This document shows positions 1-62,000 of a DNA stretch of 62,000 nucleotides, piece by piece. The stretch is from assembly GCF_004010195.1 (NCBI RefSeq), contig NC_057751.1, positions 8,809,611-8,871,610 on the forward strand. The letters run 5' to 3'. A program made the translations under genes and the position numbers. Positions within the stretch are counted from its first letter, which is position 1; each line of letters opens with the position of its first letter. The notes beneath the pieces were generated by a model. That model was not told the DNA's origin and made no database searches. It saw only the letters and a list, made by a program, of their open reading frames with translations. This DNA is from Chiloscyllium plagiosum. Its lineage: Eukaryota.

Positions 1-876
1 CATCGCTTATTTTTAAATGGAAAAGCAAATATGAAAACATAAGACATCTTTGTCATGGCAAGACGACAACAACAGGAACATGAAATTCATCTCTCCTTCT
101 TATTCCTGACAATCAGAAACATCAAATAACATGCAACTTAAACATTATAATCACTGCATCACAGCAGGCAATTAAATCAATGCCCCAGCATCACCACAAA
201 AATGCATACAAATTATGCAAGGTTCACAAGCAGCAGATCCAGAAAAAGACTCCAAAGATGTCATCATGCCGAACACAGCAGGAATCATTCTACAGCAAGA
301 AAGCTGTAAACCCCACTCAAAAGCATTCAGGTTAATGGTCAGTTAATCTGTTTTTATTTTGGCTAACTTTAGACAAGATGGCACAGAGTTGCAATGATCT
401 CCGCAAGATGATTGTGGGCACCGCTTCAACAACCTTTATGGAGTTTAACAGACATCTTGGCTCAAAAAGGGACAGAAATACATGACCCATGTATTACAAT
501 CTTATACTCAGTTATGAGCACTTCACATAGGTAGCGACTCCACTCCTTGAACTTGTGTCATTTGTTCATTAACATAATACAACAAAAACGGTGTGTCCTC
601 ACTGAATCCTGTGGTATTTGACAAAAACCTGGCAGAACTAACTGCACTCTGAATATATAAACTCCAACAAAGGTATAAATTATCCAAGCCAAACTGCTGA
701 AAAGCTTCAAAAGTTTGATCTGCATTCTTCAATACAAACTTCAATACATGCTTCAGATGGCAGTACACAGTTTTACTGCTGAGTGAAAGACATTCCAAAA
801 GCTGAAGGTGGCAGATTTCTTATCCAATGGAAGGTCATCAGACAACCAGGTAGCTTCCAACACCCTTATTTTCAAG

Positions 877-1636
877 TGTACTATGGACCAAACCCCCTGA
901 AAATAAGAAGATAGCCGAGAGCCTAACTTGTTCTTATTTTAAAGGCAAGCATTCCAGATGCAATTTGATTGGTCAAACTATCAGTCTTACCACTTCTTTG
1001 ATACAAATTGCTGGTAAAGCTCAGCAGGTCTAGCAGCATCTGTGGTCAGAAATCAGATAACATTTCGGATCAGAGGAAGAGTCACTCGACCCAAAACGTT
1101 AAGTCTGATTTCTCTCCAAGATGCTGCTGAGTTTTTCCAGCAATTGCTGCTTTTGTTTGTAATTCACAGCATTTGCAGTTCTAGCAGTTCTTACACTTTC
1201 TTTATATACTATAGCAAAAATACAACAAAGATGAAAATAGAATAACTTAACACAAAAATAGATGCGCCAATGTAGTCACATCCCATAAACATACCCTTGG
1301 CAAAGGCAAATTCAGTCAACTAGATTGCCTCACATGCAATCCTCCAGTCCAGGAGGAAAAAGATCAAGAGAAAACTCCGATAGTGTGTGCTGCAGGTCAA
1401 TGTACTGCAGCAACTATGATTGAAAAATGAAAACTAAAAGCCCTGGTTCTATGGGAGCTACATTGCAGCCATCCAGGCTGCTTCTATTGTTCTTTAAATA
1501 GACTTTATATAAAACCCCAACGCCCTGACAAGCCACTTACTTTTTTGGATTCAAATTGACAGCTCAGCACCAATGCCCGGAAACATCAAGAAAAATCAGC
1601 ACAAAATATACCTCTTAAGCCCATAGTATTATCACA
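877..1636. mobile_element. Solo LTR-like element (interrupted by a Penelope-derived mini-element at ~1005-1190)
   Basis: Inverted near-terminal tactatgg/ccatagta, CA end, agtg at both edges. Internal blocks match 18705-19329 in the opposite orientation. Confidence 0.5.
1005..1190 (+). mobile_element. Palindromic Penelope-derived mini-element with degenerate hammerhead motif
   Basis: Inverted arms (ttgctgg..ctcagcag..gcagcatct / agatgctgctgag..ccagcaa). The segment cagaggaagagtcactcgacccaaaacgtt is a decayed CTGANGA-A-stemII-GAAAC-GTT. Confidence 0.55.
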
Positions 1637-2347
1637 AGTGGTGTGACTTATTTAAGGTGCATACAATCCAATGTGCCCTTGCTTAAGATTGCACAGACAG
1701 CAGTAATGAGGGCAATACTTGGTGTTTTCCCCTAATTTAATAAGGGTGACTATAAAATAAGGAAAACTAAAGACCAGGTTTCGTGATTCTCAAAGTTCTC
1801 AATCAATTCACAGAAAACTAACTTCAAATCACAACAATAACTAAGCTCACCGAACAATGCACTGAAGCTCCTCTTTGCACCAACTTCTCGTTTCATGGCA
1901 CAATTATCAAGCTAATAAAAAAATTAGCACAAGTGATCCACATACAGTTTTTTCACTTCACCAAAGTAGATGAGGCAAAGCATTAGCGTATGAAATGAGA
2001 ATACTGCATATATTCCTTCTCTACCAATATCTCAGACTCCCTTGCTGCCAGGTAAGCAGTGAAAATCAGAGGTTCAGTGCTTCAAAGGCCTATGATGTGC
2101 GTAAATCACCACAAGTTATCTGGCATTAGGCTAATCATTCAGAAACCTCACTGACAATCAAGTCGTGAAAACAACTATTTAAAGCAAAATAAGACCCCTC
2201 AAATAAGCATGTTAAGCCTCACACCTCAACTTGGCTACTGCCTCATGAATGGTGGAATCTAGCGAGGACTCCAACCAACAGTGTCAATCTCTGGAAGGGT
2301 CCAGGGTTCAATCCTTTTGCACTGTTTGTTACAGGGTCATTGAGCCA

Positions 2348-3045
2348 GAGTCATACAGCAGAGAATCAGATCCTTCAGGACAACTATTTCATGCTAACCA
2401 CAATCCCAAATTAAACTAATCCCACCTGTCTTCACTTGGCATATATCCGTCCGAACATGTCTTATTCACATACTTAGCAACTGTCTTTTAAATGTTCCAA
2501 CTGTACCTGCATCCTCCAGTTCGTCTGCAAGTTCATCGCACACATCAATCACTGGCTAAACAAAGTGCCCCTCATCGAGTTTTTTTTTATACTTTCTCCT
2601 CTCACCTTGAAAAAAATGCCCCCTTGTCATGAATTCCCACACCATGAGGACAAGACACCTGCCATTCATATCGTCTATACTCCTCATATTTTTATAAACC
2701 TTGGTAAGGTCACCCCTCAACCTCCTATTCTCCAGGGACAAAGTCCCAACCTACCCAGCCTCTGCTGATGACACACCATTGCTGACAATATTCTGATAAA
2801 ATCTTTTCTGAAAGCTCTCCAGCTTAATAATTGCCTTCCTCTAAAAGAGAAACCAGAACTGGACACAGTATGCTAAAAGAGGCCTCACCAACACCATGTA
2901 CAACTCCAATACTCAAAAGGTCTGAGCAATAAAGACAAACATGTTAAAGTTAGAACTATCCTAACTACACATGCCGCAAACTCCGAAGAATTATGTACAT
3001 GAACCCCTAGGTTTCCATTCTACAGTACAACCAAAAGCCCCACTT
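2348..3045 (-). mobile_element. CR1 LINE 3' fragment
   Basis: SLENRRLRGDLTKVYK is the CR1 ORF2 C-terminal motif. The 3' UTR is shared with other copies in the window. Confidence 0.85.
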
Positions 3046-5528
3046 TTAACTGGATAAGTTATACAGTCGTTCTTCCAAGTTCTACTGTTAACTTGTTCTG
3101 GTGTTGGATTCTTATAGAAATTTCTCTCTTTCAAGCTGGTGGTGAAACGTTAATGATTGTTCCATCAATTCCTTAATCCCCAGCATCCATTAGACTCTGG
3201 CCATCTCAAATTTCCCTTATCAAAAATAGTTCCCCTGTTCCTTGTTTTTTTGGGGTTAGCTATCTGTTTAAAAACTTAGTTTTCCTGCCATTAACCGCCT
3301 TACTTCAAGATATTACTTCAGCAGGCAAACTTAACTGTCCATTTGTCATGAGTTGGCGGTTATGGAGCAATCATTTTCTCTCTCTGAGGAAACAAATTGT
3401 TTATGTCCCTTTTTCCCAGCGGTGGTTAATTCATATGTTGCTTTTAATTCTCTTGTAACAGTTGCTCCTTGTCCAGTGATCTCAAGAAACATGTTAACTC
3501 TATAAAGAGTTGTTGATGATTGCTTCAAATCAGTGGTTATTCAAGTTGTGAAGTTTAGATTAAACCTGCACCAGGTTAAAATTAAGATGTGACAAAGTAG
3601 ACTAACTTACCACTAAGGAACAAATAAAATTTTCACTGAATGATAAGATCCACTAAGTAGAAGCTCTTTTCCATAAAAATAAAACTGTTGTGAAGACTAA
3701 TTATGTGGATTTTGTGGACTGATACTTCAAAACTATGTAACATGTCAAAAAAGCTCAACAATGCTTTTTTTGATATATTGTTAAACACTTTTGTCACTTG
3801 TGCCCGAATTTAGAAGCAACAATTTCAATAAACTGGCTATATTATTGTCAGAAACCCATTGAACAACTGTGCAAGTTTGCACAAGGTTTTTTTCAAATGT
3901 GTTTCAAGGAGCGCGATCTGCATTGGAGTTGGATCTGGTGGAGGTGTGATGAGAAGAGCAAGGAAAGGTTGGCGGCAGTCAAGCATGATGGCAGTGGTCG
4001 TCTACGGCAGCAGAGGATACAGTGTAGTGCGGGGAAGGTGAACCAAAGTTCATTTCCTGACCAAAAACTACCTTGCCAATTGCAGCATTCAACTTCTATT
4101 CTTCACCAGTAAACGCTTCATTTCGGCAATGATCCCACAGCAACAAGCCAGTTGCAAATGCTTGCCTGCACCCATTACTGTCTCGGTAAGCTGAGGAATT
4201 ATAAGTAAATTTGAGAGATGCTCAGAGCCATTTAACATGAAAATAATGGGATGTTTTCCACCACCCCCCCTAAGTTTCACTAACATAGCTGTGGGCAATT
4301 TCACTTATCTTTTCACAAAAGATCGTAACACTCAGGATTGGACTCAAATTTAATGAAAACAAAAGCAGCAAAAACACTGTCAAGACTTGGAACAGATTTT
4401 AGCCCCCAAGTGGTTTCCAATTGCCATCCAAATTATTCGAAAGCAAGTGCTCACTGCATTACAGCTCACAAAACATCAAAGGGAGTTGTTCAAACAGCAG
4501 CCGATGAACAAACCACAAGCATAAAATAATTCAGATCTGGCTTGACAGACCTGATCCATCGGTAGTCAGCGAGGAAATTCTCAGCACAACTTATCAAAAG
4601 AATCCACATACACCTAGATCAAAGATGTATCATGATGTGGAACAAGTTCACAATAGCCTGAAATGAATTTGAGTTCAATGACGCGATTTGTTCAGTCACA
4701 GAACAACTGGTCTTTGTGCTTTTGGCTCAACACAGGGCATTTTCGTTTGTTATGCATTTACCCTCAGATCCAAATTCTCATCAACACCAAAAGCAAAGAA
4801 CACAAACAGATACACACCTCTGGTCAGAATACGATGAAGATAAACCTTCATGATCAAATGACTCACTGATGTTGGCTGGGCTCATATGTACACAAGAATA
4901 GACAAATAAATGAAAGAAAACAATAAAGTCTTGCCTGTGGAAGTGGACACTACCAAAGGCAACAGACAAAGAAGAAAACAGCAAGAATTTGTTTACATTT
5001 CAAAAAGGAATACATTTGTCCTAATGAAGTGCTCTTGATCCCATCAGGACTATAATTTTCCGGTAAAGAAGAAAAATGTTCAAGGCAGATTTTTTTTACA
5101 AATATTCTTGAACTGACAAATTTTGGTTTCCATCTCTTGGCTTTGTAGCTATCATGTGAACTTGACCTAAGTGCAGTTAAGTAGATGTCATTTGAGAACA
5201 ATGCATACTTCACAGGCTATTGGCTCCACTGTCAAAGCCTTCACATAAAAGGATTCACTAGATTTAAGTTTAAGAGCAGCAGTTAGGGGTAGTATCCCAG
5301 ACGGCATGTAAGGATGTAAACTATTTACACATTAAACTGCTGTATGTGTTTCTTTAAGTGAGCTGCTCGGCGAGGGGAACCCTTTGGGGAAAACTGAACT
5401 TGACAGGTGTTTAAACTGACGATGTGTTGACTTGTAACAGAAGCAACTTAACTGCGCTGTTGGAGAGCAGCACTGCCAGTCCAACTGTTCTGACAAGAGG
5501 ATAAAAAACTGACAAACGATTAACTTAC

Positions 5529-5694
5529 CATTTGTCGAGAGCAGGAACTGTGCAGCATTTTGTTGGGGTAACCATCTTATTTTATTGATCTTTTCCTCAA
5601 TTTCTAAACTTTTCAAATAGTCAAACTCAGGCTCATGGCTCTGAAAAGTACTGTAAACATTATATTCACCTCTGCAATGAGGCTGACTTTTGTT
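5529..5694 (-). CDS. PPP2R2A: PP2A B55-alpha regulatory subunit, next internal coding exon (166 nt), [55 protein letters not shown]
   Basis: Contains the B55 signature [23 protein letters not shown]. Acceptor ttgcag|AAC (phase 0, compatible with the preceding exon) and donor AAT G|gtaagtt (phase 1). Confidence 0.95.
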
Positions 5695-6592
5695 CTGCAA
5701 GAAATAACAGAATATATGAGAATATTATTCAAAACATGATTTGAAGAAAACAGGATGGGAAAATCAAACTAGAATGTTTACACAATTTTTAAAAATTTGG
5801 TGGGACCTCTTGTGTGCTGAATTTGCTGACAGATATTCACAACACTTGATTCAGCTGGTTTCAGATCTCCCAGTACAACTAAATGATCAACAGGTTCTCT
5901 TAATAAATACTGCTTCGCAAAGCAAAAATCATGCACTACAATATCATTGGGAAATTCTATGCAGTCTTCTTTTATACCAGTTCACAGAGCAGCGAAGTGT
6001 TTTCATTAGATGAAAAAAGCTTCAACGTAAAGTTATCAATAGCCCTTTTGAGACTCGGATAATTTTTTTCTTCTCTGTCCGACACGAGGAAATAGAATTC
6101 TGATTCTAAATCGGATTTATGCACATGTCACACATGAAACCATGTCTTTTGCTCACAATGCTACTCAGATGTAATAGAAGCTTCAAAGAAGCGTGAAACT
6201 CGCAGACTGGAGATCTACCCTGCTGCCTCCTGGCATAGTCTGACACAAGAGCAGAACAATAAACAAATTGATGCTACACTTAATTCACTGAGAACATACT
6301 TGCTGACATCATCACTGATAGCCTGTTGCACCAAGGTTCTCTTAGATATGCAACAAGTAGCTTTTTGTACTGAGAAAGGACACAAAGGGAAAACAGAATT
6401 AAAAAAAAAACAAATAATGTCAAAAATAAAGCATCAAATTTACAAAAGTAAAAAACAAGTTCAGGTAGCTGAAAAGCTTAAAATTAGTCAAGGAGAAACA
6501 GAAATCACAGTGGAAAGGAACATATTGACAGATCACTTCAAACTTAAATTACATACAAGAAAAGACAACAGAGGTTTGGATAAAGAGTTCAC

Positions 6593-7150
6593 TGACCAAG
6601 CGTGTGAGGTGGAAAATGATGAGGAATGGGTTAAAGACATGAAAGACAGTTATCAGGTTTAGATAAGGACAGGTGATGGGCACGTGACCAAACATTCGGG
6701 GACACTTTAGCAATTAACGTCATCACCCGAGTCAGTATGAACGTTCACAATGGCAGTTTTTTGTCATCGCAACTAGATCAAAAAAATCAATAATGCGATT
6801 AAACAATCACGGTCAGCAGAAGGCTAACATATGTTTACCACAAACACGGCAGGAATGTGATCAGGACATCATGTTCATCAGCAGATGTTTGACTGACATG
6901 TTGACTGTGTAAAAACTGTTGAAATACTGAAGATTGAGAGTGCCACTTTGGAGTAGTCGAGGGAGCGCTAGGTTGCTAAGTGCCGGTACCGCTACTCTGC
7001 TGAGATTTTAGAACCTCTGCTTCGACTCGGGCTCGGTGTCTTGCTACTCTGTAACTGTGTATTAAATAGTGAGTGTTTAAATCAATGTACTAAACCTTTA
7101 ATGGACTGTTTTTAAGAATTTTATTCCAGACAATTGAACGATCTCGGACA
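6593..7150 (+). mobile_element. Probable solo LTR
   Basis: TG...CA ends with imperfect inverted termini (tgaccaag / ctcggaca), CpG-rich against a CpG-poor background, and an ATTAAA signal near the 3' third. TSD not clean. Confidence 0.4.
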
Positions 7151-8719
7151 AAGTTCTGTCAAAAGCCTAAGGCCGTGGGTTTGGGTGGGATGACCGTTTT
7201 TACTCATCTGCGTGACTTCTCTTAATTCACACTTGAAATTTAACTGCTTGCTGCACAAGAGGATTAATTTTCAGTCCATCTGGATCTAGATGCAATCAAC
7301 ACACCAAGAAACATGGGAAGAGCAACATAAATTTCTTTTACAAAATACATAAATGAAGTGACTCAACCTTCTCTACAATTGAGGGAAAGGAGACTACAAG
7401 TTCATACACCCAATCATTTTCTATTTATTTGCAGGTACTGAACAAAACATGTTTCACTTGTGCAGTGGGTATCATTTGGGTGAAGAAATCCATACTTGAG
7501 ACAAGTACAGCAGTTCCATCTGCGAATGCACTCTCATTATCACTTCAGCTTCACACCCACTCATCAGCACTGAATTAGTTTTCAATCTTGTCTATAAAAT
7601 TGGGTGAAATTGCATGGAACATGTTGGAAATTAGCCTTCACAATTTACTTTTCTAAGTGAGTCAATATGGATCAAATGCAGAGGGAAATAATGTTGGACA
7701 ATTTTGATCATCTGCCAATAAGCGCATGGATGATGATAGGATAGTGTAAGAGATCGAGCTGAGATTAGTTCACAGGTCGGTGCAACACTGAGGGCTGTAG
7801 GGCCTATTCTGCGCTGTCTTGTTCTATGTTCAATAAACTGGTTCAACAGAAATAAACTTGGAAAATGCAAACCAGTTGTACAGCATATCCTCTGTTACCA
7901 TTATACAAGAGGAATTAGAACCGAGTCCTGATTTTAACTAATGACAGCAGGTAAACTGAGCAGAGAAGTCCACTGTCAGGATTCAGTAAGATAGCTATCA
8001 ATGAAAAATAACTCAATAATGACTAAGACACAAGACAAGGAACAAAGTATGAGTTTGGAAACACCTCATGTGATGAGACGGAATAAGCCATTATAAATGC
8101 AAAAACTAGCAAATAACAGTAACCATGACAAATTGATAGATGATTTAAAAGAGCAATCAATTCCAAGTAATATGAACAAACCATGGTGGGTTATTTCCAG
8201 TCTGAGATGTGCACCTGATATTTACCTTACACAGAACCTTGCTAAGACCACACTCGAAATGCATGTGCTCTTTGATATCGCAGCCGAAGTATAGCAGCAA
8301 TAAAAACATTCATAACAATATTCCAAGAACTAAAACAACAAGACTTTTTGGAAGGCCTGAACACCTTAAGACACTTCCTTCTTGTTAAAACATTTTGGAG
8401 GTGAACTAATCAAGGTTGCTCAAATTGTGAAGTTCAATGGAGTCAAAATAGGCATTACCAAACAAATCTACTGAGCAATTCAGAAGTAATGTCTTTCATT
8501 AGAGTGCTGACCATGAAAGGCACTAATATATGGAGGAATTTGAAATGGTTAACATCCATTGATATAAGGTAAGCCAGGTAGGTACACAAGAAAAGCAAAC
8601 AAAACTTATAGGTCCAAAATGAACTGAGCACAGCGGGGACATGTGGAACATAAATCTCAGTATAACATTTGATCTATGCTCTAAACACCATCTATCAAGC
8701 ATAAAATTTCCCTCGTCTA

Positions 8720-9805
8720 TTGTTCCAAACATACCAAAATAAGCAAGGCAAATCGGCGTTTACTGTGGAGAAGGACATGGAAGATATAGAATGTGGGGAA
8801 ATAGACGGTGACATCTTGAAAAATGTCCATGTTACAGTGGTAGTCATGCTGGATGTCTTCAAATGCATTAAGGCAGATAAATCCGCATTGTCTGCATGTG
8901 AACATAGATTAATCTAAGTTTGCAGATGACACCAAAATTGGACATGTAGTGGACAGCAAAGATGACTGCCTCAGAATACAACAGGATCTTGATCAGATGG
9001 ACCAACGGGCCGAGGCATGGCAGATGGAGTTTGCTTTAGATAAATTTGAAGAGCTGCATTTTGGAAAGGCAAATCAGGGATTGCCTAAAACATCTCATGA
9101 TAAGGGCATGGGGAGTGTTGCTGAACAAAGTGACCTTGGCGTGCAGGTACCTTGTTGCTTAAACGTGGAGTCACAGGTAGATAGGTTAGTGAAGGCGGCG
9201 TTTAGTATGCTTTCCTTTATTAATCAGAACATCGAGTATAGGAGTTGGGATGTCATGTTGCAGCTGTACAGGATATTAGTTAGGCCACTTTTGGAATAGC
9301 GTGTGCAATTGTGGTCTCCCTCTACCAAAAGGATGTTGTGAAACTTGGAAGAGTTCAGAAAAAGATTTACATGGATGTTGCCAGGGTTGGAAGATTTGAA
9401 CTACAGGGAGAGGCTGAATAGGCTGGGCCATTTTCCCTGGAGTCGGAAGCTGAAAGTTGACCTTATAGAGGTTTATAAAATCATGACGAGCATAGATAGG
9501 GGAAATAGGCAAGGTCTTTTCCCTGGGGGGCGAGTCCAGAACTAGAGGTTCTGGTTTAGGCTGAGAGGCGCAAGATTTAAAAGGGACCTGAGGAGCAACC
9601 TTTTCACAGAGAGTGCGGCATGCATGCCATGAGTTGGCACAATTACAACGTTTAAAAAACTTCTGGACGGGTATATGAATAGAAAGGTTTTAGAGGATAT
9701 GCATCAAGCACTGGCAAATGGGACTGGATTAATTTAGGATACCTGGTCGGCATGGACAAGTTGGACTGGAGGGTCTGTTTCCGTGCTGTATATCTCTAGG
9801 ACTCC
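8720..9805 (+). mobile_element. CR1 LINE, 5'-truncated and internally deleted
   Basis: KFADDTK, LRIQQDLDQM..W..WQMEF, QLYRILVRPLLE, LIEVYKIM motifs and the CR1 3' UTR. Confidence 0.92.
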
Positions 9806-9947
9806 CTAACTATACTGAATCAATAATTTATCATAAATACTCAAGGAAAGCCCATCTGCCACCAGCAAAATGCACATAAGGCTACTTCATACTTACTTCA
9901 CTTAATTATTTTCAAATGCATTTACGTACTGCAGAGATAATACTCAC

Positions 9948-10045
9948 CTCTTGCTCCTGCTGGAATATGACGACTCTACCTCCCTTGTCCCCAGTTGCGA
10001 GTAATTCTCCAGAGTGGTTGAATTCTACCGTGGAAATAATATCAG
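9948..10045 (-). CDS. PPP2R2A: PP2A B55-alpha regulatory subunit, internal coding exon (98 nt), (A)[32 protein letters not shown]
   Basis: Translation matches the B55 N-terminal WD40 region. Acceptor ttcacag|CT (AG at 10047-10046, phase 1) and donor GAG|gtgagta (GT at 9947-9946, phase 0). Residues NHSGEL and QQEQE favour the alpha paralogue over beta (NHTGEL/QREQE) or delta (NYSGDL/QREQE), comparing with sequences recalled from memory. Confidence 0.95.
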
Positions 10046-11513
10046 CTGTGAAGAATAAAAAGATTTCTTTAAAATTCAGTGGAAACCAAACAAATATTTC
10101 AAAAAAATTGAATTCCTCAAAACTGTTTCTCCCTTTGAGTAGCATACAACACTAAATAATACAATTTCAAAAAATGCATCATATCAAAAACCAACTTTTC
10201 AAATTTATTTGTCTAGAAACTTTTCCTGCAATGCTTCACAGCGATTGTCTTTGGGACCTGAAATCTTGATATATTGAAGGCAACATAAACATAATTCCAC
10301 TAATATTTGTATATAAATCATTATTGCTGCATTTGCAATTTAACAGTTATTTATCATGTCTAATATCTGAACTGGCAATCTAATATAAATCATTCTCAGA
10401 TTATCTTTTCAAGTCATGGAGAGTAGCTCATAGCTGTCATAAACACAGAGCAACCTGCACTTCACATCTTCCACATATTGAAGATCTTTTTATAGAAGAG
10501 GATGTCATCAACTCCAAATAAACTTCAATCAACAGAGCTTTTGTTTCCATCTCGACTCTGTCATTGAATTCTGATTCAGAAGGTCATAAATCCAACACCA
10601 CATTGCAGTCATCTGTCATAAAATGTCCCATCTGTGCAGTCATCAAACTAGGAAATTATAAACCAAGGGCCAGTCTGTTTTTTTTTCAGGTGAACTTAAA
10701 GCAGTGCCCTGGGACTTGGGAAGCATCTTCAATTGTATCGAATATATGTCCTTGAACCAACAATCGCCAATCAGGTTTTTCAATCGAGTTTGAGGGGCTT
10801 TGCTGCACAAACATTTCATCTTACCCATATCGACACAGGGACCATATTTCAAAAATAGATCGAGTTGTCAAACTTTCAGACTTGGAGACCTTGTGACAAG
10901 CACTACAGGAATGCAATTGTTTTGTGGAACATCACAGGACAGACAGGGATTTAATTTTTCAGCTCCACTGTGCTAGGGTTCAGAACTCCCTTGGATGCCA
11001 AAGAAACAAAAAGAACAAATTCAGCATTCTTGCAAACGAAATGCCATCATGATGCATAGAGACAAGGAACATGTCTCAATCAGAATCTAAGAGGGTTTCA
11101 GTTCCATTTGACAGCTTCAAGTGCTCAAAAGGGCCCAGGCCCATCAGAAGCATCCACAAAATTTACATAATACACTGCAACACCGGGCACAAAAGCATCA
11201 ATACCAATTAATTTAAACCACTGAAAAATCCAAATATTTGCCTATTTATAACCAATTATTCAGATTTATATTATTGAACTCAAACAAACAGATGTCAACC
11301 GCAGAGAACATCAAACCACAAAGAAGCAGAAGCCAAATCCTGGACAAGCGTACAGATGATGTACAAAGCATCTTATCTGGCCTTGCGACTCAGCAGAAAG
11401 CAAGCCCAGCAACTCCCCTCAAGTCAAAACAAGGTCCCTGGCCACCCTCAGCCCTCCGTCTTTTCCTGCCCATCTTGAATTACGCAATGGTCGATTCGAA
11501 CCCAGCATGTTAG

Positions 11514-11876
11514 TTATTGAACTCCTAGAGATATTTAGCACAGAACAAGCCCTTTGGCCGAACCCATCCATTCTGACAAGGTTTCTTAAACTAAAAAGAG
11601 TTCATTTGCCTGCGCTTGGCTCATATTCCTCGAAACCTCTCCTATTCAAGTATCTGTACAAATGTCTTTTCAATCGTCCAACTGTATCTGCATCAACCAC
11701 TTCTTCAGGCAGTTCACTCCACATACACATCACGTGTTCAGAAGTTGCACCTCAGGTCAGTCTGAAATCTTTCTCATTTCACCTTAAACCTGTACTCTCT
11801 TGTTTTGGACTCTCCTACCCTGGCAGGAGACAATGGCTCTTGACCTTATCTCTGACCCTCCTGACTTTATAAATGT
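11514..11876 (-). mobile_element. CR1 LINE 3' end fragment
   Basis: Reverse complement of the 3' end and UTR seen at 9470-9805. Confidence 0.8.
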
Positions 11877-11959
11877 CTAATTTTCACATTTGTCCATGTT
11901 GTTCCTAATTGTGCACTTGGTAAAAATAACTTGCTTGTAACAAAGACAACAAAAACAGT

Positions 11960-12070
11960 AAAAGCAGAACAACAAAGATGCTGGAAATCTAAATGAAAAC
12001 AAAATTATAGGGGAAACCAAGCATGTCTGGCATCATCTCTGGAGAAAGAAACAGGCTTCACTTTTCAACT
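11960..12070 (-). mobile_element. Decayed Penelope-derived mini-element
   Basis: agatgctggaaatct...gcatgtctggcatcatctctggag resembles the reverse complement of the tail shared by the hammerhead-bearing elements. Confidence 0.4.
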
Positions 12071-12190
12071 GGAGTATGGTCTTCTCCCGAAGTGTGTGTT
12101 GGATTCCAACAGTCAAGAACAGAATTTGAAGCTGATATTCGGCAACAGCAGTGCGGGCATGATCAGTTAATACAAGAACTAAGACAAAGA

Positions 12191-12222
12191 AACCTTCAAA
12201 AGATACAACCTTCAAAAGATAC
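12191..12222. repeat. Perfect tandem duplication of a 16-mer (aaccttcaaaagatac)x2
   Basis: Seen directly. Confidence 0.9.
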
Positions 12223-14710
12223 AATCTTACCCTGAGCAAAATTTAAAAATCCAATGTTACAATGAACAGCAAACTACCAACCACCACATGTATTTTTGTA
12301 GATACATAGGACAGCTCAATCATTATTCTGTCAGATCAGAGAAGATTCCTGCCCTCAAAGGCAAGCAGTAACTCCACGTGTCCACAAATATATTCTGAGT
12401 TCCATTCCTGAGAAGTGTCAACATCTGGGGAGATGAATTCAATCTCAAAACTATTTCAATTTTTTGGGGGAATTTAAGCTAATTATCGATTCAACTCTCA
12501 TCCAAAAATGTAACCAAGATGTACAGGTGCATTCCAGCAAAACCTTGCTTCACACAAAATTGCTTAATAGAAATAATGGAGCCTATGGGAAATGTAGGGT
12601 TGGGGTGCAGCAACTTGAAATATCGCTCTCAACCACCCCAAAATCACTCAAAGTCAAACACAAAGTACAGCACAGCCTGAATAAAGGTTGCAATCATGTT
12701 AACTGAACAAAACCAAATTTAACACAGTACATTTTATAAAAAAAGAGAAAGTTGCTTTCTGGACAGCATCTCTCACCGGAAACTGATCCGTTGGCAGTTG
12801 ACATCAGCACAAGCACACGCTAACGTGAGAACCGATCCTGCTGGAATCACGGCACTGCAAATGGAGCTAAGCGTTCTCGAACACAGTTCCTTAGCTCCTC
12901 AGCGACGCAAGTAAATCACACTGCTGGAATGTGCGTTCTCCAGGAACTGCCAAATGCTACATTGATTTTTTTCAAATTGGCTTCAGCTAACTCAGGAGTA
13001 AAGACTTGACTTGACAATCTATCCTATTTCAAAATATACCACTGACATACTTCAGTTTCCAGATAATCCAAGTGTCTGATACCTAAACCTATGTCACAAA
13101 GGAGATAGTAGCCCATAATAATTCTGCACATTTGTTAAAAAGCAAGCTTCTTAATAGTATGGGAAGTGAATTCTGCAGTCCATCATATTCTTCAACTATT
13201 GTTCAGATAACATTTGGCCATCTGATGCTGGTAGTACCTGAACAATCAAGATTATCACAACAGTCAAACCTATATTTAACAATGCTTGATTGCTCTTGCC
13301 TGTCTGATGTGAAACTATTTGGTTCCTGAAAGACATCAAAACTGATGATTTCAGATCCAGCCTTGGCCTGTAAACTGAAGTCCAAAAAAAGTGTCCACAA
13401 GTTCAGGGCTTTGAATAAAGAGTATTGCATTTTTTAAAAAACCCAAAGACCTCCAAAAGCAAACACATCAATCATATAGGTCACTGCTACCTGAGCCACC
13501 AACTTTAGTACACAGATTATCAGAAAACAATTGGCAATTCATTTTGGACTGTTCTGCTTCTCAGGCCTGTTCTGTTGCCATGTTAGTTAAAACTAGCATA
13601 AGGACCAGCATAAGGTGCATCATTATTTCTAACTCTTGAACTTGAGACACCATGGGCATATCATTGTGTTTCCATAGTTACTCACAATGGCAATCTCAAT
13701 TCAGATTCACGCTCAAAGCAGTTCATTCATAGCTCAATATTCTAAGCACAGCTTTATCTTACCCTTCCTGTGGGATTCAGAATCCCATCAAATTGACTGG
13801 AAACCAGCTTCATTAAACAATACAGTTACCAAGAGTTAAGTGAAGACACAAGCCTTACAACATGAGAGACCCTGGCCATGTGAAAGCGTTTTTTTTTAAA
13901 CCCTGTACTGTATCCTGTGTCACATCACTTCATTCAATGTTCAAATCTGATACCTCATCACTAAAACATTTCAGGACATAAGTACACGAAGCAACTGCTC
14001 ACACAAACTGATGAATGTCAAAATGGTACCCATTCTCCAATGAAGATTTTAGATTATAATTTTTAAAAATCTCAATGAAATATTTACAACCTTGATCAAC
14101 AGCCAACCTTTACAACAGCCACACCCATCAGCATTTTTAAGTGCAGACAAATGTATTGACAGAGATAATTTGCCAAAGCTGTATCAGACACACAAATGAA
14201 AAGCACACCTCCTGGTTCGGAATCATAATCCACTCAAATATGCTCCCTATGTTGCTGCAAAATCAGACTCAATTAAAACTTCATTTATGTCACGAATATT
14301 ATTCTGAATAAGTCCTCTCTTCACAATCCTGTTTGGAAGATATTACTTCACCCAAAACTTCTTGCATCATCCCAAAAAAATCCTAATTAATGCAATTTAA
14401 ATGCCAAATTCAACACAAAATTCATATTGGTCTTGAAACAGTGATTCCTCAAACAATTTTGCTCAAATGCTGTTTGATTTTTTTTTTACATGCACAAAGT
14501 TTATTATACGTTCACAGAGTAGCCACATCACTTGACACAAACACTTGCCAGTATTTATTAGTATGGAAATATGTGCAGTACATATACTTACTTTAATCGT
14601 TGCAAACATACATTAAAGGCAATAATGAATGGAGCCCTTTGCAGACCAGTCAAAATCAGATTGAAAATTTCAAAACAAATTTAATAATCAGAACTTAACT
14701 TGCATCTAGT

Positions 14711-15000
14711 ACTGTACCTACCTGCCAAGCTCCCTTCCCACCTATCCGCACCACCCCTCTGACCGATCATCTCCATCCCCACCCCCATTCACGTATTGTA
14801 CTCTTTGCAACCTTCTCCCCAGCTTCCCCCCAACCATTTATCTCTCCACCCTGGAGGCTTCCTGCCTCTATTCCTGAAGGGCTTTTGCCCGAAATGTCAA
14901 TTTCCCTGCTCCTCAGATGCTGCCTGACCCCTGCTGTGTTTTTTCAGCACCACTCTGATCTAAACTCATTTCCAGCATTTGCAGTCCTCACTTTTGCCTA
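14711..15000 (+). mobile_element. Penelope-like element 3' end (pLTR) with core-deleted hammerhead
   Basis: C-rich leader, then ttcctgaagggcttttgcccgaaatgtc (3 nt missing from the core) and the shared gatgctgcctgacc...ccagcatttgcagtcctcac tail. Confidence 0.75.
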
Positions 15001-15222
15001 CTTGACATAACTGTTAACAACTCAAATTTCGAACATAGAGAACAAATATCCCTGACCAATATCAGATGAAGAGAACTACCAGAGTGACAGAGTCATCCTC
15101 TTCTTGCAGCTGTGAAGATCACAGGCTTTGAACTTAAATCTCTCTGCCACTGGTCCTTCCAGAACTGGTGAGCCTTAGATCAGTAGTCCGGGAAAGGCTA
15201 ACATCAATTATACATCACAGGA

Positions 15223-15535
15223 GGCCATGGTCTATTATTACTGGACTGTTAATCCAAAGACCCAACTAATGTTCTGGTGCCCCAGGTTCAAACCCTGCCA
15301 CCGCAGTTGGTAGAATTTAAAATCTAGAAAAATCTCGAAATAAAAGTGTAATGATGACTATGAATCCATTGCCCATTGTCAGGAAAAACCCATATGGATC
15401 ATTAATGTCTTTTAGGGAAGGAAACTACCATGCTTACCTCGTCTGCCCTCCATGTGACTCCAGACCACAACAATGTGGTTGACTCGTGCAATTAAGGAAG
15501 GCCTGGCCAGTGACACCCTCATCATGAATTAAAAA
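15223..15535 (+). mobile_element. tRNA-derived SINE
   Basis: B-box-like ggttcaaaccc. Body (tttagggaaggaaa...catgtgactccagacc...aatgtggttgactc) is shared with 32910-33258. Confidence 0.75.
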
Positions 15536-15679
15536 TGAGAGATTAATATACATTTGGCTGATAATGAACTGCTTAGCATACACTTGCAAATGGAAAAGTG
15601 GGTTTGATCAACAGGAAAATTGTGTGATGAGGTTAGGAAAAAAAACTTGATAAATTCCATCCATGTCGCGAGTTGACTT

Positions 15680-16730
15680 CATTTTCTAACGTCTTTTGGT
15701 TAAGTGCCCAACAATGGGTGCATTGGTTATTAAGTTTGAAGCATAAAGGATAGAAAGTAATATACTGGATGAAATCATAATTGGCTCACTGTCAAAAAAC
15801 ACCAACTAAGAATCAATGGATCCTTTGGCAGGCTGTGACGAACAGCGGTACTGCAAAGGTCAGTTGTGGAGCCTAAGGTGCTCACAATGTAGACCACTAA
15901 TTTTCAATCAGGGATCCAATGTTACATTTCCAAATTTGCAGATGATACAAAACTAAGTGGGAACTCTTTCTCCCATATGGGATTTTGTCCAAGGCCTTGC
16001 TGAAATGGCAAGTACACCTTATTACCTGTGCTACCGTGATCTACACACCTGGTGACCCTCTCTGACAAAGGCATGAACTCTCTGATAAAGCCATCCTGAC
16101 TATTCATGATCAGACCTCACCTCTTCAAAAGGATATTAATTCTCCCCTTCAGAATTTTCTCCAAATAGTTTCCCACCACTGACGTCAAAGTCATTGGTCT
16201 GTAATTCCCAAGTTTATCTCTAACACACTTTTTCTAAAGTGCAACCTCATGACTTGTCCTGCAATCCCCTGGCAGCTGCACTGTTACCAGTGAGGAATCC
16301 TTATCTTGGCAAAGATTCTGATCTTTTCAGGGAAGTAAAATGAAGCTTCACTAGAACATTTCAGATCATGGTGGGACTGTCTTACCAAGAGACTAAGCAA
16401 ACTGGACCTGTATTCTCCAGAGTTTCCAAATGGTTGCATTGAAACTGAAAACATTTCAAGGGATAGCCTGGGTAGAGGTGGGTGGGTTGTTTCTGTGTGG
16501 GATCAGCACAGAATCAAGGAATCCAAGTTGATATCTAAAATGAGGAGACATGTTTTTGCTCAGAGGGTTGTGAACCTCAGGAATTTCTGACCACAGAGGC
16601 CTGTGGAAGATCAATCTGAGTAAGTTTGAGCAACAGTTTGACAGATTTCAGATGACTAGTGTCTTTCAGGATTATGGCCATCAGATTGAATAAACATCAT
16701 TCACGTATTTCATCAGCCATGATATAACGA
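15680..16730. mobile_element. Mosaic of old CR1 fragments in both orientations
   Basis: ISKFADDTKL on + near 15925, an inverted fragment at ~15970-16290, and a decayed 3' end on + at ~16370-16730. Confidence 0.6.
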
Positions 16731-17901
16731 ATTTCAGGTTCTTTGGCACAGTCCTGTTTCCAAGCTTAAGATCTAGTATCTTCCAACTCAGAGTTTATCA
16801 ATGGGTAACTGACACCAAGAGTTTGGCTCAATTTTGGCCACTCCTCTCAGATTTGTTGATATGCACAAACACAGATGCTACAAGTTCACATACGAGTCAC
16901 CATCATTAAAAACTGTACCACTGTCAGGTACAAGTCCGTAGCTCATTGGCAAGTAACATTCTACCATCATTCGTTGGCATTGCTTGCACAATGACGAATC
17001 ATCATGGAAATGATTTCAGGAAATCCCTGTAGTGTGAAAGCAGCACATTGCCTAGTTTATGTCTATCAGCCTTCCTCAAAAGTGTGACCCTCAATCCCCT
17101 CGCACCTCCCTGTGGTCAGCAAGGAATCCTTACCCTGGTCAAGAGGATGTGCAACTAAGTTTCACCAGAGCAATTCACTATGAGGATGCAGGACTTCTCC
17201 GACATCTATTAGCAGAACTCAGGAATGTTTCGGTTGCAATACTAATTGCTTACCACATGCAAAACAAAGCCTGCCGGCAACGCCATTTTTAAGTATTACA
17301 AATACCAACACATGAAATGCAAACAATGATATTGAAGCAGTTGTGCTTCACTACTGTGCACCATTTACTTAACCTGAAACCACATCCTCTTGTTAAGCCA
17401 TTCTAAGAACACTTAGCCTACATTTCAACTTGGGAAGAAAATCTTGAATTATACCTCTGGGGTCCTTTCCACAGTTTTAATTGCACACAGTACTCAATTA
17501 TAATATGTATGCAGCCTTGAGCTCAACTGAAAACATGGCTAAACAACATTGAATTGACAAGTGCTAAGAACACAGGCCATTTCATTCTCACCTATTTTAA
17601 AGCTTGCTGAGTGTAGAGAACTGAACTGACATTTCAAGTCTCAGAACTCTACGTTCAAGCAGACCAGCCTTTCCTGAAAAGCAACAACTTAGTACAACTA
17701 TTGAAACAACTGGTTGATCATGTAATATAGCCAGACCCTTCATAACAAGCTCCAGTAACAATGAGCTGTCCAGCACCAATCTTTCAGCAAAACACATTCA
17801 ACTGAAATCTGCTCAAAACCACAGACACATCATCAATACAATATATTAAAAGAATCCCCATGTGTTTAATCAGTGACTCACCAAAAACCAACATCCCATA
17901 C

Positions 17902-17989
17902 CTTGGTCATAGGATGCAGTTGACATCAACTGCAGGCCAGAGGAAGACGACTTAATTGACTGGGAGAAATTGCAGAGAAAGCATTTCAT
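17902..17989 (-). CDS. PPP2R2A: Candidate alternative first coding exon of the B55 gene (MKCFLCNFSQSIKSSSSGLQLMSTASYDQ+G), B-beta2-like
   Basis: ATG at 17989-17987 with A at -3, 29 open codons plus 1 nt, then CAAG|gtatgg donor in phase 1, which rebuilds G|CT=Ala with the 10045 exon. Starts with MKCF like the PPP2R2B B-beta2 exon. Lies in apparently repeat-free sequence. Confidence 0.6.
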
Positions 17990-18600
17990 TGTCCGCAGTA
18001 CGCAAGTATGTTTGTGGATTGTGATTTGTTTACACAACACCCCAAAACAAAAAGGATATCCAAGGCCATTCAATTCTTTTACACAGTTTCAATTAGCAGC
18101 CAGACTCAGTCCCTTGACCTGCAAAGGCAGAATGCATGAAGCATATGAACCAACAAAATAGCAGCCGTCTCCCTTTTTTCTTTTCTTGCCAAGCATGCTG
18201 TGTTTTTACAGTAATCCCTCAGCTGGAGGAGTGTCAAAAAGAAAGAAAAAAAAACAGCCAACCATGCTGTCAAGCATTTTTTCTTCACAACGCAGAATTC
18301 AGCTGTCTGCTTCTGCAACACCAGTCTTCAAACATAGAGCTGTTCAAATTCAACAATCAGCTTTCTTCGGATAATATGACAAACCAAATTCAAGAGAAAA
18401 CTCCTTTCTCGCAAAAAATTTATGGTTTTCTTTACACCATTTCACAAGTGTGAACCTTTGACAGACCTGATCAGTGGAAACAGGCATGAAGGCTGTGCTT
18501 TGCAAGGTTAACATGACGTCAGCTCTATTCCCAGACCTCAGTGACTCCCTGCATAGGCGTAATACTCCCATCTGCACCACTGTCAAAACTTGCTCATACC
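17990..18600 (-). promoter_or_regulatory. Putative 5'UTR/internal promoter for the candidate alternative first exon, with a perfect CRE (TGACGTCA) at 18514-18521
   Basis: No recognisable repeats in the block directly upstream of the candidate exon. Palindromic CRE seen directly; an AP-1 motif TGACTCA lies at 17874-17880. Function is inferred only. Confidence 0.3.
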
Positions 18601-18704
18601 TGGCTTGGATCAGACTTGCAAAAATGAAACCAAGTAGGTTGCATATTGTCTCATTTGACTTATGTTAGGTTTAACTGCATTTTGTGATTATTTCAGCTGC
18701 TCAT

Positions 18705-19329
18705 TGCTATGACAATACTCTCACGTTTTTTCCTCTTTTTTATGAAGAAAGGTTGAGACTGAGGTACAGAGCAGTCCGCTCCAAAGCTAATGCAGTAAAT
18801 AGTTTTTGAAGCTTGGGGGGTTTTTTCACCGAACTTGGAACACTAGAAGCAGCCTTAATGGGTGGGGTCAAACTCGCAGAATCAGAATTTTTAGTTTTAA
18901 CTTTCTGTAGTTGCTAGGGTCTTCAACTGGCTGTGGAAGCTCCTATTCCTCCCTCTGTCACAGCTAAACGTTGGGGTTCCCTTCGTGCTGCTAGAATTGC
19001 ATCCAAAAAAATCTGTTTCACGGAATTTGCCTTTGCCAAAGTATGTTGATGGGATGTTAGAATCTTTGAGCAGTTCATATTTTTTATGTCAGACAAGTAT
19101 CTCCCTTGCAATGTTATGAATCAAAATTAAAGTACATTATTTTGTTGAACATTCCAACATTGTTACATTCTTTCATTTTTCTTTTGTCCACATTTTAACT
19201 GTAATGTAAAAATGAAGTGTGTTTTGCTTAAATTGATAGCTTGATCAATCGGATTGCATCTGGAATTTAGTGCCTCGGCTATCTTCTTCCTACGTTTTGA
19301 GAGGATTTGGTCTGACCCATGTCATGGCA
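18705..19329. mobile_element. Solo LTR-like element, same family as 877-1636 (opposite orientation)
   Basis: Termini tgctatgaca...tgtcatggca (9/10 inverted, TG..CA). Shares tagaagcagcc and attgcatctggaat blocks with the reverse complement of 877-1636. No TSD seen. Confidence 0.55.
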
Positions 19330-20459
19330 AGGAAGATACTTGTATGACACCAAAAGTGTGTCAACTTCCTATCGTCTAATTAAAACTCAAGTTAATCTTG
19401 AAAAAAATTTTAAATTGGCTCATGATTACTGACTGCTCATTGATGTTTCAGAATTTCAAAGCCAATCCATTTTTTTTTTAGAAATTTGGTTCTGAACTAA
19501 AGCCACTGTTCTTGCCCTTCCCACCCACTTTCAGGACTTAGAAAATAAAGCCCAGTCCAAGCAATCACACCAAAACCTGCACACAAAGCAATGATACCAT
19601 CTTAATAAAAACCGAATACACAAGTTTATTGAGCTTTTCTGGCACATTGGTCGCATCACGATCTATGGCCACAAGATGTGGATTCAAGTCCCACAGGCCC
19701 CAGACATGATGCCACATGTCTAATGATTGATTTCAAGTCATGTCAAGCAGTGCTGCAAAGGAATGACCAACTCGCTGATGCACAGTTTGGGTATTGCCAC
19801 TCAGCTATGAGCCTCAGTACAACACACAGATTAATATTGTTGGAAAATATCACCACCTAAATGCACTCATTGAACTCTCAGACCATTGTGACTTGGAATT
19901 TGTTTGCTATTCCTTCATTCTTGCTGGATCAACATCCTGAAACTGACTTGAACTGTACAAGTCCCCAAACCTTCCCAACTTCAACAGTTCAAGATGACAG
20001 GTCACCACCTCCATTAATGCACACACAAGCAGCGAATTTACCATAGTCTAAATGTGAGTTGTCAATCATCTCACTACGTTCAAAGGTGTTTCTTTTTTAA
20101 AAACTGAAACATTGTCATTTTGTCAATCAAGTCAGCAAATAATTTTCTCCTGTCGAGGTCACAAACTGGAAAATGGGCAGTTAATGATTTCTTCCCTGAT
20201 CAGCAACCTATTTTGTGCAACCATCAAGTGTGCTTCTGAGTATGCATGTGCGGAAGTACTAATGTATTTTATGATTTGACCAAGTACACTAAGTCATGCA
20301 GGAATACAGGAAAGTGGCATGCAGACCATGAGCTGGTGCACAGATGATGGGCCAAATGGCTACCCTCCTATAGCCATCCTGTGAAATTAAGTGGGATGTC
20401 TTGTCTTCCATTCTTCCAATTCCTGATGATTCACATGATCAACTGAAATAATTGGACCC

Positions 20460-21030
20460 AAGTTTAACAGAAACATGGCTGCAGGGTGACATGGATTAGG
20501 ACCTGAATCTTGAAAAACAAAGGACATTTGAAGAAGGACAAGGAAGCTGGGATGATGGGGCAGCTCAGCTAAAGGGGGGAGTGGAGGGGGGGAAAGAGAG
20601 AAGAGTAGTTGAGCATTGCTTCTGAGGGGTGGTCAAAGTCATTACTTTTGAATTTGCTGGAACTTATCAGTCTGAGGTGATTTGCCTGAAACAGGTAAGA
20701 TCCCAAGGGGTCTTGACAGGTCATGTGAACAGGATACTTGCTCTTCGGGGACATTAAAGTACAAGAAGGTCTTTGTTTCAAACACAAAGGGGACACCCAT
20801 TTAAATTCAAGGCTTGCACTTTCTGCCCCCAGTCCTCAATCTTTGGAACTTCCTTCCTGATAAAGTACAAGAATGATTCTTGAATATTTCTGAAGACCAT
20901 GTTTTTATTAATCAAGAGGACAGTCAGGTATCAGTGGAAACTGGAAATATGAATTGAAGTGTACAATTGCATCAACCATAATCTTACTCAGAAGTGGAGC
21001 ATGCTCAAAGGGCTGAAGGGATTGCTGCCT
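20460..21030 (+). mobile_element. Highly decayed CR1 fragments
   Basis: acagaaacatggctgcagggtgac (TETWLQG, endonuclease region) and a decayed 3' end. Confidence 0.45.
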
Positions 21031-21249
21031 GTGCTCAGAACATTTCCTCTTTAAAACAAATCAAAAAATCAGTGCTTGTGAAACTAACACCTATTACATC
21101 ACGACTAATATATTTTACAATGATATACTGTTATTCTGTGACTATTATACATTGCACTTCCTGTGCTTTTTGACAATTATTCATGGTTTTCTTCACCCAA
21201 TACTTCCATGCTTTGCTCATTTCTGAAGGCATAAGCTTTTTCTGTGGGT

Positions 21250-21328
21250 TCCTGAAGAAGGGCTTATGCCCGAAACATCAATTCTCCTATTGACCTGCTG
21301 CGCTTTTCCAGCAACACATTTTCAGCTC
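21250..21328 (+). mobile_element. Penelope-derived mini-element beginning at a hammerhead motif, flanked by a 14-bp direct repeat
   Basis: tcctgaagaagggcttatgcccgaaacatc. ctttttctgtgggt occurs at 21236-21249 and 21329-21342. Confidence 0.8.
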
Positions 21329-22664
21329 CTTTTTCTGTGGGTGCTCTGGTATCTCAAGCAAATAGACATGAAATGCTGTGGTTGAAGTGAACATTTGCAG
21401 CACGGTAAGATGTCGAAGGCACACAGCTCACTTCCAGCAAATCAACATTTCAACTGTCTTGATTTTGCCTTTCCTGTCCCAAAGTTTTGACAAATATGGT
21501 GTCCAATAGCAGCCAACACATACAGTTTTATATCAAACCTTCTCAGTCATCACATTGCTGAATCTTGAATGGTGTTGATAAGGAAGAAGATTACAATCAC
21601 AACAAGGGTACTTTACCCTGCCACTCCCCATAAGAGGTGAAGAATAGTGAACAATAAATTCTAAATACGAGCAGCTCAAAGTGAATATACACAGAGGCTG
21701 ACAATAATCATTTTTCTTTTAATAGCAGACATGTTATTCCTGAATAAGGTGACGCCACAGCTTTTCAGAATCTGCTGAGTTTGAAAGGCCACAAAATATT
21801 TCTACGATAGTTACCAACTCTAACAGGAAGTGACTCAAAGATGACATGTCTATTCTGGTATAGAAATTGGTAGCATTTGATTTTCATTGTTGAGGGACAT
21901 TTGCACTCAATAACATATGGAATAATCATGAACTGCCACTCTGAAGTTCCACATGTAGTTTTGACATCAACAACTGCCAAATATTTATATTATCAGGGAG
22001 GATTGCCAATTTATCTGCAATAATGCTAGTGTGCAGCCAATCTGAACTGGAACTAATGGTCTTGAATGAAGAGAGTAGAAAGATTTATTGACATGGACAT
22101 TTTCATTGTATTATCTTCCTGTAAGTAATATGCAAGTTCAGACCTCAGACATTTAAATGGGTTCCATGAATTCATCACAAACTGGGGACAACAATTCAAC
22201 CCTGCCTTTCCAACCATTCGGGAATAAGCTCCTTTTCTAAAATATTTCAACACCCATACAGCAGCATAATCAAACTTCCTTACAGCAGCAGCAAAATCCA
22301 CAAATCACTTCATCTACAATGACAATAACTATCTCAACAAAGCATCATCTGCTGCTGTCATGAGCAAATTTATTTTGGACTTTGAGGATCAGCAGGCAAG
22401 ATACTACAAGGAAACTTTGGGACAAGCAGAGAGAGGGGAAAACAGATGAGGTTTAAAACATGTGGTGACCATCAATATACTTCAGCATTTGGCACCAACA
22501 TGATTGTTGATCTGAAAAACACCAATGACTCTCCATTAACCAAGCAGGTAAAATTCAAAAGCATTCAGGTCTGCCAGCACCTCAAAACAACCGACCTACC
22601 TCTTAAGGATTCTGCAGCACTTGCCTGCAACAGTCACATACATCAGTATCCTACCAAGTTCTTG

Positions 22665-23697
22665 TGAGAAGGTGTTCGACAAGTTAGTAAAAGTTAGATC
22701 TAACAGGATTCAGGGAGAGCTTACCAAATGGACCCAAAATAGACTTGACAGACAATGGAGGGTTGTTATTTTGGACTGGAGGCCTGTGACCAGCAATGCT
22801 CCACAGGAACTGGTGTTGGGTCCACTGTTGTTGGTCATTTATATAAGCAGTTGAACAAAAGTTTCAGAGGCATGGTTACAAAGTTTGCAGATGACACCAA
22901 AATTAGCAGCATAGTCAACAGTCAAGAAGGTTATCTTAGATTACGATGGGATCTTGATCAACTGGGCCAATGGGCTAATAAGTGGCAGATGGATAAACGT
23001 GAGGTATTGCATTTTGATCAAATGAGCAAGGGCACGACTTGCACACTTCATAAATGGTCATGGGTAGTTTTGACAGAGAGACCCCAGGATTCAGGTACAC
23101 AAATATTTCAAAGGTGCAGCACAGATAGAAAGGGTGATGAAGGCAGCATTTAGCACGCTTGTCTTCATTGCTCAGACCAATGAGCAGAGCAGTTGGAACA
23201 TCATGTTGTACCACATGCTGGTAAAGCCACTTTTGGAGTACTGTGTACATTTCTGGCCAGCTAGGATGTAACTGGGCCTGGAAGATTTTAGTAAAAAGAA
23301 GAGGTTTTGATCTGCTGATCTTTTTGGACTGGAGGAGTTTCAGGGGTGACCTTATTGAGATTTATAAAATCACGAGGGGGCAGAGATAAGGTGAACAACA
23401 AAGGTCTTTTCCCTGGGGCAGAGGAACTTTTAAACAATAGAGAGCATTTCTTTTTAAATGTGAGAGGATGAAGTTTTAATAGGGGCAACGTTTTCACACA
23501 AAGGGTCGCATCCATGTGGAATGAACTGCCACAGGACGTGGGAGATGCATCCAAAAGACATTTGGATAGATACACAAATAGGAAGGACTGAGAATGATAT
23601 GGGCCAAATACAGTTAAGTGGAGCTAGTTTATTTTGGGAAACTTGGTTGACATGGATGAAATGGAGTCTGTTTCCGTGCTGTATGATTCTATGACTA
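22665..23697 (+). mobile_element. CR1 LINE, 5'-truncated
   Basis: PQELVLGPLL, KFADDTKI, LRLRWDLDQLGQWANKWQM and a (ctatga)-type 3' terminus. Confidence 0.92.
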
Positions 23698-25503
23698 CAT
23701 TTCTGGCAGCCATCACCATCTATCTGCCCCCTCAAATTTCTTTTGGAATGATGCCATTAAAAGAAACACAGTAGTTGGCACTTAATGGCAAATCCCAGTA
23801 CATCTCAACTTCCTTTCTTGCAATGAATTTAGATATTAACTTGAGTGAGTTCACAATGGAAACCATCACTGACAGATTGTGATTCCTACCAAACTAAAAT
23901 CTGACGGCGCTGGGTTGGTGGGGTAGTGTTAGGTTCTTTTACTCTTGAGATTCTTACACACTTGATGCAATTGCAACACACCAACCTCTGTGAACAAGTA
24001 ACCAAATTTATTAAGCACAATACAATACAAGCTTTCTGGAGAAACCTTTAATACACACCTTGCAGAGCTTACGGGGTCGTGGCCAAAGTTCTTACTGAAG
24101 AAAACGGTCTTTCCTTTACACAAAGCTCTCAACATCACAGTACTGCCCACAAGACATCCCTCAGCCATCCCCTCATAGTCACATGCCACTCAAGATACAA
24201 TGCAGTGACCACCCCATCTCCAGAAACAATGTAATGCAAATCACCCCTTAATGGTAAAATCTGTTGCAAATTGTCTTTTTTTTAAAATAAGTACAGGGGA
24301 GTAATCAAATTCCAAGTGAAATGTTCTTGTTGTTTTCTGGATAAAAATGTAACCATCCCTGAATGGCAAGTAAATGGCCATGTAAACCTCCCACATACCA
24401 CCTATAAACCAAAGACACGCCATCTTACCCCCAGGGCATTCAATTTCATACAGGTCAGTACAGCAAATTAACTCTTTAATATCTCAGTTGCTTTCACTCG
24501 CCAAAAACTCATCAATAACTTCTAAAATATCAGCCCAATGGCACAGCTGATGAATAAGCGAACTAATGTAGTTTGCAAGTCAAAGATCCTGTCAACAACC
24601 ATGAGTTTGATCTAAGGTCAGAGATGCTCAATGACACAAAAATCTCAGGCTTGGTTAAGACAATGTAGAATAAGACATGAGACTGGACTCAAACACCAGG
24701 GTGCCCAGTCCTTACAGCAACCCAGCCACCGATCAGTCCTGTCACCTTCTTTTAAAGTACAGAACTGAGTTTGCCCAAAATGCTTTTTGACTGATACAGC
24801 AGCCAACATAATGCTCCAAACACCACTGCTCTCTTGTGCCTGGATATATCAAAAACTACTTGAGTTCTTCCTAGAGGGGATGAGCAACGTTAAACTGTTT
24901 TTCACGCAAGGTTGGCACCTCTGATCCAATGTGAAAAAAATGGTTTGTCTTTCTGACAGCTGCTCACACATCATCAAGGAATAGGATGTGATATGTGGGA
25001 AGATGAGAGCTGAGTAATAATTGCATGAGTGGGAGAGTGCAAGAGGCATTAAACATTCAGCATTCACTGGGCTATGTTCAAATTCTGGAGAACCATCTGT
25101 CCAATCAGCCCATGCTACCACTTCACTTAATTCCAATGTTGCCACTTAATTACAACAGGGGAAGCGACCTCATTCATGTGAATATGCTTTCAAGCTCTGC
25201 CATATGGATTGCTGGTATAATGCTTGGAACCGGTTATCACCCTGTACGTCAAACATCTGTTCACGATCACCTCACTGAGAAAGTGTTTAAGGTATGAGCA
25301 GGTAGGGAAAGAGTTAAGTTTAGGGCTGCTTGACAAAGGCTCAGCTAGCAAGACTTTGACTGGATAAGAACTTGCAGCAAACAGTGAGGTGCTGGAGGCA
25401 AGGGTAGTGGTTTAATGAGGTGAAGAACATCAGTTGTATAATGCCACATGGCTTAATCTTTACTGTTAATGCTCGCTGATTGTAATGGTCACCAATCAAT
25501 ACA

Positions 25504-25697
25504 GATGTTAAAAATCACAACACCAGGTTAAAGTCCAACAGGTTTAATTGGAAGCACTAGCTTTCGGAGCACTGTTCCTTCATCAGGTGGTTCAGCGCTC
25601 CAAAAGTTAGTGCTTCCAATTAAACCTGTTGGGAAGATAACCTGGTTTTAAGTGATTTTTAACTTGATACACGCCAGTCCAACACCGACACCTCCAT
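25504..25697. mobile_element. Palindromic Penelope-derived mini-element, second hammerhead family
   Basis: Inverted arms gttaaaaatcac..ccaacaggtttaattggaagcac / gtgcttccaattaaacctgttgg..gtgatttttaac. Direct repeat atcaataca at 25495-25503 and 25698-25706. Confidence 0.8.
25555..25589 (-). ncRNA. Minimal hammerhead ribozyme motif (near-intact), sense to the host pre-mRNA
   Basis: CAC-CUGAUGA-A-GGAACAGUGCUCC-GAAAG-CUA-GUG: stem I CAC/GUG, palindromic AGCU stem III, NUH = CUA, one mismatch in stem II. Confidence 0.7.
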
Positions 25698-26099
25698 ATC
25701 AATACAATGTAGCCGTATTTGGATGCTGCCCGCTGCGATTCCTTAATAATCTGCTGTTCGAGAGAAGACCATGAACTCACGCTTTTGTGTACATGGGAGA
25801 TCTTGCTCTTTTCATGGCTTGAATATATGGTAAAGAAGGTAGAGCCATACTGTGTCTGAGTGTTTACTTCAACTAATACAGAAACGAGCTGACATCACTT
25901 CAAACTCAAATCCTCACTCAAGACACAGGCCAAAACCAGTGCTTTATTGTAAAGGATGTCGGTTGTTGGATACTTCACTTTTTTTGCCCAACACTAATGG
26001 CCAGAGTAATTTGGTAGGATCATTTCAGAGGGCTGCTTACAGTCAAATACAATGAAAACTTGTCAAGTGACATGTCAGTCACTGTAGAACAGGACAGAA

Positions 26100-26275
26100 G
26101 ATTTCCATCTCAAATTGACATGAGATATGCTTTTGTGACAAATGACAAGAGATTAACAATCACAATTACTGAAATGAGCTTTTATTGATTGAATTCTATG
26201 GTGGGATTTGAACCAGTGTGCTCAGAGCATAAACTCAAGTCTCTGGATGATTGGTCCAATGGTATTACCACAAAG
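26100..26275 (-). mobile_element. Decayed tRNA-derived SINE head
   Basis: ggtgggatttgaacc is the reverse complement of the B-box ggttcaaatcccacc. Confidence 0.5.
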
Positions 26276-26519
26276 CCATGATAATCCTAGAACTTACAAT
26301 TCTATTCTCACATGTTAAAATAAAAATGATTTTGTGCAGATTTAAATGCCCATTTTAATTTACAGTTGCAGTTCAACAATGGAAATTGCTCACTTCAAAC
26401 GAAGCAAAAACCCAGATGGAGCCAAATTTGCAAAGAGGCAAGAGTAGGATAGTACTCTCAGGATGTTTGTGGTGAGAGGTGAGAAACAAAAGCTTTGGAC
26501 CATTTCACTAGTGGTGCAA

Positions 26520-28020
26520 GCCACTATTTAAGAAAGGGGGTAAGGAAAAGCCAGGGAACTATAGACCGATGAGCCGAACATCCGTGGTGAACAAATTATT
26601 GGAGGGAATCCTGAGGGACAGGATTTACATGCATCTGGAAAGGCAATGACTGACTGGAGACAGTAAACATGGCTGTGTGGGGGAAATCCTGTCTCACTAA
26701 CTTGATTGAGTTTTGTGGACAAGTGACAAAGAGGGCAGAGCAGGGCGTGTGATCTACATGGATTTCAGTACGGCGTTCAACAAGGTTCCTCATGGTACAA
26801 AGGTTCGCAAGGTTAGATCACATGGAATACAGTCATGACTAGCCATTTGAATACAGAACTGGCTCGAAGGTAGAAGATAGACGGTGATGATGGAGGGTTG
26901 CCTTTTCCTCTGGAGTCCTGTAATCAGTGGTGTGTCACAAGGATTGGTGCTGGGTCCACTGTTTCTTGTCATTTGTATGAATGATTTGGATATGAACACA
27001 GCAGGTATAATTACCAAGATTGCAGATGACACCAAAATTAGACGTGTTGAGAACAGCAAAAAAGGTTATCTCAGAGTACAACGGGATCTTGATCAGATGG
27101 GCCAAGGGCTGAGGACTATGTTACGACATGTGGTAAACCCTCCTGCTTAATTTAAAAACCAGCAAAACAGAAACGATTTATCCCGTGCAGTAATTTTGTA
27201 AAAATCAAGTGGACAAAAGCTATTTAAAGGAAAAAATAACTTTACTTCTTAAAGTATAACAGAGAAAAATTAATTAACCACTATTTAGAATTTCTTTCTC
27301 TACCCTATCTTTTAGCTTCACTTCTCTAATACTAGCCCAATAAAACTCCCAATTAAGATTTAAAAAATAACGCTTAGCTCAAATCCAAGCACCGATAGGT
27401 TCTTGTCTTTGAATCTTCCTGTGTTTTCTTTTCTCCTTGTTAGGAATTTCTGCATTACAGGTTACTGGTCGAAATGGTACTTTTTAAAAAGCGATATTTT
27501 TTCAAGCAGTCTACATGCTCGGTTTGGCAGTTCGCATCTCAACTGTTCAATTTTCCCCGGTCTTATACTCCAGAGCATCGCATTGTGTCATTGGTTTTTA
27601 AGATTGTCAATATACTCAATTCAATCTTGATTGGAGTTTGCTATACTTCGGGTGCAATTTAAACTGATTGGCCGAATTAGAATTTGTTTTTGTCTCCAAG
27701 CAACGAACTAATCGAGTGGTTCGACTCCCCCATTGTTTCATTGTTGGCATTTTTAAATACACTTGGTGCTGGGTCCAGTAGTTCTGCTGCTTTTAACTCT
27801 CAAAAGGTATGCCCACATCCTCATAACAAGTAGCAGATGGGAGTTTAATTTAGATAAATGTGGGGTGCTGCATTTTGGAAAAGCAAATCAGGGCTGGACT
27901 GATGCACTTTAGTACTGAGGCCTGGGAAGTGTAGCTGAACAAAGAGACCTTGGAGTGCAGGTTCATCGCTCCTTGAAAGTGGAGTCACAGGTAGATAGGA
28001 TCATGAAGGCGACATTTGGA
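26520..28020 (+). mobile_element. CR1 LINE split by a solo LTR (CR1 parts ~26520-27118 and 27829-~28020)
   Basis: PGNYRP, GVSQGLVLGPLFLVICMNDLD, KIADDTKI. The sequence resumes colinearly (gggctgagg|agtagcagatgg) after the insert. Confidence 0.9.
27119..27828. mobile_element. Solo LTR (710 bp) nested in CR1
   Basis: tgttacga...tcataaca termini (7/8 inverted), 4-bp flanks acta/agta (one mismatch), and precise interruption of a CR1. Confidence 0.85.
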
Positions 28021-28204
28021 TCCCCTCCAGCAGCCAAACTCCTAATTCTAGCAACAGCAACCCATTCAGCACAAACTGGGAAACATATCTGAGACACACT
28101 GCAAGGTTGAAAGATTAAATTGGAATATCTCTTTGGACATTGATATAATGTTAAAGAGTTAAACTGCACTGAGACAACATTCTGGATGTTGGTAGGGAAG
28201 ACAT

Positions 28205-28714
28205 TGATGCAGGAATGCGAATCACCCACACCCCAATTAGACAGTCATTTGCTACTGCTCTCCTGGTATTATCAACTTAAACTATTAAATCTCCTCCATT
28301 CAGAAATGCTTTCTGGCCATCCCCTTAAACAAGGAATGTTGAACCTGTATTGAATCAGAGTCAGGAAATTGTCTCATAACGATTCCCCAGGATAAGGACA
28401 TGAGCATTTGCATGATCTCCAAGGATGGTCTTGTCCAAACATTGTACCTGGCGTAACGTGACTGGGGGTTGTCTTCACAGGCATGTGACAATGGGGGAGC
28501 GGCCAGAGGATCTCCAAGCATGGCCAACTAACCTATATAAAGGGGATTTGTTTTTTTGTTCAATGGTTCACTTTGATTCGACTTCGTGCGCCTGCAAAGA
28601 GGGACATTGAGGGTCACCGAGCTTGTACAAGCTTTAACAAACTTAAACCTTTTGCAGAAATTGGTGTGTGCAAATTGCATCTCATGTGCGAAACCTCAGC
28701 AAAAGAACATAACA
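28205..28714 (+). mobile_element. Probable solo LTR
   Basis: TG...taaCA ends, flanks acat/acac, internal TATA box (cctatataaa ~28532), CpG retained. Confidence 0.5.
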
Positions 28715-29401
28715 ACACTGGTTTGTGCATTTATAACTCGTTTGTCTTTACTAATTTAGCTGTTGGGAAAACATCCAGCAACTTCCATTATCTTCACCAT
28801 TCTGGCTGGGATTCAGGTAAATATTAGGACCAACAAGCAAAGGAAATAGGAGCAGGAGGCGCCATTTGGCCTATAAAGACGACTTTATAATTCAACTGTA
28901 TCTTGCTTATGATACAGATGATGTACCAACAACATAATAAACAGCTACTGTGCTTTAATGTCTTACAAAATATTTGTGTCTTCAATATACTCAAAGAGAA
29001 CCTCCAAGGCCTCTGGGGTAGAGACGTTTCAGCATTCAGCACACCCCAATTGCCAAAATTGTACCTCATCTTAGTCCTTAAGGACCTATCATTTATTCTT
29101 GAGACTTGCTTCGTTGCCAGTATGACCAAGCATTCAAAACTGAAGGGCAACATTGGCCACTTGAAATTTCATAAAAGTGTTACTTTCTTGCATGACTCAC
29201 AGCACAGAGTTGGCATCAAGACTTAAGCACAAAATCTAAACACAATAATTTCCTGCAGAAAACTTCATCATTAAGATGATGACAAGTTGAGGTTGCAAAC
29301 CCCTCAAACCTCAGTTTGAGGCCAGTGACTTAAAGTCAAAACTTGACTTGAGAGCAGCACCAAACATAATATGAAAACAACAGCTCCAATTTAATCCCAA
29401 A

Positions 29402-30645
29402 AGGTGCTGGATGTAGGTTTGCTCGCTGAGCTGGAAGGTTCGTTTTCAAATGTTTCGTCACCATACTAGGTAACATCTTTAGTGAGCCTCCAGATGAAGC
29501 ACCGGCGGTGAAACCCACTTTCTATTTCTATGTTTGAGTTTCCTTGGGTTGGTGAGGTCATTCCCTATGGTAACGTCATTTCCTATGATGATGTCATTTC
29601 CAGTTCTTTTTCTCTGTGTGGAAAATGGGATCCAAGTCAACGTGTTCGTTGATAGCATTCCTGTTGGAACGCCATGCTTCTAGGAATTCTTATGCGAGTC
29701 TCTGTTTGGCTTGTCCTAGGATAATGTGTTGTTAGCAAGTTTTGAGAAGATTTGTAGCTTAGGTTGAGGTTCTGGATGCAGGTTTGTTCGCTGAGCTGAC
29801 GTCCTTTTCAGACATTTCATCACCCTACTCGGTAACATCTTCAGGGAGCCTCCAGACTAAGCACGGCTGATGATTCCTGCTTTCTATTTATACGTTTGGG
29901 TTTCTTTGGGTTGGTAATGTCATTTCCTGTGATTTTGTCATTTCTTATGGTGATATCATTTCCTGTTCTTTTTCTCAGGGCACGGTAAATCGGGTCCAAG
30001 TCAATGTGTTCTGGTTGGAACTCGTATGTTCATGGCATGCCAGACTACTCAAACCCCTTGGCATAATGGTAGCCCACAAACCCACCAACACACGAAAAGA
30101 GCAGCAAATGAACTTGAAAGACCCTATACAGGCAACATGCAAAACTAATGTCATCTACAAAATACTTTGCAAGAATTGCAACTAACACTACATTGGACAA
30201 ACATTGGGAAACTAGCCACCAGGATACATGAACATCAACTAGCCACAGAACGACATGACCCACTCTCACTCATATCCTTACATATGAATGAGGGAGGACA
30301 CCACTTCGACTGGGACATCACATCCATCCTCGGACAAGCCAAACAGAAACATGCACAAGAACTCCGAGAAGCATGGCATTCCAACCAGAATTCTGTCACC
30401 AAACACACCGACTTGGATCCCATTTACCACCCTCTTAGAAATATGACAAAAAATGACATCACCAACCCAAGGAAACACAAACATAGAAACAGAAAGCGGG
30501 CGACACCACCAGTGCTTCATTCGTAGGCTCACTGAAGGCGTTACATAGCATGGTGACGAAATGTCTGAAAACAAAACTTCCAGCTCAGCGAGCAAACCTA
30601 CATCCAGAACCTCAACCTGAGCTACAAATCTTCTCAAAACTCGTG
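29402..30645. mobile_element. Penelope-like retroelement: two tandem inverted 3' copies (-, ~29402-29730 and ~29735-30020) followed by a forward GIY-YIG/pLTR segment (+, ~30021-30645)
   Basis: Forward frame reads KTNVIYKILCKNCN*HYIGQTLGKLATRIHEHQLA...HHFDWD...EAWHS (GIY-YIG endonuclease). Its 3' end is repeated twice in reverse upstream, and each copy has a hammerhead motif. Confidence 0.9.
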
Positions 30646-31619
30646 AATTCGAAAAGGATTTGAGGTTTCAATGCCCTTCTTTTACAGAACTGCATTCATA
30701 GCCACATTTATATACAAGCTTAAAGTACAATGCAGTCCTCTTACTGCCACATGGCTATTAAGGATACAAAGACTACACATGCAAGAATGCAGGAGTCGTC
30801 TCTTTAGACTAAGTGGAGACATACAAATCTCATTTATGTAAACATCAAGAACTGACTTTCTTATAGTGTGGCAAAATGTGCGCAAAGTAAGGATGCCAAA
30901 TTCCAAATCCAACACATGCAATGTACTCTTGACCCTTAACATGATCACGAGGTGCAGATCCCTTCAGGGAACAACTCTCACAAGGCACCTATGAACATCA
31001 GACAGCTGAGGAATTAAGAACTCGATAAAGAAATTTGTCACCAACCTTGCCATCTGATTTCCAAGTGGCGTCAGAGCTAAAATACCAATTTTAGCTTTCT
31101 CAACATTTAGAAACATACAAGGCCATATCTGTGTTGAAGTAGTTGTGGGCTGGACATACTGTTCACCACATCAAATAAAATCCAAGATGCAAGCCAACAT
31201 TCTTGATACAAAGCAATGATCCTTCACTCCAGTGGGTGCACATTTAAATTCACAGGTATTGGGTTCTGAACCTTGCAACTCAAGAATGTTGTTCATTTAC
31301 AATAAAGACCTTCCATTTCAAATTCCCTTAAGGAGGGAAAGAATGTACATGGGAAAGCTAGCTAAAAACATAAGAACAGTTTTATTCAGAGTTTCTTAGT
31401 ATTAAGCAAGATATTATGATACTTTGAAAAGAGGAGTTAATAAGTTGAGGATTTGAGTCCTGTTGACTGCAAATATGGTGATTCGAGAAAACAGGACAGA
31501 CAAACAGAGGCTCCAACTAACACCCAAGAAACCACACAGCATGAATGGAATATTAATGATGTGCACAAAGTAAATTGCATCTCTTTTAAGGTTGAAGTGC
31601 CCTATAAGTGCCTTTTACA

Positions 31620-31780
31620 GACTCTCAAACTCAACATTTGCCTGTACCTTGGTTTTTGTTTTTGCTGCTATTTACATATAATTTACTTATCTATGTACTT
31701 AACAAGGTGATCTGCCTGTATTGCTCGCAAGCTTTTCACTATGCCTCGGTACACGTAACAATAAATTCAATAGAATTCAA
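31620..31780 (+). mobile_element. Rex1/Babar-type LINE 3' UTR fragment
   Basis: Matches 41010-41143 (gactctcaaa...gtgatctgcctgtatt...ggtacac..acaataaatt). Confidence 0.65.
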
Positions 31781-32909
31781 GTCGTAACAAGACACACCGA
31801 CGGAAAAAATGTGTCTTAAATGTCAAGTGTTGTTAAATTGGGTGATATATCACAGTCAGAATTTGCTCAGTTGTCTTCTTGTCAGGACACTCAACTGAAA
31901 CTAAAACACATGGCTCACGAGGGAAAGAGGTGAGACTGAACCATATTCACTATATGGCTCTCTAATTCAGTGATGCTGCAGAATACCAATTTTAAAATAA
32001 AACCTAGACTCTCCACAATGACAAGAACGAGTTCAGATGCAGATTGCAAATTGTTTGTAAGGCTGCTGCTCTGCAATTTTTGACTTTTCAGCAGGTGGTT
32101 TAAAATGAAGGTACTTAAAAATACAAGTCTTAAATTTTCTCACTCGTGCCTTGTATCTCGGGTTCTAAAATCATAACAATCCCTTTAAAGTGTACGAAGA
32201 ATTGAAAGCAAGACAGTTTCGTCAGAAGCACACACTGAAAGCAGTGGGATTGTATTCAAATCAGCTTCAGCATTTTTATTCATCTGGCAATGTTCTGCTT
32301 CTCCTGCCACAACATTTGTCACTATGTAACCAGTTAACTTGGACAAACAACTCATCTATTTTATGTACCCATTTCTGAAGACTGTCTTTCGAGTTTTTTT
32401 CAAAATTCATTCATACAATGTGGATGTCATTGGTGTGGCGTGGCCCAAATCTCTGCAAAAGGAGCCGCCTTCCTGAACAACTGGTGTTTTCATGTGCTGT
32501 TAGCATTCTGAAAAACACAGAATTGCTGGTGCAGAGGACCATTCTCAATGAAGACCAGCAGCTCTCCAGATTCGCCTGCCTTCTCCCCAGTCATTTCACG
32601 TTGTTACTTCAAAAGGAACAAACTAATTCCCTGCCTCCACCACACACTCAGGCAGTATGCTCCAGATCCTAACTATTCCTGTGTATAAAAGGTTCTTCCT
32701 CACAAACTGGGCCCTCTCATTTTCAATTCTTTAACAAGTAGAAATGTTTCAACCTGCTTACTCCAACCACACCTTCATCATGAAGTTGAATACTAAGATC
32801 CAATTTTGACTCAGCATTCTCACCTCCAAGGAAGCAGTTACAACGGGTTGAATTTCTCTTCATGAGCAAAACTCATCTTTTAAAACACTCTTCTAAACCT
32901 AGGGAAAGT

Positions 32910-33258
32910 GGGAGCCTCATGGTACTGTCACAAGACTGTGAATCCAGAGAGCCAGACCACAGTCTGGCGACCCAGGTTCAAATCCTGCCACAGCAGATGG
33001 TGGAATTTGAATTCAATCACAAAAACCTCTGGAACTAAGAGTCTAACGGTGACCATGAATCCATTAGATTGTCAGAAAAACAGATACAAATGCCCTTGAG
33101 TTAAAGAATGTGCCATCCTTACCTGGTTTGGTCAACATGTGACACCAGACCCACAGCAATGTGGTTGACTCTGAACTACCCTCTGGAAACTTCAGGGTAC
33201 ACAAGAATTGCTGGCCTAGCCAGTGACACCCTCATCCCATGAAACAATCCAGAAAAAA
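32910..33258 (+). mobile_element. tRNA-derived SINE
   Basis: B-box ggttcaaatcc at ~32975. Colinear with 15223-15535. Confidence 0.78.
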
Positions 33259-33662
33259 TGCAATCTCAAACGCCTTTACATCACTTTTAAGGGCAGTACA
33301 CAGTACTCCAGCTGAGACATGCGGTCTCATCTAAGTTATTTTCCAAACGGTGCTCCAGAGTTTTGCTGCAGTAGTGAACAGGCAACAATGTTCTGCCAAG
33401 TCAGAAGTTTCGACAACTTGGAAGGAAATATACTGGTGCTCCAGATTACTCATGTTCTTTTGGACACAAAGTTGGCAGTTTGAAGTTGCTGTTGAACAAT
33501 TGTTAGTGACTTGCTGCCATTCATTTTACACTATGTATCAGTGCTGGAATGCAGTGAGTATTTAAGCTGGTGGATGGTTAGCAAGTTAAGTGGGGTGGTT
33601 TGTCCTGGATGAATAAGCGCTTTTTGAATTCTGTTTCTGCTGAAGTCCAGACATAGTAAAGA

Positions 33663-34021
33663 GATCATAGGAACGAGGAGCAGGAGTAGGCCATCTGGCC
33701 CTTCGACCTTGCAGCGCCATTCACTCAGAACATAACTGATCTTTGCGTGGCCTCAGCTCCACTGAGCCGCCCTCACCACCACCTTTAATTCCTTCACTGT
33801 TCAAAACATTCTTAGTTTTAATAATATTTACTGAGAAAGCCTCAACTACCTCACTGGGCAGGGAATTCCATAAATTCACCACTCTCTGGGTGAAGAAGTC
33901 CCTTGCCAATTCATTCCTAAATTTACTCTCGCTAATTTTGAGGTTATGCCCGCTTATCTTAGTTTGACGTGCCAGTGGAAACATCGTCTCTACGTCTATC
34001 TTATCTGTTCCCTTCATCATT
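33663..34021 (-). mobile_element. CR1 LINE 3' end, apparently inserted in an older decayed LINE (~33290-34350)
   Basis: GHNLKI...FFTQRVVNLWNSLPSEVVEA. Closely similar to 52665-53030. Confidence 0.85.
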
Positions 34022-34353
34022 ATGTCGCTGGCAGAGTATTCCAGAGACAGTCTATCCTCGCATGCTGCTGGTTCAAGATGCAGCAATAATAATCCTGCAA
34101 ATGATGAAGGTGGATGGTTACATTTTCTTTGTTGGAGATTGACATTGCCTTGTACTGTGTGGTCTGTGTTCCATTTGTCACTTAGCAAACCAAAGCTGAA
34201 GCATCTCCAGCTCTTGCTGTCCAAAGACAGAGACAGCTTCAGTATCTAATCAGTCACAACTGGGATTGAGCAATGTTCACTTGTGGTTTGTTATCACATT
34301 CTTGACCTTCCGTTGGAAAGGCAATAATGGAAGCAAACAAAGTTGGTTAGCCC

Positions 34354-35420
34354 TTAAGACCACAAGGGATCAGAACAGAACTTAGGTTTTCTCAACCCCA
34401 TTCTCCTACTTTCTCTGCATAATCCTTGATCCTCTTAATACTCAAAAACCTAATCGATCACAGTCTTAAATATACTCAATGACCTGGCCTCCACAGCCTT
34501 CTGTGGCAGTGAATTCCATAATTTCACCACTCTGGCTGAAGATGTTTCTCCTTATCGCCATTACAAAAGGTTTTCCCTTTACTCTCAGGCTATGCCCTCT
34601 TAGAGTCTCTTCCCAAAATTCACTTTCTCCAGGCCATTCATTATTTTGTATGTTTGAATTAGGTCCCACCTCATCCTTCTCAACTCCATCAAGTGTCGAC
34701 CCAGAGTCCTAAAAAGTTCCTCATATGTTAGGCTTTTCATTCTTAGGACCATTCTTGTGAACCTCCTTTGAGCACGCTCCAGGGCCAGGACACCCTTTCT
34801 GAGATATGGAGCCCAAAACTGCACACAATATTCCAAATGTGACCTGACCACAGAGCCTAAAACGCCCTCAGAAGTACATCCCTGCTTTTAGTTTGAAGTC
34901 TTTTCAAAATAAATGTCATCATTGTATTTGCCTTCGTAACTACTGACTCAACTTGAGAAAATCCTGGACGAGAACTCCCAAGTCTCTTTGCATTTCAGAC
35001 TTCTAAATTTTCTCCCCATTTAGAAAATAGTCCATGCCTCTATTCTTCCTACTGAGTGGCATGATCTCACACTTTCCCATGTTGTGCTCCATCTCCCCCT
35101 TCTTTGCCCACTCTCCTAACCTGTCCAAAGCTTTCTACAACCTCTCTGTCTCCTCAAGGCTACATGTTCCTCTACCTATCTTTGCATCCACAACGCCGAA
35201 GTGTTGGTGTTGGACTGGGGTGTACAAAGTTAAAAAAAAAATCACAATACCAGATTATAGTCCAACAGGTTTATTTGGAAGTACTAGCTTTCAGAGAGCT
35301 CCTTCATCAGCTTCAGGAGCAGCACTGCTAAAACTAGTACTTCAAAAAAATTTGTTGTTGTGTGATTTTTAACTTTATCTTTGTATCATCTGCAAACTTA
35401 CCCAGAATGCCCTCAGTTTC
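34354..35420 (-). mobile_element. CR1 LINE, interrupted at ~35199-35378
   Basis: VRSHLEYCVQFWAPYLRKGVLALERAQRRFTRM. KFADDTK resumes after the insert. Confidence 0.9.
35199..35378. mobile_element. Palindromic Penelope-derived mini-element (same family as 25504-25697) nested in CR1
   Basis: aaagttaaaa..atcaca / tgtgatttttaacttt arms. ctagctttc..gctccttcatcag is the reverse of the CTGATGA..GAAAGCTAG motif. Confidence 0.75.
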
Positions 35421-37103
35421 TGAGTGGACTGAGTTTGCCTGACACTTGTATGGCCACTCATCCCCACAGCATGTTAAAAGGATACAAGCTCGAAAGTCAC
35501 TAATTGATGACAAAACCTCCAAAAGATGCAGATCAAAAAGGCCACTGAGGAAATGACAAACTCCTAACTTCAACAATTAGAGACTTGATTCAGCACAGTG
35601 CAAAGACTGATTTTTTTTTCCCCTGATATAACCAAAAGCCACATATTCCACACTTGTAAAATTTCACCTCCATGGAATTCCTGTAGAGAGATCAGAATTC
35701 AATAGATGAAGTGATTTTTTTTGTGGCTATTGTGAATGACTTCTACAAAGTGTGCAACAGCTATGTCTCAACAGTTCAGGGAAATAGACCAAATCCAAAC
35801 CCTAACAGCAGACTTGTTTTTTTTCTCTGCTGCACCAATCTCACATGTCTAACCACCTTCCAAGGAACCAAGGGCATGGAAGCCATCTACAAGGCCCCAA
35901 TCGCATCTCAATGAACTGGTTAACTCTGCAAGATGAGGAATGAATCAATGGATAGCTCAGTTATTTTCCATGATCAGTGCAAAGTGCAAATCCCCTACCA
36001 AAGTTCAAGCATCTCAGCTGGTGCACAGGTTAGTTGTAGAGAAAGATGGCAGGTCAAAGCACGTCAGAGGACCAGTGGGTGAACCAAAGCAGTCAAAATA
36101 ATGGAGCAAAGTAATGGCTTCAGTCAAAATTGAAAGACACACCATATTTTTGGTCACATGGAGTCAAGGCACGGACAGACCATTTTGGACCTATGTTTTG
36201 TCCAGTGATCATTGTGGTATATGCCATCTGCCTTTCTAAAATTGCCATCCAAAAACACAAGGCCGCATTGACAGATTTCATTTCCATAAACAAACATCAG
36301 TCCATAAAACAACCGAGAACATTAATCACCCTCATTCAAATGATCTGAACACTTGTATAAGAATATCATTTATTCAAACTTACACTTCTAGCCAAGAACT
36401 ACATTGACCTGGATATCACAATGGCAGCCAAGTGGATTTATTTGACTTCAGCCTTTAACTGCCTGAAATAAATATCAAAGGCAAGCCAGCTTGCATATAA
36501 ACAGAACAGCATAAAGAGACTGTATTAAGAGTCTCACTGCTGTTGTCTGACTTGAATCAAAATGTCCTCTTAAGTAGACATTTCACAAAGAGATTGCTTC
36601 AAACTGAACAGCTAATTAACTAATCCGTCCTGTAATTTGCACAACCTAACCTTTCATACAAATTTCTCCAAAACTTTGAGGAAAAAACAAGGCCAAAACG
36701 CTAATCATCCACCTCAGCCACCAGCTTCAGTCGTTCAAATCTAGGCCCAATTTTTTCATCAGTTGAGTCGGTCCTAAATTTCTCCTCCTAAATTTGCAGT
36801 ATCTTCAGTTTCCTCAACAGGTAATGATTCAGATCCATACAGAAAGTTAACAATTGGCCACAAATTGACAGTTTATTCTGACATGCTCAGAGAAGGAAAT
36901 TATGCTCTGATTCACTCGTGTTTCACTTGGGCAGGAGGCACACAAATGTATTGTCAAGTTTTTAAGTCCCGAAACACAATGAAGCAAAAGTCAAATAAAA
37001 TAGTAAATGCCAACAATAAACGAATGGGTCAAGCAGCAAGATCAGAGATATCAAAAGATGGATAAAATTTGAGTCCAGATCGAGTAAACCAAGTATACAG
37101 CCA

Positions 37104-37671
37104 GTTAAAAATCACATGACACAAGGTTATGGTCCAACAGGTTTAATTGGAAGCACTGGCTTTCGGAGTGCTGCTCCTTCAGGTGGTTGTGCAGTACACA
37201 ATTGTAAGACACAGAATTTAGAGCAAAAGTTTACAGTGTGATGTAACTGAAATTTTATATTGAAAAAGACCTGGATTGTTTGTTAAGTCTCTCATCTTTT
37301 AGAACGGGCCACGTTAGCTTCACTTCTTTCATTTGTAAATCGCAAAACTTTTTTTTTAAAAAGTTACATTCTCAGATGAACTTTAACAATGGATGTCAGC
37401 CCAGGTAATGTGCTGAAGGTGTTCGCCCCCTGTGTGCTGCTGTCTGTGCCACAATGTTTAGACTGACTGTAACCTGAAAAAATGAATTGACAGAACCTTA
37501 CATGGATTCATGCAGTTTTGGAGCAAAGTACAATGTAACTCAGCAAGTACAAATTCACCCCACAAACGTGTGTGAGGGTGCGCGTGCGTGTGTAAATGTG
37601 CGCAGTTGAGTGTGTCTGGGAGAGTGTATATGTGCATGTGTTAAAGGGGTCTAAGTCAGTGAGAGGGTGCA

Positions 37672-37734
<63 letters not shown>

Positions 37735-37760
37735 TTATGCAATGGGGTCACCTGCAATCA
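37104..37760 (-). mobile_element. Longer 3' fragment of the Penelope-like family that gave rise to the 25.5/35.2 kb mini-elements
   Basis: Begins with the same gttaaaaatcac...ggaagcactggctttcggag block. Hammerhead core carries a 3-nt deletion. Extends into a TG-rich region. Confidence 0.65.
37676..37724. repeat. (TG)24 microsatellite
   Basis: Seen directly. Confidence 0.98.
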
Positions 37761-38349
37761 ATCATATACAGCCAGTGATACACATGGGAATCTTATGGAA
37801 ATCCTGCTGGACGTACTTCTGAACTTCCCATGGGCATCCCCTGCTCTTCGAACCCTCTGTCCAAGTCCAGAATTTGTAGACAACTTTTCTCGATCAACTT
37901 GAACAGTTAGAAGTTAAAAACGTCTGGCTAATTGCAAAACTGATCTCTCAATCACTTAAACTGATCCCCTCTCACCTACAAAACTGACCTTGCAATGGCT
38001 CATGCCTCCCCACCATACCTGACCCGCCTCAAACTCCCAACTAGCCAATTTGTTTGCTCTGATCCACTCTCTGGAACATTCATTGACATTCGTACTGAAA
38101 GTGTACACTTGCCAGACAGCAATTCATACATGCAAACAGGCACATCTTGTCTTTTGAGTTGTGGTTGAAACATGTTTGCCAGGATGCAATTGGTGACGAG
38201 GGATTAGATTGCTGGGCTTGGGGTGAAGATATTTCAAACTTGACTGGCCTCAGGTGAAGTGCCAGATCACTGGAGGACAGCTAATGAGGTTCCTTTGTTC
38301 AATAAAAACAGCAAGATATTTACACAGTTATTCTGACATGGTTGGGACA

Positions 38350-39525
38350 TCGCAAAAAAATGAGGGTCAGGACGAAGAACACTTCGAAAAATGGGGATTA
38401 ATCATAGATAGTCAGCAAGGATTGGTTAGAGGGTGATCCGATCTATTGTACTTGACTTTTTTTTAAAATGTGACTAAATGCATTGATGAGGGTTGTGCAG
38501 TATTCAGTGGTTTACATGAACCTCTGCAAGGCCTCTTATGAGGTCCCACATGGATGAGTGCTCCAAAAGATCAGAGCCCATGGGGTCCAAGCCAAGTTGG
38601 CAAACTGGATCCAGTATAGGCATGCAAAGTGGAAGCACAAACAGGATGGTGGAGTGATGCTTTTGTGATCGGAACCCTGTGACCAGCAGCACGCTACAAG
38701 GATTGATGCTGATACTCGCTGTTTGTCATGTAAATGAGCAACATGGATGTGAATGCACTAAGCGTAATTAATAACTTTGCGTATGACATTAAAATTGGTG
38801 GTGTTTTTGATGATGATGAGCATAAGCTGCACTTGATATTGATACTGATCAGCTGGCAACCTGGGAAGAACAATGGCAGATACAATTCAATCCACTAGGT
38901 ATGACGTGATGCATTTTGGGAGGTCTGATAAGAGAAGCATAGACACAATGAACGTTAAGTCCCAAAGCAGTACTGAGGAACAGAGAGGCCTTGATTTACA
39001 AATCCAGAGACCCCAGGACACAGAATATATCGTTGAAGTCTTGCTACCACTTGCTAATGCAACATTATGTGCAGTTCTGTTGCAACACTACTTCAAGAGG
39101 GTGCAGAGGAGATTCACCACAATTTTGCCTGGGACAGAAAGTGAGAGTTCAGGAGAGATTGGACAATCTGGTTTGTTTTCACTGGAGCAAAAGGGGTGTC
39201 AGACTGAGGAATTCAAACTTATGAGAGGCATAGACAGAGCTGATCATGAATATCTTTGTCCCATGTCAGATATGTCTCAGAACAGAGGTCATACATTTAA
39301 AGTGAACATGAAGATATTTCAAGGAGATCCAAGACCATTTTATTTCACCTGGAAAGTGCATGAAATATGGAACATGCTGCCTGAGAAAGTGGAGGAGGCA
39401 GATACTCTCATAACATTTCAGAAACACCTCCAAGAGCACTTAAGATAAAAGGGCATAATCAGCTAGAGGCTATGTGCAGGCAAATTGGATTCATGTAGCT
39501 TGGTGTTTATCAGCATGGACATGAT
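38350..39525 (+). mobile_element. Old CR1 LINE
   Basis: LIIDSQQGLVRG, MHFGRS, KRVQRRFTTILPG, GLFSLEQ, IWNMLPEKVEEA. Confidence 0.85.
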
Positions 39526-39534
39526 AAGCCCAAG

Positions 39535-40250
39535 GTGGACAAGCACATGGCTGGAAGAACAGAGCAAGCCAGGCAGCATCAAGAGGTGGAGAAGTCAACG
39601 TTTCAGTGGAACCCTTCTTCAGGACTGGGGGTGGCTGCAAGGGGAGCTGCAGATAAAGGGCATGGGGGCAGGGCGGTAAGGTGAGGATAGGTGAGCACAG
39701 TTGAGGGTCCGACCTGGTTGGTCGATGGGAGGAATAAATCCAGTTGGTAGCTGGAAGGAAAGGTTGAACAGAGGAATAGAATGGAGAGGGAAGGGTTGGG
39801 AAGGGAGGTTATTTGCAATTGGAAAATTCAACGTTCAGTCCTCTGGGCTGCTGGCTGCACAGGCGGAGGAGGTGGTGTTCCTCCATTTTGCCATCTGATC
39901 CATTGTGGCAATGGAGGCAGCCAAGGATGGTCATGTCGGAAAGAGAGTGGAAAGGGAAATTAAAACAGGCGGTGACCAGCAGACCAGGTCGGTCCATGTG
40001 GGCCCGCCTGAGATGCTCAGTGTAGTGTTCCCTTAGTTTACGTTTGGTCTCCTCCATGTGGAGGTGACCACATTGGGAGCACCTGATGTTGTAAACTAGA
40101 TTGGAGGAGAGACAGGACTGTTTGGGGCCTTGGGAGGTGGTGAATGGAGCAATGTGCTGGCAGGTTTTGCATCTTTGCCAGTTGTAGAGAAAGATACCTT
40201 GCCAGAGTTGGTGCAAGTGTTTAAGGATGATGCATTAGATGTGGAGACCG
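39535..40250 (-). mobile_element. Penelope-like element, inverted GIY-YIG + pLTR copy
   Basis: ORF 39809-40216: RCKTC..., SSNLVYNIRCSQCG..ETKRKLREH..EHLR...FN...H...E...PRGLN (Cys-linker plus GIY-YIG). Hammerhead motif at 39594-39625. Confidence 0.88.
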
Positions 40251-40890
40251 GTTGGAGTCCCTTGTCCTCAACTACCACCCCACCAGTCTCCACCACATCA
40301 TAAGACCCCACCATCAAGACCATCAACCCCTCTCCACCCATCTCAGCCTTCTGCAAGGACCATTCTTTTTGCCAAATTGTGGATCGTGCCACTCCCCCAA
40401 TAACTACCCTGTACCCCCAGGTACTTTCCCCTGCAACCGGCAAACATTCACCTGCCTCTCCTCCAATGTAGTTTACTATATCCAGTGTTCCCCACCTGGT
40501 CTTCGTAGAACACAGAACAGTACAGCACAGTACAGGCACTTCGGCCCTTGAAGTTGTACCTTTTATCCTAATATCAGATCCGATTAACCTACATACCCTT
40601 CATTGTATCCAGTGCCCTACCCAAGACTCGCTTAAATATCCATAATGTATTTGACTCTACTCACATTGCTGGCAGTGCATTCCATATTTCCACCACTCTA
40701 AACCTTCCTTCAAGTACCTGAAAGTTAAGACCCTCATGATAGAAATTTTCATCATGGGAAAAAGGCTTTGCCGATCCACTCTATCTATGCCTCTCAACAT
40801 CTCGTACACCTCTATCAAGTCACCTCTCATCCTTCTTCGCTCCAATGAGAAAAGCCTTAACTCCCTCAACCAATGTTCTCAAAGATTCAT

Positions 40891-41143
40891 TCCACCCTGG
40901 CAATGCTTTACTACAACCTCTCCCATTGGGGAGAAGGTACAGAAGCCTGAACATATGCACAAGCTGGTTTCATAACAGTTTCTACCCTACTGTTATTAGA
41001 ATACTGAATGGACTCTCAAATCCTTAGCATTCATCTGTACCTGTGTTTTTTGTTTTTGCCACTGTTTACTGATTATTTACTTATCAATGCTACTTAACTG
41101 GGTGATCTGCCTGTATTTCACTGTGCCTTGGTACACATGACAA
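40891..41143 (+). mobile_element. Rex1/Babar-type LINE 3' end nested in CR1
   Basis: LQPLPLGRRYRSLNICTSWFHNSFYPTVIRILN resembles the Rex1 ORF C-terminus (LPSGRRYRS...RF.NSFYP..IRLLN). AATAAA near the end. Confidence 0.7.
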
Positions 41144-41869
41144 TAAATTTACTTCAATTCAACTCCATCTGCCACTTATTAACCCAGTTCTGCATCCTGT
41201 CAATGCCCTGTTGCAACCTGCAACAGCCGTCCACACTATCCTCAACTCCACCAACTTTGATATCATCAGCAAACTTACCTCATCCCCTTCCTTATCCAAG
41301 TTATTCATAAAAATCACAAAGAGCAGAAGTCCCAGAACCAATTCCTGTGGAACACCAGGCTCCAAATCGAATACTTTCCATCAACCTCCACTTTCTGTCT
41401 TGTTTTGGGCCAGCCAATTCTGTATCCAGACAGCCAGATTTCCCTGCATTCCATGCCTCCTTACTTTCTGAATGAGCCTTCCATGGGGAACCTTATCAAA
41501 TGCCTTGCTAAAATCCACATACACCACATCCATTGCTCTATGTTCAATGTGTTTCAGCCTGTCCTCAAAGAATGCTGACTATCTCTAATCAAACTATGAT
41601 GCTCCAAGTAATCATAAATACTGCATGTCAGGGTCATCTCCACTAATTTGCCCACCACTGACTACTCTAATTCCCTTTCTTAACCAAGGGAATAACATTT
41701 ACCACCCTCCAACCATCTGGCACTACTTCAGTGGACAGTGAGGACGCAAAGACCATGGCCAGAGGTGCAGAAATCTCTTCCTTCACTTCCTGTAGTAACC
41801 GAGGGAACATCCTGTCTGGCCACTCTAATCTTTGCCTCCACAACCTGAAGCAAACTTTGTTTGCCTCTT

Positions 41870-41987
41870 GGAGAAAGTAAGGACTGCAGATGCTGGGGAT
41901 CAGAGCTTAATGCCCGAAACTTCGATTCTCCTTCTCCTTTGATGCTGCCTGACCTGCTGCGCTTTTCCAGCAACACATTTTTAAGCT
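41870..41987. mobile_element. Penelope-derived mini-element nested in CR1 (inverted tail + partial hammerhead)
   Basis: ggagaaagtaaggactgcagatgctgg (reverse tail) joined to tgcccgaaacttcgattctcc...gatgctgcctgacctgctgcgc. Confidence 0.75.
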
Positions 41988-43811
41988 TCCTTTTCCTCTT
42001 GACTAGATGTCCCACATGTCATCATCCAAGGTTCTTTCAACCGGTCATCCCTTTCTTGCTTCAGTGGAACAAATCTGGCCAGCATTATCAGCAAGTGTAT
42101 TCTGAACAACCTTCATATTTCTGTCATCCATTGCCCTGAGAACATCTGTTTGAATTGATGCACCCCACTTCCTGCCGAACAGCATTGTAATTCTCCTTTC
42201 CTCAATTAAATACTTACGCATACCAACTGCTCCTATCCCTCGCCACAAGAAAAGTGAGGGTCAGAGAATTGTTATCACTATGACCAAAATGCTCTCCCCC
42301 ACCATGAGATCTGACACTTGGCATGTATCATTTCCAAGCAACAAATCCAATATGTCCTCCCCTCTAATTGGCCTAACGACATATTGAGCCAGGAACCCTT
42401 CCTTGGCACACCTGTCAAAAACTACTGTACCCAAACTATTTGAACTAAAGGAGATTAGTTCAATCAATCAATATTAGGCAAGTTCAAGTCATGCATGACA
42501 ACAACCCTGCTACTTCTGTGCCTTTCCAAAATCTGCCTCCCAATCTGCACCTCAGTGTTTCTGTTGCTATCGGGGGCTCGAGAGAAAACTCCAATCAAGT
42601 GACTGCTCCTTTGCTGTTTCTATCTTCCTCCCATACTGGCTCTGCGAACAAAACCTCCTCAAAGACCTCCCTTTCTGCAGCCGTGATACCATCCTTCATT
42701 ATCAATGCCATCCTCCACCTCTTTCACCTCCCGCCCCATTCCTTTTGAGCAACTGAACCCTGGAACATCCAACAACCATCTTCTCTACATTGGGGAGACC
42801 AAATGTAAACTAAGGAAATGTTTTGCCACAGGGGCCAACCTGACCTCCCAACACCACTTATTTTAATTCTCCTTCTCTCTCCCTTTCTGACATAACCATC
42901 CTTGGCCTCCTCCATTACCACAATGAAGCAGACTGCAAATTGGAGAAACAACATCTCATCTTCTGCCTGGGCAGCCTGCAGCCCAAAGGACTCAACACTG
43001 AGACCTCCAATTTCAAATAACCCCCACTTCCTCACCCTTCCCCTCCATTCCATTCCTCTGTTCGCCCCTCCCTTCCAGCCACCAACCGGATTCATTCCTC
43101 CCATAGACCAACCAGGTCATACCCTCTACCCATATTCACTTAACCCCACCTCACCACCCTGCCTCCCCTAATCTGTTTATCAGCAGCTTCCCTTACACTC
43201 ACCCCCAGTCCTGAAGAAGGGTGACACTGAAAACATTGACATCTCCACCTCCTGATGCTGCCAGGTTTCCTGTGTTCTTCCAGCCTTCTGCTCGACTACC
43301 TTGGATTCCCGGATCTGCAGTTTTTTTTTGTCTCATGATAATCCCAAGGGCCTGTTTCAATGTCAAAAGACTAACTGTAAATGGGCAGCCACGGTAAAGT
43401 TGCAGTGAGGTGCTGTAATAGTGATTGGGGTCTAACTTATTTTCAACAGACGCTGGTTGACGTTAGTGTTTCCAAGTTTTGCTGGCCTTCTACCTACTTC
43501 TATTTGTCAGCTAATAATACAGCTGGTCATCCACATCCCTTTCTGCAAAGAATGGCAAACTTTGGAAAAATGGCATTGGAACACTGATTCAATATGTGCT
43601 TCAAGAAGCTGCTAAAATCATGTGGCAAAACTCTATGACACCAGTAAAACCAGCAACTTCTCATCACATGCACAATTGCAGCACTTGCTGATTGCCTCTT
43701 GCAATGTTCCCTCATAACACCTCTGCTACTTTTTGACAATTGCCATCAATTGATGGCTTTCATTTAGCCATTCTTCCAACTAGTGGAAACAATTCCTCCA
43801 AGTTACCACAA

Positions 43812-44460
43812 AACCATAAGCAATACAAACACAGGGTGGCTGTTGAGCCCCGAGAGCCTGCACACATAGCTCATATTCATTTCCCTGTCTTTTGCCCCAA
43901 AGTCTTGATTCCCCTCCTGGTCAAAAACGTACCAAGTTCAGCCTTAAATGCACACGAGGATATGACCTCCACAACTTTTTGTCAGCAAGGTCTGACAACT
44001 GTCTCCCAAGAAATCCATCATCTCAAACTTAAATTTGCAGCCTTTTATTCTGAGATTAAGCCCCCATTGTCCTTGACTCTCAGGACTAAGCACTAAGACG
44101 GTCAAGCCTCTTCAGATTTTTGTGATTTTCCATGAAATCACTTCTCAATCTTTGAAAATCCAGCGTGTATAATCCCAACCTGTTTTGCCTTTGTTCCTCA
44201 GACACTCCAACCAACCACATGAACCTTCGCTGAACTGCCTTCCATAAAACTGTATCTTTCTTTAAAGAGAGGGGACCAAAACTGTCCACAGGACTCACCA
44301 TGTGGTTTCCCCAACCTCTTGCATAACTGTAGTCAGATTTCCCTGCTGACAGTCCAATCCCCTTGAAATAACAGTCAGCATTCCATCTGCCTTCCAGTTT
44401 ACCTGCTGCTCCTGTACGCTGCCTTTATGTTTTGTATAAAAGTCCCCTTTAGCGCTTCAG
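43812..44460 (-). mobile_element. Old CR1 3' fragment
   Basis: KAVQRRFMWL...NRLGLYTLDFQRLRSDF. Confidence 0.75.
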
Positions 44461-44934
44461 TCTTCTATCCTTTTGTTGGCCCTGCCACCAAGAGGTTCTC
44501 GTTTTCCCTTTCAAGTTATCGCAATCCCACTCCATCATAAAACAGAGATATGACTCATGGTGAAATTAAGCTATAGGTTCCCATCAAGTGACTGTCAAGG
44601 TTGAGACATGCATGGTAACTTCAGTTGACCCATGATACTCGTGTTACTCTGTACTGCAATCCAGCCATCCACTTAACTGAGCTACTCCATCAAAGCAACC
44701 ATGAATCTGCAATTGATACAATCACTTGCTTGTTTGCTCATCAACTGATAGGATGGGCATATATCAAGTCTTTAGAGAATCAATATGCAGCAGTGTAGAC
44801 CAAAATTCGTTTCATGTCTTTCTTCTTTCTCTTCGTATTTCTTTAACACTCACCAGCCACTTGAATTAGAAGTTCAGCTTCTATTTTGAGAAGCAGCTTG
44901 GAAATACCCTGTGAAGATCAGCCAAGAAAAACAC

Positions 44935-45470
44935 AACACAGGAACAGGCCCTTCAATGCACCAGATCTGCAATGACACATGATATCTTTCCAAACTGAAA
45001 GCCTTTTGCCTCCACACAGTCCATATTACTCTGTACCAGGTCTATTAATCTGTTAAGATGCTTCATACATGTTAGTATTCTGTCTGCTTGTACCAACTTC
45101 TCAGTCAACCCTTTCAGGCACTAGCACCACCTACAAATTTTGCCTCTCACATCGCCATTAAAAAAAACTTACCCCCTCTTGCCCTAAACCTACGTCACCC
45201 ATTGACATTTCTCCCCTGGGATAAAGAATCGACCTACCCATTCTATCCAGGCCTCTTAAGATTTTGTAAAACTTGATTGTGTTGCCCCTCAGCCTCCAAC
45301 ATTCAAGTACAAACATGATCTGAAGGTGCCAGTGTTGGCAAGTTTATTTGAAATCACAAGCTTTCAAAGCACTGTTCTTTTATCAAGTGAAAACAGCACT
45401 AATAGCCAATCTCTCCACATAGCTAATACATTCCAAAACCAAGCCACATCATAGTAAGTATGCGCTGTAC
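44935..45470 (-). mobile_element. Decayed CR1 3' fragment with a small Penelope-type insert (~45318-45392)
   Basis: 3' UTR similarity to 40505-40870. The insert resembles the 35199-35378 family. Confidence 0.6.
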
Positions 45471-45649
45471 TTCACCAAAACTACTACTGTTGTCCCGTTC
45501 CCCCCATCCCACCTCGGTCGAAGCAAAACCTCCTTCATCTTTATTCCGGGCCCTGGAGGGAGAGAGAACAATTGCCTCTGTGCAGAGAAACATGGGTTCC
45601 CGGTCTTTTCTGGAAAAGCAGTTTCTTAATGAATTACATAGTCATTTTA

Positions 45650-47822
45650 CAGGGAATGCCATCCAGATAAAGCACGAAAGAGAGAAGGCAAAATCGAATG
45701 TCATTGTGTTACAGTTAAATAAAGATTACAGGGCACGAGAGAGGAACTGACAAAAATTGACCGGAATCAGACCCTAGTGGGGAAGACAGCAGAGCAACAA
45801 TGGCAGGAGTTTCTAGGCGTAACTGAGGACACAGTACAGAAGTTCATCCCAAAGAAAAGACAGATGATTATGCAGAAAGTGGGGGAGGGGGGTATTAGAC
45901 AGCATGGCTGACAAAGGAAGTCAGGAAATGTATCAAAGAAAAAGAGACAGCCGATAAAGGGGCCAAGAGAACTGGGAAATTAGAAGATTGGGAAGGCTAC
46001 AAAAATAAACAGAGAATAACAGAGAGAAATAAGGAAAGAGAGGATCAAATATGAAGGTAGCCTAGCCAGTAATATTAGAAATTCTAGTAAAAGTTACTTT
46101 CAATACACAAGAAACAAATGAGAGGCAAAAGTAGACAGTGGGCCACTCCAAATTGATGCTCAAAGGCTAGTGATGGAAGATAAGGAAATAGCTGAAGAAC
46201 TAATGAAGTACTTTCCGTCAGTCTTCACAGTGGAAGACATGAGTAATATCCCAACAATTAAACAGAGTCGGGGACAGAGTTGAGTATGATAGCCATTACA
46301 AACAGGAAGTGCTACAAGAGCTCAAAGGTCTAAAAATTGATAAATCTCCTGGCTCTGGTGAGCTACATCCTAGAGTTCTGAGGGAGGTGCCTGAAGAAAT
46401 AGCAGAGGCGTTGGCTGTGATCTTTTAAAAAAAAATCACTGGAGTCAGGCAAAGTCCCAGATGATTGGGAAAAAAATTGCTGTTTTAACCCCCTTGTTCG
46501 AGAAAGGATCAAGACAAAAATTGGAAAATTATAGGCCGATTAGCCTAACCCCGGTTATTGGTGAAATTCTAGAATCCATCGTTAAAGTTGGGATTTCTAA
46601 ATTCTTGGAAGTGCAGGGTTGGATTAGAACAAGCCAGTGTGAATTTAGTAAGAGGAGGTCATGCCTGACAAACTTGTTATTTATCTCGACTTCCAAAAAA
46701 GTGCCTCATGGGAGGCTGCTGAGTAAGGTGAGGGACCCGTGGTGTTCAAGGTGAGGTAGTGGCATGGATTGAAGATTGACTGTCTAACAGAAGGCAGACA
46801 GTTGGGATGAAAGGTTCTTTTTCGGAATGGCAGCCGGTGACAAGTGGTGTCCCACAGGGTTCAGTGTTGGGGCCGCAGCTGTTCACTTTATACATTAGTG
46901 ATCTGGATGAAGGGACTGGGGGCATTCTGGCTACGTTTGTCGATGAGATTAAGTCAGGTGGACAGACAGGTAGTAGTGAGGAGATGGGGAGGCTGCAGAA
47001 AGATTGAGACTGTTTAGGAGAGTGGTCTAGGAAATAGCTGATGAAATTCAATGGGAGCAAATGCGAGGTTTTGAACTCTGGAAAAAAGAATATAAGCATG
47101 GACCATTTTCTAGAAGGTGAGAAAATTCAAGAAGCCGAAGTACACAAGGATCTGGGAGTGAGAGTCCAGGATTCTCTCAAGGTTGACTTGCAGGTTGAAT
47201 CCGTGATTAAGAAAGCAAATGTAATGTCATTTATCTCAAGAGGATTGGGATATAGATGCAGCAATGTGCTTCTGGAGACTTTATAAAGCTCTAGTTAGGC
47301 CCCATTTGGAATGTTCTGTCCAATTTTGGGCCCACACCTCAGGAAGGACATACTGACACTGCAGTGTGTCCAGTGGAGATTCACATGGACAATCCCTGGA
47401 ATGGTCGGCCTAATACATGATGAGCAGCTGAGGATCCTGGGATTGTATTCCAATTTAGAAGGATGAGGAACGATCAGATAGAAACTTACAAGATAACGCA
47501 TGGCCGAGAAAGGGTGGACTCTGGGAAGTTGTTTACATTCGGCATTGAGAGTAGGACCCATGGGCACAGCCTTAGAATTAGAGGGAGTCCATTTGAAACA
47601 GAAATTAGGAGATATTTCTTCAGCCACAGAGTGGCAGGCCTGTGGAACTCACTGCCACGGAACGCTGAATGCCTTCAAGGCAGAGGTTGACAATTCCTTG
47701 TGAGATCCAGAATTTAAGTGCAATGGGGAGAGTGCGGTAAGTGGGGCTGAAATGCCCGTCAGCCATTATTAAATGGCAAAGTGGACTCGATGGGCCGAAT
47801 GGCCTTACTACCACTCCTATAT
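45650..47822 (+). mobile_element. CR1 LINE, longest continuous copy (~2.2 kb of ORF2 + 3' UTR), disrupted by stops and frameshifts
   Basis: KSPG, LENYRPISLT, SCLTNLL, GVPQGSVLGPQLFTLYISDLD, DLGVRV, FFSHRVAGLWNSLP. Confidence 0.95.
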
Positions 47823-47886
47823 CTAACATCCATCTTGACTGTAATGGTCACCCAATCAGCGAGCATCAACAGTAAAGATTAAGCCA

Positions 47887-47978
47887 TCTGATGAAGGGCT
47901 TTTGCCCGAAACGCCGATTTTCCTGCTCCTCAGATGCTGCCTGACCTGTAGTGCTTTTCCAGCACTACTCTGATCTAA
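47887..47978 (+). mobile_element. Penelope-derived mini-element starting at a hammerhead motif
   Basis: CTGATGA-A-GGGC-TTTT-GCCC-GAAAC-GCC (cleavage triplet mutated from GTC), followed by the shared tail. Confidence 0.8.
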
Positions 47979-48259
47979 AAACTGTTGTTATACAATGAAC
48001 GTTCTGAACCTTAACTGGTTTCACAGCATGAACATGTTTCACCTTTTTAACTGACCTTACATGTTTAAAGCTTGCAATATTGTTAAATGTCCTTCTGTAA
48101 TGAATGTTTTTCCACCTTGTTAACCCATTACCCTTGCCTCCAGCACCCCACTGTTAACTGCAAGTTCTTAACTAATCCGAGTCGTGCTCAGCTGAACCTC
48201 TTCCTTCACAAAACTCAAAAAACTCTACTCTTTCCCTCAAGTCTGTACCGGCCCAATAC

Positions 48260-48725
48260 ACGTTCTCACTACATCCTTATGGCAGAACTACACACAATAT
48301 TCCAAACATGGTCTACTTCAACTTTTATGCAGCTCCAATGTGACTGGTGAATTGTTATACCCGATGCCCCAAAAATTAAAGGCAAGCATGCCAATCGTCT
48401 TCTTGACCACCTTATCCACTTGTGCTACCACCTGCATGGAACAGTGGACCGACACACCTGCATCCTCGAGATGATGAATGCTTCTAAAGGTTCTGCCATT
48501 TACAATGTACTTCCCTCCTGCATTAAGTCTTCAAAAACGCATCACCCCACATTTGGCTAGATCAAATCTCATCTGCCATATCTCTGGCCAAGTTTCCAAC
48601 ACACTTTCCAGCAATCCTTCTCACTATTCACAGCTAGCCCAACTTTTGTCTTGTCCACAAACTTACTACTCAGAACAACTACATTCTCCTCCAAATCCTT
48701 CACAGGTGAAAAACAACAGGGGCCC
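48260..48725 (-). mobile_element. Decayed CR1 fragment
   Basis: Reverse-strand similarity to the RT C-terminal region of other CR1 copies. Confidence 0.65.
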
Positions 48726-48916
48726 CAAATCTCCAGCGAGCTTACTCCACTAAAGAAGGGCTTTGTCGTTCATCAGAGTTCAGTTGACACTTGTCATCCA
48801 GTGTGTAATTAGAAAATGGGTGACATCACTTTTCTGGGCAAAACTAGCCAGGCTCACATGTGAACAAACGAAGTGTTACCATCAGCCTACACTGATAGTC
48901 AGCAAGATGATCTCAG

Positions 48917-49149
48917 AGTTGAAACTTTATTGCTGGAACAGCACAGCAGGTCAGGCAGCATCCAGGGAACAGGAGATTCGACGTTTCGGGCACAGGCCCT
49001 TCTTTTTCTGGGCAAAACTTCCTGAAGAAGGGCCTGTGCCCGAAACGTCGAATCTCCTGTTCCCTGGATGCTGCCTGACCTGCTGTGCTGTTCCAGCAAT
49101 AAAGTTTCAACTTTGATCTGCAGCATCTGAAGACCTCACTTTCTCCTCG
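48917..49149. mobile_element. Young palindromic Penelope-derived insertion: perfect 88-bp inverted arms (48917-49004 / 49025-49112), 20-bp spacer, 14-bp flanking direct repeat
   Basis: Arms are identical with all CpGs intact. aagatgatctcaga occurs at 48904-48917 and 49150-49163. Confidence 0.92.
49019..49052 (+). ncRNA. Intact minimal hammerhead ribozyme motif (type I, dimer-type)
   Basis: UUC-CUGAAGA-A-GGGC-CUGU-GCCC-GAAAC-GUC-GAA. Predicted cleavage after C49049. Confidence 0.8.
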
Positions 49150-49764
49150 AAGATGATCTCAGATCCTACTACCTGTCTGTTATTCCTGGCAGCATTTACA
49201 GTGGTTCAATCACAGTCACATTCCCTTTTACTCTTGAGCCTCTTCCAACCCCACCAATCCTGTCAACACATAGCCATGATGGCTTAATGCCTAAGTACAC
49301 TACAGAGTGTGGCACAAGGCCATGCATACCAGGAAGGCCCCTGGTCGACGCACATTGCTTTGGGGGAAGGGAGCAGAAACAGACAGACAGACACAACCTG
49401 CTTCACTCACCCAGTTGAAGGGCAAGCATAACTGCAGCATCATGGCAACCAAATAACCTAGTTCACTCATTTGATACTGCAGTTAGTCTGTTGGAGCTTA
49501 GACTGATGAGCAATAAGATATGAAGATGGCATCACCTCATAGAACACCAAAGGGGAAAAAAAAGAATGGATAAGGCACAGTAAGACTATCTTAACATGCT
49601 GATAACTTCAATTATTTTGATTTATTAGCCATTTACATAACAGTTTTCCTTATCTAATTCACCACAATTTTGAGATAATCAAGTCTCATGTTCAACCAAA
49701 AATTTCCTGAGGTTAAATTCAAATCTCCAGAGGTGTTCAAAAATTACCTAATTATATAGAAATG

Positions 49765-49972
49765 GCCAGCACAGAAATAGACCCTTTGGTCCAACTCGCC
49801 CATGTCAACCAGATATCCTAAATTAATCTAGTCCCATTCGCCAGCACTTGGGGCCCATATCCCTATAAACCCATCCTATTCATGTACACATCCAGATGCC
49901 TATTAAATGTTGTAATTGTACCAGTCTCGACCACTTCCTCATTCCATATACACACGAGCCTTTGCATGAAGC
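49765..49972 (-). mobile_element. CR1 3' UTR fragment
   Basis: Closely similar to 57655-57870. Confidence 0.85.
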
Positions 49973-51659
49973 AGTTCAAAAATATGTAATGCATAACAAA
50001 TTTGCCTATCATGTTGCTGGCAAAAGATAAAATTTATCAAAACAATCCTGTCATTTGCCAAGCTCACTTTGCATGTTTACCAGCTTCCAGTCATGACTTA
50101 ATTCAAGTATGTTAGACTTCTTCATGTATCTTGTTGCTTTAGCAGCTCAGTTATGTGATTGTACAAATTATCTGCTTGGAAAGCTAAGCATGATATCTCA
50201 AGTATAAGTTAGGTAACAAACCAATTGTTGAACCCTCTCCTGAGGTTTAACAAAGCCCATTCTATCCTAACAAGTCAGGTCCTTTCAATTCAGTGTCAGT
50301 TATCATCATAATCCATCTTAAAGCTGCACAGCCTTTTCTGTAGTCATGCTTCATGCTTGTCTTGTGCCATCAGGTTTCTGGAACATAGACCAAGATGACT
50401 GGATCGTCCAGGGTGATGCTTGGATAGCTACCCAAAGCAAAGAGATGAATTTTAAGTAATGTCTTAGAATGGGTGATATAGACAAGTGAAAACACAACAC
50501 TGAGTTCATGAGTTTATGGACTACAGGAACAGTGAAAAGATGGAGTATTTAATCGAGATCAGGACAGCATGAGGCCAATGAGGGATTTGAAAACATGCAG
50601 ATTTGCAAAATAAAGGATCAGATCCACCAGCACATCCAGGCAATGCATTTGAAAGAAAACAGTGACCTGAAGCAGCTTGCAAACCATCTTCAACAGTTTG
50701 CTTTCCAATGCTTCAGCTGGAAGGTATGGGATAGACATTCTCATCAAAAATGGTGTTTCAATAACTAAAATTGAAGAAGGGCACAATTCAAGATTGTGCA
50801 TTAAACATGGCTTTCTCAAAAATAAAACTTCATGCATCTCTGCCTCTATACTGTCATGCTCTCAAATTTATCTGTTTTGCAAGCCAGTGATAAGAATATT
50901 CAAAAAATTTTATTAATAAATGTTGATCTCAACTCCATGCCCAGGAATTTCAAACTTGCCTCCATACAGTGCTTGTCTGTCACCCCCATTGGCAACAACC
51001 ACCAATGCAGTGGAATATACCAGGGCATCACATCCCATCAAGACCGCAACCAAAAACTCTACACACAATATCCAGGAACCTGAACTAACAGGAAAACGCT
51101 GTTTTGCTTTCCATATTCTGAAAAACTCAGCCTCATAGCTCAAAAAAAGAAAGCCTCTGGAACAGTGGTCATTCATTGGCTACTTGACACAATGGCTATC
51201 AATGCAGGTTGAATGTTTTTCTGACAAACTTTTGTTTCCTGTCTTAAGAATCAGACTTCAAAAAAATCTACCAGATTGCTGAGAATGCTTTTTACTGGGA
51301 GAAGGCTCAAGGTACTCCTTACGCAAGAGATTTCAAACTGAAAACTTCTTGAAGTGACGGAACAAGACTGGCAACTTTCAAGTCAAAAAAATACACAACT
51401 CCAGTGGTTAGCTTTGTGTCTCAGTTCGTTTCACATCAAGACTGTTGCATTGCACTGTAAAGCTAAGTAGTACCCAAGTGTCTCAATGAACTATATTTAC
51501 ATGGAACTTTCAAGCACAATTCAAGGTCAACACTGGCTGTGCAACTTCATCTTCAGTTGTGCATGAATCTACATCTTGGTCTTTCAGGTACTGGCGCAAT
51601 TGCTCCATTTGAGGTCATTAACCCAAAGTCACTGTTCATAGCAGTCATGTGCTGAATTA

Positions 51660-51852
51660 CAGGTCGTTCTGCTATAACACGCTTCACTAACATGAATTCA
51701 TTATAACACAAATCAGGGAAACTTTCTCAAAATCCAAACTTTTAAAGCGTGTATTAGTGAAAATGCAATTCTAGTTTAAATAGTGTGTTATATTTCCTTA
51801 TAACACAGGATTACACAAGAACAGAACTACTGGGCTTTAGCAGAACTGACTG
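51660..51852. mobile_element. Probable Tc1/mariner-type MITE
   Basis: ta|caggtcgttctgctataac ... gctttagcagaactgactg imperfect terminal inverted repeats with internal ttataacac repeats. Confidence 0.55.
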
Positions 51853-52664
51853 CAATCCAGATATGTAAATTGCAAAGGCTCAATTTAATACGGCGTTAAT
51901 CATGCCATTTTCGTTAAATACTTGCTAACCGTAGCTATCGAAGCAGACATGCACTCAGCAAGTGTTTTTTTTCTGGTGCTTCGACTTGGAAGTTTCTTCT
52001 TGCATCTTGGAAACCTCACATGGTCACACCAGTGGATATCCAACAGTTTTAAAATCATTTTATAATTTCACACACATTCCATGTGCGAAACTGTCAAGAA
52101 CATTGTTCCTAAGTGTTGCTTTGAAACAAGGAAATATTCAAACTAAGCTTTGAGCAAGCTTGGGCCATTACCTCATCCACAGCACAATTCCTAAGCTGCC
52201 AACTCCATTAAAAAAAAACTAAGACCAAAGATCACAAGAGCCAACCCACCCAAACATCAAAATGCAGCCTTCTTCTCCCAGACACCAAACAAATTAAAAG
52301 TTCTCTGCCATCAACATCGACACCAAACACCCAGGTTAGATCCGGATATCTGCTGGTAGATTTAACAAACAATGCTCTCACAGTGTTACCACCCATCTCA
52401 ATTTATCCACCCATTTAATTCTATCACCAAGATAGAGAGGAACAGTACAATATCAAGGGAACCTCAGCACCTCCTGCTGGAAATACTTGCGAGGCAGCAT
52501 GTAATGCCATTGGTCTGGAATGTCAACTGCTTTACTACACATCTGCTGTATGCCTTTTAAAATATTTCAATCATTCTTCGATTTCTGATTCCGAGCATTG
52601 TTGCTGAAATATCTCCTGCTATTTGTCTCTATCACTGCCAAATGAAGATCCAATATTGTTGGTG

Positions 52665-53590
52665 CATAAGAACTAGAAGCAGGAGTAAGCCATCTGGTCC
52701 TTCAAGCCTGCTCCGCCATTCACTAAGTTCATGGCTGATCTTTCCGTGGCCTCAGTTCCACTAATCTGCCCTCTCACGAGAAGCCTTAATTCCTTTAAGG
52801 TTCAAAACAAATGTCTTAGCTTTAAAAACATTTACTGAAGCAGTGTCAACTACTTCACTGGGCAGGGAATTCCACAGATTCACAACCATCTGGTTGAAGA
52901 ATCTCCTTTTCAATTCAGTCCAAACTCTACTCCCCCTATTTTTGAGGCTACATCTTCTTATCCTTGTTTCACTTGCCAGTGGAAACATTCTCTCTACTTC
53001 TATCTTATCTATTATCTTCGTAATTTTACATTTCTTTAATATCCCCCTCATTCTTCTGAATTCCAATGAATACAATCCCAGTCTACTCAGTCTTTCCTCA
53101 TAAGCCAATCCCCTTAACTCCAGAATCAACTGGGTGAACCTCAACTGCACGCCCTCCATTACCAGTACATCCTTTCTCAAGTAAGGAGATCAAAACTGCA
53201 TGAAGTACTCCATGTGTGGCCTCACCAGCACTCAGTACAGCTGCAACATAACCTGCCTGCTTTTCTACTTCATCCCTTTAGCAATGAAGGACAACGGTCG
53301 TAAGGCAGGTATGTTCCTCTACGAAGTTTCATGGTCCTCTGCACACTTAGCTCTGCCACGCATCCTAGTGTCATCTGCAAACTTGGACACACCACCCATG
53401 CTCCCCAACTCCAAATCTATGTAAATTGTGAATAATTGCGGTCTCAACACTGATCCCTGAGGCACACCACAAGCTACTGATTGTCAACCAGAATGGCACT
53501 GATGTATTCCCACACTTGGCTTCCTGTTAGTCAACCAATCCTCTATCCATGTTAATACTTCACCTGTAACTCCACATATCTTGATCTTCT
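52665..53590 (-). mobile_element. CR1 LINE, 5'-truncated
   Basis: EGVQLRFTQLI..LAYEERLSRLGLYSLEFRRMRG, NLWNSLPSEVV, WIEDWLTNRK. Confidence 0.92.
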
Positions 53591-56049
53591 GCATTATCAA
53601 TACCTTTGAAAGCAGTTTACCACCTTGGGAACTGGAGTTCAGAAATAAACAAGTTGCACCAAAAAAAAACTCCAAGTGTCAAACTCAGAAAACTTAACAT
53701 TTCCATGATGACTGATCCAAAGCAAAAATGGAAACCACTTCCAGTGCTGTTAACGTCACTGATCAAAGCACTCTAAAGAAAACACACACTCCCGAAGGTC
53801 GGTTGCTGCATTTCTTCATATGGCATTAGAAATCATAAAATATCAACAAGATTTGTGCTCACAATTGAGTTGCAATACACTGAACACATTTGCCTCCTTA
53901 ACCCATTACAACCCAAAGACACCTGGCAAGTGAGTCACGAATGGGAAAATCTGAACTCTGGCCTCTATGACTTCTATGTAAAGTGAAGCCATGTCATGAA
54001 ACACAATAACTTGCCCCCTAGAGACAACTTCCAATATTGCAAAAAAAAGTACTTTCTCAAACTGAACCAACACATGTTTTTGTCAATGTTATTGCAATCA
54101 TCTCAACCTCATTTCAAAATCTGGTTAATGTTTTACAACACCCAGAATTTCATTTATATGACAAGAGCCTGAAATTTGGTCAATTCTATGTCAGTAGCCA
54201 GCTGATGGTTAGTGATTCATTCCAGCTGGCTTACCAAATTTAGCGTCATATCCCAGCTTGCCTAGAAGCAAATTAAACCAAGTTATACTTCAACAAATAA
54301 CTTGACCCAAACAGCCTCTCGAGTTCTTCCCCATTTATTTATCCGCTTGGTCAAAAGACCAAATCAGCTCAGTTGGAAATGCATCATGACAATCAATCTC
54401 AGGGACAAGCCTCACGAGGCAAATACCAATTCCACAAAGTGGTGAGAATCGGTGGAGTGGATTGTAACCCAGGCAAATGTTGGACATCTAGCAGACATTA
54501 TACTGTCCGTACCTCTGGACCTTAATGTACTGAAGGTCCATTTCAAGTCCCACTTGGTCTACATATGTACCATAACACAACCCAACAGATTGATGGAAAC
54601 GACCAACCACTCCTCATGCAGCATCATTCCAAGACTTGCGTGGCCATCTGGTACTGAGCTTGAACACCAAGAGAACTTGAAATGACAGAATACCTTTAAC
54701 ATAGTAAATCACTCTAGCCAGAGACTGAGTGCCAGCAAGTTAATCAACATAGGAAAATGTTATATCTTAACATATTACTATTCCCTGCTAACACTGCTCC
54801 TCTTGCCCTTGGGCAGTAATCAGGAGTCAAGCAGTTTGTCCAACTGTCCTCCTTCAAACCCAAAGTCATGAAGAGCAACTGATATATTTCCAACTGTCAT
54901 GTTGGTCAAGATCAAGATTTGAATCTTACACAGTACTTCAACGGTCGGAATGATTGAATATTACAGATGTCACAGCATGCATTTAAAACCTGCAATCGCA
55001 TTTGGACAATCCAGGTGTTGATCACACTGATCCCCCTAACATCAAATTATCTTGTGTGTTTACAAGGTTTTGTCTGTCACAAATGTACACCCTAAAAGGT
55101 TTCATCTGACAGCCTGTTCACAGCTTGCACACCTACAATGGGGTGATTAAATTCAAAGACTAAAAAGTGAAGTCACAATGCATATCCACTCCCAATTCAC
55201 TTTTAACTGGCACAAGATATTCATTGATGCATGGCATTAATCTAAGCTATACACTTTAAATCATGCAATCAAACGGTCAGTACATTCCATCTCAGAGCAC
55301 AAAGCTGCACCCGAAATTCACACCATGCAGGCCAACACGCTTTGTGAGGCAAACACAACAATGAAGTAATGGTAACTCAAAGATGGCCCGAGGCTCTAGG
55401 TTGCTGAATGTTCCCAGAATCTGAACCTTGTCCATTTACTGACACCTTGTTGGAGCTTGGGTGGACAAAGAGCCACGTTCGATTTTGCTGTTGCCTCACT
55501 TGACTCAAAGTCCAAACATTAGGGACAAGAATTAAGTCAGAAAAACACCTCCACCTGTTAAAATGGTCCATAGAGCCATGAACATTTTCCAAGTAGAGAA
55601 CAAAGAAATGGCACAAAAATAGTTGCGCATGGATTTCACTTGTTTTTTTTTTAAGTCTTCTGCAACAGAGTAACATTGCTTAGACATAACTTAGCCAGTG
55701 AGGCAGTCAGGATCTTGGCCACAAGTTAATATTTGTCAAATTTTAATGATCAAGAAGAAACACTATTTTCTTACCCAAATAATGTCTAAAAGCTGTAGGC
55801 CCTGCCCAACCTCAACCCCTTGGTATTGCACACAATTAAAAACAAACGTATGTTATTTCCCTTGGCTCCTTGTACAAGGCAACGTGCCCAGTTTATAGGT
55901 GTTGCAGACAGTTTTTACCAAACTGAATAATCGGATCTTACCCCCTCATTATATTATTTGCTCTCTCAGAGCATGCACGAATCACTGCGAAGTGACACAC
56001 AACTGTTGCCCGAACTGGACTACAAGTGCTTTTTTAAGGTCGTTACAGA

Positions 56050-56285
56050 GGGTACTTAAGAGTCAATCACAAGTGAAGCAGACCAGTCAAGGATGGCAAA
56101 AACTTCAGAGTAAACCAGATAGATGTTTCTATTGATACAAATAGTCTTCATGAGATAATTAAGACTACTTTTCAATTCCAAGTTTGATGTGTTAGAATTA
56201 TATTCTCACGAGTTGGCATTCTGGGATTTCAACTAGTGACGCTACAACCCATGAGCTTGGGTCTCTGTATTAACAGTCAGTAAAA
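56050..56285 (-). mobile_element. Decayed tRNA-derived SINE-like element
   Basis: Loose similarity to 26100-26275 (ctgggatttcaactagtg...ggtctctg). Confidence 0.35.
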
Positions 56286-57638
56286 TGACCACTTCCTCCA
56301 CTCCCATGTGCACCAACTTCTCCATTTATCAACTGGAAATTAGTGAGAGATACAATTTAGTGCTCCCTCAAATACTTAGTGGTTTATCATTTAGGTTGAG
56401 ATGGTAACAAAGCATATAGAGCAGGAGCTTCCAGAGTGTAAACCCAGAATTAACTCAGCTTGTTTTTAGGCAAAGACCATAAGTGAAATTTAAGTAGATA
56501 CAACATCCACAAGCACACAGAAATTGCATGTTAGCAACCTCATGCATGAACACCAAGATTCTGAAATCATGCAAGCAGTTCAGGCCAACTGCAGGTCGAA
56601 AGAAGAGCAAACAGATTGCTTGAGACATAGGTCATCTGTGTAGCATTAGACAGTGCACTTACTCATCTTAAATACACAAATCTTCTTTGAAGCATCACCA
56701 GTGCAAATGGGAAAACAATAACCATGAATTAGAACTATATGTTTAAGATGCACCTGATTCACAATGCAAAATAACAATAAACAGTTCAAAAGTAAATTTG
56801 GAATTCAGACCATGGGTATAAAAGGGGCAACGTAGGATACTTGTAATCATCCTCTGTAGTAATGTTACCTTCCAAAGCACAGTTCGCACTTATTTTGAAC
56901 ATAGTCCAGCGTAAATATTAGACTTTAACCATACTTTCTTTTGCAATACGCAAACTCATCTCAGCAGTACCAGCAATTTCCCCAACTTCAGTACTTCACA
57001 CTAAGCAATTCTTTCACTACATATTCTATCCTTCTCGATATGCCCAACTACACTTTTTCTACCAATCGGTCAAGAATGAAAACAATATGGACATATAAAG
57101 CAATGAAACTAACATGCATTTCATGCACGGCAATTTTGAACTTAAAAATTTCAGAAAAATTGGTTGTCATGCATATGCTCTGGACCTCATTACCTCAAAA
57201 AATTCAAGAATTTGTTTGATCAAGATTCTGATCTTCTGACTTAATATTTCTATATATGGCTTGTTGCCAAATTCTGTTTTTTTTTCCAAAACTTGTGGTG
57301 TAGTCCATGATGTTACATGTGCTACAGAATTATATCTTGCTGGTTTCACTGATACACAACTCCATTTCATGCAGCCACCTGAACCCAGTCAGAACGCCTC
57401 TTGAAAAGATCAACATTTCGGTTTGAAAGAATTACTGTATCAATTACAGACAAACATTCTTGAATGTGATACCCTTGAGGATGCCAAGATGTTCAAACTT
57501 GGAAAATGAAGAGGACACACCAAATTGATTAATGAAGGTTTTGTCAGAAAGACTTGCTCAAATGCAGTTCCAAGAGGTATTCCTTTTCACCACAGTTACC
57601 CTGATTAAGCCCTCAACAATCCAGTTCATCACACAATT

Positions 57639-58490
57639 ATAGAGTCATAGAGATGTACAGCAGAGAAACAGACCCTTCAGTCCAACTCGCCCATGCCGAC
57701 CAGATATCCTAACTTTATCTAATCTAGTCCAATTTGCCAGCATTTGGCCCATAACCCGTAAACTCTTCCTATGCAGATTCCCATCCAGATGTCTTTTTAA
57801 TCTTGCAACTGCCCCAGCCTCCGCCACTTCCTCTGGCAGCTCATTCCATACACATACCATCCTCTGCATGAAAAAGTTGCACCTTAGTTCCCTTTTATAT
57901 CTTTCCCCTCTCACCCTAAACCTATGCCCTCTAGTTCTGGACTCCCCCACCCCAGGGAAAAGACTTTGTCTATTTACCCTATCCATGCACCTCATGATTT
58001 TATAAATCTCTATAAGGTCATTTCTCAGCCTCCGACACTCCGGAAAAATGCCCCAGCCTCTTCTGCCTCTTCCTATAGCACAAACTCTCTAACCCTGGCA
58101 ACATCCTTGTAAATCATTTCTGAACCCTTGGAAATTTCACAACATCTTTCCGACAGAAAGGCGACCAGACTTGCTCGCAATATTCCAAAAGTGGCCTCAC
58201 CAATGTCCTGTACAGCTGCAACATGACCTCCCAACTCCTATACTCAATGCTCTGATCAATAAAGGAAAGCATACCAAACACCTTCTTCACTACCCTATCT
58301 ACCTGTGACTCCACTTTCAAGGAGCTATGAACCTGCAATCCAAGGTCTCTCTGGTCAGCAACACTCTCTCGGACCTTCCCATTAAGTGTATAAGTCCTGC
58401 AAAGATTTGCTTTTCCAAAATGCAGCAACCCGCATTTATCGAAATTAAACTGTCTGCCACTCCTCAGCCCATTGGCCCATTTGATCAAGA
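57639..58490 (-). mobile_element. CR1 LINE, 5'-truncated, relatively young
   Basis: LQLYRTLVRPLLEYCEQVWSP, SRTRGHRFRVRGERYK, VWNELPEEV, and a (ctatga)-type terminus. Confidence 0.95.
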
Positions 58491-61400
58491 TTCCAAATTG
58501 TCACAAGTGTCTGTGCCACAAGTCTTTGTGTAGTACAGACATCAACAAGACGTCACAGTGAGGAGGGACAAACTTCTTCAGTAAACAATTTCTTGCACAG
58601 CCGACAGGACACACGATCAGGAGGACGCATGTAACATTCCATCTGTGAAGTGTTATAATGGGATGAGCACAGTATATTCTACCAAACAGCACACAGTCCT
58701 TTAACAGCAGTGTTGGAGGCTGAGATATTTCCCACACACAGAATAAAGGATAAAGATTTGTGTGCGTGGTGTGTTGCAGTAAAAACCTTATTCAGATCTG
58801 GCATAGCAGTCAGGTAGAAATCAAAGGCAATATGAGAATTGAGTATTTTAAGATGTGCTGAAGTGGATCAGATTTGAAAAAAAAAGCCATCCTCTCCCAA
58901 GTCTTTCATATTCAAAACCCTGATGTGTGCTGGGCCAGAGCCATAGGTGCTGCTCAACCACCAAGGGCCACTCCTCTTATCTGAGCCCAGACACCAATTA
59001 GAGAACATGATTCCACTGCAGGGATTAACATAACTTTGCCCAAGCTTGCCCTAAGTGAGAATTCAAGCAAACATTTCTAAAACAAATCACTCAGTAATGA
59101 TCAGGAGCTAGAATGCATTCAATGTCCGTTCCTCAACACAGGGCCAGAGATCATTTGCATTATCTCAGATGAGTTAGCTAATCCATACACAGGCCTCCAA
59201 ACAAACATGAAAACTAATTCTTCATGATTAATGTCAAGTCAAGTATTTTCCCAATTAACCATGACTGACTCTTCGTTAAGAAATAAAATTTAATAGTTTA
59301 AGCACAAACTGTTGCCATGGTTACAACTACTCTTTTCAAAGACACTTATTTGCAGTGCTAACTTCTGTTCTGGGTTCCTGTTAATGGCAGTCTGGGTTTT
59401 AGACAGGTGGAAGCACAGCACAGTGCCTGCCTTTTTCAAAACCATCAGGACAGTCTTACCTGATGCACAATGATACAGTGCTTGGGTATCGATGGCTCTC
59501 AACCAATGGTTATGCACTTAAAAAGTGAACAGTGGTGAACTTCAGGCTCACTTGCGCCAATTACATTACCAGGATTCCCTGAAAGGTATCTGCATTCTTT
59601 AGAATGCAAGGCCCAAGGATTTCATTTTAACACTGTGCTATCAGATTGAAGTGCTGAGATGATCACCTCCAATCAATCTCATACCTCTTCAGTCTTAACT
59701 CAGTTCAGTCCTTGTCATCAGCTACCTTATCAGTTCAGAGTTGTTGCAAAACCATCATGTTGCCAACTCTGAAGAAAAAGATCAAACTCAAAATGTTAAC
59801 TGTTGCTCTGCACACTATTTGCCATACCAGCAGAGTTTCTCCAGCACTACTTCTATTTCAGATCTCGAGCATCTTAAGTTTTTGGCTTTTATTATTCAGA
59901 CTCAAACTGGTAGCATTGTTACTGGTGAGGTAACATCACGACAGAGCATTCAGTAATGCCACATTCCAAAAACAGCATTATTTCAGCACAAAAATATCAC
60001 CAGAACTTCCAAATAAAATGGTGAAATCACTATTGCTGAAGATTGATAACATATCACAAGTAGATATAACATCCAGTAATATCAATTCTCATCCTCACAT
60101 TGGGCAAAAAATTTAAATCTTTTCAATACCATTTATGTTTACTTGGCAGATTAACCTGTAAAGTTAAGCCAAAGATAGTTCTGCTGATAGCTGGCTTTGG
60201 GTTATACAAATGGTCACTAACATTTCAAGTACAAGACAATTAATTAATTAAAGCTTAGCAAGTGCATTTATTTCAACTATCGTCGTTATATTCACTTTTT
60301 CAAAAACTTGGACCAAGTCCAAACATCATCTTAAACTGCAAGCATCACTAGGTCACTCCCTAAGCAGAGCAGACTGAGAAATTGCTTAAAATACGACCCA
60401 ACATTTGGAGGTAATGGTTTCAGGAAGCTTATTTCTTCCAACAATGCACTGGTGTACAATGCCTCTCAATGCTACCAAAAGATCACATCTTCACAGTGGA
60501 TAATAAAGAGTCTGTTTCTGTGCTGTATGACTGTGACTCAATAAGAAAGAAAATAAAGGTTGGCTGTCAAAATTATGGCCAGTGGAACACACAACCTACA
60601 AAAGATAAACAGGATAACATGTTGTAGATTTGTTCTGGAAGGAAAAGATGATCAAATGGAGGCAAGGGCCATCTATATTTGAAAGCAATGAACAGGCCAG
60701 ACATGAAAATATACTGATGCCCCATCACATAAACCGGTTCAAAAGGAATGCCACGCTCACACACCAATAAATTAAGAGCTGTATGTAAGTTTTTTTAGAG
60801 ACACATCAGGCACTAAGACCTGGACCAAGTATGCTTCGCTATTAATTCTGTCACTTGATTCAGTCAGTTAAACACTGCCTTTGGGGTATGGTCCATCACA
60901 CAATATAAGCATGTGTTCCATTTAGACCACAGCAAAGAACAAAGATGTTGTTAAAGATCTTTATCCAATCTGCCCTTTTTCCACACCTCTCACTTTGTGT
61001 TTACCCCAAATACCAAACGGGAAGAGCAAGCCACATCCTTTCAGACAATGATATCTGAAGTCAGGCAGTCTTGCTACTTTTTGAGGGCATCCAATTTCAA
61101 GTGGGTTTAACAGTTAAATTTGACAAAACTTCTTATTTCAAGGAACTTCACATGAGCTGGGCACCACATTAAGATCTATGGACAGATTGAAATCAATGTC
61201 ACCACACTGATTTCTGAGACAAGTACTCAAATCTGTTTTGTTCTGTGTACACATTTGGAGGAGTTCAAATTTTCACTCTTCCAGTCATCACCAGGACTTC
61301 AGCTTGACAGCACACAAAGCACCCTCCAAACACAACCCACATTTGGCACCAGTTAACCGGGAAATGTTATGTGATTGAGGGTTCAAGGAGTGAGAGTAGT

Positions 61401-62000
61401 GCAACTACATTTTATGACAAATGTCACGGCAGTACCTGCATACAGAAACCAAACGTTTTGTGTACTGTCCAGTTGTTATGACCAGTGGTCGATATTGAAA
61501 CACACAAGCTAGTCACCCAACACATCAGCTTGCAGATTCATCTTAAACGTTGTAATCATTCATGAGAATTGAAATGCAGGATGCCTCTTTTTAGATGGCC
61601 TACTATTTGCAGCGAAAAGAACAAAAACTGCAACTTCTCAATGATGTGAATGCCACCACTTTAGTTGATTCGATTTGTGCAAAAGGCAAATATGAGGCGT
61701 CCCTGTCAAGCAAGGAATACTTGGACCCCCACAGAAAACATTTCAGTTAAAAACTATTTCAATTCAATTTCAACTGAAATCCTACTGCATTTCGGATCAT
61801 TTAGATATGAAATCCAAAATCCCAAACCATTGGAAAATGGGTGGGTTTTATGCTGAATTAACATCTTCAACTACAATATCCATAACATAAATGTGATTCA
61901 CACTTCACTGCCAACTCATGCACTTGCTCCCACCTTTATGAACACATCCAACATTACCGACACATACAAGAAACGACACATTTAATGGGAGCATCTTGCA

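What the first reader, a model, noticed from the sequence alone, without database searches (positions are those of the whole stretch)
17902..17989. Hidden B-beta2-like alternative first exon in a B55-alpha (PPP2R2A) gene
Seen: about 7.9 kb upstream (minus strand) of the [10 protein letters not shown] exon is acaATG AAA TGC TTT ... GAC CAA G|gtatgg, 88 coding nt ending in phase 1, exactly the phase the 10045 acceptor needs. The spliced product would be [39 protein letters not shown]. Established: the paralogue PPP2R2B has a neuronal splice form, B-beta2, whose alternative first exon begins MKCFSRYLPY..., joins at the same [10 protein letters not shown] junction and targets PP2A to the outer mitochondrial membrane, promoting Drp1-dependent fission. 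This peptide has the same first four residues and similar length, is Ser-rich, and has no acidic residue until position 28. Inference: an alpha-paralogue equivalent, implying the targeting exon predates the vertebrate B55 duplications. I do not know of such an isoform for mammalian PPP2R2A. Similarity beyond MKCF is weak and the peptide has no Arg.
Basis: partly seen in the sequence, partly recalled or inferred. Interest (0 to 1): 0.85.

Follow-up and report, generated by a model that had tools for sequence, protein, structure and literature searches.

The report
Conserved alternative MKCF start exon of B55-alpha
Inside the first intron of a PP2A B55-alpha gene lies a short alternative start exon that is also kept in the sister gene B55-delta and in bird B55-alpha, so it is almost certainly real and ancient, but what it does has not been studied.

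Summary
On the minus strand, ATG 17989 opens 29 codons plus one base, ending at G|GTATGG after 17902. That is phase 1, as the acceptor at 10045 ([10 protein letters not shown] exon) needs.

An ORF with a phase-1 donor is not rare: 28 such candidates lie in the 52 kb upstream of exon 2. Conservation is what makes this one real:
- A genome-wide search with the 29-aa peptide finds only itself and one other place, about 6.2 kb upstream of exon 2 of the B55-delta gene (69% identity, same phase and donor).
- Alpha versus delta exon: dN/dS 0.22; identity 66/91 against about 40% in the flanks.
- Bird B55-alpha proteins, including a sequence under three RefSeq XP accessions, start MKCFPCQFSN...FDQ-ADIIS.

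A tree places the window's gene in the alpha clade (99/98). The same genome has a true B-beta2 exon (MKCFSRYLPY) in its beta gene. The exon order WCFSQVKG-type, then MKCF-type, then exon 2 is the same in alpha, delta and beta.

No RNA evidence could be obtained for this species, and the function (mitochondrial or other membrane targeting) is inferred only. The exon appears in bird gene models; my text searches found no paper that prints it.

The parts
17902..17989 (-). Alternative first coding exon of PPP2R2A (B55-alpha), 88 nt: ATG plus 29 codons plus 1 base (phase 1). Peptide MKCFLCNFSQSIKSSSSGLQLMSTASYDQ.
   Evidence: Sequence. Paralogous exon in the delta gene at 69% identity, E 9.4e-4 genome-wide, one of only 2 hits. 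dN/dS 0.22 and 66/91 identity against about 40% in the flanks. Bird alpha proteins carry the same tail.
17896..17901 (-). 5' splice donor GTATGG following CAA G.
   Evidence: AAG|GTATG is kept in the delta copy (alignment). It matches 7 of 9 consensus positions.
17990..18010 (-). Short stretch directly before the ATG (ttgcgtactgcggaca) that resembles the delta copy, with A at -3. Presumed 5' UTR.
   Evidence: The alignment shows tgcRtactgcRga before the ATG in both genes, but identity over the 30 nt upstream is only 13/30. The transcription start is not known.
9948..10045 (-). Constant exon 2 ([33 protein letters not shown]) with the phase-1 acceptor cacag|CT.
5529..5694 (-). Constant exon 3 ([14 protein letters not shown]...LLSTN plus 1 base).

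Best explanation
Bases 17902-17989 (minus strand) are a real, ancient alternative first coding exon of the B55-alpha gene (PPP2R2A). It lies in intron 1, about 44 kb downstream of the canonical WCFSQVKG start exon and 7.9 kb upstream of exon 2.

Shown here: it has an intact ATG, an open frame, a phase-1 donor and coding-type conservation. It has a paralogous copy at the equivalent place in B55-delta and orthologous copies in bird B55-alpha. It sits in the same position and phase as the B-beta2 exon of B55-beta.

Inferred: it is transcribed from its own promoter in intron 1 and spliced to exon 2. That would give a B55-alpha whose first 27 residues (the canonical N-terminal strand) are replaced by a 29-30-residue Ser/Thr-rich tail. 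The tail has invariant M1 K2 C3 F4 C6 F8 S9 K13.

Inferred further: the tail changes where the PP2A holoenzyme sits in the cell. The most likely mode is membrane attachment, either at the outer mitochondrial membrane as for B-beta2 or through fatty acylation of Cys3 and Cys6. Losing the canonical strand may itself also alter targeting.

My confidence is about 0.85 that it is a functional coding first exon, and about 0.3 that it specifically targets mitochondria.
For: Conservation within the genome:
- The 29-aa peptide searched against all 3.56 Gb gives 2 hits: itself and C22:21949902-21949991 (69% identity, E 9.4e-4). The reciprocal search also gives only these two.
- The C22 copy is MKCFPCNFSQVFKTSTSGTNSLMSTSSFDQ plus G|gtatga, 91 nt, phase 1, about 6.2 kb upstream of delta exon 2.
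- Similarity is confined to the exon. It is 66/91 in the exon, 13/30 just upstream, 123/319 further upstream and 20/49 downstream. pS is 0.53 against pN 0.18, giving dN/dS 0.22.

Orthologues:
- Of the 120 listed hits, 2 alpha proteins (P0074, P0100) start MKCFPCQFSN.... P0121 was added.
- P0126 (450 aa, three RefSeq XP accessions) and P0132 were found among the 15 listed members of a 999-member alpha cluster.
- The genomic ORFs P0122 and P0123 show the exon followed by GMG/GVG, that is, a GT donor.
- Twelve columns are invariant in 7 sequences.

Gene identity: C42 falls in the alpha clade at 99/98 and C22 in delta at 99/98.

Family context:
- A B-beta2 exon is present in the beta gene of the same genome: MKCFSRYLPYIFRPPSTIFSSSCYTE plus G|gtacag.
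- A WCFSQVKG-type exon lies upstream in all four paralogues.

Literature:
- The B-beta2 tail binds the TOM complex and is regulated at Ser20-22 (PMC11780858, passages).
- The canonical Ppp2r2a N-terminus completes a propeller blade, and deleting it relocates the protein (PMC12675759, passages).
Against: There is no RNA evidence for this species, so transcription, the 17902->10045 junction and the start site are unproven.

The tail has only 2 basic residues (K2, K13; net +1), against 3 (net +2) in B-beta2. Its amphipathic moment at residues 4-14 is 0.46-0.52, reached by 5-23% of shuffles, against 0.75-0.77 (0-1% of shuffles) for B-beta2.

Beyond MKCF, the similarity to B-beta2 is weak. The beta-2 peptide does not find the alpha or delta exons in the genome search.

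No copy was detected at the gamma locus.

One unnamed genomic ORF (P0167) has the exon with the start Met and both Cys replaced, so some lineage appears to have lost it. No mammalian protein with this tail was seen.

A polypyrimidine-AG (ctgcctttgcag) about 130 nt upstream of the ATG could be an acceptor. In that case the exon need not be the first exon of its transcript.
Confidence: 0.8

Rival explanations
1. The exon is real, but the tail works as a lipid anchor. Cys3 and Cys6, next to Lys2 and Phe4/Phe8, would be S-acylated and tether PP2A/B55-alpha or -delta to a membrane other than the mitochondrial outer membrane, without TOM binding.
For: C3 and C6 are invariant in all 7 aligned alpha/delta-type tails. 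Both are replaced, together with the start Met, in the decayed copy P0167. Position 6, an Arg in B-beta2, is Cys here. The tail is less basic and less amphipathic than B-beta2. That N-terminal Cys pairs beside basic and hydrophobic residues are typical S-acylation sites is recalled knowledge, not a call.
Against: No palmitoylation predictor or experiment was available. B-beta2 shares C3 and is not known to me as acylated. The conserved K2, hydrophobic residue at 12 and basic residue at 13 line up with B-beta2 without gaps.
Confidence: 0.3
2. The exon is real, but its main effect is by omission. It removes the canonical N-terminal strand that closes a propeller blade, producing a 'notched' B55-alpha/delta that behaves like B55-beta/gamma (for example, axon-initial-segment enrichment). 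The tail itself would be a passive linker.
For: PMC12675759 (passages): the Ppp2r2a N-terminus interlocks with the C-terminus, and a deltaN26 truncation gives new AIS enrichment. The MKCF exon replaces exactly that segment.
Against: A passive linker would not keep 12 invariant positions from this genome's alpha and delta genes to birds, nor a dN/dS of 0.22.
Confidence: 0.2
3. The block is a conserved non-coding element (an enhancer, or a non-coding or 'poison' exon) whose open frame is incidental.
For: No RNA or protein evidence in this species. A possible acceptor lies upstream of the ATG. Splicing canonical exon 1 into that acceptor would hit a stop before the ATG (my reading).
Against: The ATG, frame, length (29-30 codons), phase and GT donor are all kept in alpha, delta and birds. 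Synonymous change exceeds non-synonymous change. Similarity stops at the donor. Bird gene models translate it.
Confidence: 0.07
4. It is a chance ORF in intron 1 that happens to start MKCF.
For: 28 comparable ORF-plus-donor candidates lie in the same 52 kb. A related MKCF-type start pattern occurs 2,349 times in the genome.
Against: It is the reciprocal best and only hit to the equivalent intron of the delta gene. Bird orthologues exist. dN/dS is 0.22.
Confidence: 0.02

Closest known systems
B-beta2 alternative first exon of PPP2R2B (MKCFSRYLPYIFRPPNTILSSSCH; Dagda et al. 2003 and 2005, cited in PMC11780858 and PMC12675759; peptide printed in PMC2810296)
   Same: Both are first coding exons that start MKCF, are 26-30 codons long, end in phase 1 with G|GT and join the [10 protein letters not shown] exon. 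Both lie downstream of a WCFSQVKG-type exon. An ungapped comparison also gives a hydrophobic residue at 8 and 12, a basic residue at 13 and then a Ser/Thr-rich stretch.
   Different: It is in different genes (alpha and delta). Cys replaces Arg at position 6. Net charge is +1 rather than +2, and the amphipathic moment is weaker. There is no Pro-Pro. It lies 6-8 kb from exon 2 rather than 383 kb. Localisation is untested.
Predicted bird B55-alpha isoform P0126 (RefSeq XP_009915624.2, XP_029891098.1, XP_032845871.1), plus P0074, P0100, P0121 and P0132
   Same: Orthologous tail MKCFPCQFSNTIKSAQFNTSALMSVSFFDQ joined to [10 protein letters not shown]. It is 48% identical to the window peptide, with 12 invariant positions. 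The protein bodies fall in the alpha clade.
   Different: These are automatic gene models with no published study that I could find. Pro replaces Leu at position 5, and the tail is one residue longer.
Canonical B55-alpha/delta first exon (MAGAGGGNDIQWCFSQVKGAVDDDVAE)
   Same: Same gene, same phase-1 junction to exon 2. It is present just outside the window, at the window-equivalent of 62268-62339.
   Different: It is acidic (net -4) and forms a strand that completes a propeller blade (PMC12675759). The MKCF tail replaces it.

Membership tests
PPP2R2A (B55-alpha) orthologue | The protein body groups with named alpha proteins rather than beta, gamma or delta | tested here: met
   The exon-by-exon translation of C42 falls inside the alpha clade at 99/98. 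The other three loci fall with delta (99/98), beta (93/92) and the single gamma-named protein (100/98).
PPP2R2A (B55-alpha) orthologue | A canonical WCFSQVKG first exon lies upstream in the same gene | tested here: met
   C42:8871878-8871949 (-), 88% identity to residues 4-27 of the bird/mammal alpha N-terminus, 268 nt beyond the window end.
B-beta2-type alternative first exon (B55 N-terminal targeting exons) | First coding exon starting MKCF, about 25-30 codons, phase-1 donor joining the [10 protein letters not shown] exon | tested here: met
   for the window, for delta, for this genome's own B-beta2 exon. The join itself is seen only in bird protein models, not in RNA of this species.
B-beta2-type alternative first exon (B55 N-terminal targeting exons) | Sequence homology to B-beta2 beyond the first four residues | tested here: inconclusive
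   The beta-2 peptide does not retrieve the alpha or delta exons. Only pattern-level similarity is seen (hydrophobic at 8 and 12, basic at 13, Ser/Thr-rich tail).
B-beta2-type alternative first exon (B55 N-terminal targeting exons) | Basic, amphipathic, import-signal-like tail. That K2, R6 and R13 are needed is my recollection of Dagda et al. 2005, which could not be opened. | tested here: inconclusive
   Two of the three positions are basic (K2, K13); position 6 is Cys. Moment is 0.46-0.52 against 0.75-0.77, and net charge +1 against +2.
B-beta2-type alternative first exon (B55 N-terminal targeting exons) | Localises PP2A to the outer mitochondrial membrane through TOM and promotes fission | not testable with these tools
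   Needs cell biology. The property is known for B-beta2 only (PMC11780858 and PMC12675759, passages).
B-beta2-type alternative first exon (B55 N-terminal targeting exons) | Expressed as a spliced mRNA | not tested

The most novel reading that the evidence does not exclude
The single B55 gene of the vertebrate ancestor already carried a row of alternative first exons: a WCFSQVKG-type exon followed by an MKCF-type exon. The MKCF targeting tail, known only from neuronal B-beta2, is therefore older than the two genome duplications. It survives in B55-alpha and B55-delta of cartilaginous fishes and birds as an unstudied, membrane- or mitochondria-directed form of the supposedly single-isoform, ubiquitous PP2A-B55alpha/delta. 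Some lineages, perhaps mammals, have lost it. A bolder corollary is that MKCF exons are shortened duplicates of the canonical exon (KCFS[R] against WCFSQ).
Probability: 0.35. Interest if true: 0.7.

Novelty: new member of a known kind. Interest (0 to 1): 0.55.

Why it matters
The papers I read here treat B55-alpha and B55-delta through one canonical, diffusely cytosolic form (PMC12675759, PMC3335092, passages). N-terminal isoform targeting has been worked out only for B55-beta.

A conserved second N-terminus in alpha and delta has three consequences:
- It gives a concrete, testable candidate for compartment-specific PP2A-B55alpha/delta activity in non-mammalian vertebrates.
- It dates the MKCF-type exon to before the paralogues separated.
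- It offers natural sequence variants (Cys at position 6, fewer basic residues) for dissecting how the B-beta2 tail works.

It also warns that knock-outs or antibodies aimed at canonical exon 1 would miss this isoform.

Tried and rejected
RNA evidence:
- The look-up of sequencing runs on 17902-18050 listed no RNA holder. Six rows hold part of the stretch. One is from a second organism with 0.31 of the words. None was laid.

Structure:
- AlphaFold2 of bird isoform P0126 with a 40-row alignment gave mean pLDDT 43. That is too poor to say whether the tail is ordered.

Protein searches:
- The search limited to residues 1-40 of P0074 found only 3 of 6 candidates, all galliform birds.
- The profile search of 5.8 billion cluster representatives found 5 hits among 204 candidates.
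- The HMM scan of 1.84 billion representatives found 3. One is true (P0122), one is a decayed copy (P0167), and one is an ankyrin-repeat protein matching by chance through repeated ALMFACSFDQ (P0168).
- Isoforms that differ only at the N-terminus are hidden inside 90% and 50% clusters, so these low counts say little about taxonomic spread.

Gamma locus:
- No MKCF-type hit by peptide search.
- The short pattern search listed only contig C1 rows.

Literature:
- Searches for MKCFPC, MKCFLC and MKCFP found no paper.
- Searches on PPP2R2A or PPP2R2D isoforms found nothing describing this exon.
- Dagda 2005, Dagda 2008 and Merrill 2013 are not held, so the residue-level requirements of the B-beta2 tail are recalled, not read.

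Other:
- Pfam finds nothing in the tail.
- The Xenopus N-terminus MKFKLNCLTCSF... (P0051) belongs to a beta-like protein and was not pursued.

Full report
**What is in the sequence**

On the minus strand, one search shows acaATG AAA TGC TTT CTC TGC AAT TTC TCC CAG ... TAT GAC CAA G|gtatgg. The ATG is at 17989 and the last exon base is 17902. That makes 88 nt: 29 codons plus one base. One search shows the acceptor cacag|CT GAT ATT ATT at 10045. The split codon G|CT is Ala, so the product would read [39 protein letters not shown].... Exon 2 is 9948-10045 and exon 3 is 5529-5694.

**Is it more than chance?**

The ORF and the phase are not enough on their own.
- Of 1,191 ATGs on this strand upstream of exon 2, 28 open 20-60 codons that end in a phase-1 GT donor matching at least 7 of 9 consensus positions.
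- A related start pattern (ATG AAR TGY TTY with a Leu-type codon at position 8, which the window's own exon does not match) occurs 2,349 times in the genome.

The case therefore rests on conservation.

**The gene**

The window is C42:8809611-8871610 of a 3.56 Gb genome with four B55 loci. I located their exons with a bird B55 protein, pieced the exon hits together in a script and built a tree with 29 source-named proteins. The placements were:

| Locus | Clade | Support |
|---|---|---|
| C42 (the window) | alpha | 99/98 |
| C22 | delta | 99/98 |
| C14 | beta | 93/92 |
| C32 | with the only gamma-named protein | 100/98 |

One protein that its source labels 'beta' (P0095) also fell with C32. C42 branches outside the teleost-plus-tetrapod alpha proteins (91/79). 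The window gene is therefore PPP2R2A, not PPP2R2B.

**A paralogous copy in B55-delta**

Searching the whole genome with the 29-aa peptide returned two places. One is the exon itself. The other is C22:21949902-21949991 on the minus strand, at 69% identity over all 29 residues with E 9.4e-4. The reciprocal search with the delta peptide returned the same two places.

The delta sequence reads ATG AAA TGC TTT CCT TGC AAT TTC TCT CAG ... TTT GAT CAA G|gtatga. That is MKCFPCNFSQVFKTSTSGTNSLMSTSSFDQ, 91 nt, phase 1. It lies about 6.2 kb upstream of delta exon 2, compared with 7.9 kb in alpha.

An alignment of 450 nt around both copies shows similarity limited to the exon and a short motif just before the ATG. 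One search gives the numbers:

| Region | Identity |
|---|---|
| Exon | 66/91 |
| 30 nt upstream | 13/30 |
| Further upstream | 123/319 |
| Beyond the donor | 20/49 |

Synonymous differences outweigh non-synonymous ones: pS 0.53, pN 0.18, dN/dS 0.22. Each paralogue groups with its bony-vertebrate orthologues. The two copies have therefore been separate since before this lineage split from bony vertebrates, yet both keep the ATG, frame, length, phase and donor.

**Orthologues in birds**

- Of the 120 listed hits to exon 3, two alpha proteins start MKCFPCQFSNAVKSAQS.TSALMSVSVFEQ-ADIIS: P0074 (Callipepla) and P0100 (Colinus). Their bodies lie in the alpha clade.
- A search restricted to the tail added P0121 (Bambusicola).
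- Reading 40 of the 999 members of a tetrapod alpha cluster listed 15. Two of these carry the tail. P0126 is 450 aa and is held under three RefSeq XP accessions named 'B alpha isoform isoform ...'. P0132 is modelled from an upstream ATG as MKIHKQIRVLRK-MKCFPCPFSN....
- Two unnamed genomic ORFs, P0122 and P0123, show the exon running into GMG/GVG, which is the GT donor read through.

In the seven-sequence alignment, M1 K2 C3 F4 C6 F8 S9 K13 L22 M23 S24 Q30 are invariant.

One further unnamed ORF, P0167, has the same flanks, but LKSSPW stands in place of MKCFPC. This is apparently a decayed copy that lost the start and both cysteines together.

**Relation to B-beta2**

The beta gene of this genome has its own B-beta2 exon: MKCFSRYLPYIFRPPSTIFSSSCYTE plus G|gtacag, 79 nt, phase 1. 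It sits at C14:67936424, 383 kb upstream of beta exon 2.

All four paralogues have a WCFSQVKG-type exon further upstream:
- alpha at C42:8871878-8871949, only 268 nt beyond the window end
- delta at C22:21975254
- beta at C14:67834100
- gamma at C32:22400216

Beta and gamma also have the MEEDIDTRKINNSF-type exon, at C14:68162275 and C32:22529710. Alpha and delta do not.

The order WCFSQVKG-type, then MKCF-type, then exon 2 is therefore the same in alpha, delta and beta. Together with the shared MKCF, phase and length, this makes a common origin before the duplications the simplest reading.

Direct sequence support beyond MKCF is thin. The beta-2 peptide does not retrieve the alpha or delta exons. 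Only a hydrophobic residue at 8 and 12, a basic residue at 13 and a Ser/Thr-rich stretch line up. No MKCF exon was detected at the gamma locus, but that region was not examined directly.

**How it probably works**

Shown:
- It is an intact, selectively maintained coding first exon.
- It replaces the canonical 27-residue N-terminus.

Inferred:
- It has its own promoter in intron 1. The region is not GC-rich, and A is at -3 of the ATG in alpha, delta and beta-2.
- It is spliced to exon 2, as in the bird models.

For function there are three non-exclusive ideas.

1. *B-beta2-like docking at the outer mitochondrial membrane.* For B-beta2, the tail binds TOM and Ser20-22 phosphorylation releases it (PMC11780858, passages). 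The alpha/delta tail keeps K2 and a basic residue at 13, has no acidic residue before position 28 and is Ser/Thr-rich. It is, however, less basic (net +1 against +2). Its helical moment at residues 4-14 is 0.46-0.52, reached by 5-23% of shuffles. B-beta2 scores 0.75-0.77, reached by 0-1% of shuffles.
2. *S-acylation of the invariant Cys3 and Cys6.* This is an inference from recalled examples of N-terminal Cys pairs.
3. *Loss of the canonical strand.* According to PMC12675759 (passages), this strand interlocks with the C-terminus to complete a propeller blade, and its deletion relocates Ppp2r2a to the axon initial segment.

I rate a targeting role of some kind as likely, and mitochondrial targeting specifically at about 0.3.

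**What could not be done**

- No RNA holder was listed. Expression in this species is therefore open.
- The AlphaFold model of P0126 was too poor to use (mean pLDDT 43).
- No other eukaryotic genomes were available, so presence or absence in mammals, amphibians, teleosts and lamprey is unknown.
- Low hit counts in the clustered protein libraries are uninformative, because N-terminal isoforms are merged into their canonical clusters.

**Novelty**

- Text searches for MKCFPC, MKCFLC and MKCFP found no paper.
- Searches on PPP2R2A/PPP2R2D isoforms and alternative first exons found no description of this exon.
- PMC11780858 describes B-beta1 and B-beta2 as the isoforms of PPP2R2B conserved across vertebrates. 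It does not deal with alpha or delta.
- The exon is present in automatic bird gene models, so it is not unknown to databases.

I class it as a new member of a known kind (B55 N-terminal alternative first exons). It has a well-supported evolutionary point and an open functional question.

I did not test that claim. It prompted the speculation that MKCF exons (KCFSR in beta-2) may be shortened duplicates of the WCFSQ exon.

Noticed in passing
just beyond the window end (window-equivalent 62268-62339; C42:8871878-8871949, minus strand): The canonical WCFSQVKG first coding exon of this B55-alpha gene lies 268 nt outside the window, about 44 kb upstream of the MKCF exon.
   Followed up: partly
window about 18110-18125, minus strand: A polypyrimidine-AG (ttctgcctttgcag|gtcaagg) about 130 nt upstream of the ATG could be a 3' splice site. 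The MKCF exon might then be preceded by a non-coding exon. Read from canonical exon 1, it would meet a stop before the ATG.
   Followed up: no
G000 C14:67834100, 67936424, 68162275; exon 2 near 68319539: The beta gene of this genome carries three alternative first exons in a row (WCFSQVKG-type, B-beta2 MKCF-type, B-beta1 MEEDIDTRKINNSF-type) spread over 485 kb. Gamma (C32) has the first and third.
   Followed up: partly
protein P0167 (unnamed source): A genomic ORF with the same flanks as the MKCF exon, but LKSSPW in place of MKCFPC and EE in place of DQ at the end. It looks like a decayed copy of the exon in some lineage.
   Followed up: no
window 8913-9299 (+), 15893-16003 (+), 16339-16590 (+), 33721-34245 (-), 38849-39448 (+): Broken ORFs with motifs that I recall from LINE-type reverse transcriptases (FADDTK, RVVNLWNSLP). 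These are probably retroelement debris in the intron. The 38-48 kb stretch is also more GC-rich, 0.43-0.46 against about 0.39-0.40 in much of the window.
   Followed up: no
proteins P0095 and P0051: P0095, labelled 'beta isoform X1' by its source, groups with the gamma-like locus C32 and not with beta. The Xenopus beta-like P0051 has yet another N-terminus, MKFKLNCLTCSFVFSPLSI, with a C-x-x-C-x-F pattern like the alpha/delta tail.
   Followed up: no
window 17961-17984 compared with the canonical exon: The tail contains C-N-F-S-Q-S-I-K, which resembles canonical W-C-F-S-Q-V-K, and B-beta2 has K-C-F-S-R. This may hint that MKCF exons arose by duplication of the canonical first exon. The match is too short to test.
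   Followed up: no

Follow-up and report, generated by a model that had tools for sequence, protein, structure and literature searches.

The Chiloscyllium plagiosum genome holds about 200,000 copies of a minimal hammerhead motif, most of them decayed. We identify these motifs as minimal type-I hammerhead motifs in the pseudo-LTRs (pLTRs) of Penelope-like elements (PLEs), and the short copies look like dead insertion stubs rather than a self-propagating non-autonomous family. As a whole, the observations are probably best explained by PLE pLTR minimal hammerheads that persist mostly as decayed stubs, likely produced by reverse transcriptase (RT) copying uncut RNA to its 5′ end. Because this hammerhead class has already been published, the finding in itself is ordinary; the stub ends, in turn, constrain the open question of the role of the PLE hammerhead and the origin of inverted PLE insertions, as they suggest copying from uncut RNA, a start at the motif edge and priming on two strands.

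A generic core pattern matched 208,481 sites across the 3.56-Gb genome, with even counts on the two strands, versus 781 for the reversed control, bearing out the very large population anticipated by an earlier, sequence-only reading. That reading had also called for a structure-descriptor search, and our pairing-aware descriptor, applied to an evenly spaced 1.337-Mb genome sample, returned 77 matches with the full core (CUGANGA, GAAA, NUH and stems I and II), versus 0, 0, 0, 3 and 1 in five shuffles. The loopless stem III (75/77) and single extra base between A9 and G10.1 (75–76/77) hold in nearly all of these matches. In the window, the whole 62-kb stretch of DNA that was analysed, the descriptor found three matches (49022+, 25586− and the chance-like 11708−), whereas 200 window shuffles averaged 0.025 and never gave more than 1. 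An Rfam covariance-model scan of the window gave nine matches at E values up to 10, none from hammerhead families; in the same scan, two fold-backs scored weakly, below threshold, as microRNA hairpins. The window contains the following features:

14871–14901 (+): family a (a3) motif that has lost 3 nt of its core, in a longer copy with upstream pLTR sequence
21249–21282 (+): decayed motif of family a (a1), disrupted in stem III and at the first pair of stem I
25555–25589 (−): family b minimal hammerhead, passes the descriptor with a 3-bp stem II; one fold-back arm
25593–25663 (+): inverted family b arm opposite 25555–25589
29446–29485 (−): family c motif, core broken by G5 to A
29808–29847 (−): decayed motif of family c, disrupted in the palindrome and at the first pair of stem I; orientation opposite to that of 30529
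30040–30526 (+): broken GIY-YIG endonuclease remnant upstream of a family c motif; left edge approximate
30529–30568 (+): family c motif, core broken by A9 to G; tail downstream to about 30640
35282–35313 (−): decayed motif of family b, with a disrupted stem I and a shorter stem II; the inverted arm lies at 35318–35350
37155–37186 (−): motif of family b that lacks U16.1 and has lost 3 nt of its core, in a longer copy with upstream TATA-region sequence
39594–39625 (−): family d motif; core and stems I and III intact, stem II of 2 bp
39809–40234 (−): CxxC-bearing endonuclease remnant; the family d motif at 39594 lies 189 nt downstream of it
41911–41984 (+): family a stub, family match beginning inside stem II; outside the earlier list
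42853–43017 (+): endonuclease remnant; the family d motif at 43208 lies 193 nt downstream of it
43208–43240 (+): family d motif, decayed; extra A, collapsed stem II
45339–45389 (−): old family b remnant; outside the earlier list
47885–47918 (+): family a (a3) motif, decayed; U16.1 and stem I lost; stub to about 47975
48904–48917 (+): left copy of a 14-bp target-site duplication, read from sequence
48913–49004 (−): inverted short arm, 99% complementary to 49025–49116; begins inside CUGAAGA, no tail
49005–49019 (+): 15-nt junction filler equal to flanking DNA at 48831–48845
49019–49052 (+): intact minimal hammerhead of family a (a2), in the long arm of a fold-back; tail to about 49149
49150–49163 (+): right copy of the 14-bp target-site duplication, read from sequence

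At each of the 12 previously cited coordinates a hammerhead remnant of the assigned family can be recognised, but only two of these sites pass the full descriptor. CUGANGA is broken at sites 14874, 37183, 30532 and 29482; stem I or III is broken, or NUH is missing, at 21252, 47888, 35310 and 29844; stem II is down to 2 bp at 39622; and site 43211 combines an extra A after GAAA with a collapsed stem II. The count of more than a dozen motifs in 62 kb thus stands if remnants are included (41911+, 45339− and the inverted arms) and falls if intact motifs are meant. Both intact cited motifs (49019, family a; 25555, family b) sit in fold-back insertions, which are predicted to bury them in long hairpins. 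The idea of a working ribozyme population is not supported: 10 of the 12 cited copies are broken, the other two lie in fold-backs, and of 206 whole motifs sampled from families a and b just 16 have a same-strand motif within 1 kb with which to form a dimer for cleavage in cis.

Contrary to what had been proposed, stem I does not always pair: among sampled copies its third pair is U-U in a1 (19/21) and a3 (20/28), and it is paired in a2 (7/7), b (32/38), c (13/14) and d (2/2). The majority stem III palindrome is CG in families a and c and GC in b; family d contributed just two sampled copies, both CpG-decayed. The extra base is A in families a, b and d and U in 13 of 14 family c copies, where it creates an AUG across A9-U-G10.1 at the start of stem II. 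Four families can be told apart; two of them, a and d, are relatives rather than independent, because they share 73% identity over motif and tail. Between them lies a compensatory difference at one stem I pair (U-A in a2 versus G-C in d, with U-U in a1 and a3). Covariation between subfamilies, another claim of the sequence-only reading, is borne out in family c, for which 15 distinct rows were picked without a pairing filter: the stem I pair occurs as G-C (7), C-G (4) and U-A (3), and the score of 0.254 was reached in 0 of 500 shuffles and compares with at most 0.105 in slid controls. A family c stem II pair varies as C-G/U-A/U-G. Two of the four family c measures did not rise above shuffles (387 and 327 of 500), and the other two are inflated by related sequences. 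The 4-bp palindrome duplexes are weak (computed at −1.7 and −2.5 kcal/mol); monomer and two-copy folding gave no active dimer in a program that cannot represent that dimer.

These motifs belong to the class of minimal hammerheads that PMC4209133 describes in pLTRs of metazoan PLEs, which have a type-I fold, no loop 3 and a palindromic 15.2–16.2. The likeness extends to the extra base after A9, to G10.1-C11.1, to several consensus families per genome with compensatory changes, and to mostly dispersed single motifs with opposite-strand pairs nearby, although families a, b and d have shorter stems. No shark is named in the part of PMC4209133 consulted, and in the one text found to contain 'Penelope', 'shark' and 'hammerhead ribozyme' together, 'shark' describes how the motif looks; tables of PMC4209133 or of the 2026 preprint (bioRxiv 10.64898/2026.07.22.740005) may list shark counts.

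The suggested Penelope origin is supported for all four families by GIY-YIG endonuclease remnants, which lie upstream of families a, c and d and, for family b, at loci L122 (E 4.6e-7) and L015 (E 1.6e-6). RT was searched for in family a only, where a frame at locus L189 matched RVT_1 (E 6.5e-8, above the cut-off) and L185 gave a GIY-YIG match just under the cut-off (E 2e-4); families b, c and d are linked through the endonuclease remnants. A Pfam search of eight window fragments, including the family c endonuclease remnant, returned no PLE domain. The family a tandem copy L214, whose junction was recovered only via a protein search, comprises a pLTR with a motif at 2140, the tail, an ATG-led PLE-like N-terminus (first in-frame ATG about 165 nt past the core) and, near 5796, another motif. 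Beyond the tail, no sequence was common to the 131 long-ended copies sampled. The CX2-5CxxC linker, a Neptune/Nematis trait, can be read in family a, and CxxC in the window family d remnant, a signature that makes a and d candidates for that clade without separating Neptune from Nematis; no such linker was seen for family b, whose placement there is less certain, or in the window family c endonuclease, a remnant only and of putative Penelope/Poseidon type. Further PLE traits are the pLTR tandem, inverted copy, one-sided tail and target-site duplication.

The positions of the 5′ ends, numbered with C3 of the core as 0, suggest that short copies likely begin at the RNA start of the element and not at the motif cut site. 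Ends fall at −10 to +2 in 95 of 212 family a copies and 35 of 83 family b copies, 21-fold and 13-fold above the respective rates at −89 to −11. Among exact a1 copies genome-wide, 23,715 reach −3 and just 9,122 reach −8, and the −4 edge is also a top loose end, with diverse flanks, in two sequencing runs. At the cut site there is no excess: 7/212 in family a at +26 to +31 (about 5 expected, p 0.23), 1/83 in family b and 0/22 in family c. A match to the BBCA+1BW initiator consensus (PMC5287114) occurs at −4 in a1/a2 and d and at −8 in b, and a3 does not match at −4. The spacing from a TATA or AT-rich box to the initiator A is mostly 31 (a1/a2), 33 (a3), 30–32 (b, where the box is TATAAAT) and 30–31 nt (d), the AT-box search words having been picked after the sequences had been seen; TTTATCT is a weak TATA. 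No cap-derived extra G was found before ATTC (C 12, T 5, A 5, G 1). A spliced leader at the −4 edge was ruled out because flanks differ from copy to copy. Family c shows no 5′ edge at the motif and has few short copies, and its start is only predicted, near −15 to −20; an apparent peak at +42 (69/89 at +32 to +50) came from a reference copy joined to an unrelated repeat, and an edge at −2 with a −1 initiator was an artefact of upstream subfamily differences. Family d has very few copies. RNA reads (X21) covered a family a stretch on both strands and showed no pile-up of begins or ends; they are poly(A) single-cell RNA, which cannot show starts, under a species label that may differ from that of the genome.

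An edge set by RNA structure, in which RT stalls or switches template once past a hammerhead that is folded or bound by protein, the RNA itself beginning further upstream, is an unlikely account of the same ends. Because the family a edge at −4 is also the end of its 4-bp stem I, a structural stop is possible there, and many ends lie within the core, into which the broad family a cluster extends (33/212 at +3 to +15). The anole motif, moreover, cuts only with the element's protein (PMC11167929), so protein would bind near it. The family b edge, however, lies at −8, five bases past a 3-bp stem I and at the initiator downstream of TATAAAT, and family c has the same fold, yet its copies mostly keep at least 50 nt upstream.

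The 3′ ends fall into two classes, and fold-backs pair one arm of each within the target duplication. One long, tailed arm joins one short arm in 68 of 72 fold-backs, an excess (binomial p 2e-16) over solo copies, which split 67 to 82 by 3′-end class. Duplications of at least 11 nt flank 40/72 fold-backs versus 4/280 random pairs, and the a1 stub at 21249 (+), which ends at about 21326, has a 13-bp duplication on both sides. Published EN+ PLE insertion units (PMC3846280, PMC8557442) comprise a 5′-truncated copy, an inverted pLTR, a one-sided 30–40-bp tail and a target-site duplication; ours share the head-to-head inverted copy, the tail at one end only, the duplication, partial tandems, and TATA and initiator-like motifs in the pLTR. 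They differ in their size, mostly just 85–260 bp, in the clustering of their 5′ ends at the predicted start, and in that the one-tail rule has been put into numbers. PMC3846280 explains head-to-head junctions otherwise, by self-priming on an antisense template.

In the preferred reading, RT copying of uncut RNA, transcription would begin some 4 nt (families a and d) or 8 nt (family b) upstream of the core, driven by a Pol II promoter that consists of an initiator and a TATA or AT-rich box in the pLTR. A dimer of the protein would prime both strands of the nicked DNA, each strand at a different one of two internal start sites, from which RT would run off the 5′ end of uncut RNA; priming at the first tail copy of the RNA could give 85–135-nt stubs and head-to-head fold-backs. 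Selection may have kept the fold in active master lineages, where cleavage by the hammerhead is likely slow and dependent on a partner RNA or on the protein of the element, and the scattered copies would be by-products with no expected ribozyme role. In vitro, priming by PAc, a Poseidon element of Anolis carolinensis, is internal, occurs at two sites and on both strands, and shows a preference for uncut RNA (PMC11167929); our two 3′-end classes match its two priming sites, and uncut RNA is the template proposed here. The family c AUG at the start of stem II also resembles the PAc ORF start, whereas families a, b and d carry A as the extra base and the in-frame ATG of the family a tandem copy lies well past the core.

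That the short copies form a self-propagating non-autonomous family, SINE-like or retrozyme-like, with its own transcription, dimeric hammerhead cutting and reinsertion, as the sequence-only reading implied, is distinctly unlikely. The copy counts are very high, 213 of 295 sampled a/b copies have at most 10 nt of element before the core, and the PLE-derived tandem retrozymes reported from one chondrichthyan average 363 bp (bioRxiv 10.64898/2026.07.22.740005), close to the 362-nt period of the head-to-tail family c motifs at 29446–29485 and 29808–29847. Yet that pair holds an endonuclease remnant, like a partial tandem; the stubs span the cut site without an excess of starts there; edges and junctions differ between copies; and same-strand neighbours are scarce. 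'Non-autonomous' suits the stubs only in the sense of non-coding, and not of self-propagating: no predicted promoter box precedes them, and their sequence corresponds to the ends of coding elements. Host retention as working ribozymes or RNA-folding signals in introns is barely credible: off-majority rates are lower in the core than downstream in a1 (3/289 vs 35/1418), a3 (3/250 vs 53/1182) and b (23/557 vs 191/2894), but the test is biased, since only copies with an alignment running through the core entered it and subfamily variation sits in the downstream part. Moreover, a2 reverses the trend (2/80 vs 1/408), CpG sites within the motif decay at up to 36%, most cited window copies are broken and strand counts are even.

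A more specific and still doubtful extension of uncut-RNA insertion is a dimer switch, in which the pLTR promoter would set the hammerhead 4–8 bases from the mRNA start, an RT-endonuclease dimer with two RNAs would prime both target strands, one at each start site, and the same RNA pairing would complete the palindromic stem III, so that the ribozyme would strip RNAs of the cap (or, in family c, of the start codon) and uncut RNA would be inserted. If true, it would give the long-unexplained PLE hammerhead a specific job, and some 200,000 stubs would record the PLE insertion cycle.

Non-LTR retrozymes (PMC7229834, bioRxiv 10.64898/2026.07.22.740005) likewise are PLE-related, carry type-I hammerheads and reach very high copy numbers, and they are reported from one chondrichthyan. 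They form head-to-tail arrays of 170–400-nt units with largely canonical motifs and circular RNAs, unlike the mostly solo or head-to-head stubs with minimal motifs seen here; the 206 a/b motifs do not follow that arrangement. The 208,481 core matches exceed the 126,247 type-I hammerheads in axolotl, the largest published figure compared, for which motif type and search differ, and, under differing descriptors, about 208,000 matches here compare with about 9,000 in Xenopus tropicalis and about 4,000 in coelacanth (PMC4209133).

Hammerhead motifs are very abundant across the Chiloscyllium plagiosum genome, as the sequence-only reading had inferred. Carried beyond the window to 140 evenly spaced 10-kb stretches of the genome (1.337 Mb without N), the descriptor search returned 77 matches, compared with 0-3 in five shuffles. 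Exact family patterns, run over the 3.56-Gb assembly, matched 63,676 times for family a, 13,901 for b, 1,783 for c and 196 for d (0 for the reversed controls), and a generic core pattern that ignores pairing matched 208,481 times versus 781 for its control; the sample extrapolates to about 205,000, in agreement with this core count. Set beside these numbers, in a rough comparison only since search methods differ, are about 9,000 motifs of the minimal type in Xenopus tropicalis and about 4,000 in the coelacanth (figures quoted from PMC4209133), and 126,247 type-I motifs in the axolotl (as stated in an excerpt of PMC7229834). The motif class is already published and the earlier observation is confirmed in part; what is new here is the genome and the high count, together with a modest mechanistic clue. 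Further variants, with a longer stem II and with AAC, AGC or AAA as the 3' strand of stem I, are present at six sampled loci (L082, L087, L101, L124, L156 and L049), which brings the number of families in this genome above four.

Derivation from Penelope-like elements (PLEs), also claimed in that reading, is borne out for all four families. Endonuclease remnants lie upstream of the a, c and d motifs at many loci and of the family b motif at two loci (tblastn), and family a extends into reverse transcriptase. The tandem at L214, a locus elsewhere in the genome, runs from a pseudo-LTR (pLTR) with its motif at 2140 through the tail and the ORF start, about 165 nt past the core, to a second motif near 5796. 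Family a carries the CX2-5CxxC linker, described in the portion of PMC8557442 on clade features as belonging to Neptune and Nematis, and between families a and d the motif and tail are 73% identical. No linker was seen in the endonuclease remnant of family c in the window. The family c AUG spans A9-U-G10.1, an arrangement resembling that of anole Poseidon in the relevant section of PMC11167929. In family b, the endonuclease end and the motif are about 600 nt apart, and the non-coding stretch between them contains a CA-rich microsatellite (L051:3709-5970, L044:1461-3150).

The window is repeat-rich, and translation reveals the following features.

5332-5724 and about 9950-10000, minus strand: PP2A B55-type gene, two exons (translated peptide)
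8913-9689, 22552-23756, 46395-47126, 57643-58500 and elsewhere: numerous CR1/L2-like LINE fragments (translated words)

By their peptide, the two exons probably encode a PP2A B55 regulatory subunit of the PPP2R2 family, and the LINE fragments are presumably CR1/L2-like, judged by their translated words; Pfam gave no match for the two fragments tried. The hammerhead motifs are upstream of the two exons and probably sit within a long intron, and short peptide words found no earlier PP2A B55 exon in the window. At all 12 motif sites cited there previously, a remnant of the assigned family is present, but only 49022+ and 25586- are intact, the other 10 having decayed in core, stem or NUH so that they fail the pairing-aware descriptor. 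The descriptor matched three times in the window, where shuffled versions gave 0.025 matches on average and never more than 1 (200 shuffles); an Rfam scan of the window matched no hammerhead family. Both intact sites are situated within inverted repeats, which are predicted to fold into long hairpins (-206 and -97 kcal/mol) and so to absorb the motif. Two decayed family c motifs lie 362 nt apart on the same strand at 29402-30030, in a unit that includes an endonuclease remnant; the retrozymes of one chondrichthyan have a similar mean unit of 363 bp, according to part of bioRxiv 10.64898/2026.07.22.740005. An old pair of inverted copies at 1006-1145 has lost its core and keeps a tail-like arm belonging to this superfamily.

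The stems covary. We picked 16 family c copies (15 distinct) for their core boxes and their stem II length, with no pairing filter; 14 come from the evenly spaced sample and 2 from the window. At the outer pair of stem I, 7 are G-C, 4 C-G and 3 U-A; at one pair of stem II, 8 are C-G, 4 U-A and 3 U-G. The covariation score was 0.254, a value that none of 500 shuffles reached, and slid structures had at most 0.105; two measures counting pairs or types did not exceed the shuffles in this same set. Between families, the letters of stems I and II change yet pair, as had been proposed for stem I, but "always" proved too strong: the third stem I pair is U-U in 19 of 21 copies of subfamily a1 and 20 of 28 of a3. 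This pattern speaks for selection on the fold within active lineages and implies nothing for inserted copies, for which a trial of selection was biased.

The insertions have clustered ends. With C3 of the core as 0, at most 10 nt of element precede the core in 213 of 295 sampled family a and b copies, and the 3' ends form two classes, a short one near +80 to +92 and a long one near +121 to +127. Solo copies are of both classes (67 long, 82 short), whereas fold-backs, two inverted copies head-to-head, join a long arm to a short arm in 68 of 72 pairs (both arms reaching +65); flanking duplications of at least 11 nt accompany 40 of these 72 versus 4 of 280 random pairs. Such an inverted copy plus tail is described for PLEs in passages of PMC3846280 and PMC8557442. 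PMC11167929, in the sections concerned, traces the tail to a pair of internal priming sites with both strands extended, and gives uncut RNA as the main template and the ribozyme as requiring protein; the literature, so far as excerpted, presents cleavage as weak and dimer- or protein-assisted. A same-strand partner within 1 kb exists for 16 of 206 whole a/b motifs, and 93 are located in fold-backs, so that cleavage in cis would be possible for few of the genomic copies. The filler between fold-back arms at 49005-49019 is an exact 15-nt copy of the flank at 48831-48845, about 60 nt ahead of the target duplication; this suggests that synthesis briefly switched to host DNA as template during insertion.

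The 5' ends (copies reaching +65 and beginning at or before +50) fall at -10 to +2 in 95 of 212 family a and 35 of 83 family b copies, with no excess at the predicted cut site (7 of 212 in a, about 5 expected; 1 of 83 in b), which in family a is placed just before +28. Genome-wide, 23,715 exact a1 copies extend to -3 and 9,122 to -8, and long copies match the five positions in between at 82-100%. We propose that the RNA would begin a few bases ahead of the motif. Stubs, short non-coding copies carrying the motif, would result when the first tail copy is primed and synthesis runs off that RNA end, and fold-backs when both strands are primed. The edge coincides with a BBCA+1BW initiator (consensus from part of PMC5287114) at -4 in a1/a2 and d and at -8 in b, a3 having TTTATT at -4, and a box, sought with words picked with the sequences already in view, mostly lies 30-33 nt before the initiator A (TATAAAT in b, [CT]TTATCT in a and d). 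Likewise, the pLTR of Drosophila virilis Penelope holds a promoter, with an intron 46 bp past the start, in the account excerpted from PMC2377424. Against a start site count the breadth of the 5' cluster, the coincidence of the family a edge with the end of stem I, the finding of no cap-derived G before the copy edge and of no read-start pile-up, the last in a library unsuited to showing starts. In family c the TATAAAT lies at -47 to -53, which places the predicted start further upstream, near -15 to -20, and most copies retain that region; an apparent edge at -2 was rejected as an artefact. Several contigs of sequencing run X15 connect ORF 5' sequence at L214 (2295-2522) back to 2120-2140; these weakly supported joins, each in single contigs, resemble a copying jump at the -4 edge onto another template.
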